Positions 1 through 64,000 are shown, counted from the stretch's first letter. The stretch is 64,000 nucleotides of DNA from an uncultured Gemmatimonadales bacterium (GCA_963850905.1 CAWKMU010000003.1:1408001-1472000), one strand, 5' to 3'. Numbers and translations are program-made. Notes: generated from the sequence alone by a model not told the origin.

Positions 1-134
1 CGAACCGCTCTCAGGGGCCGGCCGAATGAGGGCCAAAGCAGGTGTCATAGAACGCTGCAGTCTCCTACCCCGCGATACGCGGCGCCACGCGGAAACGTTG
101 GCCGACCGGGGGTCGTCCCTGTCGTAGGTGAAAT

Positions 135-3100
135 ATGCGCTCTGACACGGCCTCCGGTACCTCCTCAAGCGGCGGCCGGCGCCGAGCAACTCCTGGGTTG
201 GCAGCCAGAACCGGACTTCGTCCCCAACCGCCCTTCCGGGCGGTGCGTGGGAGCGCATTCGTCCGGGGGGCGCCACGGATCGCGGCGGTCGCCGGGTCCC
301 TCGCTGCTGTCGCAATTCTAGCCACCTGTGAGGCGGCGACCGGCCCCCGGTCAGGACACGTCGTGCTCACCTACACTGGTGACACGACGCTGACCGCCGG
401 TGTGCGAACGGCAGCGGCCGTCTCGGTTACGGTAGACGGGTCGCCGTACACGAGCGCCCACCTCGCGCTCCGCTCCTCTGACTCGACGGTTCTAGCCGTC
501 GTGACCTCATCCTCCGGCACGGACACGCTGGTAGCGCGAGGCCTGGGCACTGCGACACTCACTATTCAACTCGTCAACTCCGTCCTCGCCGGCGCACCTC
601 CGACGCTGACGAAGACCTTTTTTGTATCGCCGAAGAGCGTCCAGTTTGACCGCGGGTCCCAGCCCCTCGGCGCCTTCGGTGACACGATCACGGTGCCTGC
701 GCACGCCTACGACATCCACAACGACGAGATCCCGAACGTCGCGTTCACCTGGACGAGCTCGGACACACTGTTCGCCAAGGTGACCAACAAGGGACGGCTC
801 ACCGCGATCGGCAACGGCCCCGCCACCGTCAAGGCATCGGTCGCTGGAGATACGGCCACTCTCGCCGTCACCGTGCAGCAGGTTCCGGCCCACTTCGCGT
901 TCACGCCGTCGCTGCCCGTAACCCTGACCGCGTTCGGAGCCGACACCAGTCTCGCGGCGGGAGCCGTCGACTCGCTTGGCAATACGATCAAAGGGACCGC
1001 GGCGTCGCCCACCTGGGGCCTCCAGAGCGTCGGCGTCATCACGATCGATCAATCGGGGAACGTGCAGGCGGTCGGCAATGGGAGCACCTACGTCTACGCC
1101 AGCCATCCTCCGGCCCGTGACAGCCTCGCGGTCTCGGTGACGCAGCGCGCGACGCGGATTGTGATGACAGCGCCGAACGGCCTCGCGATCCCCTCCGTTG
1201 GCGGGACGCTCGTCCTCAGCGTCACCGCCTACGATCGCAACAACAACCAAATCGCCAACGCGAACCCCACTCTCACGTCGCTCGACCCGACGGTCGCACA
1301 GGTGAACTCCCCGACCCGCACCGTCACTGGCCTGGCCCTTGGGCCTGCGCGGATCGTGGCGACACAGGATCTTGCGGCCGACACCGTCGTCGTGCAGGTC
1401 GCGAACATCCCCGTCAAGCTCTCGCTCTCTGTGGACACCGCCACGATGAACAGCATCGGGGATACGCTCAAAATCGGCGTGACCTTCACCAATGCGCTCG
1501 GCGGCGCCGTGACCGGGCTCACGCCGTTCTGGTTTTCGTCGGACACCACAATTCTCTCGGTCGCCACGCAGGATGGCCGCGTCGTCGCTGTCCGTCGGGG
1601 CACCGCCCGCGTGATCGCCACCTATGCGACGCTTTCCGACACCGCGTTGATCACCGTGACCAATGCGCCGGCTGTGATCAAGCTCCTGTCGCACAGCGAC
1701 ACCTTGCCATCACTCGGCGACACGCTCACGGCCAAAGCAACGATCCAGAACAGCCGTGGTGCTGCTTTGCCGCCCACCTCCGTCACCTGGTCCGTGGATA
1801 ACACTGCCATCGCGACCGTGTCGACCGGTGGCCTGCTAACCTCGCTGGCGGTGGGGCGCACGACCGTCCGGGCCACGAGCGGTATTCTCGCCGACTCTGC
1901 TGCCGTGTGGGTGACCAACAACCCCGCTCGGATCGTGCTCAACTCGGTGTTGGACACACTGACAGCGCGCGGGCAAATGCTCGCGTACACCGCGACGGTC
2001 ACGAACAGTGCAGGCCAGGTCATCACGGGCGACACGGTGACGTGGCAAAGCACGAACACCGGCGTGGCGACGGTCGCAGCCGGCGGACCACTCGTCGGTG
2101 TCGTCACGGCGCTCAGTCCAGGCACGACATCGATCGTCGCCCAGGCCGGCAAGGTGTCGGCCAGCGTCACGGTCGTCGTGCGCAATCCCACGCTGATCTA
2201 CGTCGACAACAGCACGCTCGACACCCTGCACTTCGGTACGCTCAAGCGGCCGTACCTGCACATCCAGGACGGGGTGAACGCTGCGGCACCGCAAGACACG
2301 GTCTTCGTGCGCGTCGGCGCCGGCCCGTACAGCGAGATGGTCGCGCTGAGCCGCGACATCATGTTGATGGGAGACCCGACGGCGTATCGCGCCAACAGCA
2401 ACGACCCGACGAAACTGCCGCTGCTGTCGCACGACACCGGCACCGCGGGCATCATTGCCAACACGTCGGCCCGGGTGTTCATCCGCACGCTGGCGATCCG
2501 CCACACGCTCGACGGCGCGGCGATCTACACGCACGGTGCGACGGTCGCTATCTCCAACGTCTACGTGAACCCCACTTCGGATCCCTTCAACTCCGGCCGG
2601 GGCATATACATCGATTCGACGAGCACGGCGAACGTCGACAGCTCGAAAGTGCAAACGATCAAGGGCTATGGCATCCTGCTCCACAACGTTGCCAACGGAT
2701 CCATCACGCGGTCGCAAGCCTACCTCGTGCACAACGCGCAGGATGGCACCAACTCGACGGGCATCGAGGTCGATTACGGCGCCAACAACCTCGTCTCGGG
2801 CAACGTCGTCCGCTGGACGTATGGGCCCGAAGTCCTGCTCGATAGCACCACATCGGTCGTGGCAACCGGGAACAACCTGGCGGGCGGTGGACAGCTGATG
2901 CGCGTGCTCGGCGTCTCTGGCGCGAGCCAGGTCACGAGCAACTCATTCAACACATTGGCCCAGAGCAACGATCTCAACCCGGGCAGCTCCGCTTCCGACG
3001 GCCGCTCCGGACTCGAGCTGAATACGTCGTCTGGTGTGCAGGTGGCAGGCAATACCATCAAAGGCGACACGGGAACCGTCGCACTCGTGGATGCGATCCG

Positions 3101-4229
3101 ACTGATCGGCACCCGCGGTGGCGGCTCCCCGACGGTCATTCAGAGCAATCCGATTGCGGGCGGGCGGTACGGCATCAGGTCCGAGAACTCGACGTGGACG
3201 CTGCAGCTCTCGCACGTGCACGGCGGCAGCATCGGCGTCGTGCTGTCGGCTGCGGACACGGCAAGTCTGGCATCCGACACATTGACGACCGCGGTGATCG
3301 GTTGTGTGCAGGCGACAGGAAACGGCATTCGCGTGGCGGTGAGCGGGGGCTGGTTCAGCCAGTGTGGGCCGACTGGTACGGCGGCGGTGTCGGTCAATGC
3401 CCCCGGCGCCGTGGTTGACGTGAACGGCAATGCGACGTTCACCGGCGCCAACCAACGCGCGGTCGCGGTCTCTGGCGCCCAGCACGCCTTCATCACCGGC
3501 AACACCATGGCAGGGGGTGCACCCGAGGGCACGGTCACCACAAGCGCACTCGTCGGCGTCGTTGATCTACAGGGAGACAGCGTCACGGCGGTCGGAAACG
3601 CGGTCACCGGCTATCCCAGCTATGCGGCGCTCTCGCTCGCGGGCTCGACGGTCCGGGCGGACAGCAACTTCCTGTCGAGGAACCGGGTCGGCATCGCGAT
3701 GGGCATTCTGACGGCGTTCGAGGCGATCACGAACGACATCTTCGATAACGACACGGCAGGCGTGGTGAACCAGCAGGCCGCCGGCGTGTCAATGCCGGCC
3801 AATTGGTGGGGGGATTCGTTGGGACCGCGTGGCGTTGGCGTCCAGATGGCCGTCGGCGACAGCGTCGTGGGCAACGTCTCATTTCAGCCGGTCAACTTCA
3901 TTCCCCTCAACGCCGGGTTCCGGGCGGCGCCGCCGCTGCGATCGATCCGCGGCAATGGACAATCGGGGACCCAAGGGACCACGCTCCCGCTGCCACTGGC
4001 GGTACGGGTGGTCGACCCGGCCGGGCGGCCGGTGGCTGGCGTTGCGATCACCTTCGAGGCGAGTGGCGGGGCGACGCTCAACGGCGGCGGCTCCACGAGT
4101 GTCCAGACCACGAACTCGAGCGGCCTCGCGGAAGTGGTGGTCACAGTCGGCGGACCGGGCACGTACACAGTCTCTGCGTCCGGCGCCGGCGAGGGTGGCG
4201 TGACGTTCACGGAGACCGCGACCCCCTAA
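135..4229 (+). CDS. Large surface lipoprotein: tandem bacterial Ig-like (Big_2) repeats, right-handed beta-helix, C-terminal Big_1-like domain
   Basis: 1364-aa ORF. Hydrophobic stretch ends in ILAT-C. Repeated 'W.SSD..VA.V...G.VTA...G.A.I.A' Ig units. 'IYVD...GTLKRPYLHIQDGV' beta-helix cap followed by Asn-rich repeats. Ends with 'GNGQSG..GTTLPLPLAVRVVD..GRPVAGV.ITF'. Start uncertain. Confidence 0.85.
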   Translation: MRSDTASGTSSSGGRRRATPGLAARTGLRPQPPFRAVRGSAFVRGAPRIAAVAGSLAAVAILATCEAATGPRSGHVVLTYTGDTTLTAGVRTAAAVSVTVDGSPYTSAHLALRSSDSTVLAVVTSSSGTDTLVARGLGTATLTIQLVNSVLAGAPPTLTKTFFVSPKSVQFDRGSQPLGAFGDTITVPAHAYDIHNDEIPNVAFTWTSSDTLFAKVTNKGRLTAIGNGPATVKASVAGDTATLAVTVQQVPAHFAFTPSLPVTLTAFGADTSLAAGAVDSLGNTIKGTAASPTWGLQSVGVITIDQSGNVQAVGNGSTYVYASHPPARDSLAVSVTQRATRIVMTAPNGLAIPSVGGTLVLSVTAYDRNNNQIANANPTLTSLDPTVAQVNSPTRTVTGLALGPARIVATQDLAADTVVVQVANIPVKLSLSVDTATMNSIGDTLKIGVTFTNALGGAVTGLTPFWFSSDTTILSVATQDGRVVAVRRGTARVIATYATLSDTALITVTNAPAVIKLLSHSDTLPSLGDTLTAKATIQNSRGAALPPTSVTWSVDNTAIATVSTGGLLTSLAVGRTTVRATSGILADSAAVWVTNNPARIVLNSVLDTLTARGQMLAYTATVTNSAGQVITGDTVTWQSTNTGVATVAAGGPLVGVVTALSPGTTSIVAQAGKVSASVTVVVRNPTLIYVDNSTLDTLHFGTLKRPYLHIQDGVNAAAPQDTVFVRVGAGPYSEMVALSRDIMLMGDPTAYRANSNDPTKLPLLSHDTGTAGIIANTSARVFIRTLAIRHTLDGAAIYTHGATVAISNVYVNPTSDPFNSGRGIYIDSTSTANVDSSKVQTIKGYGILLHNVANGSITRSQAYLVHNAQDGTNSTGIEVDYGANNLVSGNVVRWTYGPEVLLDSTTSVVATGNNLAGGGQLMRVLGVSGASQVTSNSFNTLAQSNDLNPGSSASDGRSGLELNTSSGVQVAGNTIKGDTGTVALVDAIRLIGTRGGGSPTVIQSNPIAGGRYGIRSENSTWTLQLSHVHGGSIGVVLSAADTASLASDTLTTAVIGCVQATGNGIRVAVSGGWFSQCGPTGTAAVSVNAPGAVVDVNGNATFTGANQRAVAVSGAQHAFITGNTMAGGAPEGTVTTSALVGVVDLQGDSVTAVGNAVTGYPSYAALSLAGSTVRADSNFLSRNRVGIAMGILTAFEAITNDIFDNDTAGVVNQQAAGVSMPANWWGDSLGPRGVGVQMAVGDSVVGNVSFQPVNFIPLNAGFRAAPPLRSIRGNGQSGTQGTTLPLPLAVRVVDPAGRPVAGVAITFEASGGATLNGGGSTSVQTTNSSGLAEVVVTVGGPGTYTVSASGAGEGGVTFTETATP

Positions 4230-4362
4230 CCCCCGGTACCGATCACCCTGTCGCCGCCACGCTTCGCGTGGCTGCTCGTCTACAGTATGATGCTCCTGCG
4301 CACGGTCGCTGAGTTCCGAGCCTTCATTTTGCCGCCCGCCGCCCCCCGGCGCCCTCGCTGAC

Positions 4363-6256
4363 ATGGGCCGCAGGCGCAAACGCAGCGGGGGCGGGCCGCG
4401 CCGGACGCGCGAAGCGCGCGAATCGGCGGCGCTGAGCGTCAGCCAGCCATCGTCGCGTCCGTCGCCGCCTGATCCGCTGGGAGCGACCGTTGCGGCCGGA
4501 GTGCAATGCTCCCAGTGCCAGGCGACCAACACGCCTGACGCACGATACTGCGAGAAGTGCGGAACCGCATTGACGAACCCGGACGCGACGACGCTCGTGC
4601 TGGCTCCGCACGAGCTGGCCGACGCCCGAGTGACACCGCGAGTGTCGGCCGGCGCGCCCGACACCCAACGGTACAGCAGCGGAGGCGCACCACGATCGGC
4701 TGAGGTCCATGTCCTCACGCGTACCCTCTCAGGACAGGCGGGGGACGCCCTGCTGCAGCTGGTGCGTCGTGAGTTAGCCGAGGACTACGATGTCGAGCGG
4801 GAAATCGGGCGTGGCGGGATGGCCATCGTCTACCGCGGCGTCGAGCGCCAGCTGCGGCGAACGGTCGCGCTCAAGGTGCTGCCGCCCGAATTGTTGCTGG
4901 GTCCCGCCGTGATCGGTCGTTTCGAGCGCGAGGCGCAAATGGCTGCCGCGCTAGACCACCCCAGCATCATACCGATCTACCGGGTCGGACAGACGGCCTC
5001 GCTCGCCTACTTGGCGATGAAGTATGTCGAAGGGCGCGGGCTCGATCGAGTGATTGCCGAGCAGGGGGCACTGCCAATAGCGGTCGTGGTATCGGTGCTC
5101 CGAGCTGCAACCAGCGCGTTCGCCTACGCGCACGCGCATGGCATCGTCCACCGGGACGTCAAGGGCGGCAACATCCTGATCGACCGCGAGGGCCGCGTCA
5201 TTGTCACTGATTTTGGCGTAGCGCGCGCGATCGACAACGCGTCGATGACCACGACCGGGTCGGTGATCGGCACGCCCTATTTCATGAGCCCGGAGCAGTG
5301 TGCGGGGAAGGTGGCCGCGCCGCAGTCGGACCAGTACTCCCTCGGCGTCGTCGCGTTTCAGAATGCTGACGGGCGCGCTGCCCTTTCAAGCCGACACGCT
5401 CGCGGCGATCATGCACCACCACTTCTTCACACCGGCGCCAGATGTAACCAAGGCGCGCCAGGACATCCCGAGTGAGCTGACAGCGATCCTCACCCGCGTC
5501 TTGTCAAAGGATCCCGATCGCCGGTACGCAACGACGAACGACATGCTGGATGCCGTCGAGAGCATCCCCGTGAGCGAGGCCGATCGCGCGGCTGGAGAAG
5601 GGATGCTGCGGACGCTCGCGGGCGGGACGCCGCTGCCAGCGGTTCGAACGAGCGCGCTCCCCCCGCTCGAAGACACGATGGCGGTCGTCGCCGCGCACGA
5701 TGCGTTCCGCCGATCGAGCCAACGGAGACGGCGCGTGCGGCGAGTGAGCGGGGCGAGCGCGGTCGTGGTGGCATCGGTGCTCGGGCTGTGGCTGTGGCGG
5801 CGTCCGTTGTCAGTGGCGGCCACAGCGCCCGGTGGCACTTCACACGGGCCGGGGGGCGCCGAGCCGGCAAATGCGGCGCCACAAACGGTGTCGGTACCTG
5901 CGCCGGTGGTCACGCCGTCTGCGAACCCGTTTCCGCCTGGTGCGACGGCCGTGGTGCCCCAAGCACCGGCGCCAGTGCTGGTCCAGCCGTCGGCACTGCC
6001 GGAGTCCACCGCGCAACCGGCGGTCGACACTGCGACCGGGAAGCTGCGGGTGCGTGCGTTCCCTGGCGACGCGCTCATCATGATCGACAACGAGACGATC
6101 GGGCAGGGCGCGGTGCTGGACCACGACGTGCTCGCCGGCGAGCGGCACCTGCGGATCGTGGCACCGGGCTACGTCGACTTCGACACGACAATCGTCGTGA
6201 CGGCAGGCACGACCACTCGGTTGAGCGCCATCGAGCTGAAGGCAGTCGAGCCATGA
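4363..6256 (+). pseudogene. Membrane Ser/Thr protein kinase with N-terminal zinc ribbon and C-terminal PEGA-like domain. Apparent +1 frameshift at about 5362, possibly a sequencing artefact
   Basis: CSQC/CEKC ribbon; GRGGMAIVY, VALK, HRDVKGGN, DFG, GTPYFMSPEQ motifs. Kinase C-lobe (MLTGALPF...KDPDRRY), TM helix, Pro-rich linker and PEGA-like end continue in the next frame. Deleting one A at 5362-5363 gives VAFQMLTG. Confidence 0.9.
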
Positions 6257-7311
6257 TGCGCCGCTGGCCGGTGCGAATCCTCGCGGCGTGTCTGATGATG
6301 CTGCCGCGCGCCGTCGCGGCGCAGAGCAACACCGATGAGATGCTCCACCGCGCGATCCGCTTATACGAAGACCTCCAGGTCGAACGCGCCCTCGCGATGT
6401 TTCGCGACGTGATCTCGCCGAGCTCACCGTTCGTCGTCTCGACGGCGCAACGAGTGATGGCGTACAAGTACCTCGGCGCGGCCCACGCGACGTTGGGCCA
6501 GCCGGATTCGGCGTCGGTGTATTTCCGCGCGGCCATCGAACGCGATCCATTCGTCGATCTGGACGGTCACGATTTTACTGCGCGCGAACGCGAGGTCTTT
6601 GCCGATGCCAAGCAGCGCACCTTCGCCGTCGCGGTTCGCCCCATCGCGCGAACGCGAATCGATCCGCGCACCGAGCACATGCTGTTCCAGACGTTGACGA
6701 CCCACGGCGCGTTGCTGCGAGCCGAGATACGCACATCCACTGGCGAGATCTCGCCGATTTTCGAATCGGACAACGACGGTGTGCGCGAAATCCCCTGGAA
6801 CGGTGTCCTCGCATCTGGTCGATTGGCTGCACCCGGCACGTACGAGCTCGTCGTCCGAGGGGACAGCCGATTGATTCCATCGCGGTCCGACTCGGCGCGG
6901 TTGTTCTTTACGATCGAGCACGACCGGCCGCCGCTGGAAGACACACTTCCGGAGCTCGAACCGAGTGACCTGTTGCCGGAGCATCGCCCCGCGTCGGCGG
7001 CGACCGTCGAACTGGCCAAGGGGGTCGGGGTAGGGGTCCTCGCGATCGCCATGCCGACGTTGCTGGGTCATGGCGAGTTTGCCAGCCCGAGCCGCGGCCT
7101 GGCGGCTACCGTCAGCGCGACCGGCATCGCGGTCGGCATCTTCGGGTTTCGTTGGCGCCACGAACACAACGAGCTGGCGGAGAACATCGCCGAGAATACC
7201 CGACGGCGCACGGCGCGCGCGGCGCGCAACGCGGAGATCAAGCAGGGCAATGAGGCCAAGCTCGCGCTGACGGCGCTCGTGATCAGTCCCGCAGCCGGGG
7301 TGGGGCCATGA
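6253..7311 (+). CDS. Secreted TPR-containing protein with FlgD-Ig-like domain and C-terminal hydrophobic helices
   Basis: ATG overlaps the kinase stop. Signal peptide ends AVAA-Q. TPR-like 'AYKYLGAAHATLGQPDSASVYFRAAIERDP'. 'IPWNG...GRLAAPGTYELVV' is FlgD-Ig-like. Confidence 0.75.
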   Translation: MMRRWPVRILAACLMMLPRAVAAQSNTDEMLHRAIRLYEDLQVERALAMFRDVISPSSPFVVSTAQRVMAYKYLGAAHATLGQPDSASVYFRAAIERDPFVDLDGHDFTAREREVFADAKQRTFAVAVRPIARTRIDPRTEHMLFQTLTTHGALLRAEIRTSTGEISPIFESDNDGVREIPWNGVLASGRLAAPGTYELVVRGDSRLIPSRSDSARLFFTIEHDRPPLEDTLPELEPSDLLPEHRPASAATVELAKGVGVGVLAIAMPTLLGHGEFASPSRGLAATVSATGIAVGIFGFRWRHEHNELAENIAENTRRRTARAARNAEIKQGNEAKLALTALVISPAAGVGP

Positions 7312-7964
7312 TCGCGCGTCCGCTGGTAGGTTGTGTGGCGTTACTCGCTCTTCCCCTCGCGGCAGTCCCCGTCGCCGCACAGATCACCGTCACCCCTTCG
7401 GTCTTCGTCGCCTACGTGCAGCACCAGGTCGACATTGGTTACGGCGACGAGCAAACCAGCGGGCCGGTGCTCGGCGCGACGGTTTCCGTGGCCCCGACTC
7501 GATGGACCGACGTCACGTTGTCCGGCTACACCGGGACGCTCAACGCCGACTCGGCGATCGTGGATTCGCGCCGGATGGCAGATCTCGAGCTCGGGGGGAG
7601 CATCTTTGCGACGTCCACGCTGGCGTTGCAGATCGGGTTGCGCGCGCAGAGCTATACGACGACACTGGCTCGGCAACGCTGGCTCTCGGTCAGTGTCGGC
7701 GGCGAGTACGGTCCTGAGATCTTTGATGGGGTCGCCCGCGCCGTCCTGCGGGCCGGCCTGATCCCCGTGGCGAACGTCAGCGGGCTACCAAGCCCCACGT
7801 TTGCCGTCCTGGCGAGCACCGGGTTTCAGGTGCTCCGTGGACCCCTCACCGGCGGGCTGTTCTTCTCGATCGAGCGCTACGACTTCCCGAGCAACAACGG
7901 CGCGCCGCGGGCGGAACAACTGGAGATGTTGACGGCCCAGGTGGGAGTGAGGTTTCCGAGATAA
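7308..7964 (+). CDS. Putative small outer-membrane beta-barrel protein
   Basis: Signal peptide (VAA-Q), alternating amphipathic strands, C-terminal 'AQVGVRFPR' beta-signal-like end. ATGA overlap with the upstream gene. Confidence 0.7.
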   Translation: MIARPLVGCVALLALPLAAVPVAAQITVTPSVFVAYVQHQVDIGYGDEQTSGPVLGATVSVAPTRWTDVTLSGYTGTLNADSAIVDSRRMADLELGGSIFATSTLALQIGLRAQSYTTTLARQRWLSVSVGGEYGPEIFDGVARAVLRAGLIPVANVSGLPSPTFAVLASTGFQVLRGPLTGGLFFSIERYDFPSNNGAPRAEQLEMLTAQVGVRFPR

Positions 7965-7987
7965 GGGAACTGGAGGCGTCTAGCCTT

Positions 7988-9154
7988 TCATTTCCCCCCG
8001 GTGTTCGTATCTATATGCGCCGTCACCGACATGCCGGGGCGGAGCCGGCGGTTTGGGTCGACCGGATCGGTCGGTCGGAGGCGGACCGGGATGCGTTGTA
8101 CGACCTTGGTGAAGTTCCCCGTGGCGTTGTCGGGCGGGAGGAGCGCGAACTGTGCGCCCGTGGCGGCGGCAATGCTCTCGACGACGGCGTTGAACGTGTG
8201 GCCGCCGTAAGCGTCGACGTCGAGTTGCACTGCTTGGCCAACCCGGATGTCGTCGAGCTGGGTCTCCTTGAAGTTGGCGTCGACCCAAACGCCGGTGTCT
8301 GCGACGACGGTGAACAGAGTTTGCCCTGTCTGTACCAACTGACCCACTTCGACCTGCTTGCGCGATAACACGCCGCTGACGGGCGCGAGGATGCGTGTGT
8401 AGGACTGGTTCAGCACGGCTTGCTGTAACTCGGCTTGTGACGCGGCCAGGCGCGCCTGCGCCAGACGCACACCCGCCTGCGCGTTGGTCACGGTCGCACC
8501 GGCAGCGGCTGCCTGCTTCTGGGCGGCGATCAGGGAGGCATGCGCCGCGTCAGCAGTGGCCTGTACGGCGTCCAACTGCTGCTTAGAGACGATTTGTTGA
8601 TTCGCGAGCTGCTGGATGCGGCGCAGGTCCGACGTGGCTTTGTCGTAATTCGCCTGTGCGGCCGCGATTTGCGCGTCGGTCGCGGCGCTTTGGCCCTCGG
8701 CGGTCGCGACCTGTGCGGCGGCCTGGCCGGTATATCCCCGCATACCCACAGCCGCTTCTGCGCCCACAAAATCGGCCTGGGCCTGGGCTAGTCGCGCCTT
8801 GTAGTCCGCATCGTCGAGGACGACGAGCGTGTCGCCCTCGTTCACGTGCTGATTCTCCACGCCGTTGACCCTGAGGGCGTAGCCACCAACCTTGGCCAAC
8901 ACCGGCACGAGATGCCCTTGGACATACGCGTCATCGGTTGTCTCGTGCACGCGGGAATAGAGGAACGTCCTCACGCCCCACGTGATGGCGGCAACGCCCG
9001 CAATGCAGCCGAGCGCGATCAAGACGAGGCGGCGGCCGGGGCGCGCGGGAGTGGTGCTCACGCCCGATCCGGGCGGAGCTTGCTGGTCAGTCGCGCCTTG
9101 GGTGGCTGGCCGTTGGGGCGGTGCCTGCTGCTCGGGGCGAGCGGTGGTAGCCAT
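7988..9154 (-). CDS. HlyD/EmrA-family efflux membrane fusion protein
   Basis: TTDDAYV, long coiled coil, ANFKETQL, 'FALLPPDNATGNFTKVVQRIPVR', LRPGMSV. Confidence 0.95.
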   Translation of the reverse strand: MATTARPEQQAPPQRPATQGATDQQAPPGSGVSTTPARPGRRLVLIALGCIAGVAAITWGVRTFLYSRVHETTDDAYVQGHLVPVLAKVGGYALRVNGVENQHVNEGDTLVVLDDADYKARLAQAQADFVGAEAAVGMRGYTGQAAAQVATAEGQSAATDAQIAAAQANYDKATSDLRRIQQLANQQIVSKQQLDAVQATADAAHASLIAAQKQAAAAGATVTNAQAGVRLAQARLAASQAELQQAVLNQSYTRILAPVSGVLSRKQVEVGQLVQTGQTLFTVVADTGVWVDANFKETQLDDIRVGQAVQLDVDAYGGHTFNAVVESIAAATGAQFALLPPDNATGNFTKVVQRIPVRLRPTDPVDPNRRLRPGMSVTAHIDTNTGGK

Positions 9155-9157
9155 GGC

Positions 9158-9277
9158 TCAGAGTCGGGTGGTGGTAGAGGAGCGACGCTCGTGGTGGTGG
9201 CGGTCGGCGGGCGGACAGTCCGCGTCTGGCGCGGGCGTCGGCGAGCGGTCGCGACTGAGAAGACACGAATTTTTCAT
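9158..9277 (-). CDS. Possible 39-aa bridging peptide between tolC and hlyD
   Basis: ATG overlaps the tolC stop (ATGA). TGA lies 3 nt before the hlyD ATG in the same frame. No family recognised. Confidence 0.25.
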   Translation of the reverse strand: MKNSCLLSRDRSPTPAPDADCPPADRHHHERRSSTTTRL

Positions 9278-10764
9278 GGCAATTCCGTGACCGAACCGGT
9301 CGCTCGGGCGAGCGACACGCGCGCCGCCTGATAGCTGGTGAGGGCGTTCACCTGCAACGTTCGGGCGCTGTTGAGGTCGAGCGATGCGGTGATGACATCC
9401 GCATTGCCCGCGACGCCGGCTCGAAAGCGTTCCTGCGATTCGCTGAGCTCCTGCTGTGTGAGGCGCAACTGCTCGTCGGCAGCATCGAGTTGCTGACGGG
9501 CGGCCGCGAGGTCGAGAAATGCCCGCCGAACGTCGATCGCAGCCTGCTGTCGCAGGTCGCGTTGCTGCACCTGGAGTTGTCTCGTGACCGCTTGTTGCTC
9601 TTCGATGCGGGCTTCGCGACGCAGTCCGTCGAACACCGGAATTGTCACGCCAATGCCCCAGCTGTAAACGGGGAGCATGCGGACATAGTTGCCGCCTTGG
9701 ATGCCCTTGTTGCCGAACACATCGAGTGACGGCAAGCGCTCGGCCCGAATGGCTGACACCTGCTGCTGGGCGGCGGTCAGCTGCTCATCGAGCGCACGCA
9801 GATCCGGCCGGTGCCGGAGCGCGAGGTCGATCTCGTCGGTTTCGCGTGGCAGCGTATCGCTGATCGGCATGCTGCTGAGGGAATCGCTGAGGACGACGTG
9901 GGCGTCGAGTGACAGGCCCAAGGCGCGCAGCAAATCCAGCTGGGTTCGATCACGGTCGCTGCGCGCGGCGATGAGCTGCGCGCGGGTCGATGCGAGTTGC
10001 GCCTGCGCCCGGGTGACGTCGAGTGCAATCCCGACGCCAGCCTGGAGCTGTTGTCGAGCGATGTTGAGGAGGTCCGCCGCCAGCGACGAATCCGCCAGTC
10101 GGGCCTCCAGCACCGCATTCGCCTGTTGGACCGCCAAGTACGCGGCGGCGGCACTCCCCGCAGCATTCTGGGCCGAGCTGGATGCGACGGTATTCTGCGC
10201 CTGCTCTGCCATCCGTGCCTGCCGATAACGTTGAATCACGGCAAAGTTGAAGAGCGTGTCGTAGGCCCAGCCGCGAAGCTCGGTTGCCTTGATCGGCGGA
10301 AAGTCGACGCCGCTTGGCGGCAGGAACGTGTTGAAATTGAACGGCGACCCGGGCGGCAGCGGGGGGAACCGCAGCAGCGCGGCGCTATTCTCGACGAGCT
10401 CCGTCTCCTGTCCCAGCCCATAGATCGTCGGCAGGAAGGAGCCGCGTTTGAGGTGCGACTGGGCATTGGCCTGCTCAGCCTGGGCTCGGGCCTCCTGTGC
10501 GGTGGCGCTCTGATGCGCGGCGAGCCGTGCCGCATCACCCAGGGAGAGCACCCGGGTGCTCGTGTCTTCCTGGCCTGCAGCGGAGCGCGGACCCGCCGCG
10601 ACTGCGGCGACCGTCGCGGCAGTGAGGACGAGTGCCGCCCGGACGGTGCGCAACGTGGTAGTCAGTGCGCCGGTGGCAGAACACGAGTGACGCGGACGTG
10701 CGGCGGTCATAGGCAAAGGGCGGTATCCAGAACGGCGTGTGTCAGGTATCGAGTCGAGCGTCAT
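9274..10764 (-). CDS. TolC-family outer membrane efflux protein
   Basis: Signal peptide and two OEP repeats ('GVGIALDVTRAQAQL', 'ERFRAGVAGNADVITA'). Confidence 0.93.
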   Translation of the reverse strand: MTLDSIPDTRRSGYRPLPMTAARPRHSCSATGALTTTLRTVRAALVLTAATVAAVAAGPRSAAGQEDTSTRVLSLGDAARLAAHQSATAQEARAQAEQANAQSHLKRGSFLPTIYGLGQETELVENSAALLRFPPLPPGSPFNFNTFLPPSGVDFPPIKATELRGWAYDTLFNFAVIQRYRQARMAEQAQNTVASSSAQNAAGSAAAAYLAVQQANAVLEARLADSSLAADLLNIARQQLQAGVGIALDVTRAQAQLASTRAQLIAARSDRDRTQLDLLRALGLSLDAHVVLSDSLSSMPISDTLPRETDEIDLALRHRPDLRALDEQLTAAQQQVSAIRAERLPSLDVFGNKGIQGGNYVRMLPVYSWGIGVTIPVFDGLRREARIEEQQAVTRQLQVQQRDLRQQAAIDVRRAFLDLAAARQQLDAADEQLRLTQQELSESQERFRAGVAGNADVITASLDLNSARTLQVNALTSYQAARVSLARATGSVTELP

Positions 10765-11411
10765 GCAGAGCCGGGCGCGGTGGCTCCGACCGGAGCCACC
10801 GCGTGGAAGAAGAAGTCCGTCAACTGCTCAAAAAGCTCCTCGTCGGTGGTCGGAGGAGTGGGGGCGCACACGCCCGAGCTGACCCAGAGCGCGTGCATGG
10901 CAAACATCGACGCCATCATGCGGCCCGCTACGTGGGGATCGATGGGCCGGAACTCGCCAGACTCGATGCCGCGTCGAAAGAGCCGGTCGAGGAACTGCCG
11001 CTTGCGGCTCACCACTTCGTCCCAGTAGAAGGCCATCAACTCGGGGAACCGGTGGAGCTCGGCAATCACCAGCCGCATGACGACCTGGTAGGCCGGGGAC
11101 CGCGTCAGTGACCACAGCCCCTGCATGTAGTCGCGGAGCTGGTCGGTCGCGCTGGCGCCGCGGTCGGCGACGAAGTCTCGTTCCGAGCGTTCGAGGTGGG
11201 CGATGACCGTTTGGCGGATCATCTCCTTGAATAGCGCTTCCTTGTTGGGGAAGTAGAGGTAGATGGTGCCTTTGGCGACGCCTGCGCGCTTGGCGATATC
11301 CTCCAGCCGAGCCCCGGCGAGCCCGTGTTCGCCGAACACTTCGAAGGCTGCCTCGAGGATCTGCTGGGGCCGTTCCTCGGGCAGCCGCCTCCATTTGACG
11401 GCGTTCCCCAT
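10761..11411 (-). CDS. TetR/AcrR-family transcriptional regulator
   Basis: HTH 'ILEAAFEVFGEHGLAGARLEDIAKRAGVAKGTIYLYFPNKEALF'. Confidence 0.95.
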   Translation of the reverse strand: MGNAVKWRRLPEERPQQILEAAFEVFGEHGLAGARLEDIAKRAGVAKGTIYLYFPNKEALFKEMIRQTVIAHLERSERDFVADRGASATDQLRDYMQGLWSLTRSPAYQVVMRLVIAELHRFPELMAFYWDEVVSRKRQFLDRLFRRGIESGEFRPIDPHVAGRMMASMFAMHALWVSSGVCAPTPPTTDEELFEQLTDFFFHAVAPVGATAPGSA

Positions 11412-11423
11412 GCCCGACAACTT

Positions 11424-11437
11424 ACTGACCGGTCAGT
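11424..11437. promoter_or_regulatory. Probable TetR operator
   Basis: Perfect 14-bp palindrome ACTGACCGGTCAGT 13 bp upstream of the tetR ATG. Confidence 0.7.
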
Positions 11438-11490
11438 CAGGAAGCAACCGGGGGCCTGGGGCCCCAAACCCCAGACCCCGCGTCTCTGCC

Positions 11491-11667
11491 CTACTTCGTG
11501 GTCTCCGCTGCCGTCGCGCCCTCGGCGTGCTCGTAGTGGGCGTTGGTGAGCTTCACGATCCCCACGAGGACGAGGGCGAGGATAATGGCGCCCACGATGA
11601 GCCCGCGGAACGCGGGGGCGGTGTCGGGACCGCTGTGCGGGGGATACTGGTCGGTGTGGTCCGTCAT
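11491..11667 (-). CDS. Small single-TM membrane protein (58 aa), missing from the ORF track
   Basis: Read by hand: [62 protein letters not shown] overlap with the PPIase stop; GC3-rich codons. Confidence 0.75.
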
Positions 11668-12125
11668 GCGACGCGAACGCTGGTCATAGAGTCCTGTGCT
11701 TTGATTTGCTTCATCACGTCGAGGCCCGCCGAGATCTTGCCAAACACCGTATGTACTCCGTTCAGATGCTTGGTGTTGGCCTCGCTGAGAACCATGAAGA
11801 ATTGGCTGCCGCCGGTGTCCTTCCCGGCGTGCGCCATTGAGAGTGCTCCGATTTCGTGAGTGCGTCGATTGCCCTTCGTTTCACATTTGATCGTGTAGCC
11901 CGGACCACCCGTACCGACCCGCCGATCACCTGGAGGTAAATCACGCGACAGCGGATCACCCCCCTGTACCACAAAGTCGGGGATCACACGGTGAAACTTG
12001 ACGCCGTCGTAGAACCCCGAGTTCGCCAGGCGCTCGAAGTTCGCCACGGTCTGCGGCGCGTCGGCGTCGTACAACTCGGCGACAATAGTGCCGCGGTTCG
12101 TCTCGATTGTGGCGTGTTTGGTCAT
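11664..12125 (-). CDS. ppiB: Cyclophilin-type peptidyl-prolyl cis-trans isomerase
   Basis: [46 protein letters not shown]. Confidence 0.95.
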
Positions 12126-12185
12126 GCGCTGGAAGGTTAGCGACGAAGGAGGGTGAAAAGAAGTCGGGCGACGACCCCAAGCTGC

Positions 12186-12893
12186 CTATGCTCGCCGGCT
12201 CCGCTTGACCTTGGTCAGCTTCTGTCCGGTCGGACAGATGTCGAGCAGTACGCAGCGTGTGCACGCGGGAGCGCGTGCGCTGCAGACACGGCGCCCGTGG
12301 AAAATCAGCAAATGGGAGATAATGGTCCAATCGTCCTGTGGAATGAGGCGCATCAATACCTGCTCGACCTTGACGGGATCGGTCTCCTTGGTAAGGCCAA
12401 GCCGGACCGCCAAGCGGCCCACGTGCGTGTCTACGACGATCCCATCGTTACGATGACACGCGTTCCCGAGCACGACGTTGGCCGTCTTGCGCCCGACCCC
12501 GGGGAGCGTCACCAGCGCGTCCATCGAGCAGGGCACGTTGCCCCCGAATCGCTCGACCAGCGCGCGAGACATCCCCCTCAGGCTCCGCGCCTTGGAGCGA
12601 AAGAACCCCGTGCTCCGGATGATCGTCTCGAGCTCGTTGGTGTCGGCACTCGCCAATGCCTCGGCATCCGGATAGCGCGCGAACAGCGCCGGAGTCACCA
12701 TGTTGACCCGTACATCCGTCGTCTGCGCGCTGAGAATCGTGGCGACCAGCAGTTCGAACGGCGTGCGGTATCGGAGCTCGGTGCGCGCGTCGGGATACTC
12801 TCGTCGGAGTCGCTCGAGGACCTCGAGTGCCACGCGCCGGAGCGCCGCGTCGGAACGCGGCGGGCGCGATCCGCGCGGACGGCTCGTGGTCAC
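12186..12893 (-). CDS. nth: Endonuclease III
   Basis: [13 protein letters not shown], Hh[18 protein letters not shown], and 4Fe-4S motif [18 protein letters not shown]. Confidence 0.97.
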
Positions 12894-13387
12894 CGCTCTG
12901 CCTCGGGCTCCGGCGTCTGGACCCCGGCGTGGTGCCGCAGCGTCCCAATGAGCTCGTAGAGCTGCTTTTCGGTCAACTCGATCTCCTGGGCTGCCCCATC
13001 AGCGTCCAACAATCCCGCACGCATCGAGATTGCGACCTGGTTCATGTACCGCACCTTCGCCAGGATGTCTTCCGTGACGCGTCGCAAGCGGTGATACCGC
13101 CGTTTCTCGGCCACACCGCGGTGATAGCGACGCACCAGATCGTCCGCCCGGAGGCGCATCGCCATCGCGAGCACGTCGGCCACGGAACGCCCCGGCAACG
13201 CACCGCGATCGGGAAAGCCGGTGTCCTCGTCCCATGCGTCATCCGCAAACCACAGTCGTCCGACGTACTCGACGCCATCGAAAAACGTGTGCAACGTAAC
13301 CCGAAAGCGCCGACCGTCGACATCGATCGTGCCAACGGACATCGACTCCGGGTGGCGACTGTCGCGACGGCGCGCAGGCCGGCTCAT
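12890..13387 (-). CDS. Hypothetical protein
   Basis: 165 aa, overlaps both neighbours by 4 nt, protein-like composition ([11 protein letters not shown]). Confidence 0.75.
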
Positions 13388-14328
13388 GACCGACTGGCAG
13401 GGGATGACCGGCCGCTCGCGCCCGGTTCGGGCGCCATCGGCTGGATCGGGCCAAGAAACCGTTCGAGCGTCGTGAAGAGGACCTCCGGTCGCTCGACGTA
13501 CGGCACATGGCCGCTGCCCTCGATCACCACGAGCTCTCCACCGAGCGCTTCGGCCACCGCCGTCGACGAGGCGAGGGGAATTGGGTCTTCGCGCCCATGC
13601 ACCACGAGGGCGGGCACCCCCAATCGCGCACGCAGACGAGCGAGCGCCGGCAGCAGGTCGTAGTCATTGAGACTTTCCCAGACGGTGCGCTGGACACGCC
13701 CCACAACGCGAAAGGGCGTCAATTGGGTCACCCGCGCCGGGTCGGCGAAATACCCGGCGACGCTCAACTCGAAGGCCCGCTGCCGGTACGCCGCCGGATC
13801 CGATTCGCGCAGGCCCGAGGCCGCGAGCGAGGCGCGGTCAGCGCGCATCGTCTCGCTCTCACCGCGACGCTTGAACTCCGCCTCGAAGGCGGCCCGATAC
13901 TCGCGCGTCACTGCAGCCGGATCGATGAGCGCCAGGCGCCCCGGCGGTCGCAAGGTCGAATCGGTCAGAGACTCAGTCGCATACAACATCGCCAGCAGCC
14001 CACCCCACGAATACCCGACGATCGGCGGAAGCGCGAGTCCGAATTCACGCACCACGGCGCCAAGGTCTGCCACCTGCGTCCGCCAGGTGACCACGTCGTG
14101 TGTGTCTGTACGCGACTTGCCGCCCCCCCGCTGATCGTAGAAGAGCAGGTCGTAGCGGTCGGCAAGCCGCAGCATTTGCGGCAGCAGATACCGATGGTCG
14201 GCGCCGGGCCCGCCGTGTAGCACGAGCACCCTGGGCGCCCCACGCGCGCCATAGGCAGCCCAGTACAGCGGCACCGGAGTGCTCTGCGTGTAGCCGCACT
14301 CGCGCGGGTCGGGGATCGCCAGCGGCAC
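13384..14328 (-). CDS. Alpha/beta hydrolase (proline iminopeptidase-like)
   Basis: LHGGPG, YDQRGGGKS, GYSWGG nucleophile elbow, HGREDP, SGHVP. Confidence 0.9.
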   Translation of the reverse strand: MPLAIPDPRECGYTQSTPVPLYWAAYGARGAPRVLVLHGGPGADHRYLLPQMLRLADRYDLLFYDQRGGGKSRTDTHDVVTWRTQVADLGAVVREFGLALPPIVGYSWGGLLAMLYATESLTDSTLRPPGRLALIDPAAVTREYRAAFEAEFKRRGESETMRADRASLAASGLRESDPAAYRQRAFELSVAGYFADPARVTQLTPFRVVGRVQRTVWESLNDYDLLPALARLRARLGVPALVVHGREDPIPLASSTAVAEALGGELVVIEGSGHVPYVERPEVLFTTLERFLGPIQPMAPEPGASGRSSPASRS

Positions 14329-14354
14329 GGGGGGAAAATACAGCGTCTAGCCCC

Positions 14355-17210
14355 TCAGCGCCCGAACCACCAGTCCAGCTTGATCAGGAAAATGTCGTCC
14401 GCCGGCGCGCGCGAGAGATACCCCTGGTCTCGGCCGAGGGCAAAATTTCCGACGTTGCCGTAGAGATTGTCGTCCGCGCGCATCTGTTGCCAGACGAAAT
14501 AGATGGTCGAGCCGGGGCGGTACTCCCAGCGCAGGACGGCGTTCCCACGGAGCGATCGCGTGTTGAAGTCCGGATTGGCGATCTCGAACGCACCCGGTGT
14601 GGCCCCTGCACCGCTGCAGACCGGCACCTCGGCGTTGGCGGGGCCGTTCGGATCGATGCAGTACGACCCGTCGCTTTGCTGGTGGATGCTCCCGATGTCG
14701 ACGCCGTACACGCTCTTGTGCAGCTGGCGCGGATGATCGAACTGCTTGAATGCGTAGTATCGTCCGCTCGCGAAGAACGGCTGCGCGTAGACGTCGAGCG
14801 TCAACGTCGGCGTGAACGCCAGCGAGATGCGCGTGTCCAGCGACAGCGTGACCTGGTCGATGTTGGCGAAGACGTAGCGCGTGTTATAGAACAGCGCGTA
14901 GCCGGGTGCGACGACTGATGTGTCGTACTGCTGATTGGTCCGCGTGAGATCGAGTGATGGGCCGAAGCTGAAGGAGACGTTCGAGGCCGGCTTCATCAGC
15001 GCGGTGATCCGTGGTGTGACCTCCTGCGTCGGTTCGTTCACCCCTACATTGCCCTCGACCTGGCCCTGCAACACGAACCAGCGTCTGGCATCGCTGTTGA
15101 CGCCGATCAGGGCATCCTGGTAGCCGTGCCGCTTGACGACGGGCCCACCCCGTGTGAGCTGGTCATCCATCACGGTCGGGTGATAGATGTAGAAGCCGTA
15201 CACGTTCCAGAAATTGAGGAACTGGAGGTTGAAGAACGTCTGGCCCTGCATGTCTGTTCGGTCGCCGTCGTAGTTATGCTGCATTTGGCCGCCCACACTC
15301 GTGAAGATGCTGCGATACCACGAGGTGGGCACGGTCCATTGCCGCCCGAGATTGGCGTTGTTCCAGACGTAATCGGCTCTGCGGAAATAGGCGAGATCGT
15401 TCACCTCGAAACCGGGACTTCGGGCATTGGTCGCGACTTCCCAGAGCCAGTTGCCGTTGTCCTTCCCCAACCGCAGGTAGCCCCCATAGCCGCGAAGCGA
15501 GGTCGCGTTCGAATCGAGCCGGGTGCTGAATAGTCCGCCACCGACATTGCGGCGATCCGGACGCTGGAAGTAGTGGGCGCTCGATTCCTGCGTCAACAGA
15601 ATGGACTGCGGCGTCCCGCCCACGTCGGTGATGACAAAGTTCCCCATGAGCGAGTAGTTCTTGGCCGACCAGGTGGTGACGAAATCGCCGCCCGCGGCCT
15701 CGGCGCTTTGATGCAGGCTGTCCGCCAGAATCGGGCTATCCAGATTGCGGTTGGTCGACGTCACCATGCCGCCTACGGTCGTCGCGCCCTCCCCCAGGTC
15801 GTGCTTGACGCGCGCGACGAAGTAGTTCGACAACGGCTCCATCGGCGCCGTATGAGGTGCGCTATCGATGGCCATAGTGTAGGCGCCGTTTTCCTGGCTC
15901 GTCACGGCGTCGAGCACACCGACCGTAAAGCCGCCCTGCGTGCGGCCCGTGATCTTCGCGGCCCCAATGATGTTCGTGTTCGTCGGGATGTTGCTGTACG
16001 CTGCCAGGTTGCCGTAGTAGTTGCCGAGCTCGGGGTACCGACCGATGCGCCGCGAGTAGAAGAGGGACATCGACTCGACGTTGCTGCAGAACATGCAGTT
16101 GAACCGCCCGAAATCGAAATCACCGGCTCCCGACACGAAGAACGGTCGCTTCTCCGGATAGAACGTTTCGAACGCACTCAGGTTCACGACAGCCGGATCG
16201 ACTTCGACCTCGCCGAAGTCGGGGTTGGCGGTCGCGTCGAGCGTCAGATTCGAGCCGAGCAAGTACCGGACGTCGCCACCCACACGCATTTGATTGGTGT
16301 GCACATGATTGAGCGGCGTGCCGAAGTTGGCGGCGTTGTCTTCGGTCTGGCCGGAGACGTACGGGAGGAGCTCGAACTCGCGCGGCGGCCGTCGCAGCAC
16401 GAGCCCGGTGAGGTGTCCGTAGGTCGCCGGCCCAGTGTCTTCGTTTTTCCGGGAGAATGCCCACTCATCGCGCTCGTTGTTGCGATCGATTCGCCGGAGG
16501 ATCTGGAGTCCCCACGTCTGCACAGTGTCGCGAGCCGCGAATCGGAGCTGTGAGAGGGGGATCCGCAACTCCGCTGTCCACCCCAGCGAGTCGACGCGAG
16601 TCGCCTCTTCCCAGACTGGGTCCCACGACGGGTCGAGATTGCTGCCACCTTCGCCCAGCGCGTCGCCAAACACGCCTGCCGGATTGACCTCGAATACGGC
16701 TCGTGTCAGGTGGTCGTGATAGGGATCGAGAATGATCGTGAGCTTGTCGGAGGTCAGTTGCGAGTTGTTCCCATTGTCCAGGTCCAACTGTTGATCGCGA
16801 CGCACCATTCTCGACCGGACACCTTTGGCACCCAACGAGTCGTACATGCGAGCGCCGATGTACAGTGCCGTCTCGTCGTACAGCACACGCACTTCGGTGC
16901 GCTCGGTGGCCGTCGCACCCTCCACGGGATCAGTCTGGCGAAACGCCGTGATGGGCGGCGCCGCGGCCCAGTCCGGTTCCTCGAGCCGGCCGTCGATGGT
17001 GATGGTACCCGTGCGCCGTACAGCTCGCGCCACGGGGGGAGGCGTGTGATGGATGGATTCCGACTGGGCGTGTGTCGCGCGTGCGGGGATCGCCCCGACA
17101 GCAGCTACGAGGCTCCAAGTGCTCGCGAGTCGCGTTGCCCTCGAGCGACAGAGCACGCGATGCGCGCATGATGCGAGGCGCGTCTCGATAGCTCGCGAGT
17201 GTCGACGCAA
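14355..17210 (-). CDS. CBM9-like/DUF5916 outer-membrane protein
   Basis: IDGRLEEPDW, WTAELRIPLSQLRF, NPDFGEVEVD, FETFYPEKRPFF, FYSRRIG, NAVLRWEYRPGS; aromatic C-terminus. Start uncertain. Confidence 0.85.
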   Translation of the reverse strand: MRRHSRAIETRLASCAHRVLCRSRATRLASTWSLVAAVGAIPARATHAQSESIHHTPPPVARAVRRTGTITIDGRLEEPDWAAAPPITAFRQTDPVEGATATERTEVRVLYDETALYIGARMYDSLGAKGVRSRMVRRDQQLDLDNGNNSQLTSDKLTIILDPYHDHLTRAVFEVNPAGVFGDALGEGGSNLDPSWDPVWEEATRVDSLGWTAELRIPLSQLRFAARDTVQTWGLQILRRIDRNNERDEWAFSRKNEDTGPATYGHLTGLVLRRPPREFELLPYVSGQTEDNAANFGTPLNHVHTNQMRVGGDVRYLLGSNLTLDATANPDFGEVEVDPAVVNLSAFETFYPEKRPFFVSGAGDFDFGRFNCMFCSNVESMSLFYSRRIGRYPELGNYYGNLAAYSNIPTNTNIIGAAKITGRTQGGFTVGVLDAVTSQENGAYTMAIDSAPHTAPMEPLSNYFVARVKHDLGEGATTVGGMVTSTNRNLDSPILADSLHQSAEAAGGDFVTTWSAKNYSLMGNFVITDVGGTPQSILLTQESSAHYFQRPDRRNVGGGLFSTRLDSNATSLRGYGGYLRLGKDNGNWLWEVATNARSPGFEVNDLAYFRRADYVWNNANLGRQWTVPTSWYRSIFTSVGGQMQHNYDGDRTDMQGQTFFNLQFLNFWNVYGFYIYHPTVMDDQLTRGGPVVKRHGYQDALIGVNSDARRWFVLQGQVEGNVGVNEPTQEVTPRITALMKPASNVSFSFGPSLDLTRTNQQYDTSVVAPGYALFYNTRYVFANIDQVTLSLDTRISLAFTPTLTLDVYAQPFFASGRYYAFKQFDHPRQLHKSVYGVDIGSIHQQSDGSYCIDPNGPANAEVPVCSGAGATPGAFEIANPDFNTRSLRGNAVLRWEYRPGSTIYFVWQQMRADDNLYGNVGNFALGRDQGYLSRAPADDIFLIKLDWWFGR

Positions 17211-17497
17211 TCACAACTCCGGAGCAGGGCACAGTCGGGCACGAGCGCGAGCAACGTCGACGACTTGGACTCCGCCAGACGGCGAAGGGTTTGATCCGAC
17301 GCCGGCGAGGACGTTGAGCGATCGAGCATCGCAAAGTGGGACAGTGGGGATGGGGCGGCCCGCGACGGTGACGGGACGCCCTGTTGCGGCAGCGGTGATC
17401 AACTCGTCGTCAAGCATTGGTGGCTCGCGGTCGGCTGCTGGCCTCGCGAGCCGCGCGTGATCACCGCTTTGCCTGCGTGAGCTGCCCGCTACCGTCT

Positions 17498-18952
17498 GTG
17501 GACTACGCCGTCGCGTTCGCTCGTCACCTTGCTCGACTGGTGTGGCTGCTGCTGAATCAGGCGGATTCGATCGACGAGCAGAAAGCCGCACTTCGCGCCG
17601 CCGTTACCCTGTCGAAGCAGGGACCGGTGGTCATGACCGTTCAGGACGGCCAACTGACGGTCAACGGAGCCGCATTGGCACCGGCACTGACCGGCGTGCA
17701 ACACCTGTTGGCGCAATTCCAGGGGCAGGCGGTCCGCGAGATGGCAATCGACGTGGGTGCGCTTGCCGCGGACGTGTTGGGCACGGCGCGCATTCTCGCG
17801 ACGGCTACGGTGATGGGTGACGAGGGACGCGATGTCGATGCGAAACTCCGGGCGCTTGCCCCGCGCTCCGTCCGCTTGACGTTCCGCCGGGCCCCCGCCG
17901 AGGTCGACCCCAACGTGGTCCGGGCCTTCACGAGCGTGGAAGTGCCGCAGGAGGGGTCGAACGAGTTGTTCGATCGACTGGACGCCACAACCTCCGTCGG
18001 GATCGCCTCTCGGCTACTCGATCAGGTCGTCGCTATGACGGAGGTGCAAGCAGGCCGGAACAAGACGGTGGCCATCGCCGATCTCATGGCCAAGGTTGTC
18101 GCACGCGAAGCGCAGCGCACGGACGCCGAGATGCGACGCGCATTTGCCGCCGCGATCCGACGACTTTCGAAACCCACGGCGCTGCGTGCGGTCGCCTCCG
18201 TGCTGCCGCGGCGGAAAGAGCGAATCGAAGAATTCCTGGCAGTCCTGGCCCGCACGGGGGATGAAGGCGCCGAGGCGCTGATCGAGCAGCTCACGGCGGC
18301 GCAGTCGTTGTCGGAGCGACGCGTGTTTTTCGACGCGCTCGTGCGACTCAAGGCTGGGACTCCGACCCTCGTGCACATGCTTGGAGACCCACGCTGGTAC
18401 GTGGCGCGCAATGCGGCGGACCTGCTTGGCGAGCTCAATGCCGTAGAGGCGGACGCGGCGCTGTCCGAGCTGCTGGCACACACGGACGATCGGGTGCGTC
18501 GCGCCGCGGCGCACGCGCTGGGCAAGCTGGGGACCGCGCATGCGGTGGTGGCGCTGCGGAAGGCACTCAAGGATTCTTCGTCCCACGTCCGGGCGCTCGC
18601 CGCCGCTGGCCTCGCCGTGCGCAAAGGCGCGCGATCGGCCGGGACCCTGGCGCGCGCCCTCGAGACCGAACCCGACCTCGAGGTACAGATTGCGATCCTC
18701 GGTGCGCTGGGGCGTGTCGCCAACGCCGAAGCGGTGCAGCGACTCGCCAAGGCAGCCGAACCTGCCGGGACGTTCAAGCGCAAACCGACGGCCTACCGCC
18801 TCGCTGCCATCCAGGGGCTTGGCGAAGCGCGCACGCCGGCGGCGATGACCGCGCTCCGCGCACTCGTTTCCGATCGCGATCGCGAGGTCCGCGAGGCTGC
18901 CGCCCGCGCAATTGCGCACGCCGATCGGCCGGAACCGACGACATTAACGTGA
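17498..18952 (+). CDS. HEAT-repeat protein
   Basis: 'DPRWYVARNAADLLG', 'DDRVRRAAAHALGKLG', 'DREVREAAARAI'. Start uncertain (17417 or 17498). Confidence 0.85.
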   Translation: MDYAVAFARHLARLVWLLLNQADSIDEQKAALRAAVTLSKQGPVVMTVQDGQLTVNGAALAPALTGVQHLLAQFQGQAVREMAIDVGALAADVLGTARILATATVMGDEGRDVDAKLRALAPRSVRLTFRRAPAEVDPNVVRAFTSVEVPQEGSNELFDRLDATTSVGIASRLLDQVVAMTEVQAGRNKTVAIADLMAKVVAREAQRTDAEMRRAFAAAIRRLSKPTALRAVASVLPRRKERIEEFLAVLARTGDEGAEALIEQLTAAQSLSERRVFFDALVRLKAGTPTLVHMLGDPRWYVARNAADLLGELNAVEADAALSELLAHTDDRVRRAAAHALGKLGTAHAVVALRKALKDSSSHVRALAAAGLAVRKGARSAGTLARALETEPDLEVQIAILGALGRVANAEAVQRLAKAAEPAGTFKRKPTAYRLAAIQGLGEARTPAAMTALRALVSDRDREVREAAARAIAHADRPEPTTLT

Positions 18953-18963
18953 AAGACTAGCGT

Positions 18964-20031
18964 CTACCTAGCAGTGAAATCCGTCTCCGCCGTGATCACT
19001 CTGCATGTCGCCGCAATCAACTCGGCTGCGCGATCGACGTCCTCGAGACTCACCATCTCATTGGGCGAGTGCATGTAGCGATTCGGGACGGACACGAGGG
19101 CGGTCGCGACGCCTTCGCGCGCGATGTGAATCGCGTCGGCGTCGGTGCTTGTGTCACGACCGGCTGCATGGAGCGTACAGGGCACGCCGATCCGCGCTGC
19201 GGTATCACGCAACAGGCCGAACAGCACCGGTGAGATGATGGAGCCGCGCGACAGGACAGGCCCGGTGCCAAGCTTGTGCTCGCCGATCTCCTTCTTCTCG
19301 ACGCCCGGATGGTCCGTCGCGAACGTCACGTCGACGACGATCGCGGCACGGGGCTGCACGCCAAACGCGCTGACCAATGCGCCGCCGCCGTGATAGGCGA
19401 TTTCTTCCTGCGTCGTCGCGACCGCAGCCACGCGCGCCACGCCGGGCGACTCGGCGTAGCGGCGCAGGGCTTCGAGGACCACGAAGGCACCAATGCGGTT
19501 GTCGATCGATCGCGAGATGAGGCGATGGTTGGGTAGATCGATGCTGCGCGCATCGACCACGGCCGGGTCACCCACACTCACGCGGGCCTCCGCCTCGGCG
19601 CGACCTGCGGCGCCGATGTCGATCCACAGGTCAGTGAGCTTCGAGGCCCGTTCGCGCTCGTCCGTCTTCATGAGGTGGATCGGCTTCTTCCCGATCAAGC
19701 CGAAGACGTCGTCACCCCGCGCGAGGATCCGCACCCGCTGTCCGACCAACACCTGCGGGTCCCATCCCCCGATCGGCGAGAAGTACAGATAGCCATCGTC
19801 ATCGACGTACGTGATGATAAGACCGATTTCGTCAATGTGGCCGGCAAGCATGATGGTCGGCGCACCCTGCGCGTTCACGGTCGCAATGCTGTTTCCCGCG
19901 ACATCGCCACGCACCTCGGCGAACGACCGTGCGCGCTCCCGCCAGAGTCGCGCCGGTGCGGCCTCGAAGCCGGAGGGACCGGGCGTATCGAGCAAGGTCT
20001 TGAGGAACGCGATGGAGTCTTGGCTGAGCAT
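18964..20031 (-). CDS. M42-family metallopeptidase
   Basis: PGPSGFE, AGHIDEIG, DNRIG, QEEI, VDVTFATD, RYMHSPNE. Confidence 0.95.
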   Translation of the reverse strand: MLSQDSIAFLKTLLDTPGPSGFEAAPARLWRERARSFAEVRGDVAGNSIATVNAQGAPTIMLAGHIDEIGLIITYVDDDGYLYFSPIGGWDPQVLVGQRVRILARGDDVFGLIGKKPIHLMKTDERERASKLTDLWIDIGAAGRAEAEARVSVGDPAVVDARSIDLPNHRLISRSIDNRIGAFVVLEALRRYAESPGVARVAAVATTQEEIAYHGGGALVSAFGVQPRAAIVVDVTFATDHPGVEKKEIGEHKLGTGPVLSRGSIISPVLFGLLRDTAARIGVPCTLHAAGRDTSTDADAIHIAREGVATALVSVPNRYMHSPNEMVSLEDVDRAAELIAATCRVITAETDFTAR

Positions 20032-20040
20032 GAACGGCGG

Positions 20041-20163
20041 GGACCAGGTATCAGGGGTCAGTGGTCAGGGGTCAGGGACTACAACTTATCGCGATTCGTG
20101 TTGGAGGCGTCGCCACGTTGTTCGCGGTGTCGTTCCCTGACCCCTGGCCCCTGATCCCTGACC
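20041..20163. repeat. Heptamer-periodic inverted repeat ((GGTCAGG)n ... (CCTGACC)n)
   Basis: Left arm 20041-20078 and right arm 20134-20163 are complementary. ACTACAAC follows the left arm. Confidence 0.8.
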
Positions 20164-20293
20164 GGATGCGGTTCGGCGCCAAGTAGTGATTCAGCGACCA
20201 ACCGCGCCCAGGATGTCGAACTTGGCCATTTACATGGGCTTGCGCATCCGATACGCTTTTGTTTCCCATCTCAACGTTCAGGGAGGATCGGTC

Positions 20294-21742
20294 ATGCGCG
20301 ACCCGCGTCCATTCCAGTTCGCGCTCATGCTGATGGCGGCCGTGACGGTCGCCACAGCACCGGATCTCGCGTGGGGACAAGGATTCGGGCTGAACGACAT
20401 CGGGAGCTGCGCGGTCGGACGCGCGTATGCCGCGACCGGCGCGCCGTGTCGGGATGCGTCTGTCATTTACTGGAACCCGGGCGCTGCGGCCACACTCCCC
20501 GGCTGGTCCATTTACGGCGGCGGTGCCGCCATTGGCGTGAACGGCGGATTCACCGCCGATACGACACTCGTGCGGTACCCGAGCAGCGTCCCCGTCTCGT
20601 TTCCCCCACACCTGTTCGTCAACTACACGGGACACCTTGGCGAGCGCGCCGCATCGGTCGGCTTCGGCGCCTATGTGCCGTACGGATTGACTTCGCAGTG
20701 GAACTCCGACTTCCCCGGCCGCTTCGAAGCCCAGAAGGCGTCGCTGCAGACCTTCTATTTCCAGCCCAATCTCTCGATCGAGATCGTGCCCCATAAGCTG
20801 AGCATCGGCGCCGGGCCGATCATCGCCCACTCCAGTGTCGAGCTGATCCAGGCGCTCGATCTCTCCGCAGCGCCGGCAGCGCCAAACGTCACGTTCGGCG
20901 AACTGGGCATTCCGGCGCTCACCGAGTTCGGACAGGCGACGATCAAGGGTAGTGCAACCGGGTGGGGATGGACGTTTGGCGCCCTCTACAAGCCGGACCC
21001 GACGGTGCAAATCGGCGCGCGGTTCCTCTCGGCGATCACGTTCGACTACTCGAGCGCCAACGCCACGTTCCAGCAGGTGATGACCGGGCTAACGCTCGCG
21101 GCAAATAATCCACTTGGCCTTCCAGCGGGGACGCCGGTCGACGCGATCGTCGCGTCACAGTTCGCGAGCGGCGGCGCGCTGGTCTCGCAGTCGGCCAGCA
21201 CCAAGATCACGCATCCGTTGCAGGCGGAAGGCGGCATTGGATACACGGGCATCCGCAGCTTGCTGATCGATCTCGATGTCGATTACGTCGGATGGGACGC
21301 CTTCCAGACCCTGCCAGTCACCTTCAACGGGCCGGCGGGGGCGGCCGGACTCAATCGCGTGCTGCTCGAGGATTACGGAAACTCATGGGCCGTGCGCTTG
21401 GGATTGGAGCACGTCTTCGGTGACTCCGTCGATGGCATCACCGGCCGCGCGGGATTCAGCTACGCGACCACACCAGCTCCGCCGGAGACAGTGACCCCGC
21501 TGCTTCCGGACATGAACCGGTACAACGGGTCAGTCGGCATCGGTATTCCCTTCTCTCGCGACGTATCCCTCGACGCCGCGTACCTCCATGTCTTCACCGA
21601 AGGCCGGCGCGGTCGCGTTGTCGAGCGTACGGAGAACCTCGGCGGCCTCCTGAGTTCCAATCAGACGGCTGCCGAGCTCAACTCCGGTTTCTACGACCTC
21701 GCGGCGGACGTCCTGTCGCTGAGCCTCCGCCTCCACTTCTGA
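20294..21742 (+). CDS. OmpP1/FadL-family outer membrane transporter
   Basis: GGAGG RBS, signal peptide, 'GRAYA...DASVIYWNPG', 'YVPYGL...W', terminal Phe. Confidence 0.9.
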   Translation: MRDPRPFQFALMLMAAVTVATAPDLAWGQGFGLNDIGSCAVGRAYAATGAPCRDASVIYWNPGAAATLPGWSIYGGGAAIGVNGGFTADTTLVRYPSSVPVSFPPHLFVNYTGHLGERAASVGFGAYVPYGLTSQWNSDFPGRFEAQKASLQTFYFQPNLSIEIVPHKLSIGAGPIIAHSSVELIQALDLSAAPAAPNVTFGELGIPALTEFGQATIKGSATGWGWTFGALYKPDPTVQIGARFLSAITFDYSSANATFQQVMTGLTLAANNPLGLPAGTPVDAIVASQFASGGALVSQSASTKITHPLQAEGGIGYTGIRSLLIDLDVDYVGWDAFQTLPVTFNGPAGAAGLNRVLLEDYGNSWAVRLGLEHVFGDSVDGITGRAGFSYATTPAPPETVTPLLPDMNRYNGSVGIGIPFSRDVSLDAAYLHVFTEGRRGRVVERTENLGGLLSSNQTAAELNSGFYDLAADVLSLSLRLHF

Positions 21743-21779
21743 CGCCGTGACCGCCACTCCAGCGCTGAGGGATCGTCGC

Positions 21780-22976
21780 ATGTCGTCCGCTCGCATCCCG
21801 CTCCAGCGGCTCGCAGCGGCGGCCGTGCTCATCGGGGCCGTGGCCGCTTGTGAGCAGAAGGAGCTCGTGAGCCTTCCGCGAACATCCGTCAACCAGACCC
21901 TTTTCAAGAGCTATGTCGCACTGGGCAACAGCATCACCGCGGGTTACCAGTCCGGCGGCATTGTCGACTCGACCCAGGCCGAGGCCTACCCCGGGATCAT
22001 CGCAACACAAGCGGGGACGCGGTACGCGTTCCCCGCGCTGACCCCTCCGGGATGTCCGCCGCCGATCGTGAACTTCCAGACCCAACAACGCCTCGGTGCC
22101 GGGTCGACCTCGACGACGTGCAACCTGCGCGATCCGGCGATGATCACGTCGGTGCTCAACAACGTCGCGGTTCCTGGGGCAGCGTCACTCGACCCGACGG
22201 CGTCCTCGAGCGCGAACTCGAACGCACTCACCACCTTCATCCTGGGCGGTGCGACGCAAGTCCAGCGGGCGCTCCAGGCCAATCCGACGTTCGTGAGTAT
22301 CTGGATTGGCAATAATGACGTGCTGCCGGCCGCGTTGTCGGGCTTTGCGACGGGCGCTCCGACCCCGGCCGACACGTTCAATGCCAATTACGACACGATG
22401 ATCTCGCAGCTCACGGCGGGCGCTCCTGGTCTCGGAGGACTCCTCATCGGGGTTGTCAACACCAGCGTGGTCCCCGCGCTCTTCCCAGTCGACAGTCTGC
22501 TCGACGATCCGGTTTTGGACGCCGAATTCAACGCGGCCGCGGGCACCACGGTCCCGATTGCGTCCGACTGCGTTGGCGCGCACGCCTTGGTGTCGCTCGA
22601 CATCATCAGTGCCATCCGGGCGGGCCAGGTGCCGCCGGCGATCGGCTGCGCGACGACGGATCCCTTTACGCTCAACGCGGTCAAACAGGGGATCATCACC
22701 GCGTCGGTGGCGGCCTACAACGCACATATCCAATCGGTGGCGACCACGAACGGCTTCGCCTACGTCAATGTGACTCCCATCATCGCGGGGCTCAAGGCGC
22801 AGGGCCTTATCTCGACGGTCCCGAACTTCCTGAGCGCGACGAATCCGTTCGGTCCCCTCTTTACGCTCGATGGCATCCATCCGTCCGCGCTCGGACAGCA
22901 ACTGCTCGCCAATGCATTCATTACGGCGATCAACGCGAGGTACGGGTCGGTGATTGATACGGTAGCACATCAGTAG
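21780..22976 (+). CDS. SGNH/GDSL-family lipase/esterase lipoprotein
   Basis: Lipobox VAA-C; blocks YVALGNSITAG, NVAVPGA, WIGNND, DGIHP. Confidence 0.9.
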   Translation: MSSARIPLQRLAAAAVLIGAVAACEQKELVSLPRTSVNQTLFKSYVALGNSITAGYQSGGIVDSTQAEAYPGIIATQAGTRYAFPALTPPGCPPPIVNFQTQQRLGAGSTSTTCNLRDPAMITSVLNNVAVPGAASLDPTASSSANSNALTTFILGGATQVQRALQANPTFVSIWIGNNDVLPAALSGFATGAPTPADTFNANYDTMISQLTAGAPGLGGLLIGVVNTSVVPALFPVDSLLDDPVLDAEFNAAAGTTVPIASDCVGAHALVSLDIISAIRAGQVPPAIGCATTDPFTLNAVKQGIITASVAAYNAHIQSVATTNGFAYVNVTPIIAGLKAQGLISTVPNFLSATNPFGPLFTLDGIHPSALGQQLLANAFITAINARYGSVIDTVAHQ

Positions 22977-23008
22977 CGTCCCGGCCGGAGGCCGGGTCGC
23001 TACTGATG
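22968..23008 (+). terminator. Long stem-loop over the lipase stop codon
   Basis: CATCAGTAGCG.CCCGGCC-GGA-GGCCGGG.CGCTACTGATG; no U-tract. Confidence 0.5.
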
Positions 23009-23009
23009 G

Positions 23010-23282
23010 ATTGGACGCTAGACATTGGAGAAACGGGTAACGGGTAACTACAACGATCACTGCAAACACCGGGCGGGCTGAAGCCCGCCGCTACATGTTG
23101 CTGCGGGCGGCGTCAAATCTGGATTTGTCGACCGACGCCGCACTCGTCTCCGCGGGCGCTCCGTAGTGTCACCGTCCACACCGACGTGTAGGGGCGGCCT
23201 TCAGGCCGCCCAGCGGTGTCGTCGCGATTGTTGTAGGTACCCGTCACCCGTTACCTGTTTTCCCCAACCTCTAACGTCCAAT
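23010..23282. repeat. Nested ~270-bp inverted-repeat element (REPIN/BIME-like) with two GTAG-type REPs
   Basis: Outer TTGGACGCTAG/CTAACGTCCAA, then (ACGGGTA)2/(TACCCGTCACCCGTT), then CTACAAC/GTTGTAG. REPs GGGCGGGCTGAAGCCCGCCGCTACA (23071-23095) and TGTAGGGGCGGCCTTCAGGCCGCCC (23187-23211). Confidence 0.85.
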
Positions 23283-24532
23283 CACACCGCCTGAGGCCTC
23301 GTTGCCGCCTTCGCCGGCCTCAACATCCACCACAACCCGCCACCAACCACTGCGACAGGAAGGAGCACGCCCATCGATGCGATCACGAAGGCCACGAGAC
23401 CAATGAAGTTGTGCCACGCCTGGCGAGCCGCGGCTGCGATCGGATTGGGCGCAACGTGGTCGATGATCGGCGTTGGTTCGTGAACGGTGATCGTCAATGT
23501 GCTCAACTCGGCGTGTGAACGCAGAAAGCGGAGTCGACCCTCGTACCGTTCGATCTCTTCACGCACACGGGCGAGCTCCTGCTCGACGTCGAGGACGTCC
23601 TTGAGCTTCCCGGTTCGCGTCGCCAGCAGCTCGATCAGTCGCTCCTCGAGCCGGTGATCGTTGGCCATCCGGGCCTCGACATCGACGTACTCCTCGCCGA
23701 CGTCCTGTGCGGTCACGTTGACATACTCGATTTTGCCTAGTGGCCCCAGATTGGTGATGAGGCGATCGAAGCCGTCGGCCGGTGCCTTCACCTCGAGCGT
23801 TGCCGCGCGCACTTGATCGCGGCCAGCTTGGATCGCGCTATTCGCCACGAACCCGCCAATCGCCGACGCCAGCGCGCGAACCCGTGGTATCGCACTATCG
23901 ATCGACGCGACTTCGATCGAGGCGCCCCCGGATCGCACGATCATGCGTGAGGCATCAGCAACGGAGCCCATCGCGAGATCGGAAACGGGCAAGCCCTCAC
24001 CGTTGACGCCGGCAGCAGACTCTAACGCAATTGGCCCTGCGGGGGCGCCTGCGGCGAACCCGCGACTTCGCCCAAACCCGAGTGCCTTGGATGCGGTAAA
24101 CTGCTGGCTCACGTCAGTCATCGCGCCACCGGTCACGACCTGCGTTTCGAGCCGGAGCACATCTTTCGAAAGACTGATCGTGTAGTCAGCCTGACCCGCC
24201 GCGATTGTAACCGTTTGGGGCGCATAGCCAATGCGGCGCACCGTTAACGACCTGGCCTCCGCGGGTACGCGCAGCGTAAAGGTCCCGTCGTCCGCGGTGT
24301 TCGTGCCGGTCGTGGTTCCGGTCACGATGACTTGCGCCGTGGCGATACCGTTTTGCTCGGTTGCGTCGAGTACCCGACCAGTGACGCGACCCTCTTGTGC
24401 TCCGGCCAGTGAGGCCACCCGTGACAGCAGTCCATGACGCGCGGTCGGCTTCATGGTCAGCAGCACCGCGACCAGCAGGGCAACGGCAACGACAGCGATG
24501 CGACGGGATGTCACATACATTCGTCTGGACAT
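23282..24532 (-). CDS. DUF4349 protein with N-terminal carboxypeptidase-regulatory-like domain
   Basis: 'VTGRVLD...VTGTTTGTNT..DGTFTL...RRIGY' then 'QDVGEEYVDVEARM...VEQELARVREEIERYEGRLRFL' and a C-terminal TM. Start approximate. Confidence 0.85.
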   Translation of the reverse strand: MSRRMYVTSRRIAVVAVALLVAVLLTMKPTARHGLLSRVASLAGAQEGRVTGRVLDATEQNGIATAQVIVTGTTTGTNTADDGTFTLRVPAEARSLTVRRIGYAPQTVTIAAGQADYTISLSKDVLRLETQVVTGGAMTDVSQQFTASKALGFGRSRGFAAGAPAGPIALESAAGVNGEGLPVSDLAMGSVADASRMIVRSGGASIEVASIDSAIPRVRALASAIGGFVANSAIQAGRDQVRAATLEVKAPADGFDRLITNLGPLGKIEYVNVTAQDVGEEYVDVEARMANDHRLEERLIELLATRTGKLKDVLDVEQELARVREEIERYEGRLRFLRSHAELSTLTITVHEPTPIIDHVAPNPIAAAARQAWHNFIGLVAFVIASMGVLLPVAVVGGGLWWMLRPAKAATRPQAV

Positions 24533-24709
24533 TGAACGGCTCGTTCGTTGAAGACACACGTAAGACGTTGCGGCGGCCTCGACTTACACACCTTGAGGGG
24601 TATCTTCACAAGTCTCGATGTAGCAAATAGTTACAGACGCTGAATTTCGCAGCCCGGCGGGAGTGCGCCTGCGCGGACTCCCAATTCCTCTCTTCCTTTG
24701 TCTCAATCC

Positions 24710-26539
24710 ATGTTCGTCCGTTCTGCTCGATTCCTTGTACTCGCTGTGGCGGCGACGGTTGTGGGTTCTCAACGCATACCCGCGCAGATGCCGGGGGCCG
24801 TGTCCGCGCCCATCTCCGACATGCATTACGAGGTCACGGTGGATTCCGCCGCGCTGGCGACGCGGCACATCAATGTCGTGGCGACGCTCAACGTCGTGGG
24901 ACCGGGCCCGGTCGTGCTGTCGCTGCCGGCGTGGACGCCGGGTGCGTACGAGCTCTCGTGGTTCTCTCGGTACGTCTCGGGGTTCACGCCGACGGCGGCC
25001 GATGGACGGGCCCTGACGTGGGACAAAGTGGATTACGAGACGTGGCGCATCGACCCGGCGGGGGCGAAGACCATTCACGTGGCGTTTCGCTACCAGGCCG
25101 ACTCGCTCGACAACGCGATGTCGTGGACCCGGCCGGACTTCGTGCTGTTCAATGGCACGAATCTCTTTCTGTATCCCGAAGCGCGAGGGCTGAATTTCCC
25201 GGCGACCGTCACGGTGCACGCACCCACGGGCTGGCTCATCGCTACCGGGATGTCGCCGGTCCCCGGCAGCTCGAACAGCTTCACGGCGCCAACGTACCAT
25301 GACGTCGTCGATATGCCGTTCTTCGTCGGCAGGTTCGATTTCGACAGCATACAGGTCGCCGACCGTTGGGTACGGTTTGCGAGCTATCCGGCAGGGGCCG
25401 AGAATGCGAGCCGGCGCTCGGCCGTGCTCCGTTGGCTCTCACAAGTCATCCCACCCGAAGCTGCGGTGTTCGGCGAAACGCCATGGCCGAACTACACGGT
25501 CATGCAGATCACAGATTCTTCCTACGAGGGCGCGAGTGGACTCGAGCACCAGGACTCACACGTCAATGTCGTCGGCGCGAGCTTCCTCGACGATCCGTTC
25601 ATGCCCGGCCTGTACGCCCACGAGATTTTCCACTCCTGGAACGTCAAGCGGATGCGGCCCGCCGACATGGTGCCGTACCGGTACGACGTAGCGCAGCCGA
25701 CGCCTTGGTTGTGGGTGAGCGAGGGGATCACGGACTATTACGCCGACCTCGCACAGGTCCGCGGAGGCGTGATCCCGGATACGGGTTTCTACCACCTCAC
25801 CGCAGGCAAGATCGATGACGTCGACGGCGCGCCACCCACGGCGCTCACCGACGCGTCGCTTTCGACGTGGGTCCACCCGACCGATGGCACGGGATATCTC
25901 TACTATCCCAAAGGCTCTTTGGCCGGCTTTGTGCTGGACGTCCTCATTCGCGATGCCAGCGACAACCACCAATCGCTGGACAGCGTGATGCGCGCCGTCT
26001 ACAACGCCACGTATAAGCATCAACGCGGATTTTCCGGTGTCGACTGGTGGGGCGCGGTGAGTCGCGCAGCGGGTGGACGGTCGTTCAGTGAGTTCAACCG
26101 ACGATACATCGACGGTCGAGAGCCATTCCCGTGGGACTCGATTCTCCCGCTTGCCGGCTTGCGTCTCGTGGCCGACAGTATCCGGGAGCCCCGGCTCGGG
26201 ATCACGAGTGCGATGGATTCACTCGGTCGCGTGCGAGTCATGGAGGTCGAGCAGGGCTCTGCGGCTGCGCAGGCGGGGCTGCTGGGCGGTGACGTGCTCG
26301 TGTCGATCGGCGATATCCCGGTCGCCTCAGCCGATTTCGGCCAACAATTCCGGGCGCGTTATGGCGGCAATTCGCAGTCGCCCAAGACGATTCCGCTCGT
26401 CCTGCGTCGGAACGGGCAGCAAATGACGCTGCAGGCGCCGCTCGAATATCGCATCCGCCTCGAGCATCGGATCGTCGCCGATCCATCGGCAAGCGATAAA
26501 GCGCGCCGGATCAGGGACAGCTTGTTACGCGGCACCTGA
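24710..26539 (+). CDS. M61-family (glycyl aminopeptidase-like) metallopeptidase with PDZ domain
   Basis: LPAWTPGAY, GLEH, AHEIFHSWNVKRMRP, LWVSEGITDYY, YYPKG; PDZ 'GSAAAQAGLLGGDVLVSI'. Confidence 0.93.
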   Translation: MFVRSARFLVLAVAATVVGSQRIPAQMPGAVSAPISDMHYEVTVDSAALATRHINVVATLNVVGPGPVVLSLPAWTPGAYELSWFSRYVSGFTPTAADGRALTWDKVDYETWRIDPAGAKTIHVAFRYQADSLDNAMSWTRPDFVLFNGTNLFLYPEARGLNFPATVTVHAPTGWLIATGMSPVPGSSNSFTAPTYHDVVDMPFFVGRFDFDSIQVADRWVRFASYPAGAENASRRSAVLRWLSQVIPPEAAVFGETPWPNYTVMQITDSSYEGASGLEHQDSHVNVVGASFLDDPFMPGLYAHEIFHSWNVKRMRPADMVPYRYDVAQPTPWLWVSEGITDYYADLAQVRGGVIPDTGFYHLTAGKIDDVDGAPPTALTDASLSTWVHPTDGTGYLYYPKGSLAGFVLDVLIRDASDNHQSLDSVMRAVYNATYKHQRGFSGVDWWGAVSRAAGGRSFSEFNRRYIDGREPFPWDSILPLAGLRLVADSIREPRLGITSAMDSLGRVRVMEVEQGSAAAQAGLLGGDVLVSIGDIPVASADFGQQFRARYGGNSQSPKTIPLVLRRNGQQMTLQAPLEYRIRLEHRIVADPSASDKARRIRDSLLRGT

Positions 26540-26547
26540 GCTGACTC

Positions 26548-28380
26548 TTGGCCACACCGATTACAAGTCCCGCCAAAGCGCTCGACCAACAAGTCGCGGT
26601 CGAGACGCCGGAGCAGGTTTTGATCTCCTACACGATCGCGGGGATCGGATCTCGCTCCGCCGCGGCATTGCTGGACACGCTCGTGTGGATGGGGCTGATC
26701 CTCATCGTGTTCGCACTTGCCGGCGCGTTCGGTGGACACCTGGGCGGCGGCTCGTCGTGGGCGGCCGCGATCCTGATTCTCATCTCGTTCGCAATCTTCT
26801 GGTCGTACTTCGTGCTGTTCGAAGGACTGTGGGACGGGCAGACACCGGGGAAACGACAACTCGGTCTCCGCGTTGTGCGCGACGGCGGCTACTCGGTGGG
26901 TTTCGCCGCGTCGGCGATCCGTAATCTGATCCGCTTCATCGACATGCAGCCCATGCCGACGTACGGCGTGGGTATCGTCTGTGCCGTGCTGTCGCCAACG
27001 GGCAAGCGATTGGGCGACTACGCGGCGGGGACGATGGTCGTGCGCGAACGAGCCATTGCGTTTGGCGGTCGCCCAAATGAGACGGACGGATTGCTGACGC
27101 CAGAAGCGGTAGAGGCCGTCCCGGCCGCCGTGTTGAGTGACGACGAGTACACGCTGCTCGATCGATACATCGCCCGTCGCGCAGCGCTCGATGCAAACCG
27201 TCGAGCGGAGCTGGCCGGGCGCCTGGCACAGCGATTTCGCGGCCGCGTCCTGGGGCTGACCGGCAGCGACGCGGCAATGCTGGTGCGGCTCCATGAGCTC
27301 GAACGCCAAGCACGCGCGCGCGGTGCGCCGAGCCGCAGCGGGAGGGGCGCCGCGCGTGAGCAGCACGCGATCGTCGCGAGGGGTATGCCGCGCTGGCGGG
27401 AGTTCGCGGCTCTGCTGACGTCGGCGCAGCAGCGTGGCCTCGGGAGCATGTCAGAGGCCGAGGTGAGCGACTTCGTCTCTCGCTATCGCGAGCTTGCTGG
27501 TGATTTGGCTCGCTTGCAAACCGCGGCTGGCGGCCGCGAGTCGGACTCGCTCTTCGTGCTGAGCCGCCTTGTCGCGGGTGGCCACAGCTTGCTGTATCGG
27601 GGCCGCAGCGTCAGCTGGCGCTCGGCGTGGGACTACATGACCATCACGGTGCCGGGTGAGATCCGTCGCTCCTGGCTCCCGATCGGGCTGGCGGCCGCGA
27701 TGATGTTCGGTCCCGGCGCGATCGCGTACGTGTCAGTGGTCCGCCACCCGGCACTGGCGCGCCAGCTCGTCTCCCCGGGGATGATCGAACGGGCGGAGCA
27801 TGGCGTGCAGTGGGCGAAAAGCGACAGCGGCTACGTCACGATCCAGGACAGCCTTCGCCCGGTCGTGGCCAGCGCCATTATGAGCAACAACATCTGGGTG
27901 TCGACCATGACGTTTGCGGGCGGTATGACGGGCGGTGTACTCACCGTGTACGCGCTTGCCATGAATGGCATCGATCTCGGGGCAGTACTCGGACTGTACC
28001 AGAGCAAAGGTATCCTCTCGCTCATCCTCCGCTTCGTCGCGCCGCACGGCGTGCTGGAGCTCAGCGCTATCACCTTCTCCGGCGCCGCCGGACTGCTCAT
28101 CGCGTCCGCGTTTCTTCTGCCGGGAGCGATGACACGCCGGGAGGCATTGATCGTGCGCGGCCGCCGCGCGATCCGACTCCTCGCCGCGACAGTGCTCATG
28201 CTCGTCGTGGCTGGATCGATCGAGGGCCTGCTCTCGCCGATTCCCACATGGACGCTCGGCGAGAAGTTGTCCGTATCGGCGGTCACCGCGGTGTTGTTAG
28301 CGATCTACATCATTGGCCGAAGAGGCACGGGCGCGGCCGACACACGCTCTGTGCCATCGACTGCACGCGCGGCCGCGTAG
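26548..28380 (+). CDS. RDD domain / SpoIIM (DUF95) fusion membrane protein
   Basis: ETPE..I.Y.IAG.GSR, GQTPGKR, KRLGDYAAGTMVV (RDD); YRELAGDLA, NN, PHGVLEL, AGSIEG (SpoIIM). Confidence 0.9.
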   Translation: MATPITSPAKALDQQVAVETPEQVLISYTIAGIGSRSAAALLDTLVWMGLILIVFALAGAFGGHLGGGSSWAAAILILISFAIFWSYFVLFEGLWDGQTPGKRQLGLRVVRDGGYSVGFAASAIRNLIRFIDMQPMPTYGVGIVCAVLSPTGKRLGDYAAGTMVVRERAIAFGGRPNETDGLLTPEAVEAVPAAVLSDDEYTLLDRYIARRAALDANRRAELAGRLAQRFRGRVLGLTGSDAAMLVRLHELERQARARGAPSRSGRGAAREQHAIVARGMPRWREFAALLTSAQQRGLGSMSEAEVSDFVSRYRELAGDLARLQTAAGGRESDSLFVLSRLVAGGHSLLYRGRSVSWRSAWDYMTITVPGEIRRSWLPIGLAAAMMFGPGAIAYVSVVRHPALARQLVSPGMIERAEHGVQWAKSDSGYVTIQDSLRPVVASAIMSNNIWVSTMTFAGGMTGGVLTVYALAMNGIDLGAVLGLYQSKGILSLILRFVAPHGVLELSAITFSGAAGLLIASAFLLPGAMTRREALIVRGRRAIRLLAATVLMLVVAGSIEGLLSPIPTWTLGEKLSVSAVTAVLLAIYIIGRRGTGAADTRSVPSTARAAA

Positions 28381-28389
28381 CGAGGCGGC

Positions 28390-29085
28390 CTAATACCGCT
28401 CGGCCAGGTCGTTGCGCGCGAGCGCTTGTCGCAGACGGGCCATGAAATCGGCCCCGGGGTCGGTCTTGGGTGTGAGGTACGTGGAGTCGCGCTCCTCCCA
28501 CAACGGCGTGTGACGGAAGCGCCCGTACTCACAATGCCCGATCAAATACTTAATGCCGGGATACCGCGCGGTGAGGTGCTGTACCAACCACCGATCTGCC
28601 TCGAGCTGGCGCGGCGTGAGTGGCGGGTATGGACCGCCGCCCACGTTTTCGATCCCGATGGCGATGCGGTTCAAGCCGATGACGTGCCGCGCCATGAGCG
28701 TATCAGGTACCAGGCGATAGATCGTGCCGTCCCGGTCCACGAGGTACTGTGACGACACGTTGACCGCGCCGCCGCGCACAATGTCCGAACGGAAGGCAGG
28801 CAGGGTATCGGGCCCGAACAGCCGCAGTGTCGAGTCGAGCGACGCGGTCTCCGTCGCATGAATCACGATCATCCGCGGCGTGACCCGGATCGACGTCGCC
28901 GACGGATCGTAGTGCGCTCTCACGTACTCGAGAGTGAGCGCCTGGCGGCGCGGACCAAAGGTCAGTAGGCGCTCCACAATGCGGGTTTGCTGGCGCGGCG
29001 CCGCTGCCATCGCCGCCGCGCCGAGGGCGCATGCGACCACGACCCACCCGGCTCGCCGACGCAGGTCCCTCAAATCGTACCGCAT
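28390..29085 (-). CDS. N-acetylmuramoyl-L-alanine amidase (Amidase_2)
   Basis: IVIHAT, SSQYLVDRDGTIY, ARH..GLN..AIGIENVG, LIGHCE, KTDPG. Confidence 0.92.
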   Translation of the reverse strand: MRYDLRDLRRRAGWVVVACALGAAAMAAAPRQQTRIVERLLTFGPRRQALTLEYVRAHYDPSATSIRVTPRMIVIHATETASLDSTLRLFGPDTLPAFRSDIVRGGAVNVSSQYLVDRDGTIYRLVPDTLMARHVIGLNRIAIGIENVGGGPYPPLTPRQLEADRWLVQHLTARYPGIKYLIGHCEYGRFRHTPLWEERDSTYLTPKTDPGADFMARLRQALARNDLAERY

Positions 29086-29095
29086 CGTCCCAGTG

Positions 29096-30043
29096 TCAGG
29101 CGACGGTCTTCGTCCTTGCCAGCGGACGAGCGAACGCGTTCGGCGGATTATGGATATTGATCAGCAGGACCTGGCGGTAATAGTCGGTCGCCTGGCTCTT
29201 GTCACCGGTCTTCTCGTACGCTTGCGCGATGAGAGACAGAATGAACGGGTCCTTCTGATCGGCCTTCTGTAACTCCGTGATGGCGGTCTTGTAGTCGCCC
29301 AGGTACAGCGCGACGTAGCCGGTTAGGTACGGATAGAACTTGACCTGGTCCGGGTTTGTCCCCCGATCGAGAATCGACTTCGCGGCGGCGACATGCTGCA
29401 TGGCCGCGTCGCGCTGTCCGCGCCGCGCGGCAATCCGCGCCTGCGCATGCTCCCAGCGAAAGTCCCAGAGGTCCCGGTCGGCCGGCTTGAGATCGCTCTT
29501 CTTCAACGCCGTCTCGTGCCCGGTCCGGTACACCTTGTAAGCGTTGTCGATGTCTCCCGATTCCAAGTAGATGCGGGCCAGCTCGTTGTCGACGTCAGCC
29601 GCGGCGAGCCAGTCTTGCCGTGCGACCGCTGCATCAACGACTTGCCGCTCGTATTTTGCGGCGTCGTCGGCATTGCGGGTAAAGGCATACGAAATGGCCA
29701 TGGTGCGCAGGGCGCGGGCTTTAACGGAGTCATTCGGAGCGATCGCGATCGCCCGCTCGAGGTGAGCGCGGGCCGCGGGATATTGGCCTTCGAGGTCGAG
29801 GGCCACAGCGGTCGCAATGTGCGCATCGACGAAGCGTGGGTTCTGCTGCAGCGCGCGGGTGTACAAGGCTACCGCGCCGGCCTGGTTGCCGTCGCCGTTG
29901 AGCTTCTGACCTTGGGAGACGAGCGCAGCGGGATCGTCTGTAGCGGGGACCGGGTTCGGGGCTTGGGCAGCCAGCGAACCTCCAGCGACGATCACGAGGC
30001 CAGCGACGGCCAGCGAGTGGCACGGCATGTGAGCGATGCGCAT
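29096..30043 (-). CDS. Secreted TPR-repeat protein
   Basis: Signal peptide ending SLAA-Q and multiple TPR-like helices. True start near 30028-30046. Confidence 0.85.
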   Translation of the reverse strand: MRIAHMPCHSLAVAGLVIVAGGSLAAQAPNPVPATDDPAALVSQGQKLNGDGNQAGAVALYTRALQQNPRFVDAHIATAVALDLEGQYPAARAHLERAIAIAPNDSVKARALRTMAISYAFTRNADDAAKYERQVVDAAVARQDWLAAADVDNELARIYLESGDIDNAYKVYRTGHETALKKSDLKPADRDLWDFRWEHAQARIAARRGQRDAAMQHVAAAKSILDRGTNPDQVKFYPYLTGYVALYLGDYKTAITELQKADQKDPFILSLIAQAYEKTGDKSQATDYYRQVLLINIHNPPNAFARPLARTKTVA

Positions 30044-30064
30044 CATAAGTAGTGGAGGCGAAGG

Positions 30065-33015
30065 GTGGACCGTGTCCGTATGAGCTATCAGCCGAACGCC
30101 CGCCACGCTAGATGGCGGCGGCCGACGTCGCTCGTGCGATCGATCGCTCCGCTGCTGGCGAGCGGTCTCATCTGGATCGCCATGCCAGCCCAGGGCAAGA
30201 GCCAGGGCGTCGGCACCGATGCGGGCGACTCGTCGGGCGTGCTTGCCGGCGAGCTCAAAGGATTCGACGCTGGCGAGCCGATTGCGTACGCGACGATCGA
30301 CCTGGTCAACGTCGCCCGCGCCAGCTTCGCCGACGCGCGGGGTGCTTTTCGACTGACCCGGCTCGTCCCCGGGCAGTATCACCTGCGTGCACGTCAGATC
30401 GGATATGCGCCCCTCGATACAATCGTCCAGGTCGATCCAGGGCCGAGCGAGACAACGCTGTCCCTGCGCCTCCACAGGGTGGCGCTCAAGCTCGCGCGCG
30501 TCTCCATCGCCGGGCGCCGTGGCAAAGGATGTCTGGCGACGGGCATACCGGACTCGCTCGTCAATCCGTCGCTCGCGGGGATCTTCGGCCAGGTAAGAGA
30601 GAACGTCGATCGCCTTCGCCTGCTGCTCGACGAGTACCCGTTTCAGTTCTCCCGCGAAGAACGGCGCTTCATTCGCAGCGATCCGGGTGGGGACTCAGCG
30701 GTAGTTATTGACACGGTGGACTACGAATCACGTGCGCGTCGACCCTACAAAGTCGGGAGCGTCGTCTACGTGGACTACGACGCAGTAGGACGCCGAACAC
30801 GGATGATGTATCTGCCGACCTTCCGCGACCTCGCGGATCCGGCATTTCTCGCAGCTCACTGCTTCACTTATGGCGGCACGGAGGGTCTGGGTGGCCACGG
30901 CACGCAGGTCCTGCGCGTGGATTTCCAGCCGGCCAGCCGCATCTCGGCGCCAGATGTCGAAGGGTCGGTGTACCTCGACGCGCAGAGCTTCATCGTTCGG
31001 CGAGCGGTATTTCGTCTGACGAGGCCGGGAGCGGCCAAGCCGCCAGTCTTGGGGCTCGAGGTCACCACCTCGTTTCGCGAGCTCGTGCCGCTCGTGCCGG
31101 TCTTCGACTCGGTGGAGTCAAACCAGCAAATGCCGACTGGTTCGAGCTCGAGCGGCCAAGGCCTCGTTGGGGGGAGCACGACCGTGGTCCGGTCCGCCGT
31201 GGAGGATGACCGGCTCTTGGGCTTCACCTTCGAGCAGCGGACACCTGGCGATACCGGAAGCGCTCGATCGGCGACGGCGACACGTGTCGGGGCGACCCCG
31301 GCGACCCCGGCGGCCGTTGTCGCGAGTGCGCCTGCAACACCGGCTCCCATGTTGAGCGGGCGCGTCGTGCAGCCCGATGGGACGCCGGTCGCCGGCGCGA
31401 CCGTAGGCGTGTCCGGGATGCGTGACACCACGACGACGAGCGACAGCGGCACTTTTGTATTTGCTGGCGTGTCGCCGGGCCCACATATGCTCGCGGTGCG
31501 GCGACTCGGCTTCGATCCGACGCGCACAGCCGTCACCGTCTCCCGCGACCACGCCTCCCCGATGACGATCACCATCGTCCGCAGCGTGCGGGTGTTGCCG
31601 ACTGTGGTGACCACCGCGGAGAAACGAGGATACAAGGAGGTGGGCCTCGATCGGCGCATGAAGGCAGGCGCTGGGCAATACCTGACGTACCAGCAGATCG
31701 AACGTCGGCAGGCGACGAAACTGTCCCAGCTGTTGAACGGCATGCGCGGCATCCAGGTGCGACAGGCCCCCAAGAACTTCAATTCCACGGTTGAAGGCAC
31801 CCGCGGGGTTGGCAGTTGCGTCGGGTTCGTCATCGACGGCGTCCCACAGGCACAACTCGCCAGCACGACCATAACGGGCAGCGTCCTGGCGCCCGACGAC
31901 GCCGACAACCTGATCGACCCATCCGCAATCGCCGCGATCGAGGTGTATAGCTCGAGCGAGCGGCCGGTGGAGTTCGGGGCGGGACTCGAGGAGCGGGCGC
32001 CGACGCCACCGGGAGAAGCAGCCCCGGCGATCGACCTCAACGCTCAGCAGTGCAATTTGGTCGTGATCTGGACCAAGGCGCGGCTGGGTCTTCCAGAGGA
32101 CACGGGGCCATCGACCGCGAGCGATCGAAGTGCGGCACGCGCTCGGGCAGTGTTCCCCAATGTCACGATGTGTGAGCCCAAGCCCGCCGACGACACGATC
32201 GCGCTGGCGGTGGTCGCGGCGCTGCAGGGCGGACAAGCGCAAGAGCGGTCTGACACAGCGTGGTCGGCCTATCTGAACGGTGTGCTCGGCGCCGTGCGCA
32301 GCACGTTCGTCATGCCGACCGACCTTCCGCTCAAGGTGTTCGGTTACCCGTTCAGGGAGTCGGCCCCCGTAGTCGCATCGGCGGCCGCCGCTGCTAGCCC
32401 GGCGAGTGCAGCCGCACCCGGCTTTGCAACGGTCGTCGCCTTTTCGCTCGACTCGGCTGGGAGTGCGAGTCGTATCCGAGTGGCCGCATCGTCACTGTCA
32501 GGAGCGGTCGATACCACGATCCTCGCTGCCGTAGCCAATGCCGCCGCGGCGCACGCCTTTCCTCATCTGCCCTCGTCGCACCGCGCCGACGGGGCAATTC
32601 GCTTCGACCTCGTCGTATCGACGGGCCAAGGATCGGTTGGAGGCCATTCGGCGATTCTCGGTCATCTCTTCGCCCCAATGTGGCCTCTGCGTCGACCGGC
32701 GTCGTTGGCGGACGGTACGCAACCGGATCTTGCGACCGGCGCGGGGCCGACTCGCATCGGGACCGACAGCGTCACGCTGGAGTTTGTGGTGGACGACCAG
32801 GGCCGCGTCGCAATGTCGACGGTCCGCGCGGTCGGCCTGGCGACCGGCGGCGAGTCAGAATGCCGCCGACCGCGCGTTCCTCGGCCGCGTCGTCCACGCA
32901 TTACCGAAGCTTTCGATTCGAGCCTGCGCTCATCGGCGCGTGCCCGGTGCGACAGATGATGATTACCGGATTCTCGCTCCATGGCGCCATCGGCATCATG
33001 CCGGGAATGCGTTGA
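30065..33015 (+). pseudogene. Secreted multi-domain protein: two carboxypeptidase-regulatory-like domains, plug-like domain, TonB C-terminal-like domains. Two apparent +1 frameshifts (about 32860 and 32910)
   Basis: RQIGYAP and RRLGFDP domains; 'IDPSAIAAIEVY...C.LVVIWTK' plug-like segment. TonB-C consensus reads across three frames: LEFVVDDQGRV / DRAFLGRVVHALP / RFEPALIGACPVRQ. Confidence 0.8.
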
Positions 33016-33017
33016 GG

Positions 33018-34289
33018 CTAGGTTCTAGCAACCTCGGTTTCCCGCAGTTCCGAGAGATGACCTTTCTCGTCCGCGCTCCGGCCGAAGCGAATACCGCGCG
33101 CCTCCGGACCGAAGAGGGTGACGGCGATCCCGACGAGAATGACGATCCCCGCGAACACCCCCATCGCACCGGCGTAGCCCACTCGCGCGGCTGCCAGGTT
33201 CTCGAGGGTCGGGCTCAACGCAGCGATCAACACGCCCACCTGGTACGCGAACCCAGGGAAGAAGCCCCGCAGTTGGTCCGGCGAGAGTTCGTTGACATGC
33301 ACGGGCACGATCCCCCACGCGCCCTGCACCATGAACTGGATGAGGAAACCGCCCGCCAACAGCAACGACATCGATCGAGCGAACAGCCACAGCGGGATAC
33401 AGATCAAACCCAGCGCGAGCGCCGTGATCAGCGCCCGGCGGCGACCCAGCCGCTCCGACATCGCACCGAAAAGCACTCCGCCCAGGATCGCCCCGACTTG
33501 CGAGAACGCAGCGATGCCAGAAGTGGCCGCGACGCTGAAACCTCGATCATGTTGCAGGAACCGCGGGTACAGGTCCTGACTGCCGTGCGAGATCATGTTC
33601 ATCGCCGCGAGAAAGAGGACGACGTAGAGAAACCGTCGCCAATTGTTGATGGCTACGCGTCGGTAGGTCGCCCAATCGGTACGTGATCGGTGCCACGCCT
33701 CGGGCTCGCGGACTTTGGCGCGAATGAACAGCGTCAGCAAGGCAGGGGCGCCGCCCACGAAGAACAGCACTCGCCACCCCCAATGGGCATTGAAATGCGG
33801 ATAGATGAAGAAGTAGGCGCCGGCCGCCAGGAGGGCGCCGAGCGCGTAACCCTCCTGCAGGAAGCCAGACAGGATCCCGCGCCACCGGACTGGTACCGAC
33901 TCCATCGTGAGTGAGGCCCCGACCCCCCATTCCCCGCCCATGCCGATCCCGTAGAGAAAGCGGAGCGTGAGAAACACTGCATACGTTGGCGCGAGGCCGG
34001 AGAGTACCTCGATGAGCGCGAAGTACAGAACGTTGATGATGAGTGGTAGGCGGCGGCCAAACCGGTCGGCGAGCAGTCCGAAGATGATCGCCCCGATCCA
34101 TCGGGTCGACAGCGTCGCCGTCAACGTGAAGACGATCCGCGATACGTCCGTACCGAGGTCCTTCGCGATCGATGAGAACACGAAGGTCAAGACGAAGAAG
34201 TCGAACGCGTCGAGCGTCCAACCGAGGAAGCCCGCGATCACCGCATTCCGCGCGTCGGCGCGGGTCAGCTGGGTCGACGCAGCTGCCAT
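33018..34289 (-). CDS. MFS transporter, sialate:H+ symporter (NanT/Jen-like) family
   Basis: GWTLDAFDFF, ADRFGRR, GMGGEWGVG, SHGSQDLYP, QGAWGIVP..NEL. Confidence 0.92.
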   Translation of the reverse strand: MAAASTQLTRADARNAVIAGFLGWTLDAFDFFVLTFVFSSIAKDLGTDVSRIVFTLTATLSTRWIGAIIFGLLADRFGRRLPLIINVLYFALIEVLSGLAPTYAVFLTLRFLYGIGMGGEWGVGASLTMESVPVRWRGILSGFLQEGYALGALLAAGAYFFIYPHFNAHWGWRVLFFVGGAPALLTLFIRAKVREPEAWHRSRTDWATYRRVAINNWRRFLYVVLFLAAMNMISHGSQDLYPRFLQHDRGFSVAATSGIAAFSQVGAILGGVLFGAMSERLGRRRALITALALGLICIPLWLFARSMSLLLAGGFLIQFMVQGAWGIVPVHVNELSPDQLRGFFPGFAYQVGVLIAALSPTLENLAAARVGYAGAMGVFAGIVILVGIAVTLFGPEARGIRFGRSADEKGHLSELRETEVART

Positions 34290-34342
34290 GGGATCAGTCT
34301 GGATGGGGCGTCGACGGGCGAATTGCGAGGCACGCCTCGTCG

Positions 34343-35320
34343 CTACGGCCGCGGAATATACGGTACAAGGCCTCGAACGTTCGTCCGGAGTCGGTACACT
34401 GAGGTCTGTGCCGTGAGGTAGAGCGTACCGTAATCGGCATCGCCCCAGGCGAGATTGGCCGGCTGCTCCGGCACGACAATGGTGCCGAGGTGATGGCCCG
34501 AGGGATCCCACACCCACACCCCGCGCGGTCCCGTCACGAACAGATTGCCATCCCGATCGACCTTCATTCCATCCGGGAGGCCATCGCTCCGCGGCCCCGG
34601 CTCTTCCCCGAACAGGCGGCCGTTGCCGATGGTCCCGTTCGGGTTGAAGTCGTAGACGCGGATGTTCTGTTCCTGCGTGTCATCGACGTACAGGTGCTTC
34701 CCATCCGGTGAAAAGGCCAACCCGTTCGGCTGCACCATGTCCTTGGCCAAGAGTTGTACGCCACCGGCCGAGTCGAGTCGATAGATGCCCTGGAAGGGTG
34801 TTTCTTGTGGCTGCCCCTTGGGCAGATCGAGCGTCGGGTCGGTGAAGTACAGCGCGCGGTCAGGGCCGACAACGACGTCGTTGGGGCTATTGAATCGGTG
34901 GCCATCGTAGCGATCGGCCACGGTCGTATAACGGCCGTCGGGCGTAATGGCGATGAGCGCGCGCAGCACGCTGGCACAGTCGATCAACCGTCCACGCATG
35001 TCGAACGTGTTTCCGTCAGGGTCGCCGAGATCGATCAGTGATTCCTTCGTGCCGTCGAGCCGCACGCGAAAGATCTTGTTGATCGTCTCGTCGCTGACAT
35101 ACAGGAACCCCGCCGTGTCCCAGAGCGGTCCTTCCGTGAAGCCAAATCCCGTCGCGACCGTCGTAAGCTGGGTGTCGCGCGAGACCAGCGTCCAGAAAGC
35201 CGGCGACTCGGCCTCGAGTGCGAATGCACGGCGGGGGTGATCGGTGCTCGCAGATTGCTTATGGCAACCCGCGACGATGATGGCCAATAGAACCCAACGA
35301 CCGAAGCGAATCCGAGCCAT
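34343..35320 (-). CDS. SMP-30/gluconolactonase-family lipoprotein
   Basis: Lipobox VAG-C; FTEGPLW, NSPND, FTDP, PNGLAFSPD, PDGMKVD. Confidence 0.93.
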   Translation of the reverse strand: MARIRFGRWVLLAIIVAGCHKQSASTDHPRRAFALEAESPAFWTLVSRDTQLTTVATGFGFTEGPLWDTAGFLYVSDETINKIFRVRLDGTKESLIDLGDPDGNTFDMRGRLIDCASVLRALIAITPDGRYTTVADRYDGHRFNSPNDVVVGPDRALYFTDPTLDLPKGQPQETPFQGIYRLDSAGGVQLLAKDMVQPNGLAFSPDGKHLYVDDTQEQNIRVYDFNPNGTIGNGRLFGEEPGPRSDGLPDGMKVDRDGNLFVTGPRGVWVWDPSGHHLGTIVVPEQPANLAWGDADYGTLYLTAQTSVYRLRTNVRGLVPYIPRP

Positions 35321-35475
35321 CCCTTCTCCCTGCGAGTGGTGGAAGGTCGCACGGTGTCGCATACTGAGGCGTCCTTGTGTTCACACACCGTGTTGCGTCC
35401 CGAGCCACGTCGAGCGCGGTCGTCGGCGGGCAGACGTCATAATGCCGTCATTGGCGCAGGCTGTCTAGCGTCCGC

Positions 35476-37344
35476 GTGATCGCGCCTTTCTTATTCCCGA
35501 TCGCGGTCGGCGTGGTCGCGAGCTTGCTCGCCGCTGTGCGTGTCGTCACGTGGGTCGCAGTCGGTGGGTGGGTCGCTCGCGATGAAGACGGCCCGAACGC
35601 CGTGCCGCTCTCCATCGTCGTCGGGTCGGCGGTCACCGCCTTCTGTTATGCTATCTTCGCGCTCATCGGCCGCCTGAACCTCGCGCTTGCGGTTGACAGT
35701 GCCATCGCCGCGGTAGCGCTCCTGTGCAATCGGCAGATCGTCGCTTGCCGTCTCCGCGGCTTTTATGCGGTGGCGATCGATGCCCTACGCAGGGGGCCAT
35801 GGCGCCGAGTGATTGCGATCGGCTGGTTGGTACTCGCCTGGCTCACGGCGACGGCACCGCCTCGGGACGCCAATGTGCTGCGCTATCATCTCGCACACAT
35901 CCGACAGATCGCACTCGAAGGCCAGTGGACGAGAATCGCCGACACGGCGTACGCGTTGCCGTTCGGCTGGTCCTTCACCTATCTGCCCTTCGAGCTGCTT
36001 CACGTGAGCGTGGCTGCTCAGATGCTCAACCTGGCCATCTGGGTGGTGATCGTCGTTGCGCTGTACGCCGAGCTTCGGGACCGGGCGTCGATCCCCCTCG
36101 GCCTCCTGATGCTGGGATTGGCCTGTCAGCCAATGGTATTCAGGGCGGTCACCACCGCGCATGCCAATGTATATGTCATGTTGCTCATGCTGGTCGTCGC
36201 GCTGCTCATCGGCCAAGGGGATGCGCCGACGCCGCGGTGTGCTGCCCTCCTGGGCTTCGCCGCGTGGATCGGTGCCCAATCTCGGTATCAGGCGCTCGGG
36301 ATCGGGGCGGCAGCATCGCTGATCCTGATCGCGCTCGCGGTGAAGCGGGTAGTGTCTTCACGGACACTCGCGGCGGCTGCGGCGGGCGGCATCGTCGCCG
36401 GCGGGCTGGCGGCGCCATTCTACGTCGCGAATCTGCGGTGGTTCGGCGACCCCCTGTGGCCACTCCTGGTACACGGCAATGCCGCGTCGGCGTCGGCCAC
36501 CGAGCGCATCGCGAGCCTGTTCACGCGACGGACGACCGCGCCGTTGGAAATCGCCTGGCTGCCGCGTGGGCTGTTCCAGCTTGGCTTTGATATCACCGTG
36601 TTTCCAATCCCATGGATGGTTGCCGCAGCCCTCACCGCGGGATGGTGCTTCCCACGTACGCGGCGCATCGCCGCGTTCGTGACCTGCTACATCGTCATCT
36701 GGGCAGCGGTGTCGCCGGTCCCTTTCCCCCGATTCATCATTTTTCTCGTGCCGTTGGTGCCGCTCCTCGGCGCCGACGCACTGGCGCGGCTGGCCGCCCC
36801 CGGCAGCGTAGCCCGACGCTGCACGACCGGAGCACTCATCGCGTTCTGCGCGGTGGTCGCGATCCTCTTGCTCGGGTATAGCAGAGAATCGCTACGCTAT
36901 GCGCTGACCGGTGACCGGGCGCGATACGAGCGCGCGACATGGTTTGCGCCAGTCTTCGACTGGGCCAACGCCGCGACCTCTCCGCAGGCGCGATTCCTCG
37001 TGGTCGTGAAGTCCGGTGGCACGTATGCGCTCGACCGTCCCTACCGGCGCGCAGATCCTGAAGGCAGCGCGGAGGTCGATTGGGCCGGGCTGCCCGACGG
37101 GCAGGCACTGGTCGATCAGCTGCGCGCCGGCGGGTTCCAATACGTCATCTTCGAGGACCGCGATTGGGATCCGTACCCTGGGGGAGCGGCAATGACGCGG
37201 GTCGTCCACGATGCGGTCGCTCGCGGGCTGCTCACGGTGATCGAGACGTTTTCGCTCCGACTGGTCAATTCACGTCTACTCGGGCACTCGATACCGACCA
37301 CGGTACGCGTGTTTCACCTGCCAATGGTCGCGGGGCGGTCGTAG
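35476..37344 (+). CDS. Polytopic membrane protein, GT-C-like (DUF1420-type) putative glycosyltransferase
   Basis: Many TM helices; 'PPRDANVLRYHL', 'PFYVAN..WFGDPLWP'; soluble C-terminal domain. Confidence 0.6.
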   Translation: MIAPFLFPIAVGVVASLLAAVRVVTWVAVGGWVARDEDGPNAVPLSIVVGSAVTAFCYAIFALIGRLNLALAVDSAIAAVALLCNRQIVACRLRGFYAVAIDALRRGPWRRVIAIGWLVLAWLTATAPPRDANVLRYHLAHIRQIALEGQWTRIADTAYALPFGWSFTYLPFELLHVSVAAQMLNLAIWVVIVVALYAELRDRASIPLGLLMLGLACQPMVFRAVTTAHANVYVMLLMLVVALLIGQGDAPTPRCAALLGFAAWIGAQSRYQALGIGAAASLILIALAVKRVVSSRTLAAAAAGGIVAGGLAAPFYVANLRWFGDPLWPLLVHGNAASASATERIASLFTRRTTAPLEIAWLPRGLFQLGFDITVFPIPWMVAAALTAGWCFPRTRRIAAFVTCYIVIWAAVSPVPFPRFIIFLVPLVPLLGADALARLAAPGSVARRCTTGALIAFCAVVAILLLGYSRESLRYALTGDRARYERATWFAPVFDWANAATSPQARFLVVVKSGGTYALDRPYRRADPEGSAEVDWAGLPDGQALVDQLRAGGFQYVIFEDRDWDPYPGGAAMTRVVHDAVARGLLTVIETFSLRLVNSRLLGHSIPTTVRVFHLPMVAGRS

Positions 37345-37503
37345 AGAGGACAAGGGCCAGAGGGGACGAGGACAAGGCACTCCGCAAACGCCACGTCGGG
37401 TCACGGACTATCTCCTCACGAGGGGTAGGTGGCGGTACCATGGGCTGGAACCGGCCAGTACCTTACCCTGTCCTTCCGTATCCGCATCACTCGTATCTCT
37501 CTC

Positions 37504-37965
37504 ATGCGACCTTGGTTTCTCATCGGCATACTCGTGGTGGTCGCTGCGGGCTGTCATAGTACGACGGCGCCGTCACCCATCACGACGTGGAACTATCAGG
37601 CAAGCAACCTCTCGGCCGGGGAGGTGACCTGCACCTTCGGCGCCGCCATGAATCTGAGCGACACCACCGGGTCCTTCATGGGGGGCTATCAAAACGCATA
37701 TCTCGCCTGTAGCACCCCCGGTGGCGCCTCGAGTACGCTCGTTAGCGGGACGCTCAATGCCGGGACCATCTCGGGAACCTCGATCTCGTTCGAATTCGAG
37801 AACACGGTTGCGGCCAATTCCGGAGAAATCTCCGCGACAATGCAGTTGTTCACGAACAGTGGGTCGATCACCGAAAACACAATGCAGGGCACCGCGACCC
37901 TGCATGTGACGATCGCTGGCCAGCCATATGTGCTGACTGGCCCCTGGCAAGCGACGTTGCAGTAG
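37504..37965 (+). CDS. Hypothetical beta-rich lipoprotein
   Basis: MRPWFLIGILVVVAAG-C lipobox; Thr/Gly/Ser-rich strands. Confidence 0.75.
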   Translation: MRPWFLIGILVVVAAGCHSTTAPSPITTWNYQASNLSAGEVTCTFGAAMNLSDTTGSFMGGYQNAYLACSTPGGASSTLVSGTLNAGTISGTSISFEFENTVAANSGEISATMQLFTNSGSITENTMQGTATLHVTIAGQPYVLTGPWQATLQ

Positions 37966-37991
37966 CAGCAAACAGCCGGGATCCCGGCTCT

Positions 37992-38945
37992 TCAGCTCTT
38001 CGCTCCCCTTGCCACCAGATGCATCAACGTATGTATGGCGACTGCCCGCGTCCGGAGCGCACGCTGGAGCTCGGGAACGGTGGACGACCGAAAGCGGATG
38101 TCTTCCCCGAGCTGGCGCTGGGCGATGAGCGGGAGATCGACTGAGCCGACAACCGCGATGACCGGGTAGCCGCCGACTGTGGGCGCATCGGCCATCAGCA
38201 CGATCGGCCGCCCGCCCGCGGGCACCTGGATCGCTCCGGCGCAGAGCGGCGCGGACGCCAGCGCGGTATCGACACCGTGTTGCAGTACGTGGCCGGCGAG
38301 TCGATAGCCGGTTCGGTCGCTGCCTGCATCGATACGAAACGAGGCACTCGTCAACTGGTCCCAGCCAGTCGTCCCGAAAAGGGATGCATGAGGCCCGGGG
38401 ATCACGCGACACTCTGCACTGTCGTACCGTGGTCGGAGCGGCGCCGGCACAACAAACCCGGCCGCCGGCGCTGGTCCGACCGGTGCCGCGAGCGCGATCT
38501 GGTCGTGGGGACGGAGGAGTCGTCCCGCGAAGCCCCCGAAATGCCCAGGCAGATACGTCGCGCGACTCCCGAGGACGAGTGGGACATCGAGGCCGCCGTC
38601 CGTGGCAAGATAGGCGAACCGTCCGCTCGGAAACCGATGGACCGTCAGCGTGCTGCCGGGCTGCACGCGGTAGGTGGTATGCATTGCGGCGGGTTCGCCA
38701 TCGAGCATCGCCTCGACCGGAGCGCCAGCCAACGCGACGAATCCCGCGCGATGCCATCGCACCGTGCCGGCGCCCAATCCCCACTCGAGCGCCGCGGCGT
38801 CGGGCGGATTACCGACGAGCGCATTCGCTGTCGACAGCGCCCACGGATCCATGGCGCCGCCGGCCGGCACTCCCTGTGCGCGAAATTGTTCACGCCCAAG
38901 GTCCTGCACTATGAGGAACGGCGGCGCCGTGAGAACCTCGATCAC
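37992..38945 (-). CDS. pxpC: 5-oxoprolinase subunit C
   Basis: VQDLGR, GAMD, AN.LVGN, SDRTGYRL, GAIQVP..G.PIVLMAD.PTVGGYP. Confidence 0.93.
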   Translation of the reverse strand: MIEVLTAPPFLIVQDLGREQFRAQGVPAGGAMDPWALSTANALVGNPPDAAALEWGLGAGTVRWHRAGFVALAGAPVEAMLDGEPAAMHTTYRVQPGSTLTVHRFPSGRFAYLATDGGLDVPLVLGSRATYLPGHFGGFAGRLLRPHDQIALAAPVGPAPAAGFVVPAPLRPRYDSAECRVIPGPHASLFGTTGWDQLTSASFRIDAGSDRTGYRLAGHVLQHGVDTALASAPLCAGAIQVPAGGRPIVLMADAPTVGGYPVIAVVGSVDLPLIAQRQLGEDIRFRSSTVPELQRALRTRAVAIHTLMHLVARGAKS

Positions 38946-39634
38946 CCGCCCCTCGACGGATGCCTGTCGCTCGACTCTCGGACTGGCTCAAAGCGAACGC
39001 GATCGCCTGGCGCGAGGAGCGCGGGCGGGTCGGCGCGCGGATCGAACATCGCAACCGACGTGCGTCCGAGGAGATACCATCCACCGGGAGTGGTCAGGGG
39101 ATAGACCCCAGTCTGGGCGCCAGCGATCCCAACGCTGCCGGCGGGCACGCGCGTGCGCGGCGTGGCACGTCGCGGGAGTACGAGCTTGGGGTCGAGATCT
39201 CCGAGGTAGCCCCACCCGGGCACGAAGCCAATCAGATACACCTGGTACGACCGGTCGCTGTGGCGGGCGATGACTTCAGCCACTGTCAGCCCCGTTCGTT
39301 CGGCCACCTCGTGGAGGTCTGGCCCATCGTATGTGACCGGGATCACGTGATGGCGCGGCGTGGTGTCAGACGGGGGCGATGGCGACGGATCGTGCACGAT
39401 AGACTCCAACGCGTCCGCCACCACAGCGTAGTCCGTGTGCAAGGCGTCGTACCAAACAGTCAGGGCCGCGTATCCCACGACCACTTCGCGCACGTATGGT
39501 AGCCCGGCACACCGGATGCGGCGCGCGAGGGCTTGAACCCGTGCCGCCAGGGCCGCGTCGACTTCGTCGCCGAGTCGAATCGTTGCCGCCGTGTCACCCA
39601 TCGGCAGAATCAATGCGCGGTCCACACCCTTCAT
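38942..39634 (-). CDS. pxpB: 5-oxoprolinase subunit B
   Basis: IPVTYDGPDL, GFVPGWGYL, PRTRVPAGSVGIAG.QTGVYP..TPGGW. Confidence 0.95.
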   Translation of the reverse strand: MKGVDRALILPMGDTAATIRLGDEVDAALAARVQALARRIRCAGLPYVREVVVGYAALTVWYDALHTDYAVVADALESIVHDPSPSPPSDTTPRHHVIPVTYDGPDLHEVAERTGLTVAEVIARHSDRSYQVYLIGFVPGWGYLGDLDPKLVLPRRATPRTRVPAGSVGIAGAQTGVYPLTTPGGWYLLGRTSVAMFDPRADPPALLAPGDRVRFEPVRESSDRHPSRGG

Positions 39635-40398
39635 GTCGGCGCGAACGGCGCGACCTTGACGCCCGCGTCAGCAAGCCCACGACGAATGGCGCGCAGGAGA
39701 TCGACGGCACCCGGCGTGTCGCTGTGCACACAGATGGAATCGGGTTTCACGCTCAAGTCCTCGCCGTCGATGGACATGACGCGGCCAGTGGCCGCCATGC
39801 GCACCGCCCGTAGGACGACCGCCTCGACATCGTGCAGCACCGAGCCGGCCTGGGAACGCGGGACGAGCGAGCCGTCACGCGCGTACGCCCGGTCGGCGAA
39901 CGCTTCGGCTGCGGTCCTGAGCCCCGCCGCCCGACCGGCCGTCAGGAGATGACTGTTCGCCAACCCGAGCAAAGTGAGCTCTGGATCGGTGGCGCGGACA
40001 CCCTCGGCGATGGCATTTGCGACCGTGCGGTCGACGACGGCACGATTGTACAATGCGCCGTGTGCCTTGACGTAGAGCAGCCGCGTGCCGGCAGCGTGGC
40101 ACACCGCCTGGAGCGCTCCGATCTGATAAATCAGATAGGCCGTGATCTCCGCCGTTGTCGCCGCCAGGTCTCGCCGTCCGAAGCCGAGGAGGTCGGGGTA
40201 CCCAGGGTGCGCGCCGACCGCTACGCCATGCGTGACAGCGGTAGCAACCGTTGCGCGCATGATGAGCGGATCGCCCGCATGGAAGCCGCAGGCCACGTTC
40301 GCCGAGGTGACGAGCGCGAGGAGCTCGGCATCTTGGTCGTGGCGAAAGGCTCCGAACCCTTCGCCCAAGTCAGCGTTGAGATCGATAGAGGGGGCCAC
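39631..40398 (-). CDS. pxpA: 5-oxoprolinase subunit A (LamB/YcsF)
   Basis: IDLNADLGEGFG, SANVACGFHAGD, GAHPGYPD..GFGRR, VKAHGALYN, ICVHSDT. Start 40398 (GTG) or 40467. Confidence 0.95.
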   Translation of the reverse strand: MAPSIDLNADLGEGFGAFRHDQDAELLALVTSANVACGFHAGDPLIMRATVATAVTHGVAVGAHPGYPDLLGFGRRDLAATTAEITAYLIYQIGALQAVCHAAGTRLLYVKAHGALYNRAVVDRTVANAIAEGVRATDPELTLLGLANSHLLTAGRAAGLRTAAEAFADRAYARDGSLVPRSQAGSVLHDVEAVVLRAVRMAATGRVMSIDGEDLSVKPDSICVHSDTPGAVDLLRAIRRGLADAGVKVAPFAPT

Positions 40399-40547
40399 GA
40401 GAGCGATGAGGGGGCGGGTAGCGCGTTGACGCGCGGCTCGAGCGAGGCGAAACTGCCCGTCTATCATAGATTTGATAAAGCCCGGTCACAAGCACGCGTG
40501 GGTTCAATCGGCGCAGCTCCCCGGATTGGGTTCGGGCGAGCAATTGC

Positions 40548-41072
40548 GTGCAGCCGCTGACCCAACCTCCGGAACCCCTAACTCTTGACCCGTTGACTTC
40601 CCCAATGCCTCCAGCGGTGCCCAACCCGGCGGTTGTTGTGACGCCAGTGCTCGTGCCCCCGGAAACGGTGCCTCCGCACCTCGGCATTACGACGATCATG
40701 TCGAGCGTCACTCGGGAGGGCGAATGGGTGATGCCGCGTTTCCTTCGTGCGTTCACCGTCATGGGCGAGGCAACGATCGATCTGACACAGGTGCGGATCG
40801 CGCCAGGCACGTCCGAGATCGATGCCCGCGTGATCATGGGCGAGCTGAAGATCATCGTCCCCCACAACCTGCGTGTGGAATGCACGGGCCAACCGCTCCT
40901 TGGCAGCTTCAAGGTGACGCGCTCGGCGGTGGCCGTCCCAGTCCCTGACGCTCCGCTCGTGCGAATCACCGGCGTCGCATTCATGGGCAACGTGCTGGTC
41001 AAGGTGGTCGATCCCAACGAGCAACGTTGGATGAATCGGTTGCGGCGACGCGGGTTGCTGCCGCCTGGGTGA
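40548..41072 (+). CDS. LiaF-like / DUF1707-associated beta-solenoid domain protein
   Basis: 'R.GEW..P......VMGEATIDL...IMGELKIIVP...VRITGVAFMGNV.V'. Confidence 0.75.
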   Translation: MQPLTQPPEPLTLDPLTSPMPPAVPNPAVVVTPVLVPPETVPPHLGITTIMSSVTREGEWVMPRFLRAFTVMGEATIDLTQVRIAPGTSEIDARVIMGELKIIVPHNLRVECTGQPLLGSFKVTRSAVAVPVPDAPLVRITGVAFMGNVLVKVVDPNEQRWMNRLRRRGLLPPG

Positions 41073-41076
41073 ACAG

Positions 41077-41102
41077 ACGGGTAACGGGTAACCCGTCACC
41101 CG
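41077..41102. repeat. Minimal heptamer hairpin ACGGGTAACGGGTAACCCGTCACCCG
   Basis: Same arms as the 23010-23282 element but without the inner cassette; lies between convergent genes. Confidence 0.75.
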
Positions 41103-41112
41103 GCCGTTCGCG

Positions 41113-42060
41113 TCACTTGTCCCTCCACACCTCCACCACCGCCGTCTCCCCTGCGCCCGCGACGGTGCCGCCACCGATGACGTAGATCCGGCCGTTCGCG
41201 GCCACAGCGGCGAGGCCGTGGCGGGCCGTCGGCATCGGCGCTGCAATTGTCCAGGTATCGCGGACAGGGTCGTAGATCTCGTGGTTCGCGAACACGCCGC
41301 CCCGCTGTTCGCCGCCGAATGTGTGGATCTGGCCGTCCAGCACGGCCGAGCCCAGCCCACCACGGTGGCTGGGCATGGGCGATTTTGTCGTCCACCGATC
41401 GGTCGCCGCGTCATACGCCTCGACGACATCGAAGTTTTGGAGGTTGATCGGCCGGCCCCCAATGGCGTAGAGCACGCCGTTGACGACCTGCGCCGTGAGA
41501 TGATCGCGCTTGGTCGGGATGGGCGCGTGGTTGCTCCATCGGTTCGTGGCCGGATCGTAGATCGCGATGGAGTCGAGCAGGTCGCGGTGCGCCCCGAAGC
41601 CGCCGACGACAATCAACTTTCCGCCAACGACGCCAACGGCCGATGCCCCACGTGGTGCTGGGAGTTCCGGCCGACTCTCCCACACGTTTCGCTCGGGTCG
41701 ATAGATCCAGAGGTTGGTGGTGCCAACGAACTGCTGGGCGCCGCGGAGTCCGCCGACGGCGTATAGGGTGTCGTTGACGACCGCCAGTGGCATGTGATGG
41801 CGCGCCTCGGGGAGATCGGCGATGCGTTCCCAGTGGTCGCGCGCCGGATCGTACCGGTATGCAACTTTGGTCGGCGAGTCGGTGGAATCGAAGCCGCCGG
41901 CGATGTAGATGTGACCTTCGAAGAGCGTGCCGTGCTCCTCTTCAATCGGCTCAGGGACAGGCGTGCTCTTCGACCACGAGCCTGCGCCAAAAGTCGTGAT
42001 CACCATGACCGCGGCGAGTGCTGGTGTCACCTTGAAGCGCTCGACAACCTTGGAAAGCAT
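41113..42060 (-). CDS. Kelch-repeat protein
   Basis: Six 'IY..GG...YDP..D.W...A.MP..R' repeats. Confidence 0.93.
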   Translation of the reverse strand: MLSKVVERFKVTPALAAVMVITTFGAGSWSKSTPVPEPIEEEHGTLFEGHIYIAGGFDSTDSPTKVAYRYDPARDHWERIADLPEARHHMPLAVVNDTLYAVGGLRGAQQFVGTTNLWIYRPERNVWESRPELPAPRGASAVGVVGGKLIVVGGFGAHRDLLDSIAIYDPATNRWSNHAPIPTKRDHLTAQVVNGVLYAIGGRPINLQNFDVVEAYDAATDRWTTKSPMPSHRGGLGSAVLDGQIHTFGGEQRGGVFANHEIYDPVRDTWTIAAPMPTARHGLAAVAANGRIYVIGGGTVAGAGETAVVEVWRDK

Positions 42061-42074
42061 CGGCGGGTTCCGGT

Positions 42075-42743
42075 TCAGCGGCCGAGCCGAATCGTCGTAA
42101 CGTCGGGCGGGGCCAGCTGCGGTGTCGAGAGCTTCGGGTCGGGCTCGGGTTGGTGGATGGCAATCGTGATGGGAACCACGCCAGCCCAGATCGGCAGAGC
42201 GTAGTCCTCGTCTTCATCCTTCGGGGGACCGACGCGCACCTTAGCGGAGACCTCCTCGAGATCGAGGCGCAGGACCGAGGTCGCCTTGATCTCCTGCGGC
42301 GTCGTTTCCCGCAATGTGTCCCACCGTCCGGGGACGACACGCTGCACGAACCCGCGCAAAGCGGCGAGCTTCGCATCGGCGTCGTGAATCACTTCGGCCG
42401 TTCCGAACGCCATGACCGATCGATAGTTGATCGAGTGGTGAAATGCGGAGCGAGCGAGTACGAGACCGTCGAGATGTGTGACAGTCACGCACACCGGAAT
42501 GCCATGCGACTGTGCCCGCAGCATGCGGCTCGCCGCCGACCCGTGCCAATACAAGTGGTTTCCCTCGCGCCAGCACGCGGTCGGGGTGACGTATGGTCGT
42601 CCGTCAATGTTGTAGCCCACATGGCAGACCAGCGCGGCGTCAAGGATGGCATAGACTGTCTCGCGGTCGTACTTCCCCCGCTCGGGCAGGCGCTTGACGC
42701 GTGTGCGTTCTGTCGGTACGAATGGGGAGTTGGATTGCGGCAT
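42075..42743 (-). CDS. Pyridoxamine 5'-phosphate oxidase-like flavin-binding protein (NimA-like)
   Basis: R.PERG.YD, LYWHGS..SRM, DGLVLARSAFHHSINYRSV, SAKVR.GPP, WAGVVP. Confidence 0.92.
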   Translation of the reverse strand: MPQSNSPFVPTERTRVKRLPERGKYDRETVYAILDAALVCHVGYNIDGRPYVTPTACWREGNHLYWHGSAASRMLRAQSHGIPVCVTVTHLDGLVLARSAFHHSINYRSVMAFGTAEVIHDADAKLAALRGFVQRVVPGRWDTLRETTPQEIKATSVLRLDLEEVSAKVRVGPPKDEDEDYALPIWAGVVPITIAIHQPEPDPKLSTPQLAPPDVTTIRLGR

Positions 42744-43035
42744 CGGACCAGGAGTGGTGGGAAACGCTCGCGCACGCACGACGCGGCGCGACACGATGAC
42801 AGAAGGTAGGAACTAGACACCCGTTTTTCTATAAAGCGGGCCACAGTGGCTTCTTTCTCGCTGCTGACTTCCGCGCTCGCACGGCGCGGAATCCGGCGGG
42901 AACTCTTGGGGGCGGGGCGGGGTTGAACTAGAAAGGCAGAGCTCGTCGCGTTCCACGCGGCGGGAGCGACCGATCGGTAGGGATGGTGCACCTCCGTTAC
43001 CGCCCGACTGTCTACGGCCATTAGAGGAAGCCGAC

Positions 43036-43380
43036 ATGGCGGACCACGAGCCGCAGGACCCAGATGCTGCACCCGGCGCCGAGCTGCGAACCTACGAAAC
43101 GCCTCGCCAGTTGGATCTGGCAGTGGTGGCGTCGCTCAATGCGACGGTGCAGGCGGCGGCAGGCTTACGCGCAGCGGTTGCCGATCGGGTCCGCTACCTC
43201 CGGGGACGCGGCGCACCACCGGAGCGAGTGGTGATTGCCATCAAGCGCGCCACCCACGAAGCCCTCGCCCGCGCCGTGCCGCGGATGGACACGCTCGCGG
43301 GCGCCATGGCCGTCGAAGACGCCTCGCGCGCCGTGATGGGGCAGGCGGTGACGGCGGCGGTGGAGGCGTACTACGGCTAG
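43036..43380 (+). CDS. Small helical hypothetical protein
   Basis: GAGG RBS; 'LRGRGAPPERVVIAIK...AVEAYY'. Confidence 0.7.
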   Translation: MADHEPQDPDAAPGAELRTYETPRQLDLAVVASLNATVQAAAGLRAAVADRVRYLRGRGAPPERVVIAIKRATHEALARAVPRMDTLAGAMAVEDASRAVMGQAVTAAVEAYYG

Positions 43381-43383
43381 GCG

Positions 43384-43484
43384 TTGGACGCTGGACGCTA
43401 GACGCTAGAGAAAACCTCGCTGGCTAGCCTAGATGCACCGTGGCTCGCCCCGAGGTCTTCCTCTTCTAGCGTCTAGCGTCCAGC
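43384..43484. repeat. Heptamer inverted repeat (GACGCT[AG])n ... (CTAGCGT)n
   Basis: TTGGACGCTGGACGCTAGACGCTAGA ... TCTAGCGTCTAGCGTCCAGC between convergent genes. Confidence 0.8.
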
Positions 43485-43487
43485 ACT

Positions 43488-44418
43488 TCATGGCCTGCTC
43501 AAGTCCAATCCCTGCGCCAGCAGGCCCTGTTGTACCAACCGTTGCAGCGCCGTGCCGTCATGACTGACGGCGACCGTGATGCCGGCGGCCACGACGTCCT
43601 CTTTCAGCCACGCGATCTCCTGGCCAATCGCGACGCGGTCTTCACCCATTTGCTTGCTGGTGGAGTCAGGCTTTTGCCGACCGGTCTCGATACCGGCGTT
43701 GTGCCAGACGACGTCGCCGACCAGCACGACCTCGCGGCCGGAGGCGAGCTTGACGTATACCATTCTGGGAGCCAGGCGTGTGCCCTGGCGCACGAATCAG
43801 CACGACCCCAGGCGCGATCGGCAACGCTCGCTGGTAATCGACGACCAAGAATCGGCGCGCGCTGGCCGCATCGAGTCCCGCGGAGGGCCGCGGATGGTCA
43901 ACCAGCGTTTGAACCTGCTGCTTCGTGAGCATCGTCTTGAACGCGACGTCGCGTTCGATCGCCGGCCGGGTCAGCGTGCCGACGTGGTCTCCGTGCTCGT
44001 GGGTGATCACGATCAGGCGAGCGCCGCGCAGGGCTGCGACGATCTGGTCGTAGTGGTCGGGGAAGAATGTGCCGCTGTTACCGGCTGCTTGCTTGTCGTA
44101 AGTCGCGTCTACCATCACCCAGCCGTGTGGGAATCGGATCTGAAACGCTGGCGTCACCTGGTACACCTTCATGTGCGGCGCGCCGGCGACGGCGTCGGAT
44201 TCAGGTGTCGAGTCGTCTTGCACGCTCAGATAGCCGATCGACGCTGGCAGTTCTCCGGGAACCGCCTTGCTGAGCGCCCTCAGGTCCTGCAGCAGGCCTT
44301 CGGCGTACGGATTGGTGTTCTGTGCCCCGACGCGTGCGGTCCCCGCAACAGTGAGCGACACGAGGAGCGCGACATGCGTGAGCAGACGAATGTCAGAGTG
44401 CGTCGTCTTGGCAGCCAT
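43488..44418 (-). pseudogene. Secreted metallo-beta-lactamase-fold hydrolase. Apparent +1 frameshift at about 43763
   Basis: GAGGAGG RBS, THEHGDHVG, GHTPGSQ, then MVYVKL...VGDVVW...VSHD in the next frame. Removing one base at CATTCTG (43761-43767) fuses them. Confidence 0.88.
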
Positions 44419-44520
44419 CGTGCCTCCTCGATGGTGTGGCTGTGAGCCCGCGTGGACTGATGAATCACTCACAATTAACGGATCCGCCGCGTCGTTCAAG
44501 GTGTCGAACCAAACCCCGGA

Positions 44521-45684
44521 TCAGTTCACGAGACGGTTGTATTTCCGCAGGATCTCGCGCAGGCGGTCGTGCGGCAGCGCGTATACGGTGTGTCCGTCGA
44601 CGCCGGTCATCGTCTGCGCGGCGACGAGAGCGTTTACGATAGCTTCCTCGGTGGCCTCGATCGTCGCGAGGAAGAACGGGTTCAACTCCCCGTTTGGGAG
44701 CATGCTCAGCGAAACCGGCGGGCCGGACGGGTTAGCTGCGCCCGGGTTCGCCGTAGAGAACGCGATGAAGAGGTCACCGGAGCCGTTCGCTCCCGTGCCA
44801 CCGAGCCGCGCGATGCCCATCGGTACGCGCCGGGCCAGCCGCTCGAGCTGATGAGGGAGGAGCGGCGCATCGGTGGCGACGACGACGATGATCGATCCCT
44901 CGCGGCCGCCCTGCGCCAGCGTGTCATCGACGGATGTAGACGCGGTGCCGCGCTCGCGCTGCAAGTCCGGGATTTCCTTGCCGACCGGCACACCAGCGAT
45001 CGTGAGCAGCTCGCGCGATCCATAGTTGGCCTGTACCAGCACACCGAGGGTGTAACCGCCCGGCAACGTCCGCGATGCCGTGCCGATCCCGCCCTTGAAC
45101 CCATGCGCAACCATTCCCGTCCCGCCGCCGACATTGCCTTCGGCGACCGGACCTGATCGCGCGCCGTTGAGTGCCGCAAAGACGTGTTCCTGGCGCACGT
45201 GAAAGCCCGCAATGTCGTTCAAGAACGCATCGGAAGTCTCGCCCACGATGGGTTGGTGCCAGGGGATCTTCGCCTTGAGCACGTCCTCGAACCACGCCAG
45301 GACGGCATCGCGGACGGTGCCGACGCTCCACGTGTTGGTGATGGCGATCGGGCCGCCGAGTACGCCGCCTTCCTTGAGCCATGCCGTGCCGGTGAGCTCA
45401 CCGAAGCCGTTGCCAGCGAACCAGCCACCGAAAACCGGCTCCCACTTTTTCCCTTTCGGGAACACCACGGTCACCCCGGTGCGCACGGCGTGGGCACCGT
45501 CTCCGCTGATGACGGTTGCGTGTCCAACCTCGACCCCGGCGACGTCCGTGATCGCGTTGAGTGGACCCGGAGTGCCATCGAATGGAACGCCCAGGTCACG
45601 CGCACGCGGGTGCGTGGCCGGTTGGGCGTGGAGGAGAGAAGCGAGGACGAAGGGAGCCGCGAGGACCGACCATGAGCGCGACAA
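44521..45684 (-). CDS. dmpA: DmpA/S58 (P1) family aminopeptidase
   Basis: NAITDVAGVEVGH, EGNVGGGTGM, GGIGTASR, G|SIIVVVATDAPL autoproteolysis site, SGDLFIAFST. Confidence 0.93.
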   Translation of the reverse strand: MSRSWSVLAAPFVLASLLHAQPATHPRARDLGVPFDGTPGPLNAITDVAGVEVGHATVISGDGAHAVRTGVTVVFPKGKKWEPVFGGWFAGNGFGELTGTAWLKEGGVLGGPIAITNTWSVGTVRDAVLAWFEDVLKAKIPWHQPIVGETSDAFLNDIAGFHVRQEHVFAALNGARSGPVAEGNVGGGTGMVAHGFKGGIGTASRTLPGGYTLGVLVQANYGSRELLTIAGVPVGKEIPDLQRERGTASTSVDDTLAQGGREGSIIVVVATDAPLLPHQLERLARRVPMGIARLGGTGANGSGDLFIAFSTANPGAANPSGPPVSLSMLPNGELNPFFLATIEATEEAIVNALVAAQTMTGVDGHTVYALPHDRLREILRKYNRLVN

Positions 45685-45729
45685 GGAACCAAGGGGTTGG
45701 GGTTCGAGATACGGTACGACACGAACCGC

Positions 45730-45754
45730 GGTCGACGCAATGCGTCGCCCCTGC
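45730..45754. repeat. REP-like palindrome (GTAG family), degenerate copy
   Basis: GGTCGACGCAATGCGTCGCCCCTGC matches the copies at 50958 and 61246. Confidence 0.75.
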
Positions 45755-47709
45755 TACTTCTCGCGCGGCGGGATGACGAGGAGTGTGATCGAGTTGGCGG
45801 GGTAGGTCTGCGTGAAGCCGTGCAGATGGACCCAGCGATCGGTCGCGCGCACGATCGCCGCCGGGTTGGCGGGTGTCAGCTGGTACACCTGAACCGGGCC
45901 ACCTGGCGCGAAGTCCGCCAGCGACACCGCGGCGTGGATGTCGTTGGCGGTCTTGTTGATCGCGATGAGCGTGAGCGCGCTGTCAGCCGTGCGCTGCGCC
46001 CCGTAGATCGCAAGAGTGTCCGGCCCGGCGCTGGTCGAGCTCACCCACGTGTCGCCGTACCGGCTGCCGGCGCCGTCGTAGTTACGATAGATCCGGAAGG
46101 CATTGGCGCCTACCCAGGTCGTCTGTGGCGGCCCCCACAAAGTCGCGAGATCGAGCGATTCGCGGCCAAAGATGCCCAATACATCGGCCTGCGCGAGCGC
46201 GCCATTGATGGAGTTGAGGCCGCCCCAGTTGTACTCTGTGATCCCGATCTTCGTCCCCGGGTAGTACTGGTTCACCCATTTATGAAAGGTGCGGATCAGT
46301 TGAATCGGCGGATACCACTGGCCGATCCAATTCTCCTCGCGATATGTCGAATCCCAGAGCGACCGTGTGGAGCGGAGACGGGCGGCCTGGACCGCCGCGG
46401 TCCCTGGGGTCCCGTCGAAGGTGACAACGCCGGCGGGCGACGCGTAGAAGTGCTCGGTGAACACGTCGAGGAGCCGAGTCCCGTGCGACGTCTCGTACTG
46501 CTGCATCTGCTGCAGGTAGTACCACGCGTTCCACAGTCCACCGTTCTGGGCGGGAGTCCCCACATAGACGGCCCAGCCGAAGTCCTCCGGGCCCGCAAGC
46601 ATTGCCGTCGGATCGACGCCCTTGATCGTGCCACCATAGAGCAGCGTCCGCTGGACGAGGTCCTCATAGGTGATTTGCCCGGGCGAGACGTCGCGGTGCG
46701 TGTTGCCCCAGCCGCTCGGCTCGTTGTCCATCGCGAAGAACGTGATGCCACCCTTACTCGCGTCACCGTACTTACTCGTGAGGTGCTGAATCCAGCCCTG
46801 TTGCAGCGTTGCAGAATTGGCCACGTGAATGCGGAGGATCTGGCTCGAGTTCGGCGTGATCACCGAATCGCCTGGCGTCATGCCATTGCCGCACCCGCTC
46901 ACGTACGGGTTGACGGCTTGCTGCGGACCGAAGATCGAGACGGGAAACGTGCAGTCCGACTTGTTACTCGGCACACTGTTGACGTAGTCGATGATCGGGA
47001 CCGAAAGGAACGTCGTCACACCGACACTCTTGTTACGATCGACCATGGCATCGGCGGACCCACTCGGCGTCACCGTCGAGGCACCCCCGCCGGCCATGAA
47101 ATACCAGTCCCCGCCGGAGTTGCTCGCGTCGACCTGCCAGTTATAGCGCGTGATGCCGTCGCCGCCCCAACGCGTAATGGTGATGCCGAGGTCTTGCAGA
47201 TACGATGCGGTCAGACCGAAGGTACTCACGCCATAGATGTACGGGCTGATGGCGTGACGACCACTCGTCGCGTCGACTGCGAGCGCGGGCGCACTTGCAT
47301 CGGCAGCGGCTTCCGGCGGCATGACGCCGACGACCGCATGGCCGCTCTGTCCGTGGACAGTCGCACTGATGCGAACGATCCCTGATGCGATCCCGGTCAC
47401 TGTCCCCGTCGACGACACTCGCGCGACACTCGTGTCACTGCTCGACCACGTGATGGTATCCGATGTGATGGCGTGACCGCTGGAATCTGCGATATGGGCC
47501 GTCAGCGCCAACGTGCTGCTGATCGATAGGTCCGTATCGCCTGGGCTGACGGAGATCGTGGCAGCGGTCGGTCCATGCGCCGCGGGCCCGACGCTCGCGC
47601 CAGGCGACGCACACGACAAGATCACGCACGCCACTGACGCCAGTGCGACTATGACCCTCAAGGTGTGCGAGCGGGGGCGTGCATCGCCGCCGTTGCGGAT
47701 AGTCGGCAT
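45754..47709 (-). CDS. Glycoside hydrolase family 44 lipoprotein with N-terminal Big_2 domain
   Basis: ILS-C lipobox; Ig unit; ISPYIYG, RWGG...TRYNW, MDNEP..W..THRDV, RLRSTRSLWD..Y, ITEYNWG. Start uncertain. Confidence 0.9.
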   Translation of the reverse strand: MPTIRNGGDARPRSHTLRVIVALASVACVILSCASPGASVGPAAHGPTAATISVSPGDTDLSISSTLALTAHIADSSGHAITSDTITWSSSDTSVARVSSTGTVTGIASGIVRISATVHGQSGHAVVGVMPPEAAADASAPALAVDATSGRHAISPYIYGVSTFGLTASYLQDLGITITRWGGDGITRYNWQVDASNSGGDWYFMAGGGASTVTPSGSADAMVDRNKSVGVTTFLSVPIIDYVNSVPSNKSDCTFPVSIFGPQQAVNPYVSGCGNGMTPGDSVITPNSSQILRIHVANSATLQQGWIQHLTSKYGDASKGGITFFAMDNEPSGWGNTHRDVSPGQITYEDLVQRTLLYGGTIKGVDPTAMLAGPEDFGWAVYVGTPAQNGGLWNAWYYLQQMQQYETSHGTRLLDVFTEHFYASPAGVVTFDGTPGTAAVQAARLRSTRSLWDSTYREENWIGQWYPPIQLIRTFHKWVNQYYPGTKIGITEYNWGGLNSINGALAQADVLGIFGRESLDLATLWGPPQTTWVGANAFRIYRNYDGAGSRYGDTWVSSTSAGPDTLAIYGAQRTADSALTLIAINKTANDIHAAVSLADFAPGGPVQVYQLTPANPAAIVRATDRWVHLHGFTQTYPANSITLLVIPPREK

Positions 47710-47884
47710 GCATACTCCGCGGCCGGAGTCGGAGAGCGTTGGACGAGTCCCCAACAAGGTTGTGCCATCGGCCAGGAATGGCCGTCACGCGGCGCGCCCA
47801 CATCGTCACCTCGCGCGATCATGAGCCGCCAGAGTGAGGAAAACGGGGGGCGAAGAAAGGCCGCAGGCCGGTGGCGCTGACGGG

Positions 47885-48370
47885 TCAGTCGACTGTGCTC
47901 TTCAACCGCCCACGAACATTGGTCTCGAGATCGGCGGGGTCGCCCGCGAGCCCGGTGAGATCGACCGACAGATCGGTCAATCCGAGCTCACGATTGAGAG
48001 CAACCATGCGTAGAAGAGTTGGGGGCAGCCGAGTCGTGTACTTCGCGGCATTGCGCAGGTGCAGACATAGCTGTGTCCGGCCCTGCACTCGCTTGAGTGT
48101 CACGTCCGTGATGTCATTCCATGCGATGACGCCGATGGCGAAGGTACGATCGAGCACGCCGCGGTCATCGATCACCAAGCGCGGGCGAGCGTCGTAGAAC
48201 TGCCATCCGGCGAACAGCGTCCCGGCGCCGCACGCAACGAGGATGATCCACCCCGCAGTCGGCTGGAATCGCACGCCGATCAGAATGCCGCCAATGGCGG
48301 TGAGCACGCCCGCCGCAAGCGCAGCAAGCCCCCAATTACGGCGAGGTGCGCCAATGACAATGGGTTGCAT
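47885..48370 (-). CDS. Two-TM membrane protein with PH-like domain (STM3941-like)
   Basis: Two TMs, then 'PRLVIDDRGVLD......IAWNDI'. Confidence 0.75.
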   Translation of the reverse strand: MQPIVIGAPRRNWGLAALAAGVLTAIGGILIGVRFQPTAGWIILVACGAGTLFAGWQFYDARPRLVIDDRGVLDRTFAIGVIAWNDITDVTLKRVQGRTQLCLHLRNAAKYTTRLPPTLLRMVALNRELGLTDLSVDLTGLAGDPADLETNVRGRLKSTVD

Positions 48371-48497
48371 GACGGAAACTATAGCGGCAGGGGTTTACAC
48401 GTCGGAGTGAGTGGCAAAACGGGACGGAGCAAGTAGACTCTAGTGGACCCCCGTGTAGCTCCCACCGTCCTACCGTTCTGATCAAACGTTGACGTCA

Positions 48498-49208
48498 ATG
48501 AGAGTGAGCCTCCGCCGCGCAATGCTTCCGGCTCTAGTCAGTATGTCGAGGGCAGTGTCCGCGCAGTCGACGCCGGCACCACCCGCCGGTGCACAGGCGC
48601 CGACGATTCAATGTGCGGATTCGTCGGCCGGCGGCAGGATCGGCAGTACCGCGTGTACGATTTTCGCGAAGCGGGTGGTCCGGGAATTTCCGGGTCGCGC
48701 AGACACCGTTGTATGGAACGTGGCGGCTTTCTCCACACGTCTGGAGGCCGAGTCACGCCAGACCCCCACCTCGGCAGTCATCGAGATGGACAACAGGTTC
48801 TGGCTCCTGAACATCGCCCCGACCGTCAATCGCCAGGAGCGTGCCCTTCGAACCTCGGCGATCACGCCCATTCCGTTGCCGCCAGCCAAGAGCTACGAGA
48901 TCATATTTGCCTACGTTGCTGTGCCGCCGGGGGCGCACTCGGCGATTCATGTCCAGTCGGGGCCCGAAGCCTGGTACGTGCTCGCGGGCTCGCAGTGCGT
49001 CGAGACTCCGGATACGGTGTTGCACATTCGACAAGGCGCCGGTGGCATGGTGCCTGCCGACACGCCGTTGTATCTGGTCGCGACCGGGACGACGACACGG
49101 CGAGCGTTCTTCGTCATTGTCCACGACGCGGAACGACCGTTCTATACGGAGATCGACTCGTGGCATCCGCGCGGCAAATGTGGAAAGACGGTAGACGCTA
49201 GACGCTAG
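48498..49208 (+). CDS. Secreted cupin-domain protein
   Basis: 'HVQSGPEAWYVLAGSQCVETP', 'VPADTPL.L..TG...RRA...VHD'. Confidence 0.75.
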   Translation: MRVSLRRAMLPALVSMSRAVSAQSTPAPPAGAQAPTIQCADSSAGGRIGSTACTIFAKRVVREFPGRADTVVWNVAAFSTRLEAESRQTPTSAVIEMDNRFWLLNIAPTVNRQERALRTSAITPIPLPPAKSYEIIFAYVAVPPGAHSAIHVQSGPEAWYVLAGSQCVETPDTVLHIRQGAGGMVPADTPLYLVATGTTTRRAFFVIVHDAERPFYTEIDSWHPRGKCGKTVDARR

Positions 49209-49288
49209 ACGCTAGACGCTAGAACGCACCACGGCTGGCCTCGCGCTTTGTCATCCAGCGTCCAACGTCCAGCGGACCAGCGTCCAGC
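49191..49288. repeat. Heptamer tandem (TAGACGC)x4+ with degenerate inverted arm (TCCAGCG)n
   Basis: GTAGACGCTAGACGCTAGACGCTAGACGCTAGA overlaps the cupin stop; TCCAGCGTCCAACGTCCAGCGGACCAGCGTCCAGC at 49254-49288. Confidence 0.85.
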
Positions 49289-49403
49289 CTTCCCTGTATC
49301 GATCGTGCAACGGCCTTGTAAGCGATACCGAGGTGAGCTATATGGAACCCCGGTTGGCAATTGGGATCGCGCTGGCGGTTTCTCACCCTAGTTCGGACTG
49401 GCC

Positions 49404-50951
49404 ATGTCGAGCTTGTCCTTCCTCGATCGAGAGCACTCCCTAGCGGGACCGCGCTACACGCGGTGGCTCGTGCCCCCTGCCGCACTCGCCATCCATCTGT
49501 GCATCGGCCAGGTGTACGCCTACAGCGTCTTCAAGCTTCCGATGACGACGTTGCTCGGCATCACCACTTCGACGCCGAGCGATTGGCAGCAGACCACGAT
49601 CGCACACCTCTTCCAGGTCGCCATCGCGTTTCTCGGGGTTTCAGCCGCGGTGTTCGGCGCGTGGCTCGAGCGCGCCGGTCCACGCAAGGCAATGTTCGCG
49701 TCAGCGCTGTGCTTCAGCGGAGGGTTCCTGATCGGTGCCTTCGGTATCTGGGTGCATCAGTTCTGGATCGTCATGCTTGGCTACGGCGTACTGGGCGGCA
49801 TCGGGCTGGGACTCGGCTACATCTCACCGGTCTCGACACTCATCAAGTGGTTCCCGGACAGGCCGGGGATGGCGACTGGCTTGGCGATCATGGGATTTGG
49901 CGGCGGCGCGCTCATCGCGTCGCCGCTGTCGGTCGCCTTGATGGCGCACTTCAAGTCCACGACATCGATGGGCGTCGCCGAGACGTGGGTGGTCATGGGC
50001 ATCCTTTACTTCATCTTCATGATGTTCGGCGTATTCACCGTGCGACTACCCGTGCCGGGCTGGATGCCAGCGGGGTTTGTACCCGGCGCGACGGCGAAGC
50101 GCATGGTGACGACCGGCAACGTGACGGCTGATGAGGCGATCCGAACGCCGCAGTTCTGGTTGTTGTGGGTCATGTTGTGCGTGAATGTCACGGCGGGGAT
50201 CGGGATCCTCGAGCAGGCCTCGCCCATGATTCAGGAGATGTTCACGGGCGCCGTCACGGCGGTCGTCGCGGGCGGATTCGTCGGCCTACTGAGCGTCGCC
50301 AACATGGCGGGACGCTTTGGCTGGTCATCCACGTCGGACTACATCGGACGCAAGGCGACCTACGCGCTGTTTTTCCTGGTCGGACCACTCTGCTACGCGA
50401 CGATTCCCCACGCTGGTCGGATCCACAGCGTGCCGCTCTTCGTGCTGTGCTGCGCCGTCATTCTCACAATGTACGGCGGCGGGTTCGCGACCATCCCGGC
50501 GTACCTCCGTGATCTGTTCGGTACGATCCAGGTTGGCGCTATCCACGGTCGTGTGCTGACTGCGTGGTCGGTCGCCGGCATCCTCGGGCCCATGCTCGTC
50601 AACGAAATACGGCAATACCAGATCGATCATGGGGTGGCCAAAGCCGACGCGTACACCGTCACCATGTACCTCATGGCGGCGCTCCTGCTCGTTGGCTTCG
50701 TTTGCAACCTGCTCGTACGCCCGGTAAGCGAGCGACACTATGAGGCGTCCGGCGCACCGGGGTCGCCGACTCCAGCGGCCGCAGCGGCAATTCCGGGCCG
50801 GGAGCAGCAGCTCCGAGCCGCGGACGCACAGACGGGCGCGGACGATTCGGGCCTCGGCGTGCGCCTGGTCGTTGCGTGGCTCATCGTGGGCATCCCACTG
50901 GCGTGGGGGCTGTGGCAGGTCGTGCAGAAGAGCTTCGCGTTGTTCAAGTAG
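49404..50951 (+). CDS. OFA (oxalate:formate antiporter-like) MFS transporter
   Basis: RWLVPPAALAIHLCIGQVYA, GYISPVSTLIKWFPDRPGMATG, YGGGFATIPAYL; extra C-terminal AWLIVGIPLAWG helix. Confidence 0.93.
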   Translation: MSSLSFLDREHSLAGPRYTRWLVPPAALAIHLCIGQVYAYSVFKLPMTTLLGITTSTPSDWQQTTIAHLFQVAIAFLGVSAAVFGAWLERAGPRKAMFASALCFSGGFLIGAFGIWVHQFWIVMLGYGVLGGIGLGLGYISPVSTLIKWFPDRPGMATGLAIMGFGGGALIASPLSVALMAHFKSTTSMGVAETWVVMGILYFIFMMFGVFTVRLPVPGWMPAGFVPGATAKRMVTTGNVTADEAIRTPQFWLLWVMLCVNVTAGIGILEQASPMIQEMFTGAVTAVVAGGFVGLLSVANMAGRFGWSSTSDYIGRKATYALFFLVGPLCYATIPHAGRIHSVPLFVLCCAVILTMYGGGFATIPAYLRDLFGTIQVGAIHGRVLTAWSVAGILGPMLVNEIRQYQIDHGVAKADAYTVTMYLMAALLLVGFVCNLLVRPVSERHYEASGAPGSPTPAAAAAIPGREQQLRAADAQTGADDSGLGVRLVVAWLIVGIPLAWGLWQVVQKSFALFK

Positions 50952-50957
50952 GGCCAG

Positions 50958-50983
50958 TGTAGGGGCGACGCAATGCGTCGCCC
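50958..50983. repeat. REP-like palindrome (GTAG family)
   Basis: TGTAGGGGCGACGCAATGCGTCGCCC between convergent genes. Confidence 0.85.
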
Positions 50984-51022
50984 TCCTGCGCCGCCCATCT
51001 CAGCCGATCGTCGGGGCAGCGT

Positions 51023-53147
51023 TTACAACAGTGCTTCCAGGCGAATCGGCAGATCACGCACGCGTCGGCCCGTCGCATGAAACACGGCGTTGGCGATCGC
51101 CGGTGCGACGCCGACAATCGCGATCTCTCCGATCCCTTTCACGCCGAGGGGATTGACGTGCGGGTCTTCCTCTTCGACGAACAGCGCCTCGAGCGAGCCG
51201 ACGTCGAGATTGACCGGCACGAGATAATCGGTCATTGACGCGTTGACTGGCCGGCCGTCGCGGCGATCAAGGAGTGTTTGCTCCATGAGAGCCATTCCGA
51301 TTCCGCCGACCATGCCGCCGAGGCACTGACTGCGCGCGAGTCGCGGATTGATTATGCGGCCGGCGCTGTACGCACCGACAATGTGCCGCACTCGAATCAT
51401 GCCCAGATCGGGATCGACCGCGACCTCGGCGAAGACGGCACCGAATGCATACATCGAATACCGCCGCCGCTCGTCGCTCGGCTTAGTCGTGCCGACGGCC
51501 TCGATCGGCTGACCGCCGCAGCGAGCGAGGGTCTCACGGTAGGACTCCCCCGGGAGGGCCCTCTTGCAGAATGTCGGTGCGGACGGCGAGACAAGCGGCC
51601 TGCACAGCCGAGCCGACCGACGCCATCGTCATTGACCCGCCGTGGGGCGGGGTGGGCGGAAAGTCCGAAACGCCAATGTCGAGTCGGATCGAGGCGAGCG
51701 GCAGGCCGAGCGTATCGGCGGCCACCTGAGTCATCGACGTATACGTGCCCGGGCCCATGTCGCTCGCCGCCGTCTCGATGACGGCGCTGCCGTCCGGCAG
51801 CAGGCGTGCGCGTGCCTGCGCCCTTCCCTGCACGGCATGATATGCGGTGGCGGCCATCCCCCAGCCAATGCGCAGCCGGCCGTCGCGCATCGAACCCGGC
51901 ACAGGACTCCGTCTCGTCCAGCCGAAGTGGTCCGCGGCCCGAGCATAGCATTCGCGCAGTGACCTGCTCGAGAACGGCCGGCCATCACTCTCATTGATCG
52001 TCGGCTCATTGCGAAGCCGCAACTCGACCGGGTCGATCGCGAGCGCGACGGCCAACTCATCCATCGCTGTCTCCAACGCAAAGAAGCCACTCGCCGCCCC
52101 CGGCCCGCGCATGTAGGTCGGTGTGCTCTGATCCACCGGGACAATGCGGTAGCGCGTGCATACGTTCGGACAGCTGTACATGTACGTCGACGGTTCGGTG
52201 AGCGACTCCGTGAATTCCTCGTAGCGCGACGTTTCTGCGCTGCCTTCGTGGATGATGCCCAGCAGGCGGCCGTTGCGCTCGGCCGAAAGCACGACGCGCT
52301 GGACCGTATACGGCCGATGGCCGGTCGAGTTGTACATCTGACGTCGCGACAGCACGAGCTTGACCGGGCGCTTGACGTGTCGTGCCGCGATCGCGGCCAA
52401 CGTCACGTGTGGCCAGGTCCGCAGACTGGCGCCAAAGGCGCCACCAATGTACGGACACACGACGCGTACATTGGCCACAGGCAGTCCAAGCACTGCGGCG
52501 AGCTCCTTGGCTTCGCTCGCCACGTACTGACTCTTGCTCCATACGGTCAGCTGGTCGCCATCCCATGCGGCGATGGTCGCGGGCGGCTCCATGGGATTGT
52601 GGTTCTCGCGCATGATGCGGTACGTCACGTCGATCGTCGCTGCCGGTTGGCCGATGGCCGCCGGGTCGCCTCGCCGGGTGTCGGGCGGTGGGTCGGTGCC
52701 CGCGGGCGAGACGGGCGCGGCTTCAGGCGCGTCAATGAGAACGACCGGAGGGCGAGCATCGTATCGGATCTGGAGCGCGGCCGCGGCGTGCTCCGCGTCT
52801 TCGAGCGTTGAGGCGACGACGACTGCTACAGGCTGACCGAAGAACCGGACCTCGTCATCCTGCAGTACGTGCAGTCGCTCCCCGGTCTCCGGATCGACAT
52901 ACGACCGGTATGGCGCGTACGGGAGGCGCGGGGCATTGAGGTGCGTCAGTAGCGCCACGACGCCGGGGAGGTGCTCGATGCGCTCCGCTTCGATCGCCCG
53001 GATGCGCCCTCGGCCGATCGTACTGGTGACGATGATCGCGTAGGCCTGGCTCGGCAGATCGAACTCGGCGGCGTAGCGCGCGGCGCCGGTCACCTTTGCC
53101 GGTCCGTCGACACGTGGTACCGGTGCCCCCATCATCGGGTCGCTCAC
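51023..53147 (-). pseudogene. paoC: Xanthine dehydrogenase-family molybdopterin subunit (PaoC/YagR-like). Apparent +1 frameshift at about 51545-51575
   Basis: RVDGPAKVTGAARY, HNPMEP, YIGGAFG, MRGPG, DMGPGTYT, HGGSMT. C-terminal part (FGAVFAEV.VD, GVKGIGE, RVRDLPI) is in another frame. Confidence 0.9.
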
Positions 53148-54118
53148 TCGACCGCCGCCGCCATTTCGAGTGCGCGGATCACCGTGCGGCGCAGCAACTC
53201 CACTTTGTAGCCGTTTTCGGAGAGCGGGCGCGCACCCTCGGTAGCCCGATCCGCCGCTCGCTCCCAGCTGGCTCGATCGGCAGAGCGACCGACCAGCACG
53301 GCCTCGGATTCGCGGAGTCGCCAGGGTCGCGTCGCAACGCCGCCGACCGCGATGCGGGCCTGCCGGACAATACCGTGGTCAATGTCGAGCGCCACAGCAG
53401 CCGACGTCACGGCGAACTCGTACGCTGCGCGGTCGCGTACCTTGAGATACCGCGCACGCAGCGGATACGAGCCGGGCACTTCGATGGCCGTGATGAGCTC
53501 ACCTGGTTCCAGCGTGTGCTCGAGGTGCGGCGTGTCGCCAGGCAAACGATAGAGGTCCTCGACGGGGAATCGACGCTCGCTGTTCTGGCCACGCACGTGC
53601 ATGACGGCGTCCAGCGCGACAAGCGCAACCGCCAGGTCTGAGGGATGCGTCGCTACGCAGTGGTCGCTCGTGCCAAGAATCGCATGTGTGACGTTCACGC
53701 CACCGATCGCGGCGCATCCCGAGCCGGGTGTGCGCTTGTTGCACGGGGCATCGAGCGTGCGAAAGTAGGGACAGCGCACGCGCTGTAGCAGATTGCCGCC
53801 GATCGAGGCCATATGGCGGAGCTGCGGCGATGCGCCTTCGAGAAGCGCCTGGACGATCAACGGTTGTAATCGAGCGACGTCCGGGTCAGCGGCGACATCT
53901 GCCATGCGTGCCAGTGCACCAATGGTGATCGCGCCGGTGCTCCGGCGGATCTCGCGGAGTGGTAGACGGTTGATGTCGATGAGCCGTTCCGGCTGCTCGA
54001 TCTCCTCACGCATGAGATCGATCAGCGTTGTGCCGCCGGCAATGTAGCGGCCGCCGGCCGCGCCCTGTGCCAGGGCATCGTGTGCCGACGCGGCGGCATG
54101 GTAGGTGAAGGGCTTCAT
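53144..54118 (-). CDS. paoB: FAD-binding subunit (PaoB/YagS-like, with 4Fe-4S cysteines)
   Basis: IAGGTTLIDLM, GASPQLRHMASIGGNLLQR.RCPYFR, CNKR.PGSGC, CVATHPSD, YLKVRDR..YEFA. Confidence 0.93.
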   Translation of the reverse strand: MKPFTYHAAASAHDALAQGAAGGRYIAGGTTLIDLMREEIEQPERLIDINRLPLREIRRSTGAITIGALARMADVAADPDVARLQPLIVQALLEGASPQLRHMASIGGNLLQRVRCPYFRTLDAPCNKRTPGSGCAAIGGVNVTHAILGTSDHCVATHPSDLAVALVALDAVMHVRGQNSERRFPVEDLYRLPGDTPHLEHTLEPGELITAIEVPGSYPLRARYLKVRDRAAYEFAVTSAAVALDIDHGIVRQARIAVGGVATRPWRLRESEAVLVGRSADRASWERAADRATEGARPLSENGYKVELLRRTVIRALEMAAAVE

Positions 54119-54582
54119 GAGCGGGCGCTACCCGCCACTTCCTCTACGGCGGCGACAATGCCACCGTACGCACCGCACCGACAGACGTTGCCGCTCATCC
54201 AGGTGCGGATCTCGTCGGTCGAGCCGGCGTGTCCCTCCCGGATGCACGCGACGCCTGACACGATCTGTCCCGGCGTGCAGTAGCCGCACTGGAAGGCATC
54301 GTGAGCAATGAACGCGGCTTGCAGTGGGTGCAGCGTGTCGCCCTGGGACAGCCCCTCGATCGTCGTGATGCGTGCACCCGCGTGCATGACGGCGAGGGTC
54401 AGGCACGAATTCACGCGCCGGCCATCGAGGAGAATCGTGCATGCACCGCAGGCACCTTGGTTGCATCCCTTTTTGGTACCGGTGAGGCCGAGGTGCTCGC
54501 GCAACAGATCGAGCAGCGACGTGCGGACGTCCACGGTGACGTGCACCGGTCGGCCGTTGATGGTGAGGTCGAGCGGAGGCAT
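54115..54582 (-). CDS. paoA: (2Fe-2S)-binding subunit (PaoA/YagT-like, no Tat leader)
   Basis: LTGTKKGCNQGACGACT, NSCL, FQCGYCTPGQ, GNVCRCGAY. Confidence 0.93.
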   Translation of the reverse strand: MPPLDLTINGRPVHVTVDVRTSLLDLLREHLGLTGTKKGCNQGACGACTILLDGRRVNSCLTLAVMHAGARITTIEGLSQGDTLHPLQAAFIAHDAFQCGYCTPGQIVSGVACIREGHAGSTDEIRTWMSGNVCRCGAYGGIVAAVEEVAGSARS

Positions 54583-54667
54583 GGGCGGGATGGTAATGCG
54601 AGGGCAGGGGAGACGTGAGGGAGAGAGGTTACGATGCCCGGGGTGTCGGGTGACATATCTTCCAGCG

Positions 54668-55522
54668 ATGCCTGCTTCCCAGCCGTCGATCCCCAGCACG
54701 GCGTTCCCGTCGGGTGAACTCGTCCCCGTACTGGGGCAGGGTACGTGGCGCATGGGTGAAAATGCCGCGCGTCGCAAGCAGGAGATCGCCGCGTTGCGGC
54801 TCGGGATCGACCTGGGCATGACGCTTATCGATACCGCAGAGATGTATGCGGATGGCGGCGCGGAGACAGTGGTCGGTGAAGCCGTGACCGGCCGGAGAGA
54901 CGACGTTTTTGTCGTCACGAAGGTGACGCCCGAAAACGCGACGAGACGTGGAACGGTTCGCGCGTGCGAGCAGAGTCTCCGCCGGTTGCGCACCTCCCAC
55001 ATCGATCTGTATCTCCTCCATTGGCCAGCCGACACGCCCATTGCTGAGACCGTCGCCGCGTTCGACATGTTGGCCCGGGATGGCAAGATCCGGTACTGGG
55101 GCGTGAGCAACTTCGATCTATCCGAACTCGAGGAGCTCACCCGCCTGCCGACCGGCGGTGTCTGCGCGACCGATCAAGTGCTGTACAACCTGCGGCGGCG
55201 CGGGATCGAGTGGGATCTGTTGCCTTGGTGCGCGGCGCGACGGATGCCGGTGATGGCGTACTCGCCCATCGATCAGGGGGAGCTGCGACATCATCCGGTC
55301 ACGACCCGGCTCGCGACCCGGTACGGTGTCACAGCCAGTCAGGTCGCGCTGGCGTGGACGCTCCGCAGGCCAGGCATCATCGCGATTCCGAAAGCGGGGT
55401 CGATCGATCACGTGCGCGACAACGTCGCCGCCCTCGGTCTGCACCTGACCGGCGACGACCTCGAGACACTCGACGGTGCGTTCCCGCCGCCGACCGGACC
55501 GCGCGAGCTGGAGACGGCGTGA
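54668..55522 (+). CDS. Aldo/keto reductase
   Basis: LGQGTW.MGE, IDTAEMYADG, IDLYLLHW, GKIRYWGVSN, AYSPI, IPKA. Confidence 0.95.
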   Translation: MPASQPSIPSTAFPSGELVPVLGQGTWRMGENAARRKQEIAALRLGIDLGMTLIDTAEMYADGGAETVVGEAVTGRRDDVFVVTKVTPENATRRGTVRACEQSLRRLRTSHIDLYLLHWPADTPIAETVAAFDMLARDGKIRYWGVSNFDLSELEELTRLPTGGVCATDQVLYNLRRRGIEWDLLPWCAARRMPVMAYSPIDQGELRHHPVTTRLATRYGVTASQVALAWTLRRPGIIAIPKAGSIDHVRDNVAALGLHLTGDDLETLDGAFPPPTGPRELETA

Positions 55523-55562
55523 GGGTCGATACCCGAGCTCTGTTCAGAGCGGCAAAAACGAC

Positions 55563-55593
55563 GAGGGCCAGTCGCGGCGTCGCGCTGGCCCTC
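55563..55593 (-). terminator. Probable intrinsic terminator between convergent genes
   Basis: GAGGGCCAG.CGCG-GCGT-CGCGCTGGCCCTC with an A-run just upstream (U-tract on the minus strand). Confidence 0.5.
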
Positions 55594-55633
55594 TGAAGTG
55601 TTGCTATTCCTGCCAAACGGAACCTGGTTACCG

Positions 55634-56959
55634 CTATCTCCGTTTGGCTGGCTTGATCGGCAACGCCGTAGCGTGTGGGTCGAATGCAAGACCGAAGGGC
55701 CCACTCAGCGAGGTACCCGTAACTGTCGCGTTCGGCGCTGGATCGCCGCTTGTGACCAGCTGGCTCGGCGTGAACTCGACCAAGCTGCCGGCCACGTTGG
55801 CGACCCAAAGATCGCCGCTTGCGTCGAAGGCCAGTCCGGCCGGGTTGCCGAGCGAGCCCGAGTTTGCACTCAGTACCACCGTGGGTGTCGGGGTGCCGCT
55901 CGCTGCGAGTTGGCTCGGCGTGAAGTCGACCACGGTGTTGACGCCACTGAAGTTGCCGTTGGCGACCCAGAGATTGCCGGTTCCGTCAAAGGCGATCATG
56001 AGCGGCCCGTCGATCGAGCCCGTGCCGCCAGTCACGGTCACCGAAGGCGTGAGTGCTCCGCCTGTGACTAGCTGGCTGGCCTTGTATTCGACGACGGTGG
56101 TCGAGGCAGCATTTGCCACCCAGAGGTTACCGTTCGCATCAAACGCCAAGCCGACGGGCGACGAGAGCGACGAACTTGCGGCAGTGATGGTGGTCGCCGG
56201 TGTGGGGCTACCGCTGGAAGCGAGCTGCGACGCGGCGAACTCTACTACGGTACTCGTTCCGACGTTCGCAACCCACAAGTTGCCGTTCGCATCAAAAGCA
56301 AGGCCGCCAGGTGAAGAGCTCGACGGTTCCAGAATAACTGTGGCCGGTGTGGGAGTACCGCTTGTGGCGAGCTCGCTCGCGCTGTACTCCAGAATCGAGT
56401 CGGCGGAGAAGGTGCTCACCCACAGATTGCCCTGTGCATCGATTGCGGTTCCCATCGTTTGCGCGCCCGCCTTGAGTGCCGTCGCCGCCGCAGCGGAAGT
56501 CGAACTAGCAAGTTGCGAGGCGGTGTATTGAAGCACAGTTGCGGCGGTACCGAAATTCGCGACCCACAACCCACCGGTTCCGGTTATCGCGGCATATGTG
56601 ATGGTTGCGGTGTCCTGACCGCCTGGCGTCACGGACAATGGGCTACCAGACACAGCGGCTGTGTCCATCGTTGCGACGATTGCGTTGGACTCTGTGACTG
56701 GCGCGCCGACGACGGTATAGGAGCCGATCGCCAGGCCGGTCAACAGGGTGTTGCTCGTTACCGTAGTCGAGTACCCGTTCGGTCCAGTGACCGTGACGCT
56801 TCCAGTCACACCGGTGGGAGCAGTCACGACAACGGCCAGACTGCCGGTTTTGGGCGCGGTCGATCCGCCACCGCCGCCGCACGCCGTGAGGACGGCAACC
56901 GTCGCGGCGGCTCCGAGTAGAGAACGAGCATCGCGTATCCGCGTGATGCCAAGCGACAT
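55634..56959 (-). CDS. NHL-repeat beta-propeller lipoprotein
   Basis: AAGGAG RBS, LTA-C lipobox, repeated 'P.GLAFDA.GNLWVAN....VVEF..SQL..SG.PTP..T'. Confidence 0.9.
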   Translation of the reverse strand: MSLGITRIRDARSLLGAAATVAVLTACGGGGGSTAPKTGSLAVVVTAPTGVTGSVTVTGPNGYSTTVTSNTLLTGLAIGSYTVVGAPVTESNAIVATMDTAAVSGSPLSVTPGGQDTATITYAAITGTGGLWVANFGTAATVLQYTASQLASSTSAAAATALKAGAQTMGTAIDAQGNLWVSTFSADSILEYSASELATSGTPTPATVILEPSSSSPGGLAFDANGNLWVANVGTSTVVEFAASQLASSGSPTPATTITAASSSLSSPVGLAFDANGNLWVANAASTTVVEYKASQLVTGGALTPSVTVTGGTGSIDGPLMIAFDGTGNLWVANGNFSGVNTVVDFTPSQLAASGTPTPTVVLSANSGSLGNPAGLAFDASGDLWVANVAGSLVEFTPSQLVTSGDPAPNATVTGTSLSGPFGLAFDPHATALPIKPAKRR

Positions 56960-57163
56960 GATGGTGCTCCTTGCTAGATCGTGTAGTCGGGTGGCAGGGC
57001 AGCTGGTGGTTGGCCCTGGTAGTCGGCAGACTGCGCTGCGAGAGTGTCCTAGCCTCTGCGCGCAGCGAATCGCCGACACACGACGACCGATTAGAGGTCA
57101 AGCAACACCGGCCGCGATGATGGAATCCGGTGATGCCGAGATCAACGACTGGGCGACGGAATG

Positions 57164-57192
57164 AAAACGGCCCGTGACGCCAGTCACGGGCC
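57164..57192 (-). terminator. Intrinsic terminator of the DUF1572 gene
   Basis: Perfect 10-bp stem GGCCCGTGAC-GCCA-GTCACGGGCC followed by GTTTT on the minus strand. Confidence 0.7.
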
Positions 57193-57236
57193 CTGTTTAC
57201 CTGTCTCTACCAGTCGATGCCCGCTGCGTCAGGCTC

Positions 57237-57782
57237 CTAACTCTTCGCCTGCGGGGGGGCGAAGCGGCGGTTCCATTCCGCAGAGCGATTGCGCGGAATG
57301 CTCAGGGATTGCCAGGTCGCGCTCTGGAGGTGTTTTGCGAGGAAGACGATCTGCCCAATGTGCGACGCGTAGTGGGCCAACTGTCGATTCACTGCCTGCA
57401 AGAGGGAGTGTGGCTCGCCGCGAATCGTGACCGTGCGAGTCAGATCGGCATCCGTCAGTGGTGCGAGCGCCGTAAACAGTCGATTCCAGCCGTCTTCCCA
57501 CACGCGCATGAGCGATTCGCGTGAGGACGGAGGATCGAGGAATTCCGTGTCACGATCGCGATCGGGTTTCTCACCGTCCGACGTCAGGAAATCCGTCCAT
57601 CGCGAGCGCATGTTGCCAGCCATGTGTTTTACGATGAGGGCGATCGAGTTGCTCTCGTCATCAATCGGGTGGATCAGCTGCTCATCCGAGACCTGAGCGA
57701 TCGCGCCTTCAGCCATCTTCTTGTATTGGCCGAAGATGGCGCGCATATCGACGAGGTATGAGGTTGTGAGTTCGTGCGGCAT
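57237..57782 (-). CDS. DUF1572 (DinB superfamily) protein
   Basis: SNSIA.IVKHMAGNMRSRWTDFLTSDGEKPDRDRD.EF, RQLAHY..H.GQIV. Confidence 0.92.
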   Translation of the reverse strand: MPHELTTSYLVDMRAIFGQYKKMAEGAIAQVSDEQLIHPIDDESNSIALIVKHMAGNMRSRWTDFLTSDGEKPDRDRDTEFLDPPSSRESLMRVWEDGWNRLFTALAPLTDADLTRTVTIRGEPHSLLQAVNRQLAHYASHIGQIVFLAKHLQSATWQSLSIPRNRSAEWNRRFAPPQAKS

Positions 57783-57928
57783 CGGAGCGCGTGGGTGGAT
57801 GGGTTGAGAGCCAATTCAAGGTACCGCTTCAGCAATCAGTGGGCCCAGTGGAGCGCGTAGCCGCCCGCTGGCGTAAGCGGTCGCGGCAACGCTTCTTTCT
57901 GGTGGCGGAGACACGAGTGGAGGCGATC

Positions 57929-58480
57929 ATGGCGGCGCCGAACGCGGGACCGCTAGGCGGCACACGCAGCGACCAATGGATGTCGACGGCCGCATCGCTG
58001 ACGGTGGGTGCAGCATTCTTTGCCCTCTGGTTCTGGCTCCTCCCCCGGTGGCTGGGGTTTCGCGTCGACAGGAGCGGCCCGGCGCGGTGGCGGTGGCTCG
58101 CCATCGTCCCATCCGTCCTCGGGTTCGCCGTGGCGCTGCGGTGCATCTGGGACTTCGGTTGGACCGGGCGCGGGACGCCGGCACCCATGGTTCCACCAAG
58201 CAGGCTCGTGATCGTCGGGCTCTACCGGCATGTGCGTAACCCGATGTACCTCGGATTCGCTCTCGGATGGCTCGGTTTGTGGGTGATCTTCGGCCGCGCG
58301 AGTGTCGGTGCGGTCGAGGGGGTGGTGGCCGCGGCCCTCGGTGTCGCGTTGTTTGTCCGGTTGTATGAAGAGCCGATCCTGCGAAGGAAGTTCGGCCGCG
58401 ACTACGACGAGTACCGTCGGCACGTCCCGCAATGGGTGCCGCGGTTACGTCCATACGATCCGTCCGCGGTGAGTCGGTAA
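57929..58480 (+). CDS. Isoprenylcysteine carboxyl methyltransferase/PEMT-family membrane protein
   Basis: GRGTPAP..PP..LV..GLYRHVRNPMY, EEP.L...FG..Y.EY...VP.W. Confidence 0.9.
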   Translation: MAAPNAGPLGGTRSDQWMSTAASLTVGAAFFALWFWLLPRWLGFRVDRSGPARWRWLAIVPSVLGFAVALRCIWDFGWTGRGTPAPMVPPSRLVIVGLYRHVRNPMYLGFALGWLGLWVIFGRASVGAVEGVVAAALGVALFVRLYEEPILRRKFGRDYDEYRRHVPQWVPRLRPYDPSAVSR

Positions 58481-58509
58481 GGCCGCCGGGACTGGTGCGT
58501 GCGGCGCGA

Positions 58510-58539
58510 CCTAGGGCAACGAGAATGCGTCGCCCTAGG
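58510..58539. repeat. Degenerate REP-like palindrome
   Basis: CCTAGGGCAACGAGAATGCGTCGCCCTAGG shares AATGCGTCGCCC with the other REPs; lies between convergent genes. Confidence 0.6.
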
Positions 58540-58542
58540 CCG

Positions 58543-60057
58543 TCACGGCTGGATGTATTGGTAGAGCGACGCCAGGCGCCAGGCGCGATAGAAGGGCGCC
58601 GTGCCGTTCATGCTGAAGCTGGCGTGCGCGACGACGGTGCCATTCGGTGCGACTTCGTGTACCTGGCCGGCGAAGCCGAAGCCGACGAGTGTATTGCCAT
58701 TGCCCAGACGTTGGGCCGACCCGACGATGGGAGTGAAGATCGCCGGATTGGGCTCATACTCCCATACCATCGTCGCGGTGCGGTTCGGGACGTCGAGTGC
58801 GTACTCGACGGCGCGTGAATGCGGCGGGGAATGGGCGAGCCCGTTGTCGTACATGAGGAGGTGTCCGTTGGGTAGCACGCGTACGCAGTGCTGGGCGCTC
58901 GGGCCACCCAAGGGATCACCGACAAACGTGAACTGGTTCAGGCGACCACCGAGCTGCCACATGGTGACGCCCGTCTGGGCGTTGAGTTTGATGATCGCGC
59001 CGAGGTTGCGGAACGAGACGATGTAGTTGGAGTCGAGGTCGAAGTCGAGCGAGTTCGGATGGTCGAAGTCGAAGGGAGGCGCCACGCCGGTCGGCTCGAT
59101 CCAGTCAATGATCGAGTAGTGGTCCCAGGCGTCCCACCTGAACTCGACGGACCCATCGGTCGTTTGCCGGGTGACCTGATGCCCATAGCCGATCGCGCTC
59201 GACGGCCCACCGAGCGAGGAGAAGTCAAAGGTCCGACCGGTGTAGCTGAAGAAATGCAGTCGCTCGGTTGCGCCGCTACCGGTGATCCAGAGGTCGTGAG
59301 GATCGGTATACTCGGTTTTCGGCGCGGCGTAGGAGGCGACGATCTCGCCACTCGGCAGGAACTCCGTATACGACTCCATTGCACCGTCGTACCCGGCAGA
59401 CTCACCGATCGCGATCGTGTAGTGACCGTTGTGCTGCAGCTTGGATTCGGACGACCCCGATCCGGGCGGGAAGGTCCGGTACCACCGGATGCGCCCCTGA
59501 TTATCGAACGCGACCATCACGGCGCTATCCGTGAGCGGGTACGCGATCGGCGATATGAGCGTGTACCCCGGGCCGAATGTACCGGAGACCCTCAGCGTGA
59601 TCCCCTGCAGGAAGGAGGAGAGCGAAGGGGTGGTCGCGGAGAACGTGGTGGAGGCAGAGCCTGTGGCCCCGTAGACCTGCAGCACTTCCTGGTAGGTCGT
59701 GTTGGGCAGTAAGCCCAACACCGCGATCTGGGCGGTGCCCCTGCCGTGCTCGATATGTTGGAGTGGCACGAAGGGCGTCGCCGCTGTCGTATCGGATGGC
59801 GTGCTGTACACCACACGCGCGGAGTCCGCGTTGTTGGCAATGAAGGTGACGACGTTCGAGAGCGCGTTGTAGCGATTCTGCGAGAGCGACGCAGTGAGGA
59901 TCTGGATCCCCTCCGCGGTGGCCAGCGTGGGGGCGGTGCCGCTCTCGCTGGAGCATCCTGTGCCAACGATGAGGCTGAGGGCGGCGATGCTCAGCGCGGC
60001 GTGTCCGGAGAGCTGGAGAGGTGCGTACATGATCGGGGCGGGGGCGACGATTCTCAT
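58543..60057 (-). CDS. Arylsulfate sulfotransferase (ASST)-family lipoprotein
   Basis: GTG-C lipobox, DPHDL, FDHPNSL, VSFRN, WQLGG, AQHCVR, YDNG, GSAQRL.NGNTL. Confidence 0.88.
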   Translation of the reverse strand: MRIVAPAPIMYAPLQLSGHAALSIAALSLIVGTGCSSESGTAPTLATAEGIQILTASLSQNRYNALSNVVTFIANNADSARVVYSTPSDTTAATPFVPLQHIEHGRGTAQIAVLGLLPNTTYQEVLQVYGATGSASTTFSATTPSLSSFLQGITLRVSGTFGPGYTLISPIAYPLTDSAVMVAFDNQGRIRWYRTFPPGSGSSESKLQHNGHYTIAIGESAGYDGAMESYTEFLPSGEIVASYAAPKTEYTDPHDLWITGSGATERLHFFSYTGRTFDFSSLGGPSSAIGYGHQVTRQTTDGSVEFRWDAWDHYSIIDWIEPTGVAPPFDFDHPNSLDFDLDSNYIVSFRNLGAIIKLNAQTGVTMWQLGGRLNQFTFVGDPLGGPSAQHCVRVLPNGHLLMYDNGLAHSPPHSRAVEYALDVPNRTATMVWEYEPNPAIFTPIVGSAQRLGNGNTLVGFGFAGQVHEVAPNGTVVAHASFSMNGTAPFYRAWRLASLYQYIQP

Positions 60058-60233
60058 CGAGCGCTCGGTGCACGCCTGCCTGGCGTGCCGCTAAACGCCC
60101 TGAAGCGGGTGTCGGTTGTATTACGCCGTCGACCGCCGTCGCGTTGGGCTCGGTTCGCGAAGTATGGGTGCCTAAGGGTCGCCGGGAACCGCGGCGAGCC
60201 GGGCGTCTCCCACTACACGGCCCCTACTCTTCC

Positions 60234-61019
60234 TTACTTCGGTGGGACAAACATCTTGCCATCCAACTTCTCGCCCATGCGGATGTTGCCGTACTCCTCT
60301 TTCTGGATCTGCTTGCCGTTGACCGAGACCACGACTGTCTTGGAGATCCAGCCATCCGCCAGCAAGGTGTAGTTGTCGAACCGATACTCGACGGTCTTGG
60401 TGCTATCCGTGGGAGCGGGCTCGATCGCGCGCACGAACAGGAGCCGGTCCCGATCGATCCAGAGCTGCGGTGAGTGCAAGTCGCCCTTGTTGGCGCCGAT
60501 CACGAAGACTTCGCGGCCCTGCCAATCGTCGCCCCGGACGGGCGTCATGGGAAAATGCAGCGCGGTGAGTGCGGCGACTGTCTTGTCAGGCGACTGCCGA
60601 TAGACATCAAATCCCATGATCAGCAGGATGTTCCGCTGCGCTTGGCGGGTGACGCTGTCACCCTGGATCCGAAAGAGCGAATCGCCATTGTAGATGTACG
60701 TGCGGGGCGGCGTCACATTTTCCACGTCGATGCGGAGGCGTCCCGGGATGATCATCGCCTCCTTCCAGGTCTCGTTCACCGTGCTGTCTCCTGCGGTTCG
60801 CCGAGTCGTCCGTTGCGTGAATGTGAGCGTATGATACCACGAGTCGATATAGCGCTCGTTCATCCGCGCGATGACCTCGTTGCCGGTTTTCGGGAACGCC
60901 TGGGCGAGCGACGCCACAGGCATGCTCGCGGCGACGGTAAGGAACGTCGCTCCGACGCCGACCAAGCGGGTCACGCGGGACAGGGGACGTGCGTTCACGG
61001 ATGCTCCGGCTGGGGGCAC
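60234..61019 (-). CDS. Secreted hypothetical protein (LolA/LppX-like fold possible)
   Basis: Signal peptide; 'WYHTLTFTQRT', 'W.EA..IPGRLRID', 'QLWIDRDRLLFVR'. Confidence 0.7.
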   Translation of the reverse strand: MPPAGASVNARPLSRVTRLVGVGATFLTVAASMPVASLAQAFPKTGNEVIARMNERYIDSWYHTLTFTQRTTRRTAGDSTVNETWKEAMIIPGRLRIDVENVTPPRTYIYNGDSLFRIQGDSVTRQAQRNILLIMGFDVYRQSPDKTVAALTALHFPMTPVRGDDWQGREVFVIGANKGDLHSPQLWIDRDRLLFVRAIEPAPTDSTKTVEYRFDNYTLLADGWISKTVVVSVNGKQIQKEEYGNIRMGEKLDGKMFVPPK

Positions 61020-61245
61020 GTACGCGGGGCGTGGTGGGGCCTCGGCGAAAGAGACCCAAGCCTGACCGCAAGAGCAAGGCCGGGGGCAGTGGCCGATCGC
61101 CGGCAGTCAATGCAACTCCGGTCGCGGCGCGATACGCGCAAATCGTCAATCGATGCTGCGAAACGGATGAGTTGGCTCTCGTGGGCGTTAGCGGCGCCAG
61201 GCTCGCGCAGTAGGGGTTAGGAACGAAAACGGCACCGACACCAAC

Positions 61246-61270
61246 GGGCGACGCAATGCGTCGCCCCTAC
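61246..61270. repeat. REP-like palindrome (GTAG family), inverted orientation
   Basis: GGGCGACGCAATGCGTCGCCCCTAC. Confidence 0.85.
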
Positions 61271-61417
61271 CGGTCCGAGGCCGGCCACTGTGCACCGTAT
61301 TCAGGAATAGCCTATCGCGCTTTCGCTTGTTCCCTGATGGCGCTGCCATTAGGCTCTCATGCGCGCCACCCCCTCGCTCGAGCGCACGCATCGCTCTCAC
61401 AACGACGAGGTATCACG

Positions 61418-61990
61418 ATGGCATCATCTCCGACCTTGACCAGCGCGATGGAACAGCACCTGGACGAGACTATCGCGCTCATCAGTCGCACCCCCGCCAC
61501 ACTGGACGCACTCCTCCGTGGTCTACCCGAGGCATGGACACAGCACAACGAAGGTCCGGAGACATGGAACGCCTTCGACGTGCTCGGCCACTTGATTCAC
61601 GGCGACCGAACGGACTGGATGCCGCGCGCGCACATCGTGCTGCAATTCGGCGAGGCTCGCGCGTTCGACCCCTTCGATCGCTGGGGACACATTGGCGAGA
61701 GTCGCGGGAAGTCCATGGGGCAGTTGTTGGACGAGTTTGCGCGTTTGCGTTCCGAGAACGTGCGCGCGCTCCGCGCGCTCAACTTGCAGCCGGAGCAACT
61801 GGCATTGCGGGGACACCATCCATCGCTCGGAGTCGTTACGTTGTCACAGCTACTGGCTGCCTGGGCCGTGCACGATCTGACACATATCCATCAGATCTCG
61901 CGGGTCATGGCTCACCAATACCGAGCGGCCGTGGGGCCCTGGGCCCGATATCTCGGGGTTCTGCACTGTGCTGGCCACAGCGAGCCCTAG
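61418..61990 (+). CDS. DinB-family protein
   Basis: GAGG RBS; W...DVLGHLIHG...DW..R, FDPFDR, WAVHDLTH..QI. Confidence 0.9.
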   Translation: MASSPTLTSAMEQHLDETIALISRTPATLDALLRGLPEAWTQHNEGPETWNAFDVLGHLIHGDRTDWMPRAHIVLQFGEARAFDPFDRWGHIGESRGKSMGQLLDEFARLRSENVRALRALNLQPEQLALRGHHPSLGVVTLSQLLAAWAVHDLTHIHQISRVMAHQYRAAVGPWARYLGVLHCAGHSEP

Positions 61991-62160
61991 ACGACTCGGA
62001 TGTGGTCCGCGACGCCGACACCCATCGCCAAATGATGACCTGATCGGACCGTGCAATGTGTCGGAGTCCGCGCCTTTGCCAGAGAGCGCGGCAAGCCGGG
62101 CTGTACTTAGAGACTAAAGTCGAATGGCCTGTCCAATCGGTGGGCGCGTATCCTCTCCCC

Positions 62161-62880
62161 ATGCGCCTATCCATCATTGCAGTCGCTCTCGCCGGCGTGC
62201 TCTTCCAGCAAACGCAGCGGTTTGAGGGCTCAGTCAGAGCTCGGACAGCGTTCCTCTCGACGAGCGGCGGGACGCTCACGTTCACCGAGAAATGGCCCAG
62301 CGAGCGGTTCGACATCAACTCCCAGCAGTATGGGAAGGCGATCGTCCTGGTCGACTTCGCCAAGGGGACGCGCACGACCATCATCCCGGCGAAACACCAA
62401 TACTGGACGGTCAACCGGGGCCAGCGCCTGGAAGAACTCGCGAAGGCGATGAACCAGCAAGGCCAGCAGCTGATCGCAGTAGGGGTGACCACCGTCGTGA
62501 CCCCGACGACGCGCACGGACATGGTTGCTGGCACGCCATGCAAGTATTACAAACTCGGCTCGGCGCAGAACGTGGACGCGTGCGTCGCCAGCAACATTGG
62601 CCAGTTCATGCCTGCGGCGCAGACTGATGCCGCGAATGCGCTAGGGATTCCCACGGCTGCCCTGCTCGATTCGACGTACGACAACTTGGGGAGCCGCTTC
62701 CCGGGTGGATACTTCCCACTGAGAATCGTATCGCGCGCGTCGGGCTCGCCGCAGGTCGTGTGGCAGGTCGAGAGCATCCAGCGGCACGCGGTGGCCGACA
62801 GCGTGTTCACCATTCCGGCGGGCTTCAAGGAAGTACCGGCGCCGAAGTTGACGAACGACTCGACGTCGAAGTCGCAATAA
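62161..62880 (+). CDS. Secreted DUF4412-like protein
   Basis: Signal peptide; 'T..TDMVAGTPCKYY', 'FPLRIV', 'DSVFTIPAGFKEV'. Confidence 0.75.
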   Translation: MRLSIIAVALAGVLFQQTQRFEGSVRARTAFLSTSGGTLTFTEKWPSERFDINSQQYGKAIVLVDFAKGTRTTIIPAKHQYWTVNRGQRLEELAKAMNQQGQQLIAVGVTTVVTPTTRTDMVAGTPCKYYKLGSAQNVDACVASNIGQFMPAAQTDAANALGIPTAALLDSTYDNLGSRFPGGYFPLRIVSRASGSPQVVWQVESIQRHAVADSVFTIPAGFKEVPAPKLTNDSTSKSQ

Positions 62881-62901
62881 GCGCTGGCTCCTTGGCGCAT
62901 C

Positions 62902-62938
62902 TCAGCGGCGCGGCCCTAATGTGGGGCCGCGCCGCTGA
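62902..62938. terminator. Strong hairpin between convergent genes
   Basis: 15-bp perfect stem TCAGCGGCGCGGCCC / GGGCCGCGCCGCTGA. Confidence 0.65.
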
Positions 62939-63000
62939 TGCGTTCAGGCACGTCTGACTGCGGCGGCGCTGGCGCTGCCGAATCCCAGGTGGTCGCCGGG

Positions 63001-64000
63001 CTACACGGCCACGCGTTTCCACTGTCCTTGCCGGAAGAGGAGCGCGGCGACGACGGCGAGGGTCGAGAACGAGAGCGTGATGGCCAGGAAGATTCCGCGG
63101 GGCCCAGCGCCCAAAGGCACGGCCAGGACGTACGCGAGCGGGATCTGGAAAAGCCAGAAGATGGCGAAGTTGAGCACTGTGGGGGTCCAGGTGTCGCCGG
63201 CGCCGTTGAACGACTGGATCATGACCATCTCGTAGGCATAGAACGGGAATCCCGCCGCGACGATGCGGAGGCAACTCGCGCCTACGGCGAGCACCGCGGG
63301 ATCTTGCGTGAACAGTCCGACGATGGGCCGCGCCGCCACGATGAAGCCCAGCCCAACAGCGGTCAGGGCCGCGCAGTCGTAGAAAGCGGTCACCCAGACG
63401 GCTTGCTCCGCTCTCGCTGGCTGCCGCGCACCCAATGCCTGCCCGACCATCGTGGCCGCCGCGTTGCTCAACCCCCACGATGGCAGCAAGGCGAAGATGA
63501 TGATACGAATGCCAATCGTGTACCCCGCGAGCACGGTGCTCCCGAACGTGGCGGCGATCCGTACGAGTCCGATCCAGCTCGCCGTTCCGATGAACGTCTG
63601 GAGCGCTCCTGACACGGACAGGCGGAGGAGCCGGCCCATGACCGCCGGCTCGAGGCGGAGGTGGCGGCGGGCAACGGACACCCGCCCGCCTGGTCGCAGG
63701 AGGCGTGATGCCGCGAACACGACGCCGGTCCCACGGCCGATTGTCGTTGCGGTCGCTGCGCCGATCACACCGAGTCGAGGGAAGGGGCCGAGTCCGAAGA
63801 TCAGGCAGGGGCCCAGCACGATGTTGATGGCGTTGGCGAGCCACAGCACGCGCATGGCGATCGCCGCATCGCCTGCTCCGCGGAAGATGGCGTTCAGGAG
63901 AAAGAGCAGGAGAATCGTTCCGCTGCCGCCCAGCATGACGCGGGTGTAGCCGCTTCCGATCGCGAGCACGGAAGGCTCGGCACCCATGAGCGCGAGCAGC
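63001..64000 (-). CDS. MATE-family efflux transporter (5' part outside the window)
   Basis: NAIFRGAGD, GVIGAA.AT, AAATMVGQALGA, FNGAGDT.TP, FRQGQWK. Confidence 0.93.
   Translation of the reverse strand, partial: LLALMGAEPSVLAIGSGYTRVMLGGSGTILLLFLLNAIFRGAGDAAIAMRVLWLANAINIVLGPCLIFGLGPFPRLGVIGAATATTIGRGTGVVFAASRLLRPGGRVSVARRHLRLEPAVMGRLLRLSVSGALQTFIGTASWIGLVRIAATFGSTVLAGYTIGIRIIIFALLPSWGLSNAAATMVGQALGARQPARAEQAVWVTAFYDCAALTAVGLGFIVAARPIVGLFTQDPAVLAVGASCLRIVAAGFPFYAYEMVMIQSFNGAGDTWTPTVLNFAIFWLFQIPLAYVLAVPLGAGPRGIFLAITLSFSTLAVVAALLFRQGQWKRVAV

Follow-up and report, generated by a model that had tools for sequence, protein, structure and literature searches.

Background

Consensus errors linked to DNA methylation are already a well-known class of long-read artefact. 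On nanopore platforms the ambiguity between A and G has RA as its minimal motif (10.1101/2023.09.15.556300), and the change from G to A is the top excess of R10 data at methylated motifs (10.64898/2026.01.14.699587). The motif (A/C)GATG was not found in the accessible portions of this literature (these two reports and PMC11610603).

With respect to enzymes that act on related sequences, the N-terminal domain of M.FokI recognises GGATG, with AGATG as a star site (PMC3985630). According to the accessible part of a further report, methylation of GATG was demonstrated experimentally only in 2026, in a restriction-modification (R-M) system with another enzyme class; the same source describes MhoVII of Mycoplasma hominis, which places m6A on the non-palindromic GATG/CATC, a motif that its authors call virtually unknown in print (PMC12898733). 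Within the phylum, Gemmatirosa kalamazoonensis has three reported m6A motifs, RGATCY, ATGCAC and CCAGN7TCA, none of them GATG (PMC3974934). For Gemmatimonadota, literature searches yielded nothing on methylation of GATG or on the D12 enzyme described below. The main text of Nanomotif contains no GATG and no gemmatimonad; supplements and REBASE may list the motif.

Here we consider a window of 64,000 nucleotides (the whole stretch of DNA analysed) from the assembly of an uncultured Gemmatimonadales bacterium, referred to as G000. Its extra bases are quite probably assembly errors at (A/C)GATG, which would stem from a G(m6A)TG mark whose predicted writer is a lone methyltransferase of the D12 class.

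Frameshifted genes in the window

A preliminary description of the window reported the 7-mer CAGAATG at 5359 (+), 32856 (+), 43761 (-) and 51567 (+); these positions stand, and the reading frame changes at all four. The genes and extra bases are as follows.

4363..6256, + strand, Ser/Thr kinase with a zinc ribbon and a PEGA domain, 630 aa without the extra base
5359..5365, + strand, extra A at 5362 in CAGATG of the kinase gene; a 282-bp contig of run X4 lacks it and is otherwise identical
30065..33015, + strand, carboxypeptidase-regulatory-like and Plug domain protein (Pfam) with a TonB-C-like end, 982 aa with both extra bases removed
32856..32862, + strand, extra base at 32859 at CAGATG of the TonB-C-ending gene; absent from a run X5 contig (depth 2), and G004 is one base shorter
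32904..32912, + strand, second extra A at 32907 (CCG-A-AGCTT), outside the GATG motif; absent from a 569-bp run X2 contig and from G004
43488..44499, - strand, MBL-fold hydrolase, 336 aa once the extra base is dropped; weak Lactamase_B_2 match, under the curated cut-off
43761..43767, - strand, extra A (T at 43763 on the + strand) at CAGATG of the hydrolase gene; absent from run X2 and X3 contigs (two studies) and from G004
51023..53147, - strand, molybdopterin-binding subunit (paoC/xdhA-like) of 707 aa once the extra base is dropped; Pfam domains MoCoBD_1, MoCoBD_2 and Ald_Xan_dh_C
51567..51573, + strand, extra A at 51570 at CAGATG; the paoC-like gene has this motif on its template strand; a 553-bp run X1 contig lacks it, and G004 has one base fewer

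The contigs come from public sequencing runs and are shallow (depth 2-5), with the source sample possibly among them; the extra base is absent at the four CAGAATG sites in all five that cover them. No RNA run is listed for the stretch. When the base that these contigs lack is removed, the products grow to 630 aa for the kinase (370 as deposited), 336 aa for the MBL hydrolase (277) and 707 aa for the paoC-like protein (537). As deposited, the Pkinase domain is broken at profile position 188 of 263 and the PEGA domain lies in a second frame (Pfam). The paoC-like gene adjoins genes for FAD and 2Fe-2S subunits, and its break, once thought to lie perhaps in a C5 run, is pinned to 51570 by the run X1 contig. 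At the kinase site the extra A is absent from seven of eight loci in other genomes and from one further kinase locus; it is present in G004, so that the case for this site depends on frame conservation and a single contig (depth 2.9).

The expectation that each gene needs a single base removed held for the kinase, the hydrolase and paoC but not for the TonB-C gene, where two are in excess, the second being 32907 (a position that run X5 spans at depth 2, with no gap listed there). Removing one base gives a frame of 1206 aa, and removing both gives a 982-aa product with 89% identity over 981 residues to the intact G004 orthologue. The TonB-C label is that of the preliminary description, and the product of 30065..33015 has no Pfam match for it. 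The error at 32907 falls outside GATG and is counted against the GATG explanation.

Programmed frameshifting or phase variation finds little in these sites to recommend it: apart from G004 at the kinase, relatives lack the base, the extra bases occur on both strands, and there is no repeat tract. The four frameshifts present in the assembly are consensus errors, not biology, and the four genes are intact, as had been proposed from the sequence.

Insertions across the genome

The word CAGAATG is not over-represented, either in the window (9 copies versus 5.15 expected; 7 of 100 shuffles reach 9), where the other five copies sit in unbroken frames, or genome-wide (442 versus 413 expected under a Markov model). 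The insertions become apparent when G000 is aligned with G004 over 667 kb: among 292 gaps, 32 lie at AGATG (1.7 expected) and 13 at CGATG (6.4 expected). By hand tally, 24 of the gaps turn AGATG into AGAATG (8 at CAGATG, 12 at GAGATG, 2 at AAGATG and 2 at TAGATG), and a further 12 add an A at CGATG. A scan for +1 frameshifts that uses no reference has AGAATG as its top 6-mer (31/1,250), with flags at 21/442 copies of CAGAATG, 18/569 of GAGAATG and 19/554 of TCGAATG over a background of 0.82%. The insertions consist of an extra A or G at AGATG, whatever the preceding base, and of an extra A at CGATG. Little or no error is seen at GGATG and TGATG, which counts against the GATG explanation.

These counts bear on the suggestion of a modified 6-mer, CAGATG/CATCTG, with a Type IIG, Type III or BREX-like system or an unusual modification behind it. 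CAGAATG is common to all four window sites and has the highest flagged rate among the words tested; yet GAGATG shows more events at a similar per-site rate (12/395 versus 8/277 for CAGATG in the two genomes), and the effect at CGATG is the largest. Profile searches of G000 (82% complete) likewise gave such writers no support: they found neither PF01555 genes (Type III Mod included) nor C5 methyltransferases (PF00145), and neither the phosphorothioation gene dndC (0/1) nor the 7-deazaguanine gene dpdA (0/13), and models of BREX PglX score 30-41 bits against cut-offs of 400-900. One PglZ match is, judged from its sequence, a receiver-domain regulator and not of BREX type. The 6-mer motif is thus too narrow and a modification confined to it highly improbable; the affected sequence is (A/C)GATG, possibly GATG, and the coincidence of all four window breaks with CAGAATG is local chance inside a real genome-wide (A/C)GATG effect. 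Judged from the errors, the true motif may be MGATG, VGATG or plain GATG.

Several other candidates were set aside. A group of 21 gaps tagged AATG (4.5 expected) represents mostly alternative placements of AGATG/GAGATG events and no separate motif; CATG as a second target has 9 gaps versus 8.7 expected, and most of the A or T additions there map to the loop of a single hairpin that recurs. The gaps listed at 50972 and 7593 are contradicted, the former by two other runs and the latter by run X2 and G004. GATG is neither clustered at the origin nor avoided (O/E 1.03).

G-to-A substitutions and the deposited strand

The largest effect among the error types is a substitution at CGATG, seen in the window as one further set of features.

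19491..52146, + strand, 18 CAATG sites that read CGATG in public-run contigs, with the A at 19492, 19834, 32537, 34478, 35872, 36132, 36166, 36478, 37839, 37881, 41461, 43138, 48353, 48497, 50468, 51380, 51867 and 52143

Among the A>G differences listed from the contigs, 18 of 23 are CAATG to CGATG, although only 57 of 6,818 A are so placed; none of the nine T>C differences listed is at CATTG. Genome-wide, CAATG (4,460) versus CATTG (3,306) is the largest 5-mer strand asymmetry in G000, with CGATG (10,975) versus CATCG (12,585) as its mirror image, and about 1,150-1,600 CGATG sites read CAATG. The asymmetry keeps its sign across the GC-skew switch. The deposited orientation of G004 is opposite, and there the asymmetry tracks that genome's own + strand (390 versus 112 events, both genomes pooled), and in several assemblies the substitution tracks the deposited + strand. 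Biology cannot produce a substitution confined to the deposited + strand. No consistent asymmetry of TAATG, GAATG or AAATG was found in five signal-positive genomes, and none for RGATC. In G001 a mild + bias occurs in TAATG, GAATG, AAATG and one control.

It could be supposed that the insertions and the CAATG bases are real mutations, left by a motif-targeted mutational or phase-variation process, since G004 shares the kinase insertion and the public-run contigs might derive from a sister strain. Those contigs match the assembly near-exactly away from the extra bases, the substitution follows an arbitrary deposited strand and not the replichore, and the sites hold no repeat tract. Real mutation is hence exceedingly improbable, in keeping with the lower rank first given to it, and ribosomal frameshifting is also unlikely.

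A candidate methyltransferase

A search for the writer of a mark at GATG leads away from the window.

G000:C3:968912-970216, outside the window, lone D12-class adenine methyltransferase of 434 aa (PF02086 match)
G000:C3:540445-542937, Eco57I-like methyltransferase with a downstream ORF, motifs present

The D12 gene is intact, with conserved RYIGNK, FxGT and DPPY blocks in alpha order and a CTG start that restores the N-terminal block. Its profile matches FokI-type N-halves and paired R-M enzymes at E 1e-71 to 1e-92 and Dam-like halves at 4e-6 or weaker, and by tree and profile it groups with the GGATG-strand half of FokI-type methyltransferases. It is the one PF02086 gene of G000, which has no PF01555 gene to serve as partner; with the assembly 82% complete, a partner enzyme could be missing from it. 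No cognate endonuclease lies next to the gene across the 13 loci compared, and of 11 neighbours scanned with Pfam nine belong to non-nuclease families and two to no family. Within the genus of G000 the gene is found close to the origin, adjacent to parAB. No informative match came from PDB sequence searches, NCBIfam has no model for the protein, and an Atlas search returned D12 clusters only. The orphan D12 enzyme, whose gene tracks the signal, is the likely writer of the mark.

Association of the orthologue with the signal

Among assemblies of at most 30 contigs, an excess of TCAATG at z>4 occurs in 6 of the 11 that carry a D12 orthologue (5 genera) and in none of the 38 that lack one (Fisher p=3e-5, with contig and z cut-offs picked after the counts were seen, related genomes that are not independent, and sequencing platform as an unmeasured confounder). 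All six positive assemblies are also deficient in TCGATG, four of them strongly. Insertion flags at AGAATG/TCGAATG follow the same division, with 21/372 in carriers (3.0 expected) and 4/206 in the others (1.4 expected). The signal is found in four of five further members of the genus, G002 shows no strong substitution signal, and five carriers chosen beforehand comprise one strong case (933/529), one weak (239/179) and three flat. Exceptions occur. The five remaining low-contig carriers (G032, G038, G121, G135 and G179) have no strong substitution signal; the enzyme of G121 is 88% identical to that of signal-positive G062, yet G121 shows mainly C[G>A]AG. G138 (50 contigs, no D12 match) has a TCAATG excess (411/298) without a TCGATG deficit. 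None of the 58 carriers with more than 30 contigs is asymmetric at z>4 (read from tables), which also speaks against real mutation. In the family tally 69 genomes, about a third, carry the orthologue; the tallies take in the unpublished G016, G055 and G153, of which G016 and G153 are among the 69 and none is in the low-contig test; nothing else stated here depends on them.

An intrinsic weakness of basecaller or polisher at CGATG/AGATG, with no DNA modification, might be invoked, since amplified DNA sequenced on nanopore platforms still shows A/G confusion, according to the accessible part of one report (10.64898/2026.01.14.699587), since the + strand bias is itself algorithmic, and since pipelines were uncontrolled. 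However, two error-prone assemblies that lack the orthologue, G195 and G093, have a + strand G>A bias of this kind at a different word (z 5.3 and 8.4) and none at CGATG, and the 38 non-carriers are free of the signal; the effect in this way appears specific to the lineage, with platform not controlled, and an unmodified origin is very unlikely.

A GATG-type motif might also be modified by another enzyme, either the Eco57I-like methyltransferase or one encoded in sequence that the assembly lacks. G000 has the Eco57I-like gene with the expected motifs, the incompleteness of G000 and the exceptions noted above favour such a reading, and REBASE-listed CATC enzymes are said, in the accessible part of one source, to be solitary gamma-group proteins (PMC12898733). 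That gene, however, occurs in 187 of 201 family genomes irrespective of signal, including G195 and G093; its presence does not track the motif. To account for a signal that spans five or more genera the gene must be conserved, and the GGATG-strand class is where the D12 enzyme falls. A different writer is accordingly unlikely.

Proposed origin of the errors and its consequences

From the error pattern and the orthologue association we infer methylation of GATG. The D12 enzyme would methylate G(m6A)TG on one strand only; the assembly would be a nanopore-only consensus, in which reads of the methylated strand would blur G and A and those of the opposite strand would be correct; and the wrong reading would prevail at the consensus step in roughly one CGATG site in ten and in a few per cent of AGATG sites.

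The species-representative assembly G000 likely contains the 1,150-1,600 or so substitutions estimated above as false G-to-A changes. Scaling the 16 G000 insertion events seen in 667 kb to the full 4.49 Mb likely adds some 110 false insertions as a minimum. The substitution signature also appears in ten or more other assemblies, where calls of pseudogenes and of protein variants located at GATG should be distrusted. More tentatively, with the odds somewhat against it, about a third of this Gemmatimonadota family, together with other orders of the phylum, may carry a domesticated FokI-type half that methylates GATG on one strand, with no nuclease. If true, this would represent a lineage-wide orphan epigenetic mark at a motif barely known in print, with its activity readable from the asymmetry of deposited assemblies. 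It provides a testable target (G-m6A-TG, one strand) for a family of orphan methyltransferases, so far unstudied, in a phylum abundant in soil, and forward/reverse word asymmetry in deposited assemblies offers a cheap screen for active methylation motifs. The novel aspects are the link between motif and enzyme and a probable lineage-wide orphan GATG methylase.

Comparison with known systems

The errors resemble methylation-linked nanopore consensus errors, as described in the accessible parts of three reports, in their motif-clustered G/A confusion 5′ of adenine (RA), their partial penetrance, and the absence of the differences from independent contigs (10.1101/2023.09.15.556300; PMC11610603; 10.64898/2026.01.14.699587). 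Unlike the cases in those reports, that of G000 is known from finished assemblies, through word asymmetry on the + strand and single-base insertions.

The D12 enzyme belongs to the same subfamily as the M.FokI N-terminal domain and the plasmid FokI-type fused or paired enzymes (L202-L205), at 27-32% identity, and its predicted target has the GATG core in common with that of M.FokI (PMC3985630, accessible part). Unlike FokI-type enzymes it has no Dam-like second domain, partner gene or adjacent FokI-like nuclease, and unlike the plasmid enzymes it is encoded on the chromosome and conserved in place. Whereas M.FokI recognises GGATG, the errors in G000 point to A or C before GATG.

By the accessible part of its description, CamA (CAAAAA; PMC8187626) is likewise conserved in a lineage, has no cognate nuclease and acts on a non-palindromic target, as predicted for the D12 enzyme; CamA is a gamma-group enzyme with proven phenotypes, whereas the D12 enzyme is of the alpha group by motif order, and its activity is predicted. 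In MhoVII, compared here by its description in the accessible part of one report, a beta-class YhdJ domain methylates GATG, and a D12 domain fused to it methylates CATC, the two being paired with a nuclease, whereas the candidate is a lone FokI-N-type D12 protein in a genome with no PF01555 gene. Common to both is the adenine of the non-palindromic GATG, as the target of MhoVII and as the predicted target of the D12 enzyme (PMC12898733).

Frame breaks in four genes

The preliminary description placed a CAGAATG in each of four broken genes, encoding a Ser/Thr kinase, a protein ending in a TonB-C domain, an MBL-fold hydrolase and a paoC-like molybdopterin-binding subunit, and the window sequence has this word at all four sites with a +1 frame change at each. 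That a single base must be removed per gene does not hold for the TonB-C gene, where a second extra A is found at 32907 (window 32904-32912, context CCG-A-AGCTT), outside the GATG motif and adjoining AGCT; it may mark a further word that is error-prone or modified. By itself CAGAATG is not enriched as a 7-mer, either in the window or genome-wide in the assembly (G000; 4.49 Mb, 6 contigs, 82% complete), and its five further copies in the window all lie within intact frames. The window corresponds to G000:C3:1408001-1472000, and the names of homologues indicate Gemmatimonadota.

Two 19.9-kb stretches, amounting to 39.8 of the 64 kb, were compared with contigs from five public soil sequencing runs (X1 to X5) of two studies. 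What looks like a Nextera adapter at loose contig ends points to short reads. The extra base is absent from all five contigs spanning the four sites, at depths of only 2-3 and from runs one of which could be the source sample.

Contigs lacking the extra base (window coordinates)
5362, kinase gene: contig of X4
32859, TonB-C gene: contig of X5
43763, MBL gene: contigs of X2 and X3
51570, paoC-like gene: contig of X1

The four genes are therefore read as intact, as had been proposed, and the frameshifts are almost certainly an artefact of assembly rather than biology. A relative, G004 (92% identical), has one base fewer at three of the four sites. The kinase insertion is common to both genomes and absent at eight other loci; such sharing counts against error, although we take it that the sequence context produced an identical error in a similar assembly. 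G004 also has single-base differences of its own at the orthologues of window 2897, 43672 and 52340. Those at 43672 and 52340 fall elsewhere in the MBL and paoC-like genes and break them too, the second at a CAGATG-to-CGAGATG site.

The error motif

G000 and G004 differ by 292 single-base gaps, of which 32 fall at AGATG (1.7 expected) and 13 at CGATG (6.4 expected), against 6 at GGATG (3.1 expected), 3 at TGATG (2.5 expected) and 9 at CATG (8.7 expected). Eight of the 24 AGATG-to-AGAATG events are in CAGATG and 12 in GAGATG. When the whole of G000 was scanned for +1 shifts with a codon model and no reference, AGAATG ranked first and GAGATG second among 6-mers; the flagged rates are 4.75% for CAGAATG, 3.2% for GAGAATG, 3.4% for TCGAATG and 2.4% for CGAGATG, compared with 0.82% for the background and 0.4% for GGAATG. 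Gap counts and flagged rates thus define the error motif as (A/C)GATG, which is wider than the CAGATG/CATCTG first suggested. GGATG and TGATG, with their few errors, may be either unmodified or modified but correctly read.

The most depleted 6-mers of the G000 genome are of the ARCGYT type (AACGTT, O/E 0.57; AACGCT/AGCGTT, 0.71; AGCGCT, 0.83), along with AAGCTT (0.58), a depletion that may reflect restriction-site avoidance.

Strand dependence of the substitution

Where the window and the contigs differ, 23 A>G rows are listed; in 18 of them a + strand CAATG of the window reads CGATG in the contigs, and the mirror event accounts for none of the nine listed T>C rows. Genome-wide, G000 has 4,460 CAATG against 3,306 CATTG, and CGATG is the rarer of its pair (10,975 against 12,585 CATCG). 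The CAATG excess is present on both replichores, and G004, which was deposited in the opposite orientation, has it on its own + strand. Where the two genomes were aligned (667 kb), own-plus events number 390 and mirror events 112. The excess tracks the deposited strand, which the cell cannot know, and must therefore come from the consensus step.

The CAATG errors are patchy, with 16 listed sites in window 32300-52200 versus 2 in 1-19900 (counts from two comparisons with different thresholds and runs), which suggests local imbalance in read depth or strand. An intergenic hairpin at window 50960-50985 (GGGGCGACGC...GCGTCGCCCC), with similar repeats, has the loop variants CATG and CAATG; considered as errors, these differences look like repeat variants instead.

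Candidate methyltransferases

The Type III or BREX-like writer proposed earlier finds no counterpart in G000 (82% complete), where there is no PF01555 or PF00145 gene and dndC and dpdA were not found. A PglZ match reads as a receiver-domain regulator rather than BREX PglZ. The search for a cognate enzyme did yield two DNA methyltransferases, one Eco57I-like and one D12-class (PF02086).

The Eco57I-like enzyme, which has about 1,060-1,130 aa in most genera, is family-wide (187 of 201 genomes) and stays far under the cut-offs of the BREX models. In G000 it occupies two ORFs with a GTGA overlap (L056:8517-12088; G000:C3:540517-544088), the first a catalytic part of 807 aa and the second, downstream, resembling the specificity part. 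The split is apparently real and lineage-specific, given that four other members of the genus have open frames of 805-888 aa. The ORF 3′ of the pair reads as an SNF2-like helicase.

The D12-class protein has 434 aa and a CTG start at C3:970216. Its gene lies 7 kb from the GC-skew minimum, apparently between mnmG and parAB (names read from translations), and is divergent from parA (L055:10141-10234, G000:C3 near 970216). Translation starts at CTG in both G000 and G004 but at TTG in the genome G001, so that automatic callers truncate the first conserved block. All 10 genus genomes have an orthologue, as do 69 of the 201 in the family (E <1e-38), and there are 19 weaker homologues. In other genera the gene usually follows a CoA-transferase gene and often precedes an ECF sigma gene, and no nuclease was seen nearby at the compared loci. 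With the D12 profile, the N-terminal halves of FokI-type fused methyltransferases and one gene from paired plasmid systems score E 1e-71 to 1e-92, against 4e-6 or weaker for Dam-like halves, and in a 30-protein tree 18 orthologues cluster (support 89/82) separately from R-M enzymes. The N-domain of M.FokI recognises GGATG, with AGATG as a star site (PMC3985630). Distant paralogues in G005, G008, G009, G048, G124 and G198 (L094, L098, L099, L106-L108) form separate clades; G048 and G124 have a weak reciprocal TCAATG/TCGATG asymmetry.

Association of the enzyme with the signal

Forward and reverse TCAATG were counted in the 201 genomes, the 49 with ≤30 contigs being taken as likely long-read assemblies (cut-offs post hoc). 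In these, z>4 was found in 6 of the 11 orthologue carriers and in none of the 38 other genomes (p=3e-5; a platform confounder is possible), and at ≤10 contigs in 6 of 8 and 0 of 20. The six positives represent five genera, TCGATG is reciprocally depleted in all six (z -1.4 to -10.6), and four of five further genus members are positive. Carriers picked in advance were strongly positive in only one of five. Five low-contig carriers and G002 have no substitution signal, G002 having an insertion signal (6/55); the carrier G121 has its main bias at another word, and G138, which has no D12 hit, is an exception with a TCAATG excess, though a non-reciprocal one.

In 200-kb samples of G195 and G093, which have no orthologue, the G>A bias of the + strand recurs at a different word and is absent at CGATG. 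This argues against an intrinsic error at CGATG/AGATG words, a very improbable explanation. Deposited-strand G>A signatures of other kinds, CGT[G>A]G and GT[G>A]GC in G195 (L207-L216) and G093 (L237-L246) and C[G>A]AG in G121 (L247-L256), are probably other methylation motifs.

Proposed mechanism and comparison with known systems

Modification is very likely the cause of the errors and, given modification, the D12 enzyme is quite probably its writer. The assembly would be a nanopore-only consensus, and the mark would be m6A at the adenine of G(A)TG, confined to one strand because an enzyme for the second strand was not found. Reads from the two strands would then disagree, and the consensus would settle the conflict by calling A instead of G on the deposited strand or by inserting a purine.

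Methylation-linked long-read errors are an established class. The minimal nanopore ambiguity pattern is an ambiguous purine directly before A (10.1101/2023.09.15.556300), and the same pattern is seen here. The one Gemmatimonadota methylome found reports motifs other than GATG (PMC3974934). No published reports on the orphan family or its motif were found, and REBASE and supplements may list one. The motif with its probable lone FokI-N-type writer is directly testable. GATG/CATC methylation was first validated in 2026 for MhoVII of Mycoplasma hominis; there GATG is the target of a beta-class domain that belongs to an R-M system (PMC12898733).
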